Positions 1 through 40,300 of a stretch of 40,300 bases of DNA are shown here, piece by piece. A program made the position numbers and the translations under genes. The notes beneath the pieces are model-generated. The model ran no database searches and was not told where the DNA came from. It worked only from the letters and a program-made list of their open reading frames with translations. This stretch comes from Deltaproteobacteria bacterium (GTDB lineage Bacteria; Desulfobacterota; JADFXK01). The stretch is taken from contig JADFYC010000002.1 in the NCBI GenBank assembly GCA_015233295.1, forward strand, positions 1 to 40,300, given 5' to 3'. Numbering within the stretch: the stretch's first letter is position 1; every line of letters begins with the position of its first letter.

Positions 1-22
1 TATTATTTATATAAGTTATAGC

Positions 23-53
23 TTGTATATTGAGAGCTATTATACTATATAAT
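23..53 (+). promoter_or_regulatory. Candidate sigma70-type promoter (TTGTAT-N17-TATATAAT) in the AT-rich leader of the first cassette
   Basis: TTGTAT at 23-28, a 17-nt spacer, then TATATA at 46-51 (TATAAT at 48-53). It lies in very AT-rich DNA, where such matches arise by chance. Confidence 0.2.
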
Positions 54-174
54 ATCATATAATACAACAAAAAAGCAGGACTAATATGGCATATTTTGGG
101 TATGCACTAAGTTAAGAAAAAACCTCTCGAAGAGTTTTGCAAGAGGCTCTGAGTTATGTGCTTATACCGCCCTG

Positions 175-864
175 TTGACCGGCGCCGCCATCCATCGGTC
201 TGGAATAAAAGATAAGTTGTGGGAACAAAGCAGTCAATCAGGTGGATTAATTGGTGTTAGAATATATCTATTCGGCCGTGCCTGGCACCTGGCTGAATAT
301 CATCCTCGGATAGCCCATAAGGGCAAGCCCAAAACACGTTATATCCCCGAGATCATAAAAAAGGATATCTGTGACCTGTTCAACGATTCGGTCAGGCCGG
401 AAATATTTGGTGTAGATTTCCCCAGGCTGGAAAACATCAACATCGATATTGCCGGTGAACCGGAAACATCCAAACTGGCTTGTTCCTTGGGGAGCATCAG
501 TCCCAGAAATGTAGTCGCGATTGGGGATGGCATCCATAACGATCCGACATTCCTGGGGCTGTCTTACACTGACAGCGAAGAGCAGCGGGTAGACTGGTTT
601 CAACACCTGGGTGAGAATCCCATTCCTTATCCGGAAAATGTAGATCAATCAGCCTTATCGCCTTCTATGGTGATTACTTCAACCGAACTGGCGAACCTCT
701 TCGCCAATAAATTTAACGAAATGAGCCTGGGCGATCCGCTGAAGAGGGGCCGGGTGGCCAGAAATTTTGTCGAGTATTTATTGGAATGCCAGATAGGTGG
801 TTATCGGGGCCATATCAAGGGAATTACATTAAATGCCGGCATGATTCCTGACCCAAAGAAATAA
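175..864 (+). CDS. Hypothetical protein; no signal peptide and no motif I recognise. First gene of the cassette.
   Basis: 690-nt ORF on the same strand as the four following genes. It has a TTG start and no in-frame ATG near the 5' end, so the start is uncertain. Antisense ORFs at 268-648 and 339-533 look like shadows. Confidence 0.45.
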   Translation: MTGAAIHRSGIKDKLWEQSSQSGGLIGVRIYLFGRAWHLAEYHPRIAHKGKPKTRYIPEIIKKDICDLFNDSVRPEIFGVDFPRLENINIDIAGEPETSKLACSLGSISPRNVVAIGDGIHNDPTFLGLSYTDSEEQRVDWFQHLGENPIPYPENVDQSALSPSMVITSTELANLFANKFNEMSLGDPLKRGRVARNFVEYLLECQIGGYRGHIKGITLNAGMIPDPKK

Positions 865-984
865 CCGCCGGAGACCCGCAGGTTAACTACGAGGGATTCG
901 GACGCGGTGTGATGACGAGTTACGCATCAGACGGTTGCTGGTCTTTGGGAGTCATGTTCACCCCCTTTTCAGGCAGAATAAATC

Positions 985-2235
985 ATGAAGTTTTTTTGCT
1001 ATCTGACCATGATCATCACTTTGTTGGCGGCCAACAGCCTGGCCAACGCGGTCGGCTGTGAGAAGTTGTACAGAGATTTGCCCAATTCATGGCCTGAATT
1101 CCATAAAGAATGCCTTAAGGGCGATGGATTCAATGATAGAATAATGGCATCTACGGTTGAATATTTTAAGGGGGCCACTAACGACGGAACGTACAGTTCT
1201 CCTGCACATGTAATTGACTTCTTATATGTGTTACGGGAAAAGGGAAAGGGCTGGAAAGATGTTCCCGAAGTATGCCAAATGGTATCGCTTTTGCTGAAAA
1301 GCAATAAATTGGATAAAAGTAAGAAAGCAGAAGTTGATGGGTTGAGGCTATGGTTTAAATGTGGGGAGTCGAAGTCATCCGTCACCTTTGACCCGAAGAC
1401 GGAAGGTGGCCAAACTCAAAAAAGTGATCGATCCGCCCCTTCGGATATCCCATTGACCGTCCCCAATTATTTAATACTCTCTATCTTGGAGAATGTCGTC
1501 ATCTTGGCCGCGCTGGGGTTCATATATTGGAGGAACCGGAGGGACATTAAAACGCTCGATGATAATATCATACATTTATCCAGGCACATTCAGAATCTTC
1601 AACTCCTTCCGGGGACGAATCATAGGGCAGAGCCACCCAATCGGATCCCGGAAATCTTTGAACTTCTTCGGCAGATTAAGGGCGATCTGGGTGTGATTAT
1701 AAATAGAGGAGAAGTGACTAAGACGATCGTATCCTCACGGGATTACCCCTCCGGTTACGGAGCCTCCATGTTCGGCACGAGCAGCTACGGGGGCACAAGC
1801 ACGATCACTACCGAACAGCCGGACTCTAACCAGAAGTCATTTCCGCAACGGTTGTTTGACGTCATGATTAGCTCCGGCAACCTGCAGAAAATCAAAGATA
1901 GCGTGAGTACGATACTGGCTCAAAGTAATAGAAATCCGAAGGTTTTTATAGGTCAACCGGTCAGGATTAAAGGGGAGGACGAAACTTACTATTTTCAGGA
2001 GGGATTACCTGAAGATGATGCCTTCGCCATGTTCGGTCTGGATGATCAAAAGTTGTTGATTCCGTGTCGGGTAAAAGACCTGCCGGCCTCCAACGTTTTG
2101 AAACAAGTATACGTCGTCCCTCCCGGACTGACCCGAGTCCAACGTATCGCCTCCCCCACCCAGATCATTCTTCGCAAATCATCCGCTGGAGGTATCGCCT
2201 ATTTCACCATCCAATCGAAAGGAACGATTGCATGA
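985..2235 (+). CDS. Hypothetical bitopic envelope protein: N-terminal signal peptide, an extracytoplasmic domain of about 150 aa, one TM helix and a C-terminal domain of about 220 aa
   Basis: ATG start. The signal-like N-terminus is MKFFCYLTMIITLLAANSLANA followed by VGC (a possible weak lipobox). The internal hydrophobic helix is YLILSILENVVILAALGFIYW followed by RNRRD. The stop overlaps the next start (ATGA at 2232-2235). Confidence 0.65.
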   Translation: MKFFCYLTMIITLLAANSLANAVGCEKLYRDLPNSWPEFHKECLKGDGFNDRIMASTVEYFKGATNDGTYSSPAHVIDFLYVLREKGKGWKDVPEVCQMVSLLLKSNKLDKSKKAEVDGLRLWFKCGESKSSVTFDPKTEGGQTQKSDRSAPSDIPLTVPNYLILSILENVVILAALGFIYWRNRRDIKTLDDNIIHLSRHIQNLQLLPGTNHRAEPPNRIPEIFELLRQIKGDLGVIINRGEVTKTIVSSRDYPSGYGASMFGTSSYGGTSTITTEQPDSNQKSFPQRLFDVMISSGNLQKIKDSVSTILAQSNRNPKVFIGQPVRIKGEDETYYFQEGLPEDDAFAMFGLDDQKLLIPCRVKDLPASNVLKQVYVVPPGLTRVQRIASPTQIILRKSSAGGIAYFTIQSKGTIA

Positions 2236-3257
2236 AAATATTCTTAGCCATAATTTTGTCCGTGGTCTTTGGGCCATTGCTGGTTTCTCTCGGATGGAGT
2301 CAGGTTTATGTGGAATACTCAAGGGAGATGGTCGGGGTGCTAAAGGATGGGGAGGCTGTGGAATTCGTCCGGCAGGTGGTGGCGGGACAGGGTACGGTGC
2401 TCTATGCCGGTCAGACCCCGGGTAGCGGGACGGAGCAGCAGGCGCCACTGGGGCCAAAGGGGGCTGATGCCTTGCTGGAATGCTTTAAGGAAGATCGTCT
2501 CGACGGCAAATGCCACGCCAGTTACCAACTGGAGCGCGGCCCGGAAGGACGTCACGCCGTCAACTTCCGGTTTATTAAAGAAGCAGGTGGACCTCTGGCC
2601 AGTGTTAGCGTTTTGTTCACCTCATACAAAGGCAAGATGAAAGAACTCAAAAGCATCTTGGCCGAAACGGGATTACCTTTCCATCTCATCCACCACACCA
2701 CATCCGCTGGAAACAAGCTCTTCTATCTGTCATTTGGTTCAGTTAAAGATACCGGCTTATTGGCCGGGATCCAGCCCTTTAGCCGAGACCTTGGGTTACA
2801 GACTTGCGGAGCGTCCTGTGACGGCAACCGTCGGGTCAATCTACTTCAGAAGTGTTTTCAAGGGCGTTATCCGGGCTTGATTCGAGGCATCCAATACGTT
2901 TACCCGGACAAGGACATCTTGCCCGATTTTATCGACTGTCCCAAAGGCACCTTCCCGCCGGAACCCAGTCTCACTGAGGACCTGATCTTGCGTTTGTCGG
3001 GGTCTGAGGAGAACTTTTACAAGGGGTTGGTCAAGTGTGTTGATTCTGTTCGGGGAAAGAAACCCAAGGACTCGAAGCCGGGGTCCGGGATCAAGCTTCA
3101 GATCAAAATGAGTGTGATGCGGGCTAACCCCGAGCGCTTCAACGCATTACCGGGTGAGGTGGCCGAGATGCTCACGTCATTGGCCGGAGAGAGCCGAGAA
3201 CAATATCTCAAACCCACGCAGAAGACCCTTTCCTTGACCATTTCCAATTGCCGTTAA
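2232..3257 (+). CDS. Hypothetical secreted or membrane-anchored protein (341 aa)
   Basis: The track ORF 2064-3257 carries an implausible Pro/Arg-rich extension. The in-frame ATG at 2232 gives MKIFLAIILSVVFGPLLVSLGWSQ (signal or anchor) and forms an ATGA overlap with the upstream stop, which suggests translational coupling. Confidence 0.65.
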   Translation: MKIFLAIILSVVFGPLLVSLGWSQVYVEYSREMVGVLKDGEAVEFVRQVVAGQGTVLYAGQTPGSGTEQQAPLGPKGADALLECFKEDRLDGKCHASYQLERGPEGRHAVNFRFIKEAGGPLASVSVLFTSYKGKMKELKSILAETGLPFHLIHHTTSAGNKLFYLSFGSVKDTGLLAGIQPFSRDLGLQTCGASCDGNRRVNLLQKCFQGRYPGLIRGIQYVYPDKDILPDFIDCPKGTFPPEPSLTEDLILRLSGSEENFYKGLVKCVDSVRGKKPKDSKPGSGIKLQIKMSVMRANPERFNALPGEVAEMLTSLAGESREQYLKPTQKTLSLTISNCR

Positions 3258-3423
3258 CGGGGACGGGATGAAGCAAAACGCGTAATAAACTTAAATATCA
3301 GTTACTACTGGCAATCATGGCCTGAGCGGCGCAGACGTCATCAGAGGCCGTCCGGGAGTTTCTTTTGGGCTGAGGGACCGGCGGCCCCGGCCCTGGACAC
3401 ATCGGCCTAACCTGGGTGAACAC

Positions 3424-5091
3424 ATGGATCTTATCCACTCGCTAGTTTTCGGCATGAAAAATTTTGACTTAGTTTCCTGGTATGAGATTTACACCAGACA
3501 CTCCCTCTTCTTTATCCATTTGATTTTGATTATTATTCTAATCGCTCACTGGTTTACCGCCGTATTCAATTATTTCAGCCGGAATAGATGGGAGCTTAGG
3601 CAGGAACCCGGCCATGCTGAAAGATATGTGCGCCGAATCGACCAGACCTATCACTTTTTCGCGGAACTATTTCTACTAACCGGCCTGGCCGGCACGGCCC
3701 TGGTCATTCAATACGTGCTGAAGTACGGGACGCTGGGCATCGAAGAAATCAGGTCCATCCGTCAGGGCATTGCCTTTAGCGCCGCCGGTATCGCCCTGGC
3801 CGTCGTCTGTTATTTGTTGCGCACGGTACTTCTATGGCTCTATCGAGGGGCGATGATCCAGATCTATCGCCAGCGGGCCAATCGGGAGACGGATCAAATA
3901 GATGAATTACGGCAAATCAGAATGCTCCTTTTTCAAATGGTGGAAGGCCAACAGATGCCGGCCACGCCTTTACAGGAGTTCACCCGGCAACTGGGGGAAC
4001 TTAAAGAAACTTTTAAGTCCAGCGAAATACAAAAGCAATTTGCTTCGGAACTGGGCAAGGTGATTGATCAGTGGCAGAACCAGTCGGAGGAGCGGCTGAT
4101 AGTGTTGAAAGAGGCCGTAATCCAGGCCACCGGGATGTTGCAGGAAACGCAAAAATTTATGGACCGGCAGATCGAACACTCCGACAGGTTCATGAGGCAA
4201 TTGTCCGAGATGAAATTAGAGGTATCCCACACCGGGACCGGCATCCGGCAAAATATGGAAGAGCTGGTCCAGGATATTACCCAGGTCCGGCAACTGTTTA
4301 TTGAAGAATTAAAGCAAATTCCTGTAATTTTAAAAGATCACAGCGAGACCATGATCACTTCTATGACCCAGTCGCAGGGAAATATCCTGACCCGTTTCAC
4401 CGAACAGACCTCGGCCTATTTGCAATGCCATCGGGGGTATATCGACGAGAACCGAGAGCTGATCAGGGCCTCCATCGATATTGCGGTAGCCAAATCTTAC
4501 GAATTGCTGCAGCAGTCGGTGGAGGGATTAATGGCCTCCTTGCATCACCGGTTAGAGCAGGAACACCAGGCCTATCTTGATAAACTAGGTAAATATCATG
4601 AGTTGATCGAAAGCCTGGAAGGTTCTGTGGACGTCCGGGTCCAGGAGGCCGCCCAAATCTTCAGGACGGAACTGGAGACCATCCTGCACTATCATCGTAC
4701 CCTGATGAGTCAAAACAAAGAGCGCGATGACGGCCTACTGCAGGCCTGGACCGGCTCCTTCCTGCAACTGAATAAGCTGGTGGAAGGGCAGTTTATCGAC
4801 AAATTCCAGGAGAGCACCAACGGGCTGAATAATGCCCTGGTTGGCTGCTGCACGACTGTGGTCAGGTCTCATAGCTCCTACCAGTCCTTGACTGATCAAT
4901 TGATCAGAGCCCAAACGACGACGCAAAAGGCTATGGAATCCAATGTCAAACTTTTGGCCGCCGAAAGGCAGTCCATATCCCGGTTAGCATCTAAAATCCA
5001 AGAGATGGACGCGGCAGTCCGAGTCATCGGTGATCCCTACCAGGTGGTCAAGCAGGCCATGGTCAATCTGCTCAACAAGAAGATCTGGTGA
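3424..5091 (+). CDS. MotA/ExbB/TolQ-family-like channel protein with a long C-terminal coiled-coil tail (ZorA-like architecture)
   Basis: There are three predicted TM helices within residues 25-140. TM2 (FLLTGLAGTALVIQ) resembles the GLLGTV signature of MotA/ExbB, and TM3 (GIAFSAAGIALAVVCYLL) resembles the AL.TT..GL..A helix. Residues 145-555 are Q/E/L/R-rich with heptad character. A MotB-like gene follows directly. Confidence 0.6.
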   Translation: MDLIHSLVFGMKNFDLVSWYEIYTRHSLFFIHLILIIILIAHWFTAVFNYFSRNRWELRQEPGHAERYVRRIDQTYHFFAELFLLTGLAGTALVIQYVLKYGTLGIEEIRSIRQGIAFSAAGIALAVVCYLLRTVLLWLYRGAMIQIYRQRANRETDQIDELRQIRMLLFQMVEGQQMPATPLQEFTRQLGELKETFKSSEIQKQFASELGKVIDQWQNQSEERLIVLKEAVIQATGMLQETQKFMDRQIEHSDRFMRQLSEMKLEVSHTGTGIRQNMEELVQDITQVRQLFIEELKQIPVILKDHSETMITSMTQSQGNILTRFTEQTSAYLQCHRGYIDENRELIRASIDIAVAKSYELLQQSVEGLMASLHHRLEQEHQAYLDKLGKYHELIESLEGSVDVRVQEAAQIFRTELETILHYHRTLMSQNKERDDGLLQAWTGSFLQLNKLVEGQFIDKFQESTNGLNNALVGCCTTVVRSHSSYQSLTDQLIRAQTTTQKAMESNVKLLAAERQSISRLASKIQEMDAAVRVIGDPYQVVKQAMVNLLNKKIW

Positions 5092-5200
5092 ACTATCCGG
5101 CGCTCATTCAAAGCGGGAGGCTCCGTTATGTGCGTTCCCGAAGGTTCTGCCCAGGCCTCTGAATATTGTAGCATCCCCTTTAGTCCCGACGAGATAGACT

Positions 5201-6049
5201 ATGCTTAAGATGGAGCGAAACAGCATTTCCTGGATAGGCATTGCCGACTTATTTTTGTTCTTGTTCCTTTTTTTTCTCGCCGCCTACATCATGGCTGCGT
5301 CCGAAAACAAGACTACCACGGATTGCTCCGGGAAATTGCGCCGGGTGGAAAATGAGAATAGGGAATTAAAGAAAAGATTAGCCGAACTGGAGGACGCCCT
5401 GCACCGCTGCCAGGCGGACCTCAGCCGCTGTCGGGAGGATCTGCGTCAATGCCGGGATGACAATATCCGGCTGGGCCAGGGAAGATTCATCTCCGATAGC
5501 TTCGGAGCGGTTATCGGCCAGGCCCTAAATGCCTTGAATGAATTGAAGCAGCAAATGGAGGCGCGCAATTTTCCGGTTCAGATTGACCGGCGGCCCGACA
5601 GTTTGTTCTTTGACATGCAGGTGTTCTTCCGACACGAGGGTTTGGATGTAACCAAAAGAGAAGAACGCGAGGCGATTATGATTATCGGGAAGGAATTCCG
5701 CCGGATCCTGGATCAAAGGCATACCTTTAAGCTTAGGGAAAGCGAAGAACACACCTTCTATCTGCACGAGGTGATGCGGATCGTCATCGAAGGCCACACG
5801 GATGAAACAAAGAAGAACGAAATGGCCAACTTCTACTACTCCGCCGGCCGGGCCCAGACCGTCCTGGATATCTTGATGAAGGAGTGTGGTTTGAAGCCGC
5901 CAAAGTATAGGATCAGCACCGCCTCTTATGCCGAATTCGGCCGGAAACCCAAATCGTCTCCTGATGATAGCGCAGACGCCATTGACCAAAAAATGCGCCG
6001 GGTGACCATCAGCATCGTCCCCGATTATGACCGGTTGCCGAGTAAGTAG
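5201..6049 (+). CDS. MotB/ZorB-like protein: TM helix with a conserved Asp, a periplasmic coiled coil and an OmpA-like peptidoglycan-binding domain
   Basis: The N-terminal SWIGIADLFLFLFLFFLAAYIM resembles the MotB YADFMT..MAFF plug/TM with the proton-relay Asp. The C-terminus carries OmpA-family motifs: RIVIEGHTDE, N..YSAGRAQTV, RRVTISIVP. An alternative ATG start is at 5210. Confidence 0.75.
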   Translation: MLKMERNSISWIGIADLFLFLFLFFLAAYIMAASENKTTTDCSGKLRRVENENRELKKRLAELEDALHRCQADLSRCREDLRQCRDDNIRLGQGRFISDSFGAVIGQALNALNELKQQMEARNFPVQIDRRPDSLFFDMQVFFRHEGLDVTKREEREAIMIIGKEFRRILDQRHTFKLRESEEHTFYLHEVMRIVIEGHTDETKKNEMANFYYSAGRAQTVLDILMKECGLKPPKYRISTASYAEFGRKPKSSPDDSADAIDQKMRRVTISIVPDYDRLPSK

Positions 6050-6107
6050 GGTGGTGGTGCGGCTGTTGTTACCTTTCTATATGGAGATCATCACAGGCAA
6101 GCACTCC

Positions 6108-7466
6108 TCACCCCATAACCCGTCGCGCCGCGGCCACTTTGGCTTCTACCAGGGATTGGAGGCGCAGGAGTTCGGCCTCGGTGTCGGCCTCGAAACGCAT
6201 GACAATGACCGGTTGAGTGTTGGAAGCCCGGACGAGACCCCAGCCATGATCGAAGATCGCCCGGACGCCGTCTATGTCGATTATCCGGTAATCCTTGCGC
6301 AGCTCCTCCTTGACCGCCTCGACCAGGGCGAATTTGAGATGGTCGGGGCAATCGACCCTGATTTCCGGGGTGGTAAATCCTTCCGGCACGTCGGCCAAAT
6401 ATTCGGATAGGGGCTTGTTGTCCCGGGACATGATCTCAATCAGCCGGAGCGAGGCATATAAGGCGTCGTCAAAGCCCAGGAAGCGGTCGGCAAAGAACAT
6501 GTGCCCGCTCATCTCCCCGCCTAAAGCGGCGTCTTCCTCAAGCATCTTCTGTTTCATCAGGGAGTGACCCGTCTTCCACATCACCGCCCGGCCACCGTGC
6601 TGTTCAATGTCCCGGAAAAGCTTGTCTGAGCACTTCACCTCACCCAATATGGCCGCTCCAGGCCGCCGAGCCAGAATCTCCCGGGCAAAGATGACCAACA
6701 ACCGGTCCCCATAAATGACCCGGCCCCGTTCATCAACCACTCCCACCCGATCTCCATCGCCGTCAAACCCGATGCCCACTTCCAGGTGCTGCGACTTAAC
6801 CAGGGCGACCAGGTCCACAATGTTGGCCATTACGGTGGGGTCGGGCGGATGGTTGGGGAATCGGCCGTCCACATCGCAATAGATGCCGGTGGCCTTGATG
6901 CCCAGGGCCTGATACGCGGCCAGGGCCATGGGACCACCGGCGCCGTTCCCGGCATCGACCCCGATGGTTATCGGTCGCTGGATATGGATATTCTTGACCA
7001 GGTAATCCAGGTAGGGCGTGGCCACATCGGCCTGGGTGACGAACCCTTTTCCTTCGGCGAAATCACCTTTTTCAGCAATCATCCGGATTTCTTGAATCTC
7101 CGCCCCGGAAATAGTGTGCGGCCCGGTGCAGATTTTGAATCCATTATATTGAGGCGGGTTATGGCTGGCCGTAATCATTACCCCGCCTTGTTTCTTAAAG
7201 GCATGAATGGAAAAATAGAGCATGGGAGTAGTGACCAGGCCGACATCGGTTACCTGTATCCCGGCTCCGGTTAGACCCTGGGTCAACAGGTCCACATAAC
7301 GGTCTGAGCTGAGCCGGCAATCGTGTCCTAAGGTAATATCATTCACTCCCCTGGAAAGATAATAGGTACCCATGGCCCGGCCGAGTCTGATTACCCCGGC
7401 GTCATCCAATTCTTTATCGACAACGGCTCTAATATCGTATTCTCTAAAAATTACCGGATCAATCAT
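6108..7466 (-). CDS. Phosphomannomutase/phosphoglucomutase (alpha-D-phosphohexomutase family)
   Basis: It has the catalytic phosphoserine loop TASHNPPQYNGFK, the metal loop FDGDGDR and the sugar loop GGEMSGH. The track starts at TTG 7478, but ATG 7466 (MIDPVIFREYDIR) is preceded by GGAGG 5 nt upstream, so I prefer 7466. Confidence 0.9.
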   Translation of the reverse strand: MIDPVIFREYDIRAVVDKELDDAGVIRLGRAMGTYYLSRGVNDITLGHDCRLSSDRYVDLLTQGLTGAGIQVTDVGLVTTPMLYFSIHAFKKQGGVMITASHNPPQYNGFKICTGPHTISGAEIQEIRMIAEKGDFAEGKGFVTQADVATPYLDYLVKNIHIQRPITIGVDAGNGAGGPMALAAYQALGIKATGIYCDVDGRFPNHPPDPTVMANIVDLVALVKSQHLEVGIGFDGDGDRVGVVDERGRVIYGDRLLVIFAREILARRPGAAILGEVKCSDKLFRDIEQHGGRAVMWKTGHSLMKQKMLEEDAALGGEMSGHMFFADRFLGFDDALYASLRLIEIMSRDNKPLSEYLADVPEGFTTPEIRVDCPDHLKFALVEAVKEELRKDYRIIDIDGVRAIFDHGWGLVRASNTQPVIVMRFEADTEAELLRLQSLVEAKVAAARRVMG

Positions 7467-7491
7467 GCCTTCCTCCAAGAATTATTAAGAA

Positions 7492-7540
7492 GTTGCGGGG
7501 TTCGTGTTACGGGTTACGGGTTGCTGGTTACATGTTGCCA
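7492..7540 (+). repeat. Tandem heptamer array (GTTRCNN) x7, in exact 7-nt phase
   Basis: The units read gttgcgg ggttcgt gttacgg gttacgg gttgctg gttacat gttgcca. The array lies 26 nt upstream of the phosphomannomutase start on the opposite strand. Confidence 0.8.
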
Positions 7541-7590
7541 GTCTATGACGTTAATTTGTGGTTAAATTTGATTAACTTCACGGCTCCCCC

Positions 7591-7649
7591 TTGTCATTTC
7601 GAGCGAAGCGAGAAATCTTAAGATTCCTCACATTCGTTCGGAATGACAA
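7591..7649. repeat. 59-nt imperfect palindrome (REP/MITE-like intergenic hairpin element)
   Basis: The arm ttgtcatttcgagcgaa (7591-7607) pairs with ttcgttcggaatgacaa (7633-7649). The pairing is 17 bp if two G-U pairs are allowed. The loop contains a nested palindrome, aatcttaagatt. Confidence 0.6.
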
Positions 7650-7764
7650 AATGGGAATCGTTGGACCAAGCGGGAATCATTGTTATTTGGTTGCGGCTTA
7701 AGGCGCACGGCGTTGGGCTTTTTCCCGAAATGTTATAACCCAACCTGAGCGCCGACCCGAGGCA

Positions 7765-9381
7765 TCAGCTTGCCGCCGCACCCAGCTTTGGGATCGTCAC
7801 CGTCGGGAACAGGGACAGATCCGTATGGGGAATGAATTTAGCCGCGGCGAACATGGTCATGAATTCGGCATTGACGTTCAACTCCACGTAGGTGATCTTG
7901 TCGCAGATCTGGGGGATGCGGGCCCGCTTTTCGGCCGAGAGCAGGGCCAGAGCCGCACCGGTTAAGGAGCTATTCATCAACGGTTGGTACTTGTTTCGGG
8001 GCAGGTCCGGGATCATGCCGATGGTGATGGCCATCTCCGGGTCGATATAGTTTCCGAATGTACCGGCCACGTAGAATTTAGCCATGTCGTGAATGTCCAA
8101 CCCCACAGTGGACGGGATGATCCGGAGAATGGTGTACATGGCCGCTTTGGAGGCCAGCAGGATGGTAATGTCTACTTCCGATACGATAACATCCCGGCCA
8201 TGCCCCGACTCCGCGGCCGGCACCACCCGATAGCCCCAGATACCTTCGTCCTCCACCAGGCACGGACAACCACTCTCAAGGATGAACTTGCCCTTGGAAT
8301 TGATGATGCCGCAGGTAAACAGTTCGGCCAACAAGTCAATCAAACCCGAGCCGCAAATGCCGATGGGCTTGATGTCACCTATAACCGAATAGGACGGTGT
8401 CAAGGTCCGGCGGTCGATGCGAATGCGCTCAATGGTCCCTGGTCCGGCCATCATCCCCATCTTGGCCACGCCGCCCTCTAATGCCGGTCCGGCCGCTCCG
8501 GCGCAGGCCACCAGCCAGTCCTTGTTACCCAGGACCACCTCGGCATTGGTCCCCACGTCAACCAGGATGGACACGTCATCGCCCTCGTTCAATCCCGAGG
8601 CCAGGATCCCGGCGATGAGGTCGCCCCCAAAATAACTGCCCACATTGGGCATGATCAGGCACGGGGCGGCGGGATGGATGTCGATGCCCAACTCTGCAGC
8701 CGAGGTGAGATCCGGCCGGTTGACCACCGGAATGTAAGGTTCCCGGCAGATATGGAAGGTATCCAGCCCCAGGAAAAAATGGGTCATGGTGGTGTTTCCG
8801 GCCACGCACAGGGAATAGATATTATCTGCTTTTATCCCGGCGGTCCGGACCAGATCATGGATGACCTGATTGAAACCATCGATCACCGCCCGGCGGAGGA
8901 GAAGATGCCCTTCGTTTTTGGCGGAGCAGTGGATCCTGGTAAGGATATCCGCACCATAAGCGACTTGCGGATTAACCGCCGAAACCTGGCTGATGACCCG
9001 GCCGACGCTCACGTCCAGGAGGGCAAAAACAATCGTGGTCGTCCCCAGATCTATGGCCAGGCCATAATTAGCCGCAGTGGTGTCACCGGCCTCCAGATCG
9101 ATAATCTGGTAACCGCCCTCTTCAGACCGGGCCAGGGTAATCGTGGCGTCGAAATCGGCGTCCCGAAGCCTGGCCGAAAGTTCCGCCAGTCGCGAAAGCG
9201 GCGACCAGACGTGGTTCAGGTCGTAAGCGACGCGCAGTGCCCGCTTAATTCGGTCCACGTCCGCGACGTTATCCCCCAGGGCGGGCTTGGGTGGGAGAAT
9301 ATGGTATTTTTCAGCCAGCGGCGACAAGGCCGCGTCCTTAAGAATTAGACTCCCTTGATCTATCGAATGTTCCTTCATCAT
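7765..9381 (-). CDS. ASKHA-fold ATPase, DUF4445 family (RACo-like corrinoid reductive-activase C-terminal module) without an N-terminal ferredoxin domain
   Basis: It has actin/hexokinase-like phosphate loops: GLAIDLGTTTIVFALLD, ILVDVGTNAEVVLG and CAGAAGPALEG. Its length and order match DUF4445 proteins. There is no Cys cluster in the first 100 aa. Confidence 0.75.
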   Translation of the reverse strand: MMKEHSIDQGSLILKDAALSPLAEKYHILPPKPALGDNVADVDRIKRALRVAYDLNHVWSPLSRLAELSARLRDADFDATITLARSEEGGYQIIDLEAGDTTAANYGLAIDLGTTTIVFALLDVSVGRVISQVSAVNPQVAYGADILTRIHCSAKNEGHLLLRRAVIDGFNQVIHDLVRTAGIKADNIYSLCVAGNTTMTHFFLGLDTFHICREPYIPVVNRPDLTSAAELGIDIHPAAPCLIMPNVGSYFGGDLIAGILASGLNEGDDVSILVDVGTNAEVVLGNKDWLVACAGAAGPALEGGVAKMGMMAGPGTIERIRIDRRTLTPSYSVIGDIKPIGICGSGLIDLLAELFTCGIINSKGKFILESGCPCLVEDEGIWGYRVVPAAESGHGRDVIVSEVDITILLASKAAMYTILRIIPSTVGLDIHDMAKFYVAGTFGNYIDPEMAITIGMIPDLPRNKYQPLMNSSLTGAALALLSAEKRARIPQICDKITYVELNVNAEFMTMFAAAKFIPHTDLSLFPTVTIPKLGAAAS

Positions 9382-9410
9382 TACCTCATACCGCCGGTTA
9401 ACACGGATAG

Positions 9411-9431
9411 GTTGCTCGTTGCAAGTTCCTG
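9411..9431 (+). repeat. Short heptamer array (gttgctc gttgcaa gttcctg) followed by GGGTCCGGG
   Basis: Read directly from the sequence. The array lies 30 nt upstream of the DUF4445 start on the opposite strand. Confidence 0.55.
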
Positions 9432-9542
9432 GGTCCGGGCATTGAACTCTCCAGAGAACGAAGCTAATATTTTATTTTTGATGTTGAATTAGGGACCTCA
9501 TCCTCAGACCTTTAATTCCCTTTATTACTTATTGAAAACGAC

Positions 9543-9583
9543 CGGCAACGAGTAGCCGCAACAAGCAACAAACAACCAGCAAC
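9543..9583 (-). repeat. Heptamer array in the opposite orientation (NNGCAAC units on the + strand)
   Basis: The units read cggcaac gagtagc cgcaac aagcaac aaacaac cagcaac, with one 6-nt unit. The array lies about 45 nt downstream of the zinc-ribbon gene stop. Confidence 0.7.
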
Positions 9584-9630
9584 GTGACCAGTTTTCGGAC
9601 CCATGGCAGACCTTAGTTTCGGCCGGCTGA

Positions 9631-9888
9631 TCACAGGGGAATGATGCCGGCCGGAGCCAGGTTCTTTTCGATTTTGTCTCCAACGCTGGCGCCGCAGTGA
9701 ACACACAAATATTCATACTTGTCACCCTCTGGAATCACCAGCAAGAGTCTCTTGCGGACAGGTACTGCCTGCCGGCACCTGGGGCAATACAGGGCTGAGG
9801 CCTCGAATTGTTCAAAGGCTTCCTGTGGGGCTCGATTCTGGACTGGAAATGGCTGCCCCCCAATCCCGGCCTTCCGATACGACACCAT
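9631..9888 (-). CDS. Small zinc-ribbon protein (CPRC...CVHC), function unknown
   Basis: The internal ATG at 9888 (MVSYRKAG...) has GGGAGGA 8 nt upstream, so I prefer it to the track start at 9915. Two CxxC pairs are separated by 26 residues. Confidence 0.5.
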   Translation of the reverse strand: MVSYRKAGIGGQPFPVQNRAPQEAFEQFEASALYCPRCRQAVPVRKRLLLVIPEGDKYEYLCVHCGASVGDKIEKNLAPAGIIPL

Positions 9889-10292
9889 TGTTCGATTCCT
9901 CCCTGACAGATACATTCTAAAATAAGTCTCCAGCAGTCCGAGCCAACCAGGCCAAAACGGGTGATTAGGAATCCCCGGCTAGGCCGAGCGTTATTATACC
10001 TCAAACAGCCGAGGCTGCCTACCCCAAATATAAGGTTTCTGCGGCGCGGACCGAATAAATTCATGGACTACGTCCGGGCCGGGAGGATCAATCGTGGCCG
10101 GAATCGACAAAATAATCAGTCATTGTATGTAGCAGCACGTATTGCTGATTTATTTTTTTCAGTTAGCAACCTTGAATTTCTTCCTTGCCTGTTTGGGGGC
10201 AAGGAGGATATATTGCCGACTCAACATGTTGAATAGACCGTGGATTAGAATGGCTACTGTTAAATAGTGTAATCATCAATGGGGGTTCGCCA

Positions 10293-11255
10293 ATGTTCAG
10301 TAGTAAACGCGTGTTGGTCACCGGTGGCGCCGGTTTCTTAGGCTCGCACCTGTGTGACCGGTTGGTCGCGGAGGGGCATGATGTGTTATGTCTTGACAAT
10401 TTTTTCACCGGCAATAAAAATAACATAATTCATCTAATCGGCCGGCAAAATTTTGAACTAATCCGCCATGACCTGGTCCACCCCATTTATATAGAGGTTG
10501 ATGAAGTATATAACCTGGCTTGCCCGGCTTCACCGATCCATTACCAGTTTAATCCGATTAAGACCATCAAGACCAATGTCATGGGCGCCATCAACATGTT
10601 GGGCCTGGCTAAGAGGGTAAAAGCCAAAATCCTCCAGGCGTCCACCAGTGAGATTTACGGTGATCCCCATGTTCATCCGCAACGTGAAGATTATTGGGGA
10701 AATGTTAATACGATCGGCATCAGATCATGTTATGATGAGGGCAAACGCTGTGCGGAGACCCTGTTCTTCGATTATCATCGCCAGAGCAAATTGAACATCA
10801 GGGTGGCCAGGATTTTCAATACTTATGGTCCCAGGATGCACCCCAATGACGGCCGCGTCGTCAGCAATTTTATCTTACAAGCTCTAACCAACAGAGATAT
10901 AACCATCTATGGCGATGGGACCCAAACCCGTTCTTTTTGCTATGTGGATGACATGGTCGAGGGACTGGTCAGGCTAATGAATGGCCCGGATGAGTTTGTG
11001 GGACCGGTGAATCTGGGCAACCCTTCCGAGTTTTCCATTGAAGACCTGGCTCGGAAGATCATCGGCTTGACCGGATCGAATTCGGAGCTGGTTTTTAAGC
11101 CGCTTCCCCAAGACGACCCCAGACAACGCCGTCCCGACATCAGCCTGGCCAACCAAAATCTAGGATGGACGCCCAGCGTGCCCTTGGAACACGGTTTGTC
11201 CAAAACCATCGAGTATTTTGAGCAACTATTAAAAGATGAACCCGGGTTGAGATGA
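10293..11255 (+). CDS. UDP-glucuronate decarboxylase (UDP-xylose synthase-like SDR, NAD-dependent epimerase/dehydratase family)
   Basis: It has the Rossmann motif [29 protein letters not shown], the catalytic YDEGKR and STSEIYGDP are characteristic of the UXS/ArnA-decarboxylase clade. Confidence 0.85.
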
Positions 11256-11259
11256 TCGG

Positions 11260-11273
11260 GTTGCGGGTCACTT
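11260..11273 (+). repeat. Weak two-unit heptamer remnant (gttgcgg gtcactt)
   Basis: It starts 5 nt after the UXS stop. With only two units it could be chance. Confidence 0.3.
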
Positions 11274-11364
11274 GAGAAATCTCTTTAGATGTTAAGTTGG
11301 ATAGATGATCACAACATCGCTGCAGTCTACATTTATCTAAGTATAAATTTAAGGAGGAGACATT

Positions 11365-13437
11365 ATGACGAACACGATGTGGCGATTATTCATCTTGTTA
11401 TTGTCTTTCGGCCTGCTCTGCCCGCCGAGCTCCCCGGCCGCACCGGTCACTCCCACCATGGTTGAACAAGTAGGACAAACGCAGCTCACGGCCCAGAATC
11501 AGGTTGCCTGCGCGGACCAGGCCAAACGGGGAATCGCGGGGTATCAAGATAGAACCGTCGCCTCCATCGGTGAACTCAAGAATAGCCGGGGCGACACCTT
11601 GGCCTATGTTTTAACTTTGTCTCCCACGGGTTATATCGTCATCTCCACCGATACCGACATCACGCCGATTATCGCTCAATCGCACGACAGCAATTTCATC
11701 TGGGAAGATTCTCCGGCAAATGTCTTGCTCCACCTGGTCACTCTAGACATGGAAAACCGACTTAAAGCCCTACCCGAGACCGGCGCCGCGGTAAAACAAG
11801 CCAATAACACCCGCTGGAATAATTACGTCGCCGCCGACGGCGCGCTCGTGTCCCAAATTACCAGAGCCGCCACCTACGGGCCCCTGCTCAGCCCCCCGAC
11901 ATGGAATCAAGATTCGCCCTATAACGGCTACTGCCCCATGGACCCCGTAACCCAAACTAGATCATTAACCGGTTGCGTGGCCACCGCAATGGCCCAGATT
12001 GTCAATTATTACGAGAGGCCTGTCTCAGTCACCTTCCTCGCTACCGATAATTACACCACGGACACAAGGAAGATCGACATTACCGCCTCCACCGCCGATA
12101 TCGCCGGCATCACCTATCCCGCCGGCGGTGATATGGCCGCTCGCCTGTCTTACGCCTGCGGGGTTTCTGTTAAAATGGACTATACCAGCGCCTTTTCCGG
12201 CGCCTATACGAAGGACCTGGCCTGGGCCCTCAGATACAGGTTTGGTTATGTCTCCGCCATTTATAAAGACACCTTCAACGATTCGATTTATCCCATCATC
12301 CAGAATAACATAAAGAATCGACAGCCGGTGAATTTAGCCATCACCGACATCTCCATCAGCGGGCACTCCATTGTCTGCGACGGCTATAACGACGGCTCCG
12401 GTCAGTATCATCTGAACTTCGGCTGGGGCGGGACCACGGATGGTTGGTATAGTCTGCCGTACGGCATGCCCGAACAATACATGCTTATTGATAACGCCGT
12501 GACGGATATCAGGCCGAACGGTACGCCGATTCGATATGATTTTGACGGGAACGGACAATCCGACATGCTATGGTATAATTCGTCAACCGGCCAAAGCGTG
12601 GCCTGGTTGATGAACGGAACGTCCATCGCCTCCTACGGCAAGATTAACACAGTCAGCGATTTAAATTGGAAAATCCAAGGGGTAGGTGATTTCAACGGCG
12701 ACGGCAAAGCCGATATCCTCTGGCGCAATGAAGCTACCGGCCAAGTCTGGATGTACCTGATGAACGGGGCGTCCATCGCTTCCCAGGGATCTGTCGGCAC
12801 GGTCGACGACTTGTCCTGGCAAATTCAAGGCGTGGCTGATTTCAACGGCGACGGCAAGGCCGACATTCTGTGGCGCAATGTGGCCAATGGGGATGTCTAT
12901 ATCTGGTTGATGAACGGTATGATTCCGTCCTCTAAGTCTTCCGTCGGCGCGGTCGGCAACCTGGACTGGCAAATTCAAGGCGTGGGTGATTTCGACGGCG
13001 ACGGCAAGGCCGACATCCTCTGGCGCAATGTGGCCAATGGGGATGTCTATATCTGGTTGATGAACGGTATGATTCCGTCCTCTAAGTCTTCCGTCGGCGC
13101 GGTCGGCAACCTGGACTGGCAAATTCAAGGCGTGGGTGATTTCGACGGCGACGGCAAGGCCGACATCCTCTGGCGCAATGTGGCCGATGGCGAGGTCTAT
13201 ATTTGGCTGATGAACGGTATGACCCCGTCCTCTAAGTCTTCCGTCGGCGTGGTCGGCGACTTGAACTGGAAGATTCAAGGAATCGGTGATTTCAACGGCG
13301 ACGGCAAGGCCGACATTCTGTGGCGCAATTCCTCCACCGGGCAGGTCTGGATGTACCTGATGAACGGGGCGTCCATCGCTTCCCAGGGGCCGTTAGCCAT
13401 CATCAACGACTCGAATTGGCAAACCCAACTAAAGTGA
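11365..13437 (+). CDS. Secreted peptidase C10 (streptopain/SpeB-like cysteine protease) with an N-terminal inhibitor-like prodomain and six C-terminal FG-GAP/VCBS-type repeats
   Basis: A strong AAGGAGGAG RBS precedes the start and the N-terminus is a signal peptide. The catalytic Cys motif is SPYNGYCP...TGCVATAMAQIVNYY. The His region is GHSIVCDGYN...YHLNFGWGGTTDGWYSL, which matches SpeB GHAFVIDG...YHVNWGWGG.SDGFF. These are followed by six 50-aa repeats of the form DF[ND]GDGKADILWRN. Confidence 0.9.
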   Translation: MTNTMWRLFILLLSFGLLCPPSSPAAPVTPTMVEQVGQTQLTAQNQVACADQAKRGIAGYQDRTVASIGELKNSRGDTLAYVLTLSPTGYIVISTDTDITPIIAQSHDSNFIWEDSPANVLLHLVTLDMENRLKALPETGAAVKQANNTRWNNYVAADGALVSQITRAATYGPLLSPPTWNQDSPYNGYCPMDPVTQTRSLTGCVATAMAQIVNYYERPVSVTFLATDNYTTDTRKIDITASTADIAGITYPAGGDMAARLSYACGVSVKMDYTSAFSGAYTKDLAWALRYRFGYVSAIYKDTFNDSIYPIIQNNIKNRQPVNLAITDISISGHSIVCDGYNDGSGQYHLNFGWGGTTDGWYSLPYGMPEQYMLIDNAVTDIRPNGTPIRYDFDGNGQSDMLWYNSSTGQSVAWLMNGTSIASYGKINTVSDLNWKIQGVGDFNGDGKADILWRNEATGQVWMYLMNGASIASQGSVGTVDDLSWQIQGVADFNGDGKADILWRNVANGDVYIWLMNGMIPSSKSSVGAVGNLDWQIQGVGDFDGDGKADILWRNVANGDVYIWLMNGMIPSSKSSVGAVGNLDWQIQGVGDFDGDGKADILWRNVADGEVYIWLMNGMTPSSKSSVGVVGDLNWKIQGIGDFNGDGKADILWRNSSTGQVWMYLMNGASIASQGPLAIINDSNWQTQLK
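12538..13437 (+). repeat. Six tandem 150-bp coding repeats (FG-GAP units). Units 12838-12987 and 12988-13137 are nearly identical.
   Basis: Unit boundaries at 12538, 12688, 12838, 12988, 13138 and 13288 all start with gat ttc/ttt. Units 3 and 4 differ at only a few nucleotides. Units 2 and 6 share an identical stretch, gtctggatgtacctgatgaacggggcgtccatcgcttcccagg. Confidence 0.9.
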
Positions 13438-13533
13438 GTCCATGCGCCGCCGCGGTGTCGAATAATTGGGCCCGCCGCCGATCGCCCCGTCATCTGAGGA
13501 TTAAATTTCGTAACCTATCGGCATAATCATATG

Positions 13534-13565
13534 CCCTGCCGGGTCGCTCCGGTGGGGCTTTTTTT
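13534..13565 (+). terminator. Rho-independent terminator downstream of the C10 peptidase gene
   Basis: The stem ccctgccgg (13534-13542) pairs with ccggtgggg (13549-13557) over 9 bp including two G-U pairs. The loop is gtcgct. A run of 7 T follows at 13559-13565. Confidence 0.7.
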
Positions 13566-13697
13566 GCGCAGGTTGTGAATCCGGCCCGGGCGAGGTCCAC
13601 TCTGTCCACGACCGCGCGCGGCCGGTCAGGGTGTGGAAGCCGCCCGGCGATGTTGAAATTTAGCAATATTTTAATCAGTTATTATATCAAAATTACT

Positions 13698-13726
13698 TTG
13701 CCGGACCCACCGATTCATGTTATATA
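13698..13726 (+). promoter_or_regulatory. Candidate promoter TTGCCG-N17-TATATA upstream of the sugar transferase
   Basis: The hexamers are at 13698-13703 and 13721-13726 with a 17-nt spacer. This would place the heptamer array at 13750-13791 in the 5' UTR. Pattern match only. Confidence 0.25.
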
Positions 13727-13749
13727 GCAAAAAATCAAATGACATTGTG

Positions 13750-13791
13750 CCGCAACACGCAACCCGTAACACGCAATTCGAACCCCGTAAC
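13750..13791 (-). repeat. Heptamer array of six in-phase units, read as NNGYAAC on the + strand
   Basis: The units read ccgcaac acgcaac ccgtaac acgcaat tcgaacc ccgtaac. The array ends 35 nt upstream of the sugar transferase ATG. Confidence 0.8.
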
Positions 13792-13826
13792 ACGATTGAC
13801 CGACACCGAAAAGGGAACCTGTTAGA

Positions 13827-15248
13827 ATGAGATCCATTTTTTCCAGCCCTATTTTTAGACGTAAGCTGGTTCTCCTTTTTGGTGATGATCTGTGCATTAT
13901 CTTTGGTGAGTTGTTGGTTTTTTCTTTGTACTGGGTACTTAGAGGCAACTTTGATTATTCGATGTTGCCTAGACAATCGGTCATCATCTTGCCAACTATT
14001 TTTTTCTACTTCATCACGTTTTATATATTTGGCCTGTACACGCTGGAACACCTCCCGTCCAGAGTCTATTCGCTCCTGCCCCGAATTATATTGGCCGTGG
14101 TCATCAACGCCATTCCCCCCATAATCTACAGTTTTATATTTTCTAAGTATCTTCCGGGGATGGGTCGCATCGTCATCATCACCAAAATACCTGTAATTAT
14201 CCTTTTGATCACTTTGTGGCGGCTTTTTTTCAATACCGTGGTGATGAAAAACATCAAGCTGCCCAGGGTGGGCATAATCTTATCTCCCAAGTATGCCAAT
14301 GAATATTTGAGAGATTTGCTGCCGTACAATGGCATCGAGATCGACCTGGCCGCGATTTGCATCTTTTCCACCAATGACGAGACGTTCTGCCCTGTGCTTG
14401 AGGATGTCCCGCGCCACGTGAATCTCGTGGCCACGATTGAGGAATTAAGTACCATCCCAAACATTGACATGATTGCCATTCCGGAAGATACCCAGCAATT
14501 GAACTCGGCTGATATTGATTTGCTTATGCAACTCCGGGTGTCGGGCATGAGGCTGATGGACCTGCCTTCATTTTATCGCAAATTAACCCTTAAGACTCCG
14601 ATTTTTTTTGTGGATAATCAGTGGAAGCTGAACTTCATGGGCCTCCTTTTACCGGAACGGGATATTTTTCTGAAGGCTAAGGCCATAGTCGATCGGATGG
14701 GCAGTCTTGTGCTCCTGGTGTTGTTGTCGCCCGTAATGCTGCTCATCGCCCTGGCCATCAAATTGGAATCTCCCGGTCCGGTGTTTTTTATTCAAGAACG
14801 ACTGGGATTCTTGGAGATCCCGTTCAAGATTTATAAGTTCCGGACCATGGTTGTGGATGCTGAGCGAAAATTCGGCAGCCTGTGGGTCCAGAAAGATGAC
14901 CCCCGCGTCACCAGAGTGGGAAAGCACTTACGCCGCCTGCGGTTAGACGAGCTTCCTCAGTTGATTAACGTGCTTATCGGGGAGATGAGCTTTATAGGAC
15001 CCCGGCCGATGAAACCTGACTTCGCCCGCCGGGTCAAACAAAGAATCAATTTTCACCCCATCCGACACGTTGTCAAACCTGGGATCACCGGTTGGGCCCA
15101 GATTAATATGCCCTACGTCGGTTCTATTACCGAGGAACTGGAAAAATTTCAATATGATCTGTTTTATATTCAGTCCCAATCAGCTCTGTTGGATCTATAT
15201 ATAATAATTAACACTATTCATTACGTCTTGATTCCACGGGGACAATGA
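13827..15248 (+). CDS. Polyprenyl-phosphate glycosyl-1-phosphate transferase (bacterial sugar transferase, WbaP/EpsB-type exopolysaccharide initiating enzyme)
   Basis: There are about 4 N-terminal TM helices and a central linker. The C-terminal Bac_transf signature is SPGPVFFIQERLG...YKFRTM...DPRVTRVGKHLRRLRLDELPQLINVLIGEMSFIGPRP. Confidence 0.85.
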   Translation: MRSIFSSPIFRRKLVLLFGDDLCIIFGELLVFSLYWVLRGNFDYSMLPRQSVIILPTIFFYFITFYIFGLYTLEHLPSRVYSLLPRIILAVVINAIPPIIYSFIFSKYLPGMGRIVIITKIPVIILLITLWRLFFNTVVMKNIKLPRVGIILSPKYANEYLRDLLPYNGIEIDLAAICIFSTNDETFCPVLEDVPRHVNLVATIEELSTIPNIDMIAIPEDTQQLNSADIDLLMQLRVSGMRLMDLPSFYRKLTLKTPIFFVDNQWKLNFMGLLLPERDIFLKAKAIVDRMGSLVLLVLLSPVMLLIALAIKLESPGPVFFIQERLGFLEIPFKIYKFRTMVVDAERKFGSLWVQKDDPRVTRVGKHLRRLRLDELPQLINVLIGEMSFIGPRPMKPDFARRVKQRINFHPIRHVVKPGITGWAQINMPYVGSITEELEKFQYDLFYIQSQSALLDLYIIINTIHYVLIPRGQ

Positions 15249-15257
15249 CAATATAAT

Positions 15258-15299
15258 GTTGTGTGTTGCGGGTTTCTGGTTGAGGATTGCAGTTGCGGA
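15258..15299 (+). repeat. Heptamer array (gttgtgt gttgcgg gtttctg gttgagg attgcag ttgcgga)
   Basis: It starts 10 nt after the sugar transferase stop and ends 15 nt before the kinase ATG. The track TTG start at 15287 lies inside this array. Confidence 0.7.
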
Positions 15300-15313
15300 T
15301 CATAGGTGAAGGT

Positions 15314-17949
15314 ATGGATCTAAAGAAGTCGTTTCGTTTTGCCTGGTCACCATATGTCGTGGCCATAATGGTCACCGCGGCCGGCGCCGCCCTGCGGGTG
15401 TGGCCACTGCAATCTCTGGGTTTGCGTCTTTGTTTTTTAACTTTTTATCCGGCGGTTACGGTCTCGGCTCTTTATGGAGGCATTGTTTCCGGTTTATTAT
15501 GTACAATTCTCTCCGCTTCTATTATATTGTTCTTATGGCCGATGTACGCCGGTCAACCCGTTATCCGCGATTTTGCCGACTGGCTGGGCATGGCCGTCTT
15601 CCTCATAAACGGTGCGCTGATCTCGGGTGTCTGTGAGGCGATGCTGCGAGCCAACATCCGGGCGAAGCTGGCCAAGGAGCAGGCCGAAGCAGCCAATCAG
15701 ACCAAAGGCCAATTTCTGGCCAACATGAGTCATGAGATTCGGACCCCCATGAATGCCATTGTCGGCTTGAGCCACCTGGCCCTGAAAACGGACCTGAGTC
15801 CCAAGCAACGTGACTATCTAAGCAAAATTCAATCCTCCTCCCGCTCCCTGCTGGGCATCATCAACGACCTCTTGGACTTCGCCAAAATCGAAGCTAAAAA
15901 AATCCAAATCGAAGCTACCAGGTTTGATTTAGGCCAAGTGTTGGATGAGATATACAACATGATTGGCCAAAAGGCCGATGAAAAAGGATTGGAGATTGTT
16001 TTCCGGATCGATCCCGACGTCCCCACCGCCCTGCTTGGTGATCCTTTGCGGTTGGGCCAGGTGTTGACCAACCTGGTCAATAATGCCGTTAAATTCACCG
16101 AAGCCGGCGAGATCGTGGTGTCCGCGGAACTGGTATCCCGGCGCGACCATCGGGTGGCCGTCAGATTTTGCGTCAGAGATACCGGCATCGGCCTGACTGA
16201 AGAACAGAAGTCGAAGCTCTTCCACGCCTTTAGTCAGGCTGACGAATCTACAACTCGGAGGTATGGCGGCACTGGACTGGGCCTGGCCATCAGCAAGCGG
16301 CTGGTTGAACTCATGGGCGGGAATATTCAGGTGGAAAGCATCCTGGGGCAGGGAAGCGCTTTCATCTTCACCATTGATCTTGGTCTGCAGCCCAAGGGGT
16401 CGGGAAAATCGCCGGGCGCACCGGTCGACCTACATGGGTTAAGAGTCATGGTGGTGGATGATAGCGCCTCGTCACGGGAAATTTTAGAGAGCATCCTGGT
16501 TTCTTTTTCCTTTCAGGTCAAAACCGTTGATTCCGGTCCGGCCGCCCTGGCCGAGCTGGCCCGCATCACAGATCAGGAAGAACCACCCTACGACCTCGTC
16601 CTGCTGGACTGGAAGATGCCGGAGATGGATGGAATCGAAACAGCCCGGCGGATCAAGCATCATCCCAAATTGACTAAAATCCCAACTCTATTCATGGTTA
16701 CGGCCTATGGCCGGGAAACCGTCATGCACCAGGCTGAAGAATTAGGGATAGAGGGTTTCCTGGTTAAGCCGGTCAGTGAATCCCTCCTGTTGGCCGCCAT
16801 TATGAATGTCTTCCAACGGGAAGGCGACAGACCCCGGCACATTTTGCCGCCGGAAAATATCCAAACAGAGACGTTGGAGGCGATTCGGGGGGCCCATGTC
16901 CTGGTCGTGGAGGATAACGAGATTAATCAGCAGGTCGCCCGAGAAATTCTGGAGGGAGCCGGATTAAATGTCAAGCTGGCCGGCAATGGTCAAAAAGCGG
17001 TGGAAATGGTTGCAGATATGTTCCCCCAGTTAGATGTGGTGTTGATGGACTTGCAGATGCCGGTGATGGACGGCTACGAGGCCGCTCGGTTGATCCGCCG
17101 GGATCTGGGCATCCTGGATTTGCCCATTATTGCCATGACCGCCCACGCGTTGGTCACGGAAAAGCCGAAGTGCCTGGAAGCCGGCATGAACGATCATATT
17201 CCCAAACCGGTCGATCCGGAAGAACTGCTGTCCACCCTGGCCGGATGGATCAAACCAGATCCCGAAGGCCGGCGACGGTTCAGCCCCCGTCCGACGCCTC
17301 CTCAGGATGAGGCTGGTCCGACCCAACTTCCAGATACCCTTCCCGGACTTGATATCGCTGCGGCGCTCAAAAGGCTGAATGGAAATCAGGCTTTCCTGAT
17401 AAAATTACTCCAAGACTTTCATTGTGATTTTTGTGAAGTGAGAGACAGACTGCATCAGTCTTTAAAGAACAAAGACTATGCCTCAGCCCAACGAACGGCC
17501 CACACCTTGAAGGGAGTAGCCGGGAACCTCTCCGCCAAGGGCATATCCGATGCCGCCGCGGCCCTGGAGACAGCTATAGAACAGGGCGCCGCAGCCCGGT
17601 ATCCGGTACTGCTGGATAAACTAGACCAGGTCCTGTCTCCGCTAATTGAGTCCATATCTCATCTCTTTTTAGTTCAGGCACAGGATCAGCCGACTGAGAC
17701 GGAATCACCACCCGGCCGGAAATATGATCCCGAGCGCCTGACCACCCTGTTAATCGAATTTGATGACCTCTTGAAAAGAAACAACATGTCCGCCAGGAAA
17801 CATTTTTCTTTGCTCAAAGATCATTTGCCTGGGAAGGAGTTCCAAGAAGGAATGAAGCAGATCGAAGTCTTGATGGACAAACTTGACTTCAAAGGCGCCA
17901 GGGCGTCGCTCCAATCCATCGCCCAAGCCCTGAATGTGATTTTACCTTA

Positions 17950-17950
<1 letters not shown>
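15314..17950 (+). CDS. Hybrid sensor histidine kinase: DUF4118-like membrane domain, HisKA, HATPase_c, two REC domains and a C-terminal Hpt
   Basis: The H-box is [11 protein letters not shown]. The N, G1 and G2 boxes are [16 protein letters not shown] and GGTGLGLAI. The REC motifs are [11 protein letters not shown] and [11 protein letters not shown]. The Hpt motif is [13 protein letters not shown] 15314 is preceded by AGGTGAAGG, so I prefer it to TTG 15287. Confidence 0.9.
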
Positions 17951-18861
<911 letters not shown>

Positions 18862-18865
18862 ACGG

Positions 18866-18922
18866 GTTGCGTGTTACATGTTACAGGTTACAAGTTTTTT
18901 GGTTACACGTTACTGGTTTGGG
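18866..18922 (+). repeat. Heptamer array of 8 units with one 1-nt phase slip
   Basis: The units read gttgcgt gttacat gttacag gttacaa gtttttt g gttacac gttactg gtttggg. The array begins 5 nt after the GGDEF stop. Confidence 0.85.
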
Positions 18923-19058
18923 GTCCGCTTGCATCGTCAGGCCTGTTCCGATTTAAACAGTAACTTACATAAATTAGTTTAATTGATTAGGGCAGAAATA
19001 AGCTGGTCCGGGTCAAAACACGACGCTTCGCACCGGAGATAGAAACGAAACCGGGACC

Positions 19059-19093
19059 CAACAACATGCAACATGTAATATGTAACCTGCAAC
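19059..19093 (-). repeat. Heptamer array of 5 units, inverted relative to 18866-18922
   Basis: The + strand reads caacaac atgcaac atgtaat atgtaac ctgcaac. The array ends 4 nt from the EF-G stop codon (19097-19099). Confidence 0.8.
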
Positions 19094-19096
19094 AGC

Positions 19097-21133
19097 CTAG
19101 TCCACCTGGTCGTAATGAGAGAAGTACATGGTGAAGGAACCGCGACCCTGGGTGGCGGAGCGGATGGCGGTAGAGTAGCCGAACATCTGTCTTAGAGGTA
19201 CGGAAGCCTGGAGTACGCTGATTTTTGCCCTGGGGGTGATGCCCTCTATTTTACCGCGACGGGCGTTCAAATCACCGATAACTTCACCCAAGAAATCCTC
19301 CGGGACGACCACCTCCACCCGCATGATCGGCTCCAACAAGATGACCTGGGCCTTGGCGCAGGCCGCCTTAAAAGCCAAGGCAGAGGCGATCTTAAAGGCC
19401 ATTTCGCTTGAAAAATCGGGATGGACTGATACGCTCAGGAGTTCGGCCCGGACATCCACCATGGGATATCCGGCAGATACGCCGCCGGCCATGGATTCCA
19501 TGACCCCTTCTTCGATGGGGGCGAGGAAATGAGCGGAAAGGAGTTCCTCACTGACCTGGTTGATGAATCGGTTGCCGCTGCCCCTGGTGCGGGGTGAAAC
19601 CCGCAGTGTGACCGTGGCCCGATGGTGGGATCCGGCCAGCTCGCGGTCAAATGTTTCGGTGTATTCAGCCTTTTCCTTGACGCACTCACGGTAAACGACC
19701 TGGGGCTTGCCCACATTCACATCCAGGTTGTGCTCCCGTTTGATGCGGTGGACCAGCACCTCCAGATGGAGTTCTCCCATGCCGGATATAATTGTCTGAC
19801 CGGTGTCCTCATCCTGGTTAAAATGGAAGGTGGGATCTTCTTCAGCCAGGGATTGGAGTACCTGGAACAGCTTTTCTTGATCACCGATCGATTTAGGTTC
19901 CACTGCAACCGAAATGACCGGTTCGTAAATATCAATGGGCTCCAGCAAGATCGGATGGTCTTTGGGACACAGCGTATCGCCGGTTTTGGTTTTTTTCAAC
20001 CCCATGACGGCCACGATGTCTCCTGCCGCGGCCGCGTCCAATCGCTCCCTTTTATTGGAGTGCATTTTCAGAATTCGGGAAACTTTTTCAAAGGACTGAC
20101 GGGTGGGATTGTAGACCTCGGCCCCGGTGGCGAGCTTGCCGGAATAGATGCGCAGATAAGCCACCTTGCGGCCCTGATCCATCTGGATCTTAAAGGCCAG
20201 GGCAGACAGAGGCTGGGTATCGGCCGATGGTCGCGTAACGTTATCCCCGGTGTTGGGATCATGGCCGGAAACCGGCGGAACATCCAGGGGGGTGGGTAAG
20301 TAGCTGACAATCCCGTCCAGCAATGGTTGCACGCCCTGGTTCCTTAAGGCCGCACCGCAGAAAACAGGCACAATCTTGAGGCCGATGGTTCCCCGCCGAA
20401 TAGCGGCCTGGAGATCCTTCAGCGGTACTTCTGTTTCAGCCAGGTACTTTTCCATAATCCCATCGTCAAAATCAGCGGCCTTCTCTATCAACTGTTCTCG
20501 ATATTCTAAGGCCGTCTCCAGGTCGTCTTCGGGGATGTCGCGCTCCTCAAGCTCCATTCCCAGCGATTCTTTACGCCAGACGATCCACTTCATTTTAATC
20601 AGATCAATCACCCCGTCAAAGGTCTCTTCCTGACCATGGGGCAACTCCAACAACAGGGGATCAGCATGGAGCCGGTCCTTGATCATGTCGACGCAATTAA
20701 AAAAGTTGGCCCCCACTCGGTCCATCTTGTTGATAAACACGATCTTGGGCAAATGATATTTATCCGCCTGACGCCAAACCGTCTCGGACTGGGGTTCCAC
20801 CCCGCCCACCGCGCAAAAGACACCTATCGCTCCGTCTAATACCCGAAGGGATCGTTCCACTTCGATGGTGAAGTCCACGTGGCCGGGGGTGTCAATAATA
20901 TTGATCACCGCTTCTTTCCAGAGGCAGGTGGTCACCGCCGAGGTGATGGTGATGCCGCGCTCTTGTTCCTCCGGCATCCAGTCCATGATGGCCTCGCCAT
21001 CGTGCACCTCGCCCATTTTATGTGATTTACCGGTATAATATAGGATGCGTTCGGTCAAGGTCGTCTTGCCGGCGTCAATGTGGGCCATGATACCGATGTT
21101 TCGGATTTTTTGTAGTCTAGATGGGGCAGCCAT
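19097..21133 (-). CDS. fusA: Elongation factor G paralogue (translational GTPase), outside an str operon context
   Basis: The G1 motif is [15 protein letters not shown]3 is DTPGHVDF and G4 is NKMD. Domain II-V conservation runs to the C-terminus. I prefer ATG 21133 ([12 protein letters not shown]...) to the extended track start at 21178. Confidence 0.9.
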
Positions 21134-21413
21134 GGTGGTTACATTCCTAAGTGGCGACGGGTCGCTAGCCCGGGTCAATGACCCTTAGTTAATCTGTGGT
21201 AACATTTAGACAAAAAAAAGATACGCCGTTTCCTTGAAATGTGATAATGTAAGGGATTATGGACCAGCCTGTCAAGGTAAAAACCTGCTCTCGACTATTT
21301 AACTGGAGACACCAGGGGATATCTGCGCCTCTTTGACGAGGGGATTATACACCAGGGCTCTCTTCTTATCCCTCTGCGCCCGCCGCGGTTAGGCTCTTAA
21401 AAAAAGGGAAATA

Positions 21414-22625
21414 ATGCAAACCAAGATTGGCTACGATGAAGCTTTTAATCTGACGCTCAACCGAATCGGGGAAACGTCCCATGAAGAAGCAGGAATTTTA
21501 GACCTGTCGGGCCGCATCCTGGCCGAAGCGGTGACGGCCAAGGTGGATAGCCCCATGAACGATGTGTCCCGAAAAGACGGGTTCGCCGTTTTTTCCCAAG
21601 ATGTGCATGGAGCTTCGCCGGATCGGCCGGTAGGTCTGCCGTGTGACGGATTTACCGGGGCTGGAGACACCCGCGAACTGCAGTTGCAACCGGGGCGAAC
21701 CATGAAGATTATGACCGGCGCTCGTCTCCCGGCCGGAGCGGACGCGGTCCTGGCCGGCGAATTTTGTGAGGAACAAATCGAGTTGGTCAAGTGTTTCGGT
21801 GAGGCTGAACCTGGCCGGAATATCCTGCCACATGGTACGGATGTGACCAAAGGTGAAGTGATCGCCCGCCGCGGGGACCTGGTCACTCCGGCCTTGATGG
21901 GCCTCTTAGCTGCGGCGGGGTGCGACCGGGTCAGGGTGTTTCGCCGCGTCAGGGTGGCCGTGATCGCCACTGGAAATGAAATCACCCTTCCCGGCCGGCC
22001 TCTGTCCCCTGGTGCCGTCTACGCCAGCAACCTGGTTGAGACCACTGGGTGGCTGCAGCGCTTTGGGATGATCCCGGTCCATGCCCAGGCCCCGGATGAC
22101 TCGCCGGCCCTTACCCAGACCATTTTGGACCTGGCGCCTCAGGTAGACGCTCTGGTGTCCAGCGGCGGCGCCTGGACCAGTGAGCGGGATTTGATGCTGA
22201 CCGTGCTCCAGGGCCTGGGATGGCAAGGCATTTACCACCGGGTCAGGATGGGACCCGGCAAAGCAGTGGGGTTCGGTCTTTATCAGGGACGACCATTTTT
22301 TATCTTGCCCGGCGGTCCGCCTTCACACGAGCTGGCCTGGCTCAAACTGGCTTTGCCCGGATTGTTGGCCTTTTCCGGATATCACGGCCCGGCCTTCCCG
22401 GTGGTCAAGGCGCGGTTGACCGAAACGGTCCGGGGGGTGAGAGACTGGACCCAGTTTATTCATGCTCAAATAAATCCGACACCCACTCACCTGGAAGTCA
22501 CCCCCTTTAAACCGACCAGCCGGCTAAAATCCATGGCCCGCAAGGACACCGTGATCACTATACCGGAAGGTCAGGAGGAGATCCTGGCCGGGACGGTTGT
22601 TGATGTTGAATTATTGAGGAGTTAA
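21414..22625 (+). CDS. moeA: Molybdopterin molybdenumtransferase MoeA
   Basis: The roughly 400-aa length and MoeA-type motifs fit: SPMNDVSRKDGFAV, IMTGARLPAGADAV, VAVIATGNEI and VSSGGAWTSERD. Confidence 0.8.
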   Translation: MQTKIGYDEAFNLTLNRIGETSHEEAGILDLSGRILAEAVTAKVDSPMNDVSRKDGFAVFSQDVHGASPDRPVGLPCDGFTGAGDTRELQLQPGRTMKIMTGARLPAGADAVLAGEFCEEQIELVKCFGEAEPGRNILPHGTDVTKGEVIARRGDLVTPALMGLLAAAGCDRVRVFRRVRVAVIATGNEITLPGRPLSPGAVYASNLVETTGWLQRFGMIPVHAQAPDDSPALTQTILDLAPQVDALVSSGGAWTSERDLMLTVLQGLGWQGIYHRVRMGPGKAVGFGLYQGRPFFILPGGPPSHELAWLKLALPGLLAFSGYHGPAFPVVKARLTETVRGVRDWTQFIHAQINPTPTHLEVTPFKPTSRLKSMARKDTVITIPEGQEEILAGTVVDVELLRS

Positions 22626-22800
22626 GCTCAATCTGGATTGACCGTGCTGATACGGTCGAAAGTTGGTGGATGCTAATGCGGCCTTTGCCGATGGGTGCCG
22701 GTGTTCATCCCGGCAGGAGAATATAAACAAAGTTTCTTGATTGCTGCATTGTCTTGTGGTTTCCGATCCTCCGGCCCCCTATTTGGTGTGTTGATGACGG

Positions 22801-23466
22801 ATGAAGAGAATGAGAGTCCGATGGTTGTTAGTCCTGGCCCTGATCTGGCGGCTTTGTCTTATGCCGGGGCAGGTGGAGGCGAAGCGGGGCTGCTGCGCTG
22901 GGCACGGCGGGATGTGTGGCGGCAAATGTTGCGACGGCACACCATTAAGTGTCAAATGTTCGGGAGCAGGGAAGAGCAGTGGGGCTGCCCCTGGGAAAGG
23001 TCGTCAGAGTCCTTCGTCAGCCGGCGGTGTTACCCCGGACACATCGGGCGACCGGCAGGCGGATGATCCATCCCGGACAATCACCCCCTGGCATCAATTC
23101 ACGCCGAGGTTACCTCATGCCGCCGGAGTGTATCTGGAACAAGGGGACATTTACCTGGCCCATGAGGAGTACCACCGGGCTATCCGGGAATATAACGACG
23201 CCCTGGAAAAGGAACCCAAGAATGCCGTAGCCTTTAATAACCGCGGCATCGCCTACTATCACCTGGGGCAGTATGCCGAGGCCATTTCCGATTACGACCA
23301 GGCCATTATATTAGACCCCGGATATGCCAAAGCCTATTTCAATCGAGGACTGGCCCGTCATAAGTCCGGAGAACCGGACAGGGCGTTGAGTGATTTTAAG
23401 ACGTCAGCCCGGTTAGGCCACGGATCGGCGCAGGAATGGCTTAAATCTAAGGGATCCACCTGGTGA
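22801..23466 (+). CDS. Secreted TPR-repeat protein with a Cys/Gly-rich N-terminal segment
   Basis: The signal peptide is MKRMRVRWLLVLALIWRLCLMPGQVEA. The Cys-rich block is KRGCCAGHGGMCGGKCCDGTPLSVKC. Three TPR units follow (AFNNRGIAYYHLGQY, AYFNRGLARHKSG). The overlapping ORF 22695-23066 was rejected. Confidence 0.7.
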   Translation: MKRMRVRWLLVLALIWRLCLMPGQVEAKRGCCAGHGGMCGGKCCDGTPLSVKCSGAGKSSGAAPGKGRQSPSSAGGVTPDTSGDRQADDPSRTITPWHQFTPRLPHAAGVYLEQGDIYLAHEEYHRAIREYNDALEKEPKNAVAFNNRGIAYYHLGQYAEAISDYDQAIILDPGYAKAYFNRGLARHKSGEPDRALSDFKTSARLGHGSAQEWLKSKGSTW

Positions 23467-23658
23467 TCCGCCCTTTACCCTTGCGTTATGTTTAATAAAA
23501 TGTTACAAAGCGGCTTGTTCTTTTATTGAAGACCACCTGGAAGGCCGGGACCCAAAGGAGGTGAAAAGAGCCGTACCGCTTGTTAGTCCTTGGATGTCAG
23601 GCCGTGGAACTATCCTTAATTGATCTGCCATACACATCGGTAAACCAAGGGGGACATA

Positions 23659-24171
23659 ATGAAATTATTGAGATTATCAGGAGTCGGTTTATTAGTCGCG
23701 GGACTGGTCACGGCTTTCTCCGGACTATCCCTGGCTCAAGGGACGGCCACCCCCCAGGAGATCGTCAAAAAGGTCCGGGAGGCGGCAGCCTTTCTAAGCA
23801 AATCCGGTGAAAGCGGCCTGGCCGAGTTCAATAAGAAAAAATCGAACGGGGTCTGGAAAGACACCTATATTTTTGTTTATGATTGCGAAAAAGGGACCAT
23901 CGCGGCCCATTCCCAGCAACCTGGCCTGATTGGTAAAAGTCTGACAGGGCTGAAGGACGTCAAGGGAAACCTCTTTTTTGTTCAGCTCTGCGACGCGGCT
24001 AATAAACCCGGAGGAGCCTGGGTGGAATACTGGTGGCCAAAGCCGGGCACCAAGGAACCATCTAGAAAGATCAGCTTTATGCTCCAGGCCGGCAGTTCAC
24101 CCTACCAGGTCGGCGCCGGAATTTATGATGACAAGATGAGTCTCGATGAACTTCACAAGGTGGTTAACTAG
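23659..24171 (+). CDS. Periplasmic single-Cache (sCache_2-like) domain protein with no output domain
   Basis: An AAGGGGGA RBS precedes the start and a signal peptide ends LSLAQG. The Cache-like pattern is YIFVYDCEKGTIAAHSQQPGLIGKSL..LKDVKGN...GGAWVEYWWPKPG...K.SF....YQVGAGIY. Confidence 0.65.
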   Translation: MKLLRLSGVGLLVAGLVTAFSGLSLAQGTATPQEIVKKVREAAAFLSKSGESGLAEFNKKKSNGVWKDTYIFVYDCEKGTIAAHSQQPGLIGKSLTGLKDVKGNLFFVQLCDAANKPGGAWVEYWWPKPGTKEPSRKISFMLQAGSSPYQVGAGIYDDKMSLDELHKVVN

Positions 24172-24251
24172 ATAATGCTCCCGGGAGACGCACTCTCCCG
24201 CGTCTCTATGGCCAAGGGAGCAAACTGAATTTATTGATATTTTTTAGTTTT

Positions 24252-25157
24252 TCATTTCACACATGGGACAAGGCGGGGCTTCTTCTTTTTATCCTCATAC
24301 ATACATGCGTCGGCGCGGGAGAGAAGATCGTCAAAACTGCATGGCTGACCAGGGTGGTAGTGAACAATACCCGAGCTTATTGATATGTTGTATGGTCTCA
24401 AGTCATTTGCATTTCTATTATCCGTGACTTTCTTTAGTCTTTCGGCCAGAAGTCCGTCGCCGAGGGGTGCTTCCTCCAAGCCAATGACCACAAATTCATC
24501 GCCGCCGATCCGGGCGATAATGTCTGATTCCCGGAATACTTTTTTTAGGGATTCCGTAGTGTTTATGAGGGCCGTATCGCCTGCTTTATGGCCAAGGGAA
24601 TCATTGATCCATTTAAAGTTGTCCAGGTCTATGAACACAAGGAACATTTTTTTGTTTAGCCGGTCGGCGATCTTTAGTTGTTGTGGGGCAACGGTCTCTA
24701 ATCCACGCCGGTTATATAAGCCGGTTAGGGGATCAGTAAGTGATAACGCGTTAGTCGCCGACAAGAGACGATGCCGTTCTATGGCGCAACGGATAGCAAG
24801 CACTAAAAGATCATAATTTACCCGCCCCTTGATCAGATAGTCCTGGGCGCCATGCTGAACAGACTTTATGGCCAGTTCTTCATCGTCAATACCGGTCAAT
24901 ATGATTATTGGTATTTCAGGAAACTCATGATGGATTTTGGAATAAGTATCGAACCCATCCGAGTCCGGTAAAACCAAGTCAAGCAATATGATGTCGATCT
25001 CTTTACCGGAGAGGCAGGCCAGAGCCGTAGCCAGGCTGCCCCTATGTTCCAACACAAAATTAATACCTTGAGACCCCGAGAGAATTTCTTCGATCATGGA
25101 ACTAATTATAATGTCATCTTCAACTATTAGGACCCTAACTTGCATTCTTTCCTCCAA
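24252..25157 (-). CDS. Response regulator diguanylate cyclase (REC-GGDEF) with an I-site
   Basis: The REC motif is IILLDLVLPDSDG. The GGDEF region is RESDIIARIGGDEF. A GGAGGA RBS lies just upstream of the ATG. Confidence 0.9.
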   Translation of the reverse strand: MEERMQVRVLIVEDDIIISSMIEEILSGSQGINFVLEHRGSLATALACLSGKEIDIILLDLVLPDSDGFDTYSKIHHEFPEIPIIILTGIDDEELAIKSVQHGAQDYLIKGRVNYDLLVLAIRCAIERHRLLSATNALSLTDPLTGLYNRRGLETVAPQQLKIADRLNKKMFLVFIDLDNFKWINDSLGHKAGDTALINTTESLKKVFRESDIIARIGGDEFVVIGLEEAPLGDGLLAERLKKVTDNRNANDLRPYNISISSGIVHYHPGQPCSFDDLLSRADACMYEDKKKKPRLVPCVK

Positions 25158-25361
25158 ATAGATGCACTCTTAGCCGCAGTCTCCCTCACAGGTGAACGAT
25201 CTGCCTACAGTTTTCAGCCAAAAACGACATATTAGGGTCTTCCCCTCATCATAGTCTGTCGGATCGAGATAACTAACCGGAGTCTGGTATTTTTTATCAC
25301 GGGTGCTGAAAGATGTCCGCCGATTGCGTACGAAGGAGAGTCTACTTATATTCCATAGCTT

Positions 25362-25391
25362 ATCATAAAGGGGAAAATCCACCGATGTCAA
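25362..25391 (-). promoter_or_regulatory. Candidate sigma70 promoter TTGACA-N18-TATGAT reading toward the REC-GGDEF gene
   Basis: On the minus strand, TTGACA is at 25391-25386 and TATGAT at 25367-25362. This implies a leader of about 200 nt before ATG 25157. Pattern match only. Confidence 0.3.
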
Positions 25392-25470
25392 CCGAATTTT
25401 TCCGGTTTCTATTTTAGAGAAGTCCTATAATTTATATATAGTTGATGGTAGATAGAAGATAGACTTACGC

Positions 25471-27615
25471 TCAACGCAAAGGATTGCCCTGGGATAATAC
25501 TTCCAGAACTCGTGCGACTTCAATTTCTATTTTACCTAAGTATATATTGACTTTTTCCAGGTCGTCTTTTCTACCGAAGTCTTCCAATTGCCTGGCGCAA
25601 TCATTCAACGCCACGGCGCCAAGAGTAGCCGCCGAACCTTTCAGAGAATGAGCTGTTTTAGTTAACGCATTGATGTCATTACTAATCGACGCATCATTAA
25701 GTGCGGTTATCTTTTTTGGCAAATCGTCTTTAAAAAGTTCAAGCAATTCATCAAGGAAGTCCTTCTTGCGGCCAAATTTATCAGCCAGCCAGACCAAATC
25801 AAATACCGGTAATTCTTTATCAGACAAGTCTGGATGCCGGGTGGTGATTACGGTTTTCATATCCTTGGGACTAGTCAAATGGGGGGCGACTTGTTTAATG
25901 ACATGGACTAGCTCTTCGACATCAATCGGCTTGGTAATATATCCGTTCATCCCGGCCGCGAGAAAGGTTTCCCGATCTCCCTTCATGGCGTGAGCAGTTT
26001 GAGCGATTATGGGAATCCGGGGGTCGAATTTGTCGCCAGTGGAGTTTCTAATTAAAACAGTAGTTTCAATCCCATCCATCTCCGGCATGGATATGTCCAT
26101 CAGAATCAGATGGAATCGCTCCTTTTCCAATTGCTCTAAGACCTCTCGACCATTTTTCGCCACCGAAACGCTATGCCCCAGGCTCTCTAAAAACTCAGTC
26201 GCGAAGGTTTGATTCAATTCATTATCTTCAGCCAATAGAATCTTTAGGGGTTTCAATTGAACCTGGGTTACTCCTTTAGCAGTGACGACCGGGTGGTCAT
26301 GGCCGGGCGAAGCCAGGTCGAATTCGGCGGTGAAATAGAAGGTCGACCCAACGCCGGCAGCGCTTTTGACCCAGATGGAGCCATTCATCATCTCGACCAG
26401 TCTCTTCGATATAGTCAGTCCCAACCCCGTGCCGCCGAATTTTCTCGTGGTTGACGAGTCGGCTTGAGTAAAAGAATCAAAAATTACTTTCTGCTTATCA
26501 TCAATAATTCCGATGCCCGTATCTTGCACCGAAAAGAGCAGACGAATGGGGTCGGCTTGTATCGTTGATGGATCCTTGTCCCACTGTTTTTCTAAAGTCA
26601 CCCGGATCTCTATCTCCCCGGCCTGAGTGAATTTTATGGCGTTCCCGACTAAATTTGTAATTATCTGCCCTAATCTATCCGGGTCGCCGTAAAGCCGGAC
26701 CGGTATGTCGGGGTTGATCTCTAAATACAAAGCCAGGCCCTTATCTTTGGCGGCGAGAGATAGGTTACTGATGATTTGATCTAATACTTCATTAAGGACA
26801 AAATTTGTCAAGGCCAGCTCAAATTTTCCGGCTTCGATTTTAGAAAAATCCAAGATGTCGTTAATTAAAGTTAATAGGGCATCAGATGCGTTCTTAACAG
26901 CCAATAATTGATTCTTCTGTTTGGCGGACAATTCACTGTTAATGGCTAAACGGGTCATGCCCATGATCACGTTTAAAGGCGTCCGAATTTCATGACTCAT
27001 ATTGGCGACGAATTCGGACTTGGCCTGGTTGGCTGCCTCGGCCTTTTCTTTGGCCCGGATAAGCTCTTGTTCCATCCTCTTCCGTTCGGTAATATCCGTT
27101 ACTGTTCCGACGAAACCAATGACGGTTCCATCAACTTTTCTTTCTGGAATAGCTCGGCCAAGGACCCAGCTTATTTCGCCGGTCCGTCTTTTAAAACGCC
27201 ATTCATCCTCATAATACGAATCAAAAGCAACTGAGTTTTGCCATCCGGTGAATATTCTAGAGGCGTCATCAGGGTGTAAAGACCTGGCCCAACCGGTTCC
27301 CTTGGCCTCTTCTATTGATAACCCAGTGATATCACTCCATCGATCAGAGACAAAGACATAAGTGCCCTGCGCGTCGGTCCGGAAAATCCCGACCGGCGCA
27401 ATTTTAGCGATATTCTTAAATAAAGCCTCGCTTTGTTTTAGAGCGTCTTCTGCCCGTTTTAGGTTGGATATATCCCGAGCCGCGGCAAAAACGCCCAATA
27501 CTTGACCCGTTTCCTCCCAGTAAACACTGGCGTTATAAAGAACATGAAATATCTGTCCCGACCGGTGCTGGATGGCTAGAGGGTAATCTGTGACCCGGCC
27601 TTGCGAAAATACCAT
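25471..27615 (-). CDS. C-terminal part of a frameshift-split giant hybrid histidine kinase: PAS remainder, PAS, HisKA, HATPase_c, REC, Hpt
   Basis: It begins mid-PAS (MVFSQGRVTDYPLAI...). The H-box is SHEIRTPLNVI. Other motifs are GGTGLGLTI, the REC motif LMDISMPEMDG and the Hpt motif HSLKGSAATLG. This reading frame is open upstream to 27717 and overlaps the end of the N-terminal part. Confidence 0.85.
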   Translation of the reverse strand: MVFSQGRVTDYPLAIQHRSGQIFHVLYNASVYWEETGQVLGVFAAARDISNLKRAEDALKQSEALFKNIAKIAPVGIFRTDAQGTYVFVSDRWSDITGLSIEEAKGTGWARSLHPDDASRIFTGWQNSVAFDSYYEDEWRFKRRTGEISWVLGRAIPERKVDGTVIGFVGTVTDITERKRMEQELIRAKEKAEAANQAKSEFVANMSHEIRTPLNVIMGMTRLAINSELSAKQKNQLLAVKNASDALLTLINDILDFSKIEAGKFELALTNFVLNEVLDQIISNLSLAAKDKGLALYLEINPDIPVRLYGDPDRLGQIITNLVGNAIKFTQAGEIEIRVTLEKQWDKDPSTIQADPIRLLFSVQDTGIGIIDDKQKVIFDSFTQADSSTTRKFGGTGLGLTISKRLVEMMNGSIWVKSAAGVGSTFYFTAEFDLASPGHDHPVVTAKGVTQVQLKPLKILLAEDNELNQTFATEFLESLGHSVSVAKNGREVLEQLEKERFHLILMDISMPEMDGIETTVLIRNSTGDKFDPRIPIIAQTAHAMKGDRETFLAAGMNGYITKPIDVEELVHVIKQVAPHLTSPKDMKTVITTRHPDLSDKELPVFDLVWLADKFGRKKDFLDELLELFKDDLPKKITALNDASISNDINALTKTAHSLKGSAATLGAVALNDCARQLEDFGRKDDLEKVNIYLGKIEIEVARVLEVLSQGNPLR

Positions 27616-30600
27616 CTTATAGCCGTCCTTAGCCTTATCCGGTTCGGTAAAATAGTCGGAAAAACACTGCCTATGAGATATTCTCTGGATACCCCCGTGA
27701 CCATTTCGGTGGCCCGATTAACATCGGTGATCTTACCCTCGGGGCTGATCGTGACCAGCGGATCAAGGCTGGCTTCAATCAGGCTACGGTTATAGGAGAA
27801 TGATTTTTTAACTTTTTCTTCAGCCAATTTGCGATCCGTAATATCGTGAAAAATTTCCAGCTTGGAGATGGCGCCATCTTCATTGAAAAACGGGGTATCG
27901 AATAACTCATAGATTCGTCCGGTCTTAGGCAACTGGAATTCCCATAAGACCGACTTGCCGGCAAAGACCTCGTCATTTTTGCACCACGGGCATGACAATG
28001 TTCGCTCGTATAAGTATTCATAGCACTTTCGTCCGTTAACCGGACCAAAATCCTTTTCAATGGAGGGGTTGATGTATTCGACCTGGTGTTGCTGGTTTAC
28101 GATGTAAATACCATTAGGCATGGAATCCAGGATACCGCGTAATCTATTACGTTCTACCTGGAGAGAAGCTTCCGCCTTTTTGCGGGCGGTAATATCAAGG
28201 TGAGTACCGGTAGCCCGAAAGGCTTCGCCGGCGGCATCGCGTTCCACAACTTTCCCCTTGCCCAAGACCCAGACCCAGTCACCTGATTTTGATTTTAGCC
28301 TGTGCTCAGCTTCATAAAAAGGTGTTCGGCCTGATTGATGTTCCTGCCACCTGGCCATCACCCGATCAATATCTTCAGGGTGTAATAGGTTGATCCAGCT
28401 ATTGAACTCCGGCTCAACTTCATCGAGTCCATATCCCAGCATAGCCGCCCAACGTTCATTAAATATACACCGGCCGGTCTGGATGTTCCAATCCCACAGG
28501 CCCAGGTCACCGCCTTGCAAGGCCAGTTCCAGCCGTTCTTCGTTTCTACGGATGACATTCTCGGCCAGCTTGCGGTCGGAAATATCGTATCCCAGTCCGA
28601 TCAACCCAACGATCGTGCCGGATTCATCTTTAACCGGAACTTTGCGTGTCGACACCACCAATCTCTTTTTCCCATCAATCATTTCCTCTTCAACTTCAAG
28701 ATCAGGTACCGCACCAGACAAGATGCGTTGATCGTCGGAATGATACTTCTCCGCCAGGTTTGGGGGAAAAAAATCATAGTCGGTTTTACCGGGGACGTCA
28801 TCAGGACTTATATTGACTGCGTCACAGAAGACCCGATTAGCCGTGATATAGGTGGATCGATGGTCTTTAAAAAAGGCAAAGCCGGGTAAACAATCCATGA
28901 GGATGTTGAACTCCCGGTATCGCCGGCGTTCCCACTCCTCGGCCTGCTTGCGAACCGTGATGTCTTCCGCTACGCCGGCTCGCCGGATTATTTGACCGGC
29001 CTGGTCTTTTATCGGGAAGGTTCTCGCCCGAATCCATCTGATCGTTCCATCGGGACGAACAATCCGATATTCTTCATCAAAAATTTCCTGTCTCAATATT
29101 TCTTCATGTCCCAGGTGGGCCGCGATTCTGGCTCTATCTTCATGATAAATAGCGTTGACGAATGATAAGGGATTTTCATATAAGCTTTGGCAGGACCGGC
29201 CCCAAATTCTTTCATAGGCGGGACTGATGTATAAGACTTCTCGAGTGGTTCTGAGCCAGAAGACTTCATCGGCGTTTTCAGCCAACTGCCTAAATTTCTC
29301 CTCACTCTGCTTCAACAGAGTTTCCGTTTGTTTTCGGCCGGTAATATCAGTGGCTATTCCGCAGACGGCGTAAGGTTTCCCCTCCGAGTTGAGCAAAGGG
29401 AACTTATTGGAAATGTATGCCCGGACCTGGCCGGCCGTGGGGATTATTTCTTCTAATTCCATATGAACATTGTTGCGGAGAACCAGTTGATCTTGTTGTC
29501 TAAGGGTTGCAGCCAACTCCGGCGGGAAAAGATCAAAATCAGTTTTGCCTTCTATATTTTTCTGGGGTATCTGAAAGATGTTCTCAAATTGGCGGTTGAC
29601 TAAAATATATCTCCCTTCTAAGTCTTTGATGAATATTACGTTAGGTGAATTGTCCAGCACGGCCCGCAGGAGTTGTTCTTTTTCCTGAAGGGCCACAGCC
29701 GCCTGTTTCTGATCGCTGATATCTCGGGCCACACCCACAAAACCGATGTACAGCCCTTGCTCGTCTTTTAGCAGAGTCGAGGTCATCCAGGTGGGAAAAA
29801 TTGTTCCATCCTTTTTGCGATGGCCCACTTCACATTGATGAAAATTGTTTTTCATGGCCTGATCGCCAAATGGAATAACATCGCGGCAGATTTGTTTCTC
29901 GGTATGGAACATAATTAAACTCTGTCCCAAACACTCTTCCTTGGAAAACTGGTGCATTTTAGCCCAGGCCGAATTGAGGTACAGGACTTGTCCTTCGGTG
30001 TCGACTACGACCAGGCCGTCTATGGCGCTTTCCACGGCATGTTCGAGCAGACGTAATGATTTCTCGGCCTGCTTTCGTTTGGTGATATCATCGACTACCC
30101 CAAAAGAGCCGACGAAAAAGCCCAGGTCGTCATAAAGGGTCGAAGCTGAAATACGAGTATAAATTACCTGGCCATCTCTTCTAATCAATTCCACTTCATA
30201 CTGTTCGCCGATGCCCTGTTTCCGGCGCTCCAGTCGTTCTTTTAAAAAGTCATGATATTTTTCCGGGACATAGGATAATAACGGTTTCCCCTTGAGATCA
30301 TCAACGGGATAGTCCAGGATTTCAGCCATCCTGGGATTTGTAAAAGTGATTAACCCCTTATCGTCGATGGCAATAATCCCTTCCCAGGCTTGTTCGACTA
30401 AGCGGCGATACCTCTCTTCACTCCGGCGCAGCAAATCCTCCGCCTGTCGGCGATCCGTGATATTGATCCCTAAATTCATGATCATCGGGGCGCCGTCAGT
30501 GTCCATAAAAGGATATTCATGAACCTGATAAATCTGATTATCCGGACCGGCATATTCCCATGCCACCGATTCATGGGTTTCAAATACACCAGACGTCGGG

Positions 30601-32255
30601 CAGTCTCGGCAGGTGGTGGAACTTTGCCTAAACACCTCATGACAAAGCTTATGTTCAGGATCGCCGAATGCTTCCTTAAAGTAATTATTGCTAAATTGAA
30701 TGGTGAAATCCGGCGCCACAAGACAGACATACCCTGGTAAGTTATTTAAAATTGAGGACAGCCTATTTCTTTCGACTTCCAGGGCGTATTCCAGCCTTTT
30801 TGCCTCCGAGATATCTTCAACTACGCCTATCGCGCCAGAAAAGTCGCCTTCAGACGATTGTAACCTCTTGTGCCGGGCCCTGATCATGATATCCTTACCA
30901 CCGCAAACAGTGTGGTAGCCCCCTTCAAAAAAACCTGAACCAGTTATCAAGGCGTCTTCGATGGCCCCGCGGGCCGGACCTCCGGGCATGGATTTGATCA
31001 TATTAAAACCGATCAATTTATCTTTCGGCGCCCCGGTAATATGGCAGAACTGTTCATTACATTCGGTTATGACGCTGTCTTGATCAAAATGGATTATGCC
31101 TAAAGGGGATTGCTCGAAAATCATCTTGTATATTTGTTCCCTCTCATGGAGTTTATCGTCCGCCTGCCGCCGGGCAGCTTCCTTTTCAGCCAGGGATATG
31201 ACCATTTCGTGAAATAGGCGGATAAGATGCCCCAGTTCATCACCTGACGAAGGTAACTCCACCCGAACGTTTTGATCACCTTGTTTTATCCGTTCCATGG
31301 CGCCGCCGAGCGTCTTGATTCGATTAATGATCCCATACTTCCCTAGAAACCAGGCAATCACCACGGCCAACAATAAAGACAGCGCCAAAAGAATAACGTT
31401 CAGGATAAGTGTCGATCTCCCCCCGGCTAATACTTGAGCCTTGGGGTAACCAACTCGCAGATAGAGATATGGTGAGGCCTTCTCGGTTAAGCGCAATTGT
31501 TTGAAGGCATGGATGCGCACAATGTTATCCCATCCGGGTTCGGTAAATGTTCCTTCGGGCTGAGAGCCGGACATCCACCTGAACACGCGCGGCAAAACCG
31601 GCCCACCGACCTTTTTTTCCGGATCAGGTTTCCGATATAAAATTATACCGTTATGGTCAGCCAGGGTGATACTGGAGCCTTCCGGCAGCCTCAACATACT
31701 AAAGAAACGATCAAAATTACTTAAATCCAGCGACGCGACGACCACGCCCAGTAATTGTTTTCTTTCATCAAAAATTGGGTAGGAAAAATCCAGCGTTGGA
31801 GAGTTTGCCGTGGTCTTAATGTCGTATTCTCCCACTGAGAAATTCCGGCTGGTTACGGTATCTTTAAAATACTTTTGATCGGCCACCGAAGCCGGGGGAT
31901 GGGGGATGGCGGAGGCAAAAACCTGACCGTTTAGATCAACAGCAACAATATTTGCAAATAGGGTGTTTCGGGTGAGTAACTCGACGAATATTTTGTTGCA
32001 GGCGGCTCCGTTACGTTCCCGGACTGCCGGTAACTCGGCTAACGCACTAAGGAACTGTCGAGAACCGGCCTCGAACGTTTCTTGATAGGCCACCATTGTC
32101 TGCGCCATCCTGAGGACATTGAGCGCGCCTCTGGCCACCGCCTCATCTAAATTCCTCAAGCCACTGTAGACCATAATCCCCAGGGCGGGAACCACACATA
32201 GGAAGGCCAGTATGATCAAGCTAGTGCGAATCGACCAGGACCAAAGAATTTTCAT
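27576..32255 (-). CDS. N-terminal part of the same kinase: TM, dCache-like periplasmic domain, TM, HAMP and about nine PAS domains, with no kinase core
   Basis: The N-terminal TM is followed by a periplasmic domain of about 260 aa, a second TM (LILNVILLALSLLLAVVIAWFL) and a HAMP domain. Repeated PAS S-box modules follow, each ending D[IV][ST].RK.AE. It terminates with about 25 out-of-frame residues after ...REYLIGSVF. Confidence 0.85.
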   Translation of the reverse strand: MKILWSWSIRTSLIILAFLCVVPALGIMVYSGLRNLDEAVARGALNVLRMAQTMVAYQETFEAGSRQFLSALAELPAVRERNGAACNKIFVELLTRNTLFANIVAVDLNGQVFASAIPHPPASVADQKYFKDTVTSRNFSVGEYDIKTTANSPTLDFSYPIFDERKQLLGVVVASLDLSNFDRFFSMLRLPEGSSITLADHNGIILYRKPDPEKKVGGPVLPRVFRWMSGSQPEGTFTEPGWDNIVRIHAFKQLRLTEKASPYLYLRVGYPKAQVLAGGRSTLILNVILLALSLLLAVVIAWFLGKYGIINRIKTLGGAMERIKQGDQNVRVELPSSGDELGHLIRLFHEMVISLAEKEAARRQADDKLHEREQIYKMIFEQSPLGIIHFDQDSVITECNEQFCHITGAPKDKLIGFNMIKSMPGGPARGAIEDALITGSGFFEGGYHTVCGGKDIMIRARHKRLQSSEGDFSGAIGVVEDISEAKRLEYALEVERNRLSSILNNLPGYVCLVAPDFTIQFSNNYFKEAFGDPEHKLCHEVFRQSSTTCRDCPTSGVFETHESVAWEYAGPDNQIYQVHEYPFMDTDGAPMIMNLGINITDRRQAEDLLRRSEERYRRLVEQAWEGIIAIDDKGLITFTNPRMAEILDYPVDDLKGKPLLSYVPEKYHDFLKERLERRKQGIGEQYEVELIRRDGQVIYTRISASTLYDDLGFFVGSFGVVDDITKRKQAEKSLRLLEHAVESAIDGLVVVDTEGQVLYLNSAWAKMHQFSKEECLGQSLIMFHTEKQICRDVIPFGDQAMKNNFHQCEVGHRKKDGTIFPTWMTSTLLKDEQGLYIGFVGVARDISDQKQAAVALQEKEQLLRAVLDNSPNVIFIKDLEGRYILVNRQFENIFQIPQKNIEGKTDFDLFPPELAATLRQQDQLVLRNNVHMELEEIIPTAGQVRAYISNKFPLLNSEGKPYAVCGIATDITGRKQTETLLKQSEEKFRQLAENADEVFWLRTTREVLYISPAYERIWGRSCQSLYENPLSFVNAIYHEDRARIAAHLGHEEILRQEIFDEEYRIVRPDGTIRWIRARTFPIKDQAGQIIRRAGVAEDITVRKQAEEWERRRYREFNILMDCLPGFAFFKDHRSTYITANRVFCDAVNISPDDVPGKTDYDFFPPNLAEKYHSDDQRILSGAVPDLEVEEEMIDGKKRLVVSTRKVPVKDESGTIVGLIGLGYDISDRKLAENVIRRNEERLELALQGGDLGLWDWNIQTGRCIFNERWAAMLGYGLDEVEPEFNSWINLLHPEDIDRVMARWQEHQSGRTPFYEAEHRLKSKSGDWVWVLGKGKVVERDAAGEAFRATGTHLDITARKKAEASLQVERNRLRGILDSMPNGIYIVNQQHQVEYINPSIEKDFGPVNGRKCYEYLYERTLSCPWCKNDEVFAGKSVLWEFQLPKTGRIYELFDTPFFNEDGAISKLEIFHDITDRKLAEEKVKKSFSYNRSLIEASLDPLVTISPEGKITDVNRATEMVTGVSREYLIGSVFPTILPNRIRLRTAIRWYFRKAGSQITL

Positions 32256-32466
32256 TTTTCATACCACTCGGTTGTTTTCAATGGTTAATTACGGCCGGTT
32301 GAAGCTTCATTCACATAAGCTAGACGATTGTACCTTATATCACATGATGCCGGAGCCAAACAATAGATTTTGACTCGCCTCCCCCGGCAAACGCATAAAA
32401 TAATTTACAGCTACTAAACTCATCGTCTTACAAGAATGGTTAAATGGTATTTAAGGAGGAAAAATA

Positions 32467-32508
32467 ATGAAAAAAATGAGTCGTCAAAGGATTTCGTGGG
32501 CCGGGTGA
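32467..32508 (+). CDS. Possible 13-codon micro-ORF (MKKMSRQRISWAG) with a canonical Shine-Dalgarno sequence
   Basis: AAGGAGG is at 32453-32459, 7 nt before ATG 32467, and TGA is at 32506-32508. It lies in an intergenic region between two minus-strand genes. There is no other support. Confidence 0.2.
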   Translation: MKKMSRQRISWAG

Positions 32509-32615
32509 TGCAGCACATAGCGGGAGATGTGGTGGAATGATTAAGACATCAGTGTTTCGGAGAAGTGATCGCACGAGACGGGGGAGCCTAAAAAAGGGGT
32601 TGGGGAAGTAACTAA

Positions 32616-32957
32616 TTATACGCCGGGGAAAGGGTGGTCGCCGAAGATTTCTTGATAAACAGCATCGTCTGCAGCCTGGCAGCGGTCTCTCAGGTCACTA
32701 TATTTCTTGAGCAGTTCCTCACCTTCCGGGGTCAGTTGACTACCGCGGCCGGATTCAGTCATGACCAATGAGAAACCCAAACGCTCCTCAGTCAGCTTGA
32801 TCCGACTCCACAAGCCCCGGTAAGACATACCCAACTGCTGGGCCGCCTTATTCATTGAGCCCAGCTCCCGAATGAGTTCCAGGATCCGGAAACGGCCGGG
32901 GCCAAAAACATGCTCGTTCTCGTCATTTTCCAGGCGGTAGGTGGATCTGAGGTGCAT
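32616..32957 (-). CDS. ModE N-terminal-like winged helix-turn-helix protein (short LysR/ModE-type DNA-binding domain only)
   Basis: RILELIRELGSMNKAAQQLGMSYRGLWSRIKLTEERLGFSLV....GRGSQLTPEGEELL matches the ModE/LysR HTH_1 pattern (S...AA..LGMSYR.AW). There is no Mop/TOBE domain. Confidence 0.7.
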   Translation of the reverse strand: MHLRSTYRLENDENEHVFGPGRFRILELIRELGSMNKAAQQLGMSYRGLWSRIKLTEERLGFSLVMTESGRGSQLTPEGEELLKKYSDLRDRCQAADDAVYQEIFGDHPFPGV

Positions 32958-32971
32958 GGTCTCGCCAGAGT

Positions 32972-32999
32972 GTTACGGGTTTCGTGTTGCGGGTCAATG
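32972..32999 (+). repeat. Heptamer array (gttacgg gtttcgt gttgcgg gtcaatg) with a further gttgcgt at 33015
   Basis: It starts 15 nt upstream of the ModE-like start on the opposite strand. Confidence 0.7.
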
Positions 33000-33515
33000 T
33001 CGTTGATCTAAGGTGTTGCGTTCATTGTGGGTCACACCCTCAGCGAAGCACCACCCTGGATAAAATACATACCATACCTTGAGTCTTTAGTCAATCATTA
33101 GCGAAGGTGATTCGCCTCCGACTCAGAACCGGGATCCGATTAAGTTATACCGTCACCAAGTGCACTGCAGGGTATGGCCTGACGACTAAATCTCCTTCGA
33201 CTTTTACAAAGTTCTATTTTGCCATAAATTGCCCTTTTTTGTTGCGACCGTCGGGGTGGTCGTGTAGAAGAAGACTAGAATATGCCGACTCAGCGATGAT
33301 TAATAAGGAAAAGCCGGTCGGTTTTTGCGCTGGAGGAGACGGCAGCCCAACAGTCTAGGCACCGCGTGGTTTGAAAATCAAGAACAGGCTTTGCCAAGGA
33401 ATATCTGCTTGAATTTGTGTCGGGACGATTCCAACTCGAAACACATAGCCCTCAACCGGAACCTGATCCGACCTTAATGACTAGATCGGATATACGACCT
33501 TCCTGGAGTCCATTT

Positions 33516-34553
33516 ATGACCAAGAAGAAGAAAAAGTCCGCCGGCAAGAAAAAGAAATCGGCCAAGACCCGGACCTCGAACGCACAGGGACGAACCTGGG
33601 CCGCTTCCGGGTCAGAATTCGATTCCCTCATGGAATTGGTAGGCCGGCCGATGATGGACCATCCCGACCTACCCGAAGGTTTCCAGGAGGTGGGTCTGAT
33701 GGAGGCCATGACGGAGTTCGGTAAGCCGATCATGGACCTGATTGACCCCAACGACCGGAAGGGGATGAAGAAACTTTTTGAGGTTGCTACGGCCATCTGG
33801 ACGTATACTATTCTAATCGAAGACCCAGATGAAGATGAGGATGAGTTGGACGCTGGTGTGCTGGATCCCGAGCCGGTCATCAAGATTATCAAGAAACAAT
33901 TGAAGCTTGACCAAAACCAGGCAACTGAATTGTTCTACATGATGCTCGAGCGCAAGGAATACCTTTTCCCCTCAGATATCCAACCCGAGTCTGGGTTGGC
34001 CTTGTTTCTCAGAAATGAAGGCCCAAGTGCTATAACGGAGTTTGACTATTCCAGAATAGAAATACTGGACATCCCGGCCGCGCCGCCGGTTCCAGATGCC
34101 AATCTGGCGTCGATGATGAATCAGATGGACCAGTACATTTACGACCAGGCCGAGTATGATGACTGGGAGTCTGACTTCTTCTACATGGAAAAGGAATGTA
34201 CCGGCATCTTTTCCAGTTGGATTGAAGAAATCGGCCTTCCCGAATTCTATGAAGAATTTGCTTTTTACGCGCAGATGTTCATAGAATTTGTATACCAACA
34301 CGAACATCCTGAGGTGGTTGTTTTGAAATCCGTTTCTCCGGTCAATCTGGAGGAATTCTTGTTTAATTATGTGTTGCGGAAGGTCATGATCGAACCCGAT
34401 GAATATGTCAACATCCCGCCGGCCCTGAAGCTGTTCTACCGCTTCTTATACGAGAAAGGTTACCTGGATGAGAACCAATCCAATTCCATAATCAAGCACA
34501 TAGGCGATTTGGAACCTGGGTTCATTGACGCCCTGAGAAAAAAATTCGGTTGA
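33516..34553 (+). CDS. Hypothetical protein with a Lys-rich N-terminus (MTKKKKKSAGKKKKSAKTRT) and an acidic body
   Basis: ATG 33516 is preceded by TGGAG 7 nt upstream, so I prefer it to the track GTG at 33417. I recognise no motif. Confidence 0.6.
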   Translation: MTKKKKKSAGKKKKSAKTRTSNAQGRTWAASGSEFDSLMELVGRPMMDHPDLPEGFQEVGLMEAMTEFGKPIMDLIDPNDRKGMKKLFEVATAIWTYTILIEDPDEDEDELDAGVLDPEPVIKIIKKQLKLDQNQATELFYMMLERKEYLFPSDIQPESGLALFLRNEGPSAITEFDYSRIEILDIPAAPPVPDANLASMMNQMDQYIYDQAEYDDWESDFFYMEKECTGIFSSWIEEIGLPEFYEEFAFYAQMFIEFVYQHEHPEVVVLKSVSPVNLEEFLFNYVLRKVMIEPDEYVNIPPALKLFYRFLYEKGYLDENQSNSIIKHIGDLEPGFIDALRKKFG

Positions 34554-34614
34554 GGCTTACCACACCTGGCTGTTATGCCTCGAAACTCTTGTCTCGGACC
34601 AGATCGGAGAGCAC

Positions 34615-37401
34615 ATGAGCCCCGACTTGTTAAACACCGAAGGACCGACCGCAGATGTGGGACCGGTAGAGCAGTTGGTAAGTCACCGAACTAGTCCTCA
34701 CCAGGGGCGTCGGCCGGTCAATGGCCGGATTTGGCTCGGATACCACTGGTTGTGTCTCCTGGCCATCTGTCTCGCCGGGGCAGTCATTTATGCCCAGACG
34801 CTCCACTACCCTTTCATTTTCGATGATGAACGCATTATCCGGGACAATACCCACATCCGGATCAAACATCTCAGCCTCCAGGAACTGTCCAACGCCGCAT
34901 TCAAGACTCCTGTCCCCAATCGGCCGTTGGAAGGTTTCACCTTATCCCTTAATTACTACTTCGGGAAATACGATGTTACCGGCTACCACCTGACCAACAT
35001 CGCCATCCACCTGCTGGCCGGAATGCTGGTCTATTTTGTCTCTTTTCTGACCTTCAGGCGCCTGGCCAAGATTCCCGACCAGGCTTCCCCCCCTCCCCAC
35101 GGTTCCCCCATTCTGGTCATGTCATTAGTCGCGGGCCTTATCTTCGTCACCCATCCCGTCCAGGTCCAGGCGGTAACGTATATTACTCAGAGAATGACCA
35201 GCCTGGCCACGATGCTGTATCTGTTGTCCCTACTGTGCTATATCGTCGGCCGCGAATCGGTCGTCGGATGGCGACGAAGAACCTGGTGGGCGGGATGTCT
35301 TATTTCTGGGGCCCTGGCTTTCGGGTCAAAGGAGATCGCGGCCACCCTCCCGGTGGTGATCTTCCTTTATGAGTGGTATTTCTTTCAGAACTTGAGTTTG
35401 AATTGGCTCAAACGAAGTTTCAAGTATTTAGTCATTCCGGTGGTTGTACTTGTACTATTGACGCTCATTTTTTCAGAGGGGAAGCTACTCCACAAATTTT
35501 CGGAGGCCTACACCATCCTGGCTAATCCCACTCCTCTGTTCACCGTTTGGGAAAGGGTGATGACGGAATGGCGGGTGGTTTTCTTCTACCTCAGCCTGCT
35601 TTTTTATCCACACCCGCAAAGACTCAACCTCCTCCATCCAATAACCGTGTCTCATTCTTTGTTCGATCCCATCACCACTTTTTTATCACTCCTGGCTATC
35701 CTTGGTTGTCTCGGCCTGGCCGTGGCCGCGGCCAGGCGGCAAAGGTTGTTGTCTTTTTGTATCCTATGGTATTTTATCAACCTAGTTATTGAATCTTCTG
35801 TCATTAAGCTGGAATTTATATATCAGTACCGGCTTTACCTGCCGCTGTTTGCCCTGGCCGTGTCTTTGCCATACCTGATCTACCGCCTGACCTCAAAAAT
35901 GGTTGGAGTGGGCGCGGTCATTTCCGGGGTAGTCATTGTCGCCCTGGGCTTTAGCACCTACTCCCATAACCTGGTTTGGCGCGACAACGTCACACTCTGG
36001 AGCGACGTCGTGTCCAAGAATCCGTTGAGTCACGGCGGGCACGGCAACCTGGGGGTCGCTCTGATGGCCCAGGGTAACATGCGGGAGGCTGTTAACCACC
36101 TTCGCTTGGCCTTGCGGTTGAAGCCGGATTTTGGCAATGCTTACTTTAACCTGGGCATAATACTATCTGAACAGGGTGATGAAAAAGGGGCTATTGAACA
36201 CTTTTTCAAGGCCTTAGACTCCAACCCCAGTTTTGCCGCGGCTCATTGCTACCTGGGGGTCATTTTGGCCAATCAGGGAAAGATTGAGGAATCTTTTAGC
36301 CATTTTTATCAAGCAGTAAAATATGAACCGGACAGCGCGGATACCCATGCCTTCCTGGCCAAGGCTCTGGCCGCGCAGGAGCAGTCGGTTGAAGCCGGCA
36401 ACCACTATGCTGAGGCTATCCGGTTGAACGAGGATTTTGCCGAAGCCCACAATGGCCTGGGAGCCATATATGAGCAACAGGGAAAGACCACCGAGGCCAT
36501 GAACCATTACCTGGAGGCCCTTCGGATCAAACCGGATCATTATGAGACACATCTCAACCTGGGCCGTCTCCTGGCGGAAAATGGCCGGATAACTGAAGCC
36601 CTGGGGCATTTTTTTGAAGCCTTGAGGGCCAGGGCTGATTATGTGGAGGCCCAAAGCAGATTGGAAGACATTTTGGCGGATCCCCGGAATACGGAAGAAA
36701 GCATTAAGTTTTTTGCCCAGGCCATTCAACTTGAACCGAATGATGCCGATGCCCACTATTTTTTGGGCCTGGCCCTGGCCAAATATGGAGATGTCGGCAA
36801 CGCCGCCAGGGAGGCCGGCGAGGCATTGCGCCTCAGACCCGATTTTGCCGAAGCTCATAACAGCTTAGGCACCGTTTTGCTTGGTGGAGGTAATGTTGAC
36901 GGAGCAGTCAAACAGTTTTCGGAGGCGGCTCGGATTAATCCCGAATACGCCGGGGCTCAATATAACCTGGGCATGGCCCTGGCCGGCCGGGGTGATATCC
37001 CGGGAGCTATCGATCACTACACTGAAGCAATAAAGATCAAGCCGAACTATGCCGAGGCGTACAATAACATGGGCGCAGCTCTGGCCGGCCAAGGAAAAAT
37101 AAAGGAAGCCGCAGCAAGCTTTTCTGAGGCGGTCAGGTTTAATCCCGACTATGCCATTGCCCATAATAACCTGGGGATGACGCTGAGGGACCAGGGAAAC
37201 TTCCCAGAGGCGGCCAAACAATTTTCCGAGGCCGTCAGGATCAATCCCGACTATCCCGAGGCCCTATATAACCTAGGCCGGGCTTTACTGGCTCAGGGCC
37301 ATAGGGGCCAGGCCATCCGAAATTTTTCTGAGGCGCTCCGGCTAATTCCGGATTTCACCCAGGCCCGCCGCAGCCTGGAAGAGGCTCAGGCGAAGCCTTG
37401 A
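34615..37401 (+). CDS. TMTC/PMT-like polytopic membrane protein (GT-C-type, DUF1736-like) with about 13 C-terminal TPR repeats
   Basis: The N-terminal 460 aa contain at least 10 hydrophobic helices. An early loop, YPFIFDDERIIRDN, resembles the F.[FY]DD...I..N motif of TMTC-type O-mannosyltransferases. The C-terminal half is regular 34-aa TPR units (AEAHNGLG, AEAYNNMG and similar). Confidence 0.7.
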   Translation: MSPDLLNTEGPTADVGPVEQLVSHRTSPHQGRRPVNGRIWLGYHWLCLLAICLAGAVIYAQTLHYPFIFDDERIIRDNTHIRIKHLSLQELSNAAFKTPVPNRPLEGFTLSLNYYFGKYDVTGYHLTNIAIHLLAGMLVYFVSFLTFRRLAKIPDQASPPPHGSPILVMSLVAGLIFVTHPVQVQAVTYITQRMTSLATMLYLLSLLCYIVGRESVVGWRRRTWWAGCLISGALAFGSKEIAATLPVVIFLYEWYFFQNLSLNWLKRSFKYLVIPVVVLVLLTLIFSEGKLLHKFSEAYTILANPTPLFTVWERVMTEWRVVFFYLSLLFYPHPQRLNLLHPITVSHSLFDPITTFLSLLAILGCLGLAVAAARRQRLLSFCILWYFINLVIESSVIKLEFIYQYRLYLPLFALAVSLPYLIYRLTSKMVGVGAVISGVVIVALGFSTYSHNLVWRDNVTLWSDVVSKNPLSHGGHGNLGVALMAQGNMREAVNHLRLALRLKPDFGNAYFNLGIILSEQGDEKGAIEHFFKALDSNPSFAAAHCYLGVILANQGKIEESFSHFYQAVKYEPDSADTHAFLAKALAAQEQSVEAGNHYAEAIRLNEDFAEAHNGLGAIYEQQGKTTEAMNHYLEALRIKPDHYETHLNLGRLLAENGRITEALGHFFEALRARADYVEAQSRLEDILADPRNTEESIKFFAQAIQLEPNDADAHYFLGLALAKYGDVGNAAREAGEALRLRPDFAEAHNSLGTVLLGGGNVDGAVKQFSEAARINPEYAGAQYNLGMALAGRGDIPGAIDHYTEAIKIKPNYAEAYNNMGAALAGQGKIKEAAASFSEAVRFNPDYAIAHNNLGMTLRDQGNFPEAAKQFSEAVRINPDYPEALYNLGRALLAQGHRGQAIRNFSEALRLIPDFTQARRSLEEAQAKP

Positions 37402-37514
37402 ATCGGATGCCTTAGCGAATATGACCGGTTGAGGTTTAACTTCTTGCCTTCCTGCCTGATGACGGGTAGAATTAAAAAAAGAGAACTGTGCCCCGAGAAC
37501 GAGAGGAGCATCTT

Positions 37515-37721
37515 ATGCTGAAGGACTTTACGCTGGAATATTGTATTGATGATGGCTGGTATGTCGGCCGACTCAAGGAAGTCCCGGGAGTGTTTAGCCA
37601 GGGAGAGACTTTAGAGGAGCTGGAAAGCAACATTCGTGAGGTCTATCAACTGATGACGAAAGAGGCAGGATTTGCCCCCGGCGGTGAAGTCTACCAGAAG
37701 GAAATTCGGGTAGAGGTGTGA
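37515..37721 (+). CDS. hicB: HicB-like antitoxin, short form (UPF0150/RNase-H-like fold only, no DNA-binding domain)
   Basis: GWYVGRLKEVPGVFSQGETLEELESNIREV matches the HicB N-domain pattern (G.y.a...e.PG....G.T.EEa..n..EA). GAGAGGAG lies 6 nt upstream of ATG 37515. The stop overlaps the hicA start (GTGA). Confidence 0.75.
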   Translation: MLKDFTLEYCIDDGWYVGRLKEVPGVFSQGETLEELESNIREVYQLMTKEAGFAPGGEVYQKEIRVEV

Positions 37722-37906
37722 AAAGGCACAAGTTGATCAGAGAACTGGTGGATGCCGGATGTTACGTCAATCGGCATGGCGCCCATCACGATATTTATCT
37801 CAACCTGAAAAACGGCAGGAAGGCAGCGGTTCCTCGCCATAATGAAATCAAAGATAATATGGCCCGGTTGATAAAGATACAGCTCGGATTAGTAAATTCA
37901 CGATGA
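37718..37906 (+). CDS. hicA: HicA-family mRNA interferase toxin
   Basis: The 62-aa protein reads KLIRELVDAGCYVNRHGAHHDIYLNLKNGRKAAVPRHNEIKDNMARLI. This matches the HicA pattern (L...G......GSHH........tvP.H..ei....l..I). Confidence 0.8.
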   Translation: MKRHKLIRELVDAGCYVNRHGAHHDIYLNLKNGRKAAVPRHNEIKDNMARLIKIQLGLVNSR

Positions 37907-38214
37907 TTAAAGATCAGGAACTGATAAGAAGTATGTTTAAACCTTTTATCCCGGTCCTGATGGCTGTTATTTGTCTTATGACGGCAGCTCCGGCTCAGGC
38001 CGAACGGTATAAGGTCAAGTTGGAGCGGGTCGGGTTCAATATGTATCGAGACACCCTTTCCGGGCTGTATATTAAGACGCGATTTTGTTTTGAGGTCTCC
38101 GTGGGTGAACCGGCGATACTTCAGTATGACCGTCCCTACGGCAATAACAAACTGATTTTTATAAACCGGGCCACCTGTGACGTCGAAAAGGTGATTCAGT
38201 TCAAAGATAAATAG
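37903..38214 (+). CDS. Small secreted hypothetical protein, translationally coupled to hicA
   Basis: It forms an ATGA overlap with the hicA stop. The signal peptide is FKPFIPVLMAVICLMTAAPAQA followed by ER. An alternative start is M at 37933. I recognise no motif. Confidence 0.5.
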   Translation: MIKDQELIRSMFKPFIPVLMAVICLMTAAPAQAERYKVKLERVGFNMYRDTLSGLYIKTRFCFEVSVGEPAILQYDRPYGNNKLIFINRATCDVEKVIQFKDK

Positions 38215-38234
38215 CCGGTTATGCCCCCGACCGC

Positions 38235-40300
38235 TTACCGCTCTTCCAAGACCTGACGAATTAGTTTGGCTAGGAGCGTCACATCTATTGGCTTCATCAA
38301 AAATCCTCTCACCCCAATGTCCCTGGCCCGCTCCTCACTGATGGCCTCGCTGAATCCAGTGCACAGGATTATGGGGAGATTGGGACGAAGGCGCAAGATC
38401 TCTCGGGCCAGTTTGTCCCCCGTCATATTGGGCATGGCCATATCGGTAATGATTAAGTCAATGCTCGCGGGTTGGGCCATGAACGCCTCAAGCGCCTCCA
38501 CCCCGCTTATTTTGGCTGTAACCTTATAACCCAATCGTTCCAACGTCCTTTTGCCGGTATCAAGCAACCCCGGTTCATCATCTATCAGCAGGATGGTCTC
38601 GGTCCCTCTGGGGATGGTTTCAACGTCATTATCTGCCGATTCAGGTTGGCCTTGTATTGTCGGCAGCAGGATGTTAAAGGTTGACCCCTGCCCTGGTACG
38701 CTGTAGACGCTGATGGCCCCACCATGGTTCTTGACGATGCCGTGGACAATGGCCAGGCCCATGCCCGTTCCTTTGCCCAGTTCTTTGGTGGTAAAGAACG
38801 GATCAAAGATTCTCTCCAGGATGCCGCTGTCCATGCCCTGCCCGGTATCGCTTACGGTTAGTTTAAGATAAGGTCCTGGTTTCAAGTTGATGTATCTCGC
38901 CGCGGAATCGGTATCAAGGTAGAATTCACTGAATTTTATACCTAAAATTCCGCCGTTTTCCGGCATGGCGTGGGCGGCGTTGGTGCATAGATTGATCAAC
39001 ACCTGATGGATTTGGGTGGGATCGCCCAAGATATTAAATTCCTTGACGGATATTTCTTGTTCAATAATGATGTTGGCCGGCAAGGAAGCCCGAATTAACT
39101 TTATGCTTTCTTTTAAAATTGAAGTTATTTCAACTGGTTTCCTCTCCTGCGCGGTTTGGCGGCTAATGGTCAGTATTTGTTTGACTAAATCCCTGGCTCT
39201 CTTTCCGGCCTTGAGTATTTCTTTTAAAAATTCTGGGTTTACTTCACCGGATTTGACGTCATCCAATGCCAGTTGGGTATAGCCGAAAATGGACCCGAGA
39301 ATATTATTGAAATCGTGGGCTATCCCCCCGGCCAGCGTGCCGATGGCTTCCATTTTTTGGGCCTGGCGCAATTGCTCCTCCAGTTTCTGTCGATCTTCCT
39401 CCGCTCGCCTCCGGCCGGTAATGTCACGAGCCGCGGCGTAGATCAAGCCATCCTGGTCTGGGGAAGATCGCCATTCTATCCATCGGTAGGAACCGTCTTT
39501 GCAGCGATAACGGTTAACGAAGTCAGAAACTTCTTCTTGGGCGGACAACCTGTCCATCGCCCATAGCGTGGATTCCAGGTCATCTGGATGAACAAAATCC
39601 AAAAACTTCCTTCCTTCCAGTTCTTCCCGGCTATAGCCGAGGGATTTTTCCCAGGCGGGATTGACACGTCGAAAGAACCCCTGGATGTCGGCAATACAAA
39701 GCAAATCCAGGACCAGAGAGAAAAAGCGGTCCAGTTCTTCGGTTTTGTTTCGCAGGGCGATATCCGCCCTCTTTCGTTCGGTGATATCTCGAAATACCAG
39801 GACGACCCCCAGGAGAGTGCCGTTTTCATCTAGGATGGGGGCGGCGCTATCGGCGATAATCATCTCCGCGCCGTTTTTGCCGATCAGCACGGTATGGTTG
39901 GCCAAGGTGATAATCTGGCCGCTTTTCAGGACCTTGCTCACCGGATCTTCGCAAACTTCTTTGGTAATTTCATTGATGATATGGAAAACCTGGGTCAACG
40001 GCCGGCCAATCGCCTCTTCTCCAGACCAGCCGGTCAGATTTTCCGCCACCCGATTAAGTATGGTCACATTACCCGCCAGGTCAGTCCCGATAACTCCATC
40101 GCCGATGGAACTCAAGGTAACGGCCAGCCGTTCCTTTTCCGCGGCTAGGGCCTGTTCCGCCTCTTTTTGGCTGGTGACATCCTCAACTATGCCCATGGCG
40201 CCGTAAAAAGCCACGTCACCATAGGGGATCTGCTGGAAAACAGCCCGGATCGGGGTAACTTTTCCACCTGTGACGGAAAGGTAGTTTCCTTCGTAATACC
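38235..40300 (-). CDS. PAS-rich hybrid histidine kinase (at least 3 PAS, HisKA, HATPase_c, C-terminal REC), 5' end outside the window
   Basis: The H-box is IAHDFNNIL. The ATPase boxes are [16 protein letters not shown] and GTGMGLAIV. The REC motif is [13 protein letters not shown]. The frame stays open upstream of the track Met at 40214 and reads as the end of another PAS domain. Confidence 0.9.

Follow-up and report, generated by a model that had tools for sequence, protein, structure and literature searches.

Five co-directional open reading frames lie at positions 175–864, 985–2235, 2232–3257, 3424–5091 and 5201–6049 of the window, the whole 40,300-nt stretch of contig that was analysed. 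Genes 2 and 3 are joined by an ATGA overlap at 2232–2235, which is seen directly in the sequence as the initial annotation had claimed. Its description of the block as tightly packed, however, holds for this junction only, the other gaps being 120, 166 and 109 nt. On the right the block meets, as described, a convergent housekeeping gene, which encodes a phosphoglucomutase/phosphomannomutase (6108–7478, minus strand). We also confirmed that neither a helicase nor a nuclease occurs in the five-gene block or after it. A PADLOC profile search of the window revealed no known Zorya effector alongside the gene 4/gene 5 pair, and no defence genes were seen in the window to the right of the cassette.

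Genes 1 to 3 and the contig-end breakpoint

The left edge of the block is AT-rich over bases 1–150, as had been noted, but rather than delimiting the cassette it marks a breakpoint inside a large gene at the contig end. These bases are unrelated to the cassette and do not recur elsewhere in the window or at any of the loci retrieved. Alignment with the sister locus L011 showed homology only from about base 151, in mid-gene, at ~95% identity, and none before it. Gene 1, initially taken for a 229-aa protein, is instead the 3′ remnant of this gene (151–864, plus strand; last ~229 codons), and its TTG start at 175 was placed mechanically. It aligns solely with the last ~229 residues of its intact relatives, matching the C-terminus of a 1471-aa protein from a Kentrum-type locus at E=6e-33 and residues 170–398 of the L011 open reading frame at 94% identity; the intact gene of L027 encodes 1328 aa.

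The relatives of gene 1 contain the ASKHA motifs GIDFGT and VDVGGGTTDVAV, and all 38 PDB profile matches of the large protein were ASKHA proteins, the best being MreB (E=4e-4). A YGGTGAG string is present, and no tubulin Pfam match was obtained. Judged from its sequence, the intact large protein carries a predicted actin/Hsp70-fold (ASKHA) ATPase domain, which is absent from the window copy. The three upstream proteins previously described as unrecognisable are a giant ASKHA-ATPase gene, truncated here, together with genes 2 and 3.

Because the large gene is cut at the contig end, the window copy is incomplete or mis-assembled; the breakpoint may reflect a genuine rearrangement or stem from the assembly. 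One explanation is that this copy is decaying or no longer functional, its large first gene having been lost by rearrangement, and the onset of homology in the middle of a codon series, after unrelated DNA, in a gene of 1328–1471 aa when intact, fits such a loss. However, the breakpoint lies only 150 nt from the contig end, a place at which assemblies are often chimeric or collapsed. Genes 2 to 5 are full-length, with 71–94% identity to sister copies and without frameshifts, and the existence of pair-only loci elsewhere implies that genes 4 and 5 may work without the large gene. We regard a non-functional remnant as improbable.

Gene 2 (985–2235, plus strand) encodes a putative bitopic accessory protein of 416 aa, assigned from hydropathy, cysteine positions and synteny. 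A signal peptide leads into a Cys-containing periplasmic N-domain (~aa 23–160, from hydropathy), which is followed by a transmembrane (TM) helix at aa 161–182 (nt 1465–1530) and a cytoplasmic C-terminal region of ~230 aa. No family match was found in any library searched, including Pfam, PADLOC and NCBIfam. Homologs adjoin the A/B pair (the counterparts of genes 4 and 5) in L011, L012, L027, L005 and L001/L014, and in P0013, L013 and L019 the A subunit begins with a fused version of the N-domain (aa 22–103; E ~1e-8). Gene 3 (2232–3257, plus strand; 341 aa) encodes an exported protein that bears a signal peptide and contains eight Cys, all invariant in a five-sequence alignment; the ATGA overlap indicates translational coupling with gene 2. 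It had no match in Pfam, PADLOC, NCBIfam or PDB. A search of 5.8 billion proteins yielded only four homologs, and the gene is kept in L005 (45% identity) and in the Kentrum-type locus (32%).

The gene 4/gene 5 pair

The assignment of gene 5 (5201–6049, plus strand; 282 aa) as a MotB/ZorB-type B subunit is solid at the level of sequence. The protein matched the PADLOC ZorB1 model over aa 18–227 (E=1.6e-13) and scored 30.2 bits with Pfam OmpA, above its gathering threshold of 27.2, and hhalign aligned its family with ZorB2 (probability 76%, E=2.3e-5). NCBIfam MotB-family and MotD models matched weakly, at E values of 1.9e-5 to 0.03 and far below their cut-offs. The architecture agrees with the initial description: a short cytoplasmic N-terminus is followed by a TM helix (aa 11–33) that bears Asp16 (WIGIADLF; nt 5246–5248), a periplasmic coiled-coil stalk (~aa 43–95) in which Cys70, Cys77 and Cys84 are spaced as heptads, and a C-terminal OmpA-like peptidoglycan-binding domain (~aa 125–275) with IEGHTD, SAGRA and RRVTISI. 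The TM Asp is invariant in the B subunits of all 17 loci (17/17), and W11, D16, L17, G198, H199, N210 and R217 are invariant even when ZorB2 is included.

Gene 4 consists of a membrane module (aa 1–140; 3424–3843, plus strand), delineated by hydropathy, an AF2 model and Foldseek, and a cytoplasmic alpha-helical tail (aa 141–555; 3844–5091, plus strand), recognised by ZorA tail profiles and periodicity. Hydrophobic helices span aa 21–52, 77–100 and 114–141 and precede the ~410-aa helical tail. The N-terminus is predicted to be periplasmic and the 27-aa basic TM1–TM2 loop cytoplasmic, an N-out topology that the natural fusions and the signal peptides of homologs support. The three TM helices, GLAGTA in TM2 and GIAFSAAGIALAV in TM3 are there as reported initially, but no profile detects these supposed MotA/ExbB-like signatures. 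TM1 itself is placed at ~aa 28–50. TM2 (~77–100) contains the motif AELFLLTGLAGTA and TM3 (~114–140) the motif GIAFSAAGI; family-invariant residues include E81, G87–G90, Q96 and S119, and the Thr of GLAGT occurs in 5/18 family members, with Ala in the remainder. A TM proline is typical of MotA/ExbB/TolQ; direct reading of the sequence shows none in gene 4.

The initial annotation had staked its reading on a MotA/ExbB or ZorA match for gene 4, and it came close to failing here. The membrane module is recognised neither by Pfam MotA_ExbB nor by any ZorA model, and only the ZorA2/ZorA3 tail models match gene 4, whereas genuine ZorA2 passes both Pfam MotA_ExbB (28.4 bits) and, over its full length, the ZorA HMMs. 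No MotA/ExbB/ZorA membrane-module match was found in gene 4 or in any family member, including by an exhaustive search of 1.84 billion proteins. The AF2 model of the membrane module (pLDDT 88, pTM 0.78) had TolQ, ExbB or MotA as all of its top nine Foldseek matches, although none of the fold matches is significant (E ≥0.3; TM-scores 0.3–0.5). Its top structural neighbours were TolQ 9kpz_D (probability 0.87–0.91) and ExbB 6tyi_A (0.72–0.84); the nearest PDB entries also included PomA and the Shewanella ZorAB structure 8vvn_C (ZorA; 0.85, rmsd 4.6 Å over 85 columns). Profile–profile alignment of the module covered TM3 alone (P=0.01–0.04).

The tail matched the PADLOC ZorA2 model PDLC00637 at E=4e-5, with aa 200–390 aligned to model positions 202–389. 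The ZorA2/ZorA3 tail models matched every family member tested, and hhalign aligned the start of the tail with E. coli ZorA2 (E=1.6e-4). The heptad character previously ascribed to the tail was not borne out, its hydrophobic periodicity being 3.60 residues, not 3.50, and that of ZorA2 3.66. Apolipoprotein-like matches were obtained from both tails, and other coiled-coil models (LmuB, LeoB) also appeared. At the sequence level, the gene 4 tail resembles ZorA tails weakly but consistently.

These data bear on an alternative in which gene 4, instead of being a stator A subunit, is an apolipoprotein- or coiled-coil-like membrane scaffold that, with gene 5 as wall anchor, forms a static tether without rotation, its likeness to ZorA being convergent. 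The missing membrane-module profile match is in line with it, fold matches of three-helix membrane bundles are intrinsically non-specific, and the tail matches, which extend to apolipoprotein, LmuB and LeoB, could reflect a shared amphipathic-helix composition. However, the invariant membrane Asp, set in a W-x4-D-L motif as in ZorB2, is hard to explain in a passive anchor, and the best-conserved residues of gene 4 are polar or small and lie within TM2 and TM3 (E81, GLAG, Q96, S119). Stator A subunits top both fold searches despite the far more numerous other helical membrane proteins. Moreover, the known homology of ZorA2 and TolQ (P=0.011) scored no better than gene 4 against ZorA2 (P=0.011–0.041) in the same hhalign set-up. 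A static tether is unlikely on balance, and we treat gene 4 as the putative A subunit of a 5:2-type motor.

Family distribution and genomic neighbours

The family is rare, with ~9 representatives among 1.84 billion proteins, and is patchy across phyla. It is confined to a few Deltaproteobacteria MAGs and giant sulfur bacteria and is concentrated in those of the Beggiatoaceae type (Parabeggiatoa, Thioploca, Marithrix). A and B lie next to each other in 16/16 loci that have sequence downstream of A, with a gap of −8 to +20 nt in 10/16; in L004, a 331-aa tail-like open reading frame separates them. Conservation of the upstream trio with the pair, which the initial annotation had expected, holds in part: the large gene, gene 2 and gene 3 are syntenic in three lineages but not in others, and at least eight other loci have no match to any of them. 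Three of these have readable flanks; there the pair is by itself or carries a fused gene 2 domain, and two of the three are set among housekeeping genes. The Thioploca pair lies alone between ychF, gyrB and nuoM, and the L021 pair, on a 75-kb contig, lies among CheW, MCP, BamD, MoaE, RlmA and YhdP.

The defence-island setting that the initial annotation had proposed to look for was found at one locus, where a relative sits between PDC-M38/AbiLi-like and PDC-S01 genes, but at other loci the pair occurs by itself between housekeeping genes. Further family loci have NACHT-type or ORC-like NTPases or toxin–antitoxin genes as neighbours. One MAG carries two paralogous copies in differing contexts, and flanks vary among close relatives. 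No family homolog was found in phage and plasmid records. The defence-island locus, the NTPase and toxin–antitoxin neighbours, the paralogs with differing flanks, the rarity and the patchiness suggest conflict-like traits.

The same wall-anchored, ion-driven ZorAB-like machine could instead have a housekeeping role. In that case it would connect the peptidoglycan and the inner membrane with some structure in the cytoplasm, such as a system of actin-like filaments, and might serve to organise the envelope, act in cell–cell or filament mechanics, or drive the gliding of large or filamentous bacteria. The Thioploca and L021 settings, the flank of the window itself, which is made up of housekeeping and signalling genes, the concentration in giant sulfur bacteria, the actin/MreB-like ATPase domain (not a nuclease) of the large accessory protein, and the lack of phage or plasmid copies all favour such a role. 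Nevertheless, wider occurrence and stronger conservation would be expected of a core machine, whereas this family is extremely patchy, extends to unrelated Deltaproteobacteria MAGs and has accessory genes that vary between loci. Its paralogs within one MAG sit in different contexts, and one locus lies inside a clear defence island. We consider a housekeeping role possible, though rather doubtful.

Taken together, the B-subunit profiles, the layout, topology and tail of the A subunit, its AF2 neighbours and the A–B pairing make it probable that genes 4 and 5 represent a new family of ZorAB-like motors that is highly divergent and has a novel accessory module. The most likely role is to sense breaches of the envelope or to act in conflict (anti-phage) defence, and this is the weakest step of the argument. 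The reading that joins the two, a highly divergent ZorAB-like ion-driven inner-membrane complex serving most likely in such sensing or defence, is tentative, with slightly less than an even chance of being right. The pair does not belong to any defined Zorya type and, as the initial annotation had allowed for, falls in none of the well-characterised stator families. The new Zorya type suggested there is not established, because the accessory set is limited to three lineages and the membrane module has no ZorA profile match; its broader wording, in which a Zorya-like motor has another output or a function outside defence, is still fair.

Proposed mechanism and comparison with known systems

In the proposed complex, five gene 4 subunits would encircle a gene 5 dimer. 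Ions would flow via Asp16 of gene 5, past the invariant Ser119, Glu81 and Gln96 of gene 4, and would drive rotation of the gene 4 ring and its tail bundle against the wall-anchored gene 5 axle, whose OmpA-like domain would be borne on a cysteine-stapled periplasmic coiled-coil stalk. The tail could reach up to ~60 nm if fully extended and, as in Zorya, may pass an envelope event on to cytoplasmic partners. The periplasmic domain of gene 2 would dock at the periplasmic N-terminus of gene 4, since the two form one polypeptide in Parabeggiatoa-type loci. Gene 3 would be the exported, disulfide-rich part of the accessory or output module in the clade of the window, and the 1300–1470-aa cytoplasmic actin/Hsp70-fold ATPase protein would replace the known Zorya nucleases and helicases.

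MotAB and PomAB share with gene 5 the TM Asp near the cytoplasmic face and the C-terminal OmpA-like peptidoglycan-binding domain; their A and B genes are likewise adjacent, and MotA and PomA are among the fold neighbours of gene 4. In MotA, four TM helices are combined with a large torque-generating interface in the cytoplasm (PMC12505986), whereas gene 4 has three TM helices, a long tail and no torque-interface domain, and no flagellar genes lie near the window pair. ExbB and TolQ resemble gene 4 in their three TM helices and N-out topology. However, their ~100-aa cytoplasmic domain is missing in gene 4, which has its 410-aa tail instead, ExbD and TolR lack the OmpA-like domain of gene 5, and the window cassette encodes no TonB- or TolA-like protein. 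No profile relationship to Tol was found (gene 4 TM module against TolQ, P=0.5; gene 5 family against TolR, P=0.086).

FtsZl1 operons encode a cytoskeletal-type NTPase with OmpA-domain and other membrane proteins and have been proposed to form membrane-associated machines; no stator-like pair was described in them (Makarova and Koonin 2010, PMC2875224). The window cassette is similar in that a large cytoskeletal-type NTPase is encoded together with OmpA-domain and membrane proteins, but the NTPase is FtsZ-like in those operons and of the actin/Hsp70 fold in the window family, and the cassette has no vWA protein or GTPase partner.

Zorya type I ZorAB, like genes 4 and 5, combines a wall-anchored B dimer carrying a TM Asp with a long-tailed A subunit, and ZorB1 models are the best profile matches of gene 5. 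In the cryo-EM structure of EcZorA, TM1 and TM2 are separated by a membrane-proximal cytoplasmic domain of ~80 residues that holds a Ca2+ site, and the tail is ~500 aa long; the peptidoglycan-binding domain of EcZorB is joined to its TM helix without a linker (PMC11946911). In gene 4 the corresponding domain is replaced by the 27-aa loop, gene 5 has a long stalk, and ZorC and ZorD are absent from the cassette.

In Zorya type II, the core ZorA2/ZorB2 (E. coli O157 ECs_5258/ECs_5257) is followed by the HNH nuclease ZorE, whereas neither ZorE nor another nuclease follows the window pair, whose accessory genes are upstream and unrelated to known Zorya genes. The gene 5 family also differs from ZorB2, which has no stalk, in its 60–130-aa periplasmic coiled-coil stalk with conserved Cys. 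In both systems, however, the A gene directly precedes the B gene, and ZorB2 and gene 5 share the W-x4-D-L TM motif and the OmpA-like domain. The experimentally studied ZorA2 (550 aa) and gene 4 (555 aa) both have three TM helices within ~115–140 aa, a short TM1–TM2 loop, a G-x-L-G-T motif in TM2 and a helical tail of ~410–435 aa with a periodicity of 3.6–3.67.

Truncated cassette at the contig edge

Five co-directional open reading frames (ORFs) occupy the left end of the window, a 40.3-kb contig in the MAG of an uncultured deltaproteobacterium: g1 (175-864), g2 (985-2235), g3 (2232-3257), g4 (3424-5091, the A subunit) and g5 (5201-6049, the B subunit). The initial annotation had described a tightly packed five-gene block. 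We indeed found that g2 and g3 share an ATGA overlap and that the gene next to g5 is a convergent phosphoglucomutase/phosphomannomutase gene on the right. However, the other intergenic gaps measure 120, 166 and 109 nt, and g1 is not a complete gene. Homology to the sister locus L011 starts at about base 151, mid-way in a longer ORF, and the truncated g1 is adjoined by 150 bases of AT-rich DNA (bases 1-150, ~25% GC by eye) that have no relation to L011. A third MAG (L027) carries an intact cassette, in which a 1328-aa gene is followed by g2, g3 and g4, and a Kentrum-type genome encodes a large protein of 1471 aa; g1 aligns with the last ~229 residues of both. Judged from these alignments, g1 is a fragment of the large gene, and what had been taken for a cytoplasmic protein of 229 aa is instead the C-terminal remnant of a 1328-1471-aa protein. 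The window copy of g1 is thus unsuitable for analysis as a stand-alone protein. The junction at bases 1-150 may mark the breakpoint of a rearrangement, or it may be an artefact of assembly; a check for a repeated-element origin of these bases found no second copy. The sole good sigma-70-like match in the region lies within them, at 30-58.

The hallmarks of ASKHA (actin/Hsp70/sugar-kinase fold) ATPases are a phosphate-1 (DxGxT/S) and a phosphate-2 (DxGGGTxD) motif. The intact relatives of g1 contain GIDFGT and VDVGGGTTDVAV and gave weak MreB, FtsA and Hsp70 matches in Pfam and NCBIfam. In a PDB profile search with the large protein, all 38 of the 38 matches were actin/Hsp70-fold ATPases, MreB being the best (E=4e-4). 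Both the motifs and the fold similarity of an ASKHA ATPase are therefore present, but only in the intact relatives, as the g1 of the window falls wholly C-terminal to this domain. The other ~900 residues of the large protein matched nothing known. A conserved CASSYGGTGAGV string in its N-terminal part (L027 166-4152; Kentrum-type locus L014 1-3993) recalls the GGGTG(S/T)G loop of tubulin/FtsZ. A tubulin/FtsZ-like N-terminal domain, suggested by a YGGTGAG string in the large protein and by FtsZl1-OmpA operons (PMC2875224), was not adopted, given that there was no Pfam tubulin match and that just ~60 residues precede the motif in L027.

The remaining genes of the window have housekeeping and signalling functions (epimerase, sugar transferase, hybrid kinases, GGDEF proteins, EF-G, MoeA, PAS sensors and TPR proteins). 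An Rfam search of the window gave no match, and promoter- and terminator-like sites were no more numerous in it than in shuffled controls. A RACo-type ASKHA protein (reductive activator of corrinoid enzymes) is encoded on the minus strand at 7765-9381 and has no relation to the cassette ASKHA protein. The gene at 11365-13437 codes for 690 aa with FG-GAP repeats and a streptopain-like Peptidase_C10 domain, and it includes four 150-nt tandem repeat units (12640-13367). On the minus strand at 25471-32255, the gene for a 1559-aa sensor (dCache, HAMP and multiple PAS domains) overlaps the start of that for a 714-aa PAS hybrid histidine kinase by 40 nt; with further response-regulator-GGDEF and hybrid-kinase genes nearby, this is a dense signalling neighbourhood. 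A 378-aa ORF at 33417-34553 had no Pfam match at E<=1e-5. The sister MAGs are nDJH13bin5 and nDJH2bin9, and bins with the nDJH prefix have been cited as magnetotactic-bacteria genomes (10.1101/2022.03.28.486042). A magnetosome-related explanation was dropped, as no magnetosome-like genes occur anywhere in the window.

A divergent stator-like pair

The initial reading of g5, as a protein with a MotB-like transmembrane (TM) Asp and an OmpA-type domain, was borne out. It scored 30.2 bits on Pfam OmpA (threshold 27.2) and matched the PADLOC ZorB1 models at E=1.6e-13 over aa 18-227, TM region included, and it had weak matches to the NCBIfam MotB-family, MotD and Pal models. We aligned seven family members with the type II ZorB (ZorB2) annotated in the Sakai genome of E. 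coli O157. W11, D16 and L17 in the TM helix and G198, H199, N210 and R217 at the peptidoglycan-binding site were invariant throughout this alignment, and the motif SWIG[IF]xDLF, Asp included, was found in 17 of 17 loci. These sequence comparisons demonstrate that g5 is a B subunit of the MotB/ZorB type, with a single predicted TM helix, the Asp and an OmpA-like peptidoglycan-binding domain. A stalk of ~60-130 residues of Cys-containing periplasmic coiled coil separates the OmpA-like domain from the TM helix in g5 and in most of the family; the stalk of the L004 B subunit is much shorter. Cys70, Cys77 and Cys84 of g5 are exactly heptad-spaced within this coiled coil (aa 43-95, window 5327-5485), and the last of the three is a Cys in all seven aligned family members. 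The spacing hints at a disulfide bond that staples the two chains of the B dimer together.

The A subunit g4 has three hydrophobic helices (aa 21-52, 77-100 and 114-141), a basic TM1-TM2 loop of 27 aa and, after TM3, ~410 helical residues. Some other A subunits of the family carry N-terminal signal peptides, and in the Parabeggiatoa-type loci P0013, L013 and L019 the periplasmic N-domain of g2 is fused to the A-subunit N-terminus (E ~1e-8). The fusion links g2 physically to g4, and together with the signal peptides it places the N-terminus of g4 in the periplasm. Thus g4 possesses the ZorA architecture, namely three TM helices, an external N-terminus and a long cytoplasmic alpha-helical tail. 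E81, G87-L88-A89-G90, Q96 and S119 are invariant in TM2 and TM3.

ZorA has a membrane module of the MotA/ExbB/TolQ family, which PF01618 or the ZorA HMMs pick up over TM1-TM3. As a control, E. coli ZorA2 scored 28.4 bits on MotA_ExbB (PF01618) and E=1e-302 on the PADLOC ZorA2 model. The membrane module of g4 behaved differently: MotA_ExbB was absent from its Pfam matches even at E<=1, NCBIfam gave no match, and the PADLOC ZorA matches were confined to the tail. Likewise, the precomputed Pfam annotation of family members was empty ('-'), no stator chain was recovered when a family profile was run against the PDB, and among 1.84 billion representatives, searched exhaustively by HMM, there were 11 hits, ~9 of them true relatives and none bridging to MotA/ExbB families. 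None of these searches placed the g4 TM module in MotA/ExbB/ZorA by sequence profile. The MotA/ExbB-like signatures originally annotated in g4 are accordingly seen by no profile, and the Thr of the GLAGT motif occurs in only 5 of 18 family members.

In 5:2 motors, TM hairpin helices of the A subunit line the B-subunit helix. Structure-based comparison of g4 gave a ranking of neighbours that was not statistically significant. The AF2 model of the TM module was a confident one, with a pLDDT of 88 and a pTM of 0.78. The first Foldseek model was diluted by the floppy tail; the search was therefore repeated with the TM module alone, and the ranking was cleaner, though still not significant, with TolQ, ExbB or MotA as the top 9 of 350,542 PDB chains (best E 0.31). 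A subunits of 5:2 motors headed both searches (TolQ 9kpz_D, probability 0.87-0.91; ExbB 6tyi_A, 0.72-0.84), and MotA, PomA and type I ZorA (8vvn_C, probability 0.85, rmsd 4.6 Å, 85 columns) were also among the neighbours; no match in these PDB searches reached E<=1e-3, and TM-scores were 0.3-0.5 (TMq 0.33-0.52). We also ran hhalign on the g4 TM module against TolQ and against a ZorA2-type TM alignment of 48 sequences. The part that aligned was TM3 alone (GI--AF--SAAGI vs GLKTAFITSIVGM; P=0.01-0.04), in a set-up of low power, since the known ZorA2-TolQ pair, as positive control, itself reached just P=0.011.

The tail resembles that of ZorA and may be related to it. The g4 tail matched PADLOC ZorA2 at E=4e-5 and collinearly, with aa 200-390 on model positions 202-389, and all seven other members tested matched ZorA2/ZorA3 tail models (E 1e-6 to 7e-4). 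At the start of the tail, hhalign of g4 with ZorA2 gave E=1.6e-4 (probability 50%, 21 columns). Shared amphipathic-helix composition could lie behind part of these matches, because apolipoprotein and LmuB/LeoB models were matched as well. The tail had been credited with heptad character, but its hydrophobic periodicity is 3.60 in g4, 3.60-3.64 across the family and 3.66 in ZorA2, not 3.50 (z=2-16 against shuffles, with at least 7.5 in 7 of 8 members). Between the A and B genes of L004, a 331-aa ORF (9512-10507) duplicates the A-subunit tail and is 47% identical to the neighbouring one, and P0014, a related sequence, has an internal tail duplication. It seems from these two cases that tail length evolves by modular duplication.

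Distribution, accessory genes and genomic context

The family is extremely rare, with 7 hits among 5.8 billion clustered proteins. Genome and metagenome scans recovered it from two groups alone: sister MAGs of the Deltaproteobacteria, and giant sulfur bacteria or their relatives, represented by Candidatus Parabeggiatoa, Thioploca, Candidatus Marithrix and a genome of Thiotrichales/Kentrum type. The A and B genes of 5:2 motors are neighbours, as a rule within one operon. Here, A-B pairing is strict: wherever there is sequence beyond the A gene (16 loci), a g5-type gene follows, in L004 after the intervening tail-like ORF. The two genes lie -8 to +20 nt apart in 10 of these loci and 48-116 nt apart in five, the window clade included. 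One MAG, nDJH13bin5, holds two paralogous cassettes (L010 and L011) on different contigs with different flanks, whose g4 proteins are 91% and 85% identical to that of the window; an ORC/CDC6-like ATPase gene follows one of the two.

The conservation of the three upstream genes beside the pair is partial. They are kept in three lineages, the window clade (L010, L011, L012 and L027), a JGI contig (L005) and the Kentrum-type locus (L001/L014), whereas at least eight loci have no match to g2, g3 or the large gene. That no family would be recognized for g2 and g3 agrees with our searches of Pfam, PADLOC, NCBIfam and the PDB, none of which gave a match for either. By topology, g2 has a periplasmic N-terminus and a cytoplasmic C-terminus, and g3 is an exported protein with 8 invariant cysteines. 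It is likely that g2, g3 and the giant ASKHA ATPase form the accessory or output module in the window clade. In the Kentrum-type cassette, two additional genes (L014 6755-9944) lie between g3 and the A gene and are probably a mobile insertion; they encode a 663-aa protein without a match in any library or the PDB and a 365-aa YhgA-like Transposase_31/DUF4351 protein.

The absence of a Zorya effector after the pair, also noted initially, was confirmed: PADLOC gave no match at all for g1-g3 and their homologs, no ZorC/ZorD, ZorE or ZorF/ZorG was found in any related locus, and the gene downstream in the window is the phosphoglucomutase gene. In one locus, L004, the pair and the extra tail-like ORF sit in a clear defence island (5202-7051 and 13011-16491), with PDC-M38A/B (E=6e-109 and 1e-56) and PDC-S01 (E=2e-133) as flanking genes. 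Here PDC-M38A/B is an AbiLi-like ATPase and DUF3226 pair and PDC-S01 an AAA_14/DUF4143 protein; the island also holds a Schlafen/AlbA_2-HATPase_c_4 protein with a weak pAgo-associated match. Other copies are flanked by NACHT/WD40 (NACHT-type NTPase), ORC-like ATPase or toxin-antitoxin genes. Carriage on mobile elements was rejected after searches of IMG/VR viral contigs and PLSDB plasmids yielded no relative. A defence role for the g4/g5 family is plausible because the family is patchy, paralogous and modular, one of its loci lies in a defence island, and NTPase or toxin-antitoxin genes adjoin others. In Zorya itself, protection from phage hinges on the proton-motive force and on the Asp of ZorB. 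However, Thioploca (L015) and L021 have a bare pair amid housekeeping genes, which speaks for a cellular role, and defence thus stays a candidate function. The right flank of the window consists of housekeeping genes too.

Proposed mechanism and comparison with known motors

The best-supported reading is that g4 and g5 form a very divergent ZorAB-like complex. In such a complex, a wall-anchored B dimer with its ion-binding Asp would be surrounded by a ring of three-TM A subunits bearing the long cytoplasmic tail, and the invariant S119, E81 and Q96 of g4 are candidates to face the B-subunit Asp. By analogy with Zorya, the assembly may be 5:2 (A5B2), with ion-driven rotation and signalling through the tail (PMC11946911, PMC11890865). 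Taken together, the pair is stator-like, tailed, divergent and rare, and its accessory set is novel; the window copy is incomplete at the contig edge.

A bolder and rather unlikely proposal is that the cassette represents a new class of 5:2-type ion-driven motor, with an A subunit beyond every MotA/ExbB/ZorA profile and a ZorA-like tail that has as partners, in place of nucleases, a giant ATPase of the actin/Hsp70 fold, a bitopic adaptor and a sensor protein that is exported. Were it true, the cassette would be a Zorya-like immune system, the fourth and one with a different mechanism, or else a transducer of force or signals from envelope to cytoskeleton in giant sulfur bacteria and some Deltaproteobacteria. 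Should g4 and g5 make up a true 5:2 motor, the ZorAB design of wall-anchored axle, rotating ring and long cytoplasmic tail would extend far beyond the sequence space of MotA/ExbB and Zorya models, and defence-finding tools would overlook such pairs. The design would in that case also be wired to an actin/Hsp70-fold ATPase rather than to nucleases, and the bare pairs of the giant sulfur bacteria would be a natural test of an effector-less tailed motor and bear on what the ZorA tail transmits.

Among known motors, type II ZorA of E. coli is similar to g4 in design. Like g4, ZorA2 has three TM helices within ~115 aa, a short loop and GILGT in TM2, and its 435-aa tail and total of 550 aa give the same compact design; unlike the membrane module of g4, it matches PF01618 and the ZorA HMM. 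In EcZorB, no linker lies between the TM helix and the peptidoglycan-binding domain fused to it (PMC11946911). By contrast, g5 has a long Cys-containing stalk, which ZorB2 lacks in the same alignment, and the type-defining Zorya effectors are absent beside g4/g5. The pair does not belong to Zorya types I-III, because the ZorA membrane-module profile test fails, no Zor effectors are present and the B-subunit stalk is foreign to ZorB. The initial interpretation stands in part, as regards a ZorAB-like pair with no known effector; the profile test, the missing effectors and the stalk place this pair outside any defined Zorya type.

The well-characterised stator families, in which the pair might also have fallen, fit no better, as it lacks the features that define the flagellar, Ton and Tol stators. 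ExbD/TolR-type B subunits are without an OmpA domain and act with a TonB or TolA partner. Compared with them, g5 has an OmpA-like domain (g5 family vs TolR, P=0.086), no TonB- or TolA-like gene is present, and the topology of g2 is opposite. Flagellar MotA (MotAB/PomAB) has four TM helices and a large cytoplasmic torque-generating interface (PMC12505986), whereas g4 spans the membrane three times, joins TM1 to TM2 by a loop of 27 aa and is without a torque-generating domain. Its N-out topology is that of ExbB, TolQ and ZorA.

Follow-up and report, generated by a model that had tools for sequence, protein, structure and literature searches.

Tandem arrays of a degenerate heptamer, GTTRCNN, lie between genes in a 40,300-nt stretch of DNA (JADFYC010000002.1, assembly GCA_015233295.1; here, the window) from a Deltaproteobacteria/Thermodesulfobacteriota metagenome-assembled genome, and the strand carrying GTTRC reads away from the adjacent open reading frame (ORF). 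Neither the intergenic placement nor the orientation pattern is a chance effect; both are real. On balance, we favor the view that these arrays are a lineage-specific member, with unit GTTRCDK, of the slippage-prone heptanucleotide simple-sequence repeats that sit beside ORFs with a fixed polarity, and that this polarity reflects a general constraint and not a dedicated protein.

Array census and orientation

An initial annotation of this DNA had listed nine arrays, and all nine were found in place (Table 1). Its claims of a mostly exact 7-nt phase and of absence from genes also held. In the whole window, pairs of GTTRC on the same strand occur at spacings of 7, 14, and 21 nt (13, 10, and 7 pairs, respectively), and none was found at spacings of 5, 6, or 8 to 12 nt; the 13 pairs at spacing 7 compare with a mean of 0.14 and a maximum of 2 in 200 dinucleotide shuffles. 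Phase slips of 1 nt account for the few pairs spaced 15 or 22 nt apart. TRF independently called five arrays as period 7 or 14, so that tandem 7-nt units (two or more) are evident both from the spacing spectrum and from its period-7 calls. A relaxed scan (at least three units, at most one mismatch per core, and at most two mismatches in total) returned eight arrays, compared with 0.29 in shuffles. All eight are wholly non-coding, a strong intergenic bias given that non-coding DNA makes up 12% of the window.

The unit consensus in this lineage is G-T-T-R-C-D-K, at times arranged as 14-nt double units that appear as 14-nt super-periods; the GTTRC strand is G/T-rich, each unit containing one C. 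Information content is ~1.3 to 2.0 bits at positions 1, 2, 3, and 5 and 0.25 to 0.7 bits at positions 4, 6, and 7, in a logo that is conditioned on the searched core. Arrays are 20 to 57 nt long, and their GYAAC strand contains 11 to 33% C (mean, ~23%) and 5 to 24% G (mean, ~13%), with C exceeding G in each of the nine. The motif GGGTCC(G/C)GG, which had been described as adjoining several arrays, is not enriched: 29 matches with at most one mismatch were found versus 32.7 expected, and there are only four exact copies. An Rfam 15 search of the whole window at the gathering score gave no matches.

Table 1. Heptamer arrays and related features in the window (strand, that on which GTTRC reads)
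Positions	Strand	Composition	Gene border	Remarks
7492-7540	+	7 units: GTTGCGG GGTTCGT GTTACGG GTTACGG GTTGCTG GTTACAT GTTGCCA	5' end 28 nt upstream of phosphomannomutase ATG (7463, minus)	Just past GGAGGA ribosome-binding site; next gene on 3' side 224 nt off
9411-9431	+	3 units	29 nt upstream of RACo/DUF4445 start (9381, minus)	Left arm of inward-facing pair with 9543-9583
9543-9583	-	4-6 units, GTTGC on minus strand	47 nt past stop of small zinc-ribbon-like ORF (9631)	Right arm with 9411-9431
11260-11273	+	Minimal array, GTTGCGG GTCACTT	4 nt past stop of UXS-like epimerase/dehydratase gene	One good and one degenerate unit; below the three-unit threshold
13750-13791	-	6 units, GYAAC on plus (sense) strand	35 nt upstream of sugar-transferase ATG (13827)	
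15258-15299	+	6 units	9 nt past sugar-transferase stop; 14 nt before hybrid histidine kinase ATG (15314)	
18866-18922	+	~8 units, one 1-nt phase slip	4 nt past GGDEF response-regulator stop	Left arm; convergent genes
19059-19093	-	5 units, GTTRC on minus strand	3 nt past EF-G stop (19097-19099)	Right arm with 18866-18922
18862-19096	.	Whole spacer between convergent genes		Bracketed by two inward-facing arrays
32608-32612	-	Single GTTAC unit	3 nt past stop of 113-aa HTH_1 gene	
32972-32999	+	3-4 units	14 nt upstream of ATG (32957, minus) of 113-aa HTH_1 (ModE/LysR-type) gene	

Read along the GTTRC strand, the 5' end of every array (nine of nine) lies 3 to 47 nt from a gene border, start or stop alike. 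Toward the 3' side, the next gene is 91 to 417 nt off in eight of the nine, the exception being the array at 15258-15299 with a distance of 14 nt. All nine are closer to the ORF on their 5' side, whatever the orientation of that ORF. Arrays beside a start are 14 to 35 nt ahead of it; roughly half of the arrays come after a stop. The pattern had earlier been described as GYAAC before starts and GTTRC after stops. All nine arrays fit this tabulation, but one of them breaks the rule for starts when taken literally. The true start of the hybrid histidine kinase gene is the ATG at 15314 and not the TTG at 15287; the array at 15258-15299 thus takes up the 65-nt gap separating the sugar-transferase stop from the kinase start, and it reads GTTRC on the sense strand of the kinase. 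The start and stop patterns are one simpler rule, that GTTRC runs outward from the neighboring ORF. Because this strand begins close to a gene border and reads outward, two arrays that share a spacer face each other.

The rule carries a warning for annotation. The GTTRC strand is free of stop codons and has many UUG and GUG triplets, so that gene callers run downstream ORFs on through the arrays; this happened with the kinase here and in a relative's NCBI record.

Conservation of sites and turnover of units

The same arrays are present in four other assemblies (GCA_015233625.1, GCA_015233355.1, GCA_015233285.1, and isolate nDJH8bin5). These relatives are part of the nDJH series, cited by two papers on magnetotactic bacteria. 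Each comparable array occurs at the orthologous site with its orientation kept (loci L001, L121, L122, and L123), and length and sequence vary among them; unit counts in the window versus a relative are 7 versus 4 to 5, 6 versus 3, 6 versus 7, 3 versus 1, 8 versus 4, and 5 versus 5. Since the same sites carry arrays with differing units in four further assemblies, an assembly artefact confined to this contig, which had been raised as a concern, is excluded.

The individual loci illustrate both the persistence of sites and the variability of units. At L122, the ortholog of the array at 7492-7540 is in place with four to five different units, and L121 and L122 both carry one GCAAC unit at the exact position of the array at 9411-9431, beside the conserved leader ctatccgtgttaac. 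L121 also has a single GTTAC 42 nt past the stop orthologous to that of the zinc-ribbon-like ORF (compare 9543-9583), TCAG-GTTGCGG-GTTTAAG 4 nt past the stop orthologous to that of the UXS-like gene (compare 11260-11273), three units at the 13750-13791 site, with a conserved 35-nt leader and unrelated DNA past the array, and seven units at the sugar-transferase/kinase junction, where the NCBI ORF reads through the array. Orthologs of both arms at 18866-18922 and 19059-19093 are present at L001. At L123, a single GCAAC occupies the position matching 32972-32999, and ccgGTTAC follows the orthologous HTH_1 stop, as at 32608-32612; the single GTTAC at 32608-32612 may be a seed from which an array could grow.

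Among relatives, the ORF-side flank of the arrays is conserved and the far-side flank is not. When orthologous units were compared without gaps, differences were found at 2/36 core positions, 17/27 variable positions, and 4/48 flanking positions. This divergence of units relative to flanks amounts to turnover by unit replacement. Unit number and variable bases change much faster than the flanking DNA, with sites and polarity being inherited.

Relation to known heptamer repeats

An ORF-outward polarity rule has already been published for other heptamers (Rehm et al. 2015, PMC4692102). The repeats GGGAATC of Xanthomonas and GGGGA(C/T)T of Nostoc PCC 7120 lie 28 nt from the ORF on their 5' side versus 160 nt from that on their 3' side, in any ORF orientation; they form convergent inverted pairs, occupy shared loci across related species, where their length and sequence vary, and are ~90% intergenic with no link to gene function (PMC4692102). 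Heptamers have been reported to be the commonest long simple-sequence repeats in many bacterial genomes, and slippage has been proposed as the cause. The window arrays resemble these repeats in having tandem 7-nt units, intergenic placement, a nearer ORF on the 5' side, convergent pairs, and variability at shared loci. They differ in that the unit is GTTRC plus two free bases, units are mixed within one array, the host is a member of the Thermodesulfobacteriota, and there is no preference for exactly four units. The known kind of heptamer repeat thus gains a degenerate GTTRCNN family and a further phylum, the Thermodesulfobacteriota. The window arrays also mostly lack the capacity for a G-quadruplex with at least four G3 tracts: each array contains zero to three runs of G3 or longer, and three arrays contain none. 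Most arrays are therefore unable to form a four-tract quadruplex, and the published quadruplex explanation does not apply to them. The window arrays fit the positional class of Rehm et al. but not its quadruplex subclass.

Unrelated heptamers from many phyla show the same polarity, their G-rich strand pointing away from the nearest ORF. In a survey of ~120 genomes, gene calls at foreign loci were longest-ORF approximations, so that start-adjacent results are softer than stop-adjacent ones. The nearest gene was on the 5' side for 44 arrays versus the 3' side for 21 (median distances, 31 versus 103 nt). Among period-7 arrays at most 25 nt from a stop, 56 had more G than C on the sense strand and 13 had more C than G; for such stop-adjacent heptamers lacking the GTTRC core, the numbers were 20 versus 4. 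Paired arrays across phyla faced inward (GTTRC then GYAAC) in 24 cases versus outward in 3 (P = 5e-5), and short-loop inward pairs adjoin stop codons at the Desulfobacterota loci L078, L073, and L097. A polarity that holds without quadruplex capacity weakens the sole structural explanation on offer.

Other repeat families share single features with these arrays. The STRR heptamers of heterocystous cyanobacteria (CCCCAGT, TTGGTCA, and CAACAGT) are tandem, dispersed, and intergenic. The initial annotation had likened the arrays to them, and the analogy points to the right general class, that of dispersed intergenic tandem heptanucleotides; the arrays are not themselves STRR repeats, as the unit is GTTRCNN and the host phylum is not the Cyanobacteria. 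We found no published rule for STRR orientation relative to genes in the literature. HIP1 (GCGATCGC) has no occurrences in the window. The REP, BIME, and REPIN elements of proteobacteria are extragenic, often past stops or between convergent genes, and occur as inverted pairs that form hairpins; REPs are individually palindromic 20- to 40-mers of conserved sequence, mobilized by RAYT transposases. In contrast, the arms described here are tandem heptamers with neither a palindrome of their own nor a linked transposase. The TTTTGAT heptads bound by ToxR at the Vibrio cholerae ctxAB promoter likewise abut upstream of a gene and vary in copy number between strains, and they show that heptads in duplex DNA can serve as protein sites, but they represent a single promoter locus with no genome-wide family and no stop-adjacent counterpart. 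With regard to phase-variation repeats, in which changes in unit number switch expression of the adjacent gene, unit numbers of the arrays described here differ between relatives, the repeats are imperfect, and the neighboring genes have housekeeping or regulatory roles.

[quoted passage not shown] Those repeats are invariant and lie a few nucleotides from the start, and neither stop-adjacent arrays nor inward pairs are a reported feature of them, whereas the unit here is different, start arrays are 14 to 35 nt upstream, and about half of the arrays come after stops. TAACTGA-type arrays were also seen upstream of starts at a Chloroflexota locus (L026).

Origin of the arrays and of their polarity

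In the explanation that we favor, arrays would arise and be remodeled by slipped-strand mispairing in 7- or 14-nt steps together with conversion between units. They would persist in short, presumably untranslated stretches, either after the stop codon and ahead of the terminator or after the transcription start and ahead of the ribosome-binding site. Transcripts running out of a gene would then contain (GUURCNN)n, and those running into one would contain (NNGYAAC)n. The polarity would stem from a general strand-specific constraint beside ORFs and not from a protein that recognizes GTTRC. As one example, a G/U-rich strand with many UUG, GUG, and AUG codons and no stop codons may not be tolerated in 5' leaders. 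This argument from avoidance of start codons and ribosome-binding sites covers 5' leaders but fails to explain the G-rich preference after stops, and the array at 15258-15299, which has the "wrong" orientation for its position in a 5' leader, counts against the favored explanation. Any effect of the arrays on expression is probably modest and in cis.

Where a spacer has arrays at both borders, a transcript crossing it would fold into a stem of ~25 bp, which might plausibly serve as an insulator or RNase III substrate. For the spacer at 18862-19096, the predicted RNA has a minimum free energy of -70.5 kcal/mol (z = -2.5), with a ~25-bp stem of the two arms enclosing the spacer; its L001 ortholog reaches -69.5 kcal/mol (z = -4.1) although its arm sequences differ and its spacer is shorter and largely unalignable. 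That the inverted pair is itself the selected unit, a hairpin or cruciform closing the spacer as a bidirectional barrier (terminator substitute, RNase III site, or block to 3' exonucleases), with single arrays as half-decayed pairs, would fit these predicted stems of ~-70 kcal/mol in two genomes, the excess of inward over outward pairs across phyla with loops of often 2 to 50 nt, and the short-loop pairs beside Desulfobacterota stops. The arms of each pair also share an unusual base at unit position 6, by tests chosen post hoc (P = 0.0008 and 0.004), and three of four arms resemble their physical partner more than any other array in the window. Nevertheless, we regard this possibility as unlikely. 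For the second pair, 9411/9543, the predicted fold shows no significant advantage over shuffles (z = -1.0). Five of the nine window arrays lack a partner in their spacer, so that stem formation cannot be what the arrays serve in general. The 3' arms lack the trailing U-tract that an intrinsic terminator with a short GC-rich hairpin would require, and terminator-like sites are not enriched in the window (22 versus 17.7 expected), with two weak ones just distal to arrays (19035-19021 and 9559-9545, the latter a weak hairpin then a T-run at the distal end of 9543-9583). Moreover, inverted GTTRC arrays pair automatically through their cores, and complementarity is therefore weak evidence for selection. 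UTR-UTR pairing, an earlier suggestion, is physically possible, with predicted duplexes of 5'-type with 3'-type arrays of -13 to -43 kcal/mol, but it is promiscuous. The array upstream of phosphomannomutase scores -43.2 kcal/mol with that downstream of the sugar-transferase gene, versus -38.2 for the latter gene's own two arrays together, and a convincing stem is predicted only for arrays facing each other within one spacer.

Several further explanations were weighed. A dedicated sequence-specific protein could use each GTTRC (GYAAC) core as one site at a 7-nt pitch, on RNA, single-stranded DNA, or duplex, and so mark gene borders for regulation. There are parallels in HutP on UAG-N4 repeats, cold-shock or S1 domains on heptamers, and ToxR on TTTTGAT heptads, and both TAACTGA repeats and Nostoc heptamers have prompted similar published speculation. 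The lineage's arrays all have one core in common, with variation at positions 4, 6, and 7, which could in principle mean a sequence-specific factor and not family-wide conversion; sites are conserved in four relatives, and the core is kept through heavy unit turnover. We consider such a platform rather doubtful, since the logo is conditioned on the searched core, swapping in of units from the same family would keep the core without selection, and no candidate gene is linked to the arrays within the window. Unrelated heptamers also show the same polarity in many phyla, which favors a general constraint over many lineage-specific proteins. That shared polarity, together with the inward excess of 24 versus 3 and arrays that start a few nucleotides from a stop, is also the basis for a bolder reading, to which we assign a distinctly low likelihood: that polar heptamer arrays form one pan-bacterial class of gene-border elements with a common, quadruplex-independent mechanism, perhaps with a dedicated GTTRC-reading factor in this lineage. 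A shared process at ORF borders could be a barrier to transcripts reading into genes, through complementary exit and entry tracts. If a common mechanism exists, these small, highly regular arrays would offer a tractable handle on it.

A role as Rho-loading guard sites strikes us as highly improbable. Here, a polymerase entering an ORF would first transcribe C-rich, G-poor (NNGYAAC)n, with translation rescuing sense transcripts and antisense ones being terminated. This would account for a polarity set by the ORF border and not by gene direction, and the GYAAC strand does have more C than G in nine of nine arrays. On the other hand, arrays are just 20 to 57 nt long, TAACTGA-type repeats are not C-rich, and Nostoc follows the same positional rule although cyanobacteria are not known to have Rho. 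Least credible is that the arrays are terminal inverted repeats of a miniature mobile element (MITE or REP/REPIN-like) that inserts beside genes. Inward-facing arrays do bracket spacers, but the two bracketed spacers in the window are unrelated beyond the array ends, the orthologous L001 spacer is largely unalignable although arrays and genes are conserved, and the arms vary in unit number. Target-site duplications, expected of MITEs or REPINs along with a common internal sequence, were not found at the outer array edges in the window. Gene content between arrays does differ among relatives, with a peptidase gene in the window only and an OYE-family gene at L121 and L122 only. Gene insertions must fall within a spacer, however, and are therefore always located between border arrays.

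Arrangement of the heptamer arrays

All nine tandem arrays of the heptamer GTTRCNN reported in the initial annotation were recovered in the window, and their 7-nt register far exceeds chance. Same-strand GTTRC pairs occur 13 times at a spacing of 7 nt, 10 times at 14 nt, and 7 times at 21 nt, with none at spacings of 5, 6, or 8 to 12 nt; dinucleotide shuffles predict only 0.14 pairs at a spacing of 7. A relaxed three-unit scan returned 8 arrays (0.29 expected), all of them within noncoding DNA (12% of the window), bearing out the proposed intergenic restriction. TRF, which is blind to the core, recovers five of these 8 arrays, and the only other period-7 repeat that it reports in the window is a single short coding one. 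Units follow the logo G T T R C D K and contain approximately one C each. The array following the UXS gene is minimal, yet a relative carries its counterpart after the orthologous stop. A GGGTCC(G/C)GG companion motif, also proposed initially, is not enriched.

The flanking genes encode phosphomannomutase, RACo/DUF4445, a UXS-like epimerase/dehydratase, a Bac_transf sugar transferase, a hybrid histidine kinase, a GGDEF response regulator, EF-G, and a 113-amino-acid HTH_1 protein; the gene labels first given were broadly correct, apart from a weak "zinc-ribbon" assignment. The arrays had been described as reading GYAAC before start codons and GTTRC after stop codons. This pattern is real, although the array at the sugar transferase-kinase junction breaks it, and it can be restated as one rule: the GTTRC strand of every array begins close to a gene border and runs away from that gene. 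The gene on the 5' side of the array is 3 to 47 nt away in nine of nine cases, while the gene on the 3' side is 91 to 417 nt away in eight of nine, the junction array being the exception. In two spacers (9411-9583 and 18866-19093) an array stands at either border, and the two face each other.

The junction array has the "wrong" orientation for a kinase leader and occupies the whole gap separating the sugar transferase and kinase genes. Comparison with a relative places the true start of the histidine kinase at ATG 15314, where the conserved protein begins MDLKKSF; the longest-ORF start (TTG 15287) falls within the array. In the related locus L121 (2310-2409), the ORF annotated by NCBI likewise starts upstream and reads through the array (MVLRVSGFRLFVAGC...). 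This N-terminal over-extension of ORFs is caused by arrays that are free of stop codons and rich in start codons.

Directional growth or decay of the arrays was considered and rejected: only the first unit on the 3' side matches the core better than the one on the 5' side (2.85 versus 2.23 core matches), the 3' one being a partial "GTT" unit, and there is no gradient past it. A lone GTTAC lies 3 nt past the stop codon of the HTH_1 gene in both the window and the syntenic locus L123; such isolated conserved units at array-typical positions may be array seeds or remnants.

GTTRCNN arrays and other features of the window, with counterparts in related genomes
Feature	Position in window	Units in window	Units in relative	Position elsewhere
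Array before phosphomannomutase gene	7492-7540	7	4-5	
Array before RACo gene	9411-9431	3	1	
Array after small ORF	9543-9583	4-6	1	
Array after UXS gene	11260-11273	2	2	
Array before sugar transferase gene	13750-13791	6	3	
Array at sugar transferase-kinase junction	15258-15299	6	7	
Array after GGDEF gene	18866-18922	8	4	
Array after EF-G gene	19059-19093	5	5	
Array before HTH_1 gene	32972-32999	3-4	1	
Lone GTTAC after HTH_1 gene	32608-32612			L123 7063-7067
Inverted-repeat element	7589-7655			L121 ~8700-8790; L122 ~2600-2700, ~4370-4470; variant, L036 ~90-170
Spacer between small ORF and RACo gene (OYE-family gene in relatives)	9382-9630			L121 5824-6927; L122 1-826
C10-family peptidase gene (spacer in relative)	11365-13437			L121 3835-4045
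Tandem coding repeats in peptidase gene	12667-13387			
Signal-transduction genes	15314-18861; 24252-32255; 38235-40214			
HicB-like/HicA ORF pair	37488-37906			

Conservation and turnover among related genomes

The window is an entire contig of 40,300 nt, assembled from a metagenome and belonging to an NCBI genome labelled "Deltaproteobacteria bacterium"; its EF-G shares only ~64% identity with Thermodesulfobacteriota proteins, a few close relatives aside. We compared it with four assemblies that carry syntenic DNA, including GCA_015233625.1, GCA_015233355.1, and GCA_015233285.1; two of the four are isolates named nDJH13bin5 and nDJH8bin5, from a series whose genomes feature in two papers on magnetotactic bacteria. 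Each comparable array of the window recurs in these relatives at the same site and in the same orientation, which excludes an assembly artefact. Array length differs at most sites. Conservation is good in the short stretch separating an array from its ORF but does not extend to the DNA past the array. The relatives also have additional, independent arrays on contigs of their own; one of these overlaps a stop codon (L106), and another is a short-loop inward pair 4 nt from a stop (L078).

In an ungapped comparison of the EF-G and GGDEF arrays with their orthologues, 2 of 36 sites differ at core positions 1, 2, 3, and 5, against 17 of 27 at positions 4, 6, and 7; 4 of 48 differ in the flanks. This contrast would be expected if units are replaced by other family members, through slippage or conversion, and alone does not prove selection on the core.

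Polar heptamer repeats in other phyla

The same orientation rule has been described for other heptamers, namely GGGAATC in two Xanthomonas genomes and GGGGA(C/T)T in Nostoc (Rehm et al. 2015; PMC4692102). Those repeats are ~90% intergenic, form convergent inverted pairs, seldom lie between divergent genes, and keep their loci across related species while varying extensively in length and sequence; the authors preferred G-quadruplexes as an explanation and found no function (PMC4692102). Heptamers are the commonest long simple repeats according to Mrazek et al. 2007, who proposed polymerase slippage, as summarised in PMC4679880. In a preprint on Nostoc, heptamers close to recF and recO are reported to affect regulation modestly, and our search returned no newer literature that settles the function of heptamer repeats. 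TAACTGA repeats lie upstream of start codons (MacGregor 2015; PMC4679880) and are known from Beggiatoaceae and cyanobacteria; we observed ACTGATA/TAACTGA-type arrays 3 to 8 nt before predicted start codons in L026 (~3877-3895 and 7275-7299), a locus from Chloroflexota, a phylum absent from the 2015 description.

We searched for four GTTRCNN units in tandem, with each species represented by a single genome, and took gene context from longest-ORF calls. At least 119 loci matched, where chance alone would give ~17 in the entire collection (our own estimate, assuming uniform base composition), and the listed matches include Bacteroidota, Chloroflexota, Planctomycetota, Acidobacteriota, Cyanobacteria, Desulfobacterota, Verrucomicrobiota, and others. 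Viral contigs gave at least 120 matches each for GTTRCNN and for the reversed-core control CRTTGNN in four copies, two patterns that partly overlap. Period 7 leads all tandem repeats in the listed loci (351 arrays versus 117 for the runner-up period), and 188 of these 351 arrays, in the flanks of the listed loci, lack the GTTRC core. Up to 10 heptamer families occupy adjacent spacers of a single 8-kb stretch in L098 (Chloroflexia), L017 (Chloroflexaceae), L058 (Parcubacteria), and L111 (Okeania); in some genomes, unlike in the lineage of the window, heptamer expansion is evidently not bound to one sequence.

Polarity is shared among the listed matches. The nearer gene is on the 5' side for 44 arrays and on the 3' side for 21, with median distances of 31 and 103 nt, respectively. 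Among period-7 arrays no more than 25 nt from a stop codon, the sense strand carries more G than C in 56 and more C than G in 13, and heptamers without the GTTRC core, which were not selected for, show the same skew near stops (20 versus 4). At starts, GTTRC arrays have C above G in 16 cases and G above C in 3; results at stop codons are exact, whereas those at starts hinge on uncertain start calls and are inflated because the stop-free GTTRC strand tends to be absorbed into ORFs. Arrays of opposite orientation no more than 300 nt apart face inward in 24 listed cases and outward in 3 (P = 5e-5).

We file the arrays under ORF-proximal polar heptamer repeats. The observation made initially is confirmed, and its interpretation is supported in part. 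Most likely, the arrays are a lineage-specific family that slippage creates and rearranges 7 or 14 nt at a time, as the occurrence of 14-nt double-unit periods supports, and tolerated in short ORF-adjacent stretches that are probably transcribed. Their polarity would be set by a general strand-specific constraint, since unrelated heptamers in unrelated phyla share it. For 5' leaders, a concrete reason can be given: the GTTRC strand has no stop codons and abounds in UUG, GUG, and AUG, as the mis-extended kinase ORFs show. What is new here is the GTTRCNN unit, the phylum, and the evidence that the rule needs no quadruplexes, which most of these arrays are incapable of forming; the novelty is modest.

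That a dedicated factor reads GTTRC seems to us unlikely, given the common polarity of heptamers that lack this core. A role as Rho-loading guard sites is a weak candidate: Nostoc follows the same rule and is not known to possess Rho. Terminator-like and promoter-like sites at the arrays are in no excess over chance; two weak terminator-like hairpins stand immediately distal to arrays located after stops, consistent with arrays placed between stop and terminator. A mobile-element origin is disfavoured by the orthologous GGDEF/EF-G spacer in the related locus L001, which is shorter than that of the window and largely unalignable to it, and by the two array-bracketed spacers of the window, which have no sequence in common except at their array ends.

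Selection for inward-facing stems is, in our judgment, somewhat less probable still than a dedicated factor. The GGDEF and EF-G arms are predicted to form a ~25-bp stem enclosing their spacer (-70.5 kcal/mol, z = -2.5). The L001 orthologue, with different arm sequences, gives -69.5 kcal/mol (z = -4.1). The second pair (9411/9543) folds no better than shuffles. The sixth unit position holds an unusual base that both arms of a pair have in common (A in 7 of 9 units versus 3 of 24 elsewhere; T in 5 of 7 versus 3 of 26), and 3 of 4 arms resemble their physical partner more than any other array of the window; this sharing is suggestive, the tests having been chosen post hoc. Compensatory change between arms was rejected: identity at variable positions is ~50% between the two arms of a pair in the same genome, just slightly above the 37% between orthologous arms. 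Of the UTR-UTR pairing suggested initially, a version specific to the two arrays of a single gene was rejected: noncognate arrays pair equally well or better, and since any 5'-type array can pair with any 3'-type array, gene-specific UTR pairing is unlikely. Rfam gave no match to known RNA families in the window.

Other features of the contig

A dispersed intergenic inverted-repeat element of ~65 nt (ccttGTCATTTCGAGCGAAGCGAGAAATCttaaGATTCCTCACATTCGTTCGGAATGACaaa) recurs in different spacers of the relatives, and a variant of it is present in a further genome from Desulfobacterales; it resembles elements of the REP or MITE type and is separate from the heptamer arrays. Gene content also differs among relatives. 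A C10-family peptidase gene with FG-GAP repeats, containing tandem coding repeats of 150 and 300 nt, lies between the UXS and sugar transferase genes of the window and is missing from the syntenic 211-nt spacer of L121. In L121 and L122, an Oxidored_FMN (OYE-family) gene separates the small ORF from the RACo gene; the window has only a 249-nt spacer at that place.

Signal-transduction genes are unusually dense on the contig; they include a 1,559-amino-acid dCache-HAMP protein with multiple PAS domains, three hybrid histidine kinases, and two GGDEF response regulators. Two small overlapping ORFs, left out of the gene list by its 80-amino-acid minimum, encode a 77-amino-acid UPF0150/HicB-like protein and a 62-amino-acid HicA toxin and form a putative type II toxin-antitoxin module.
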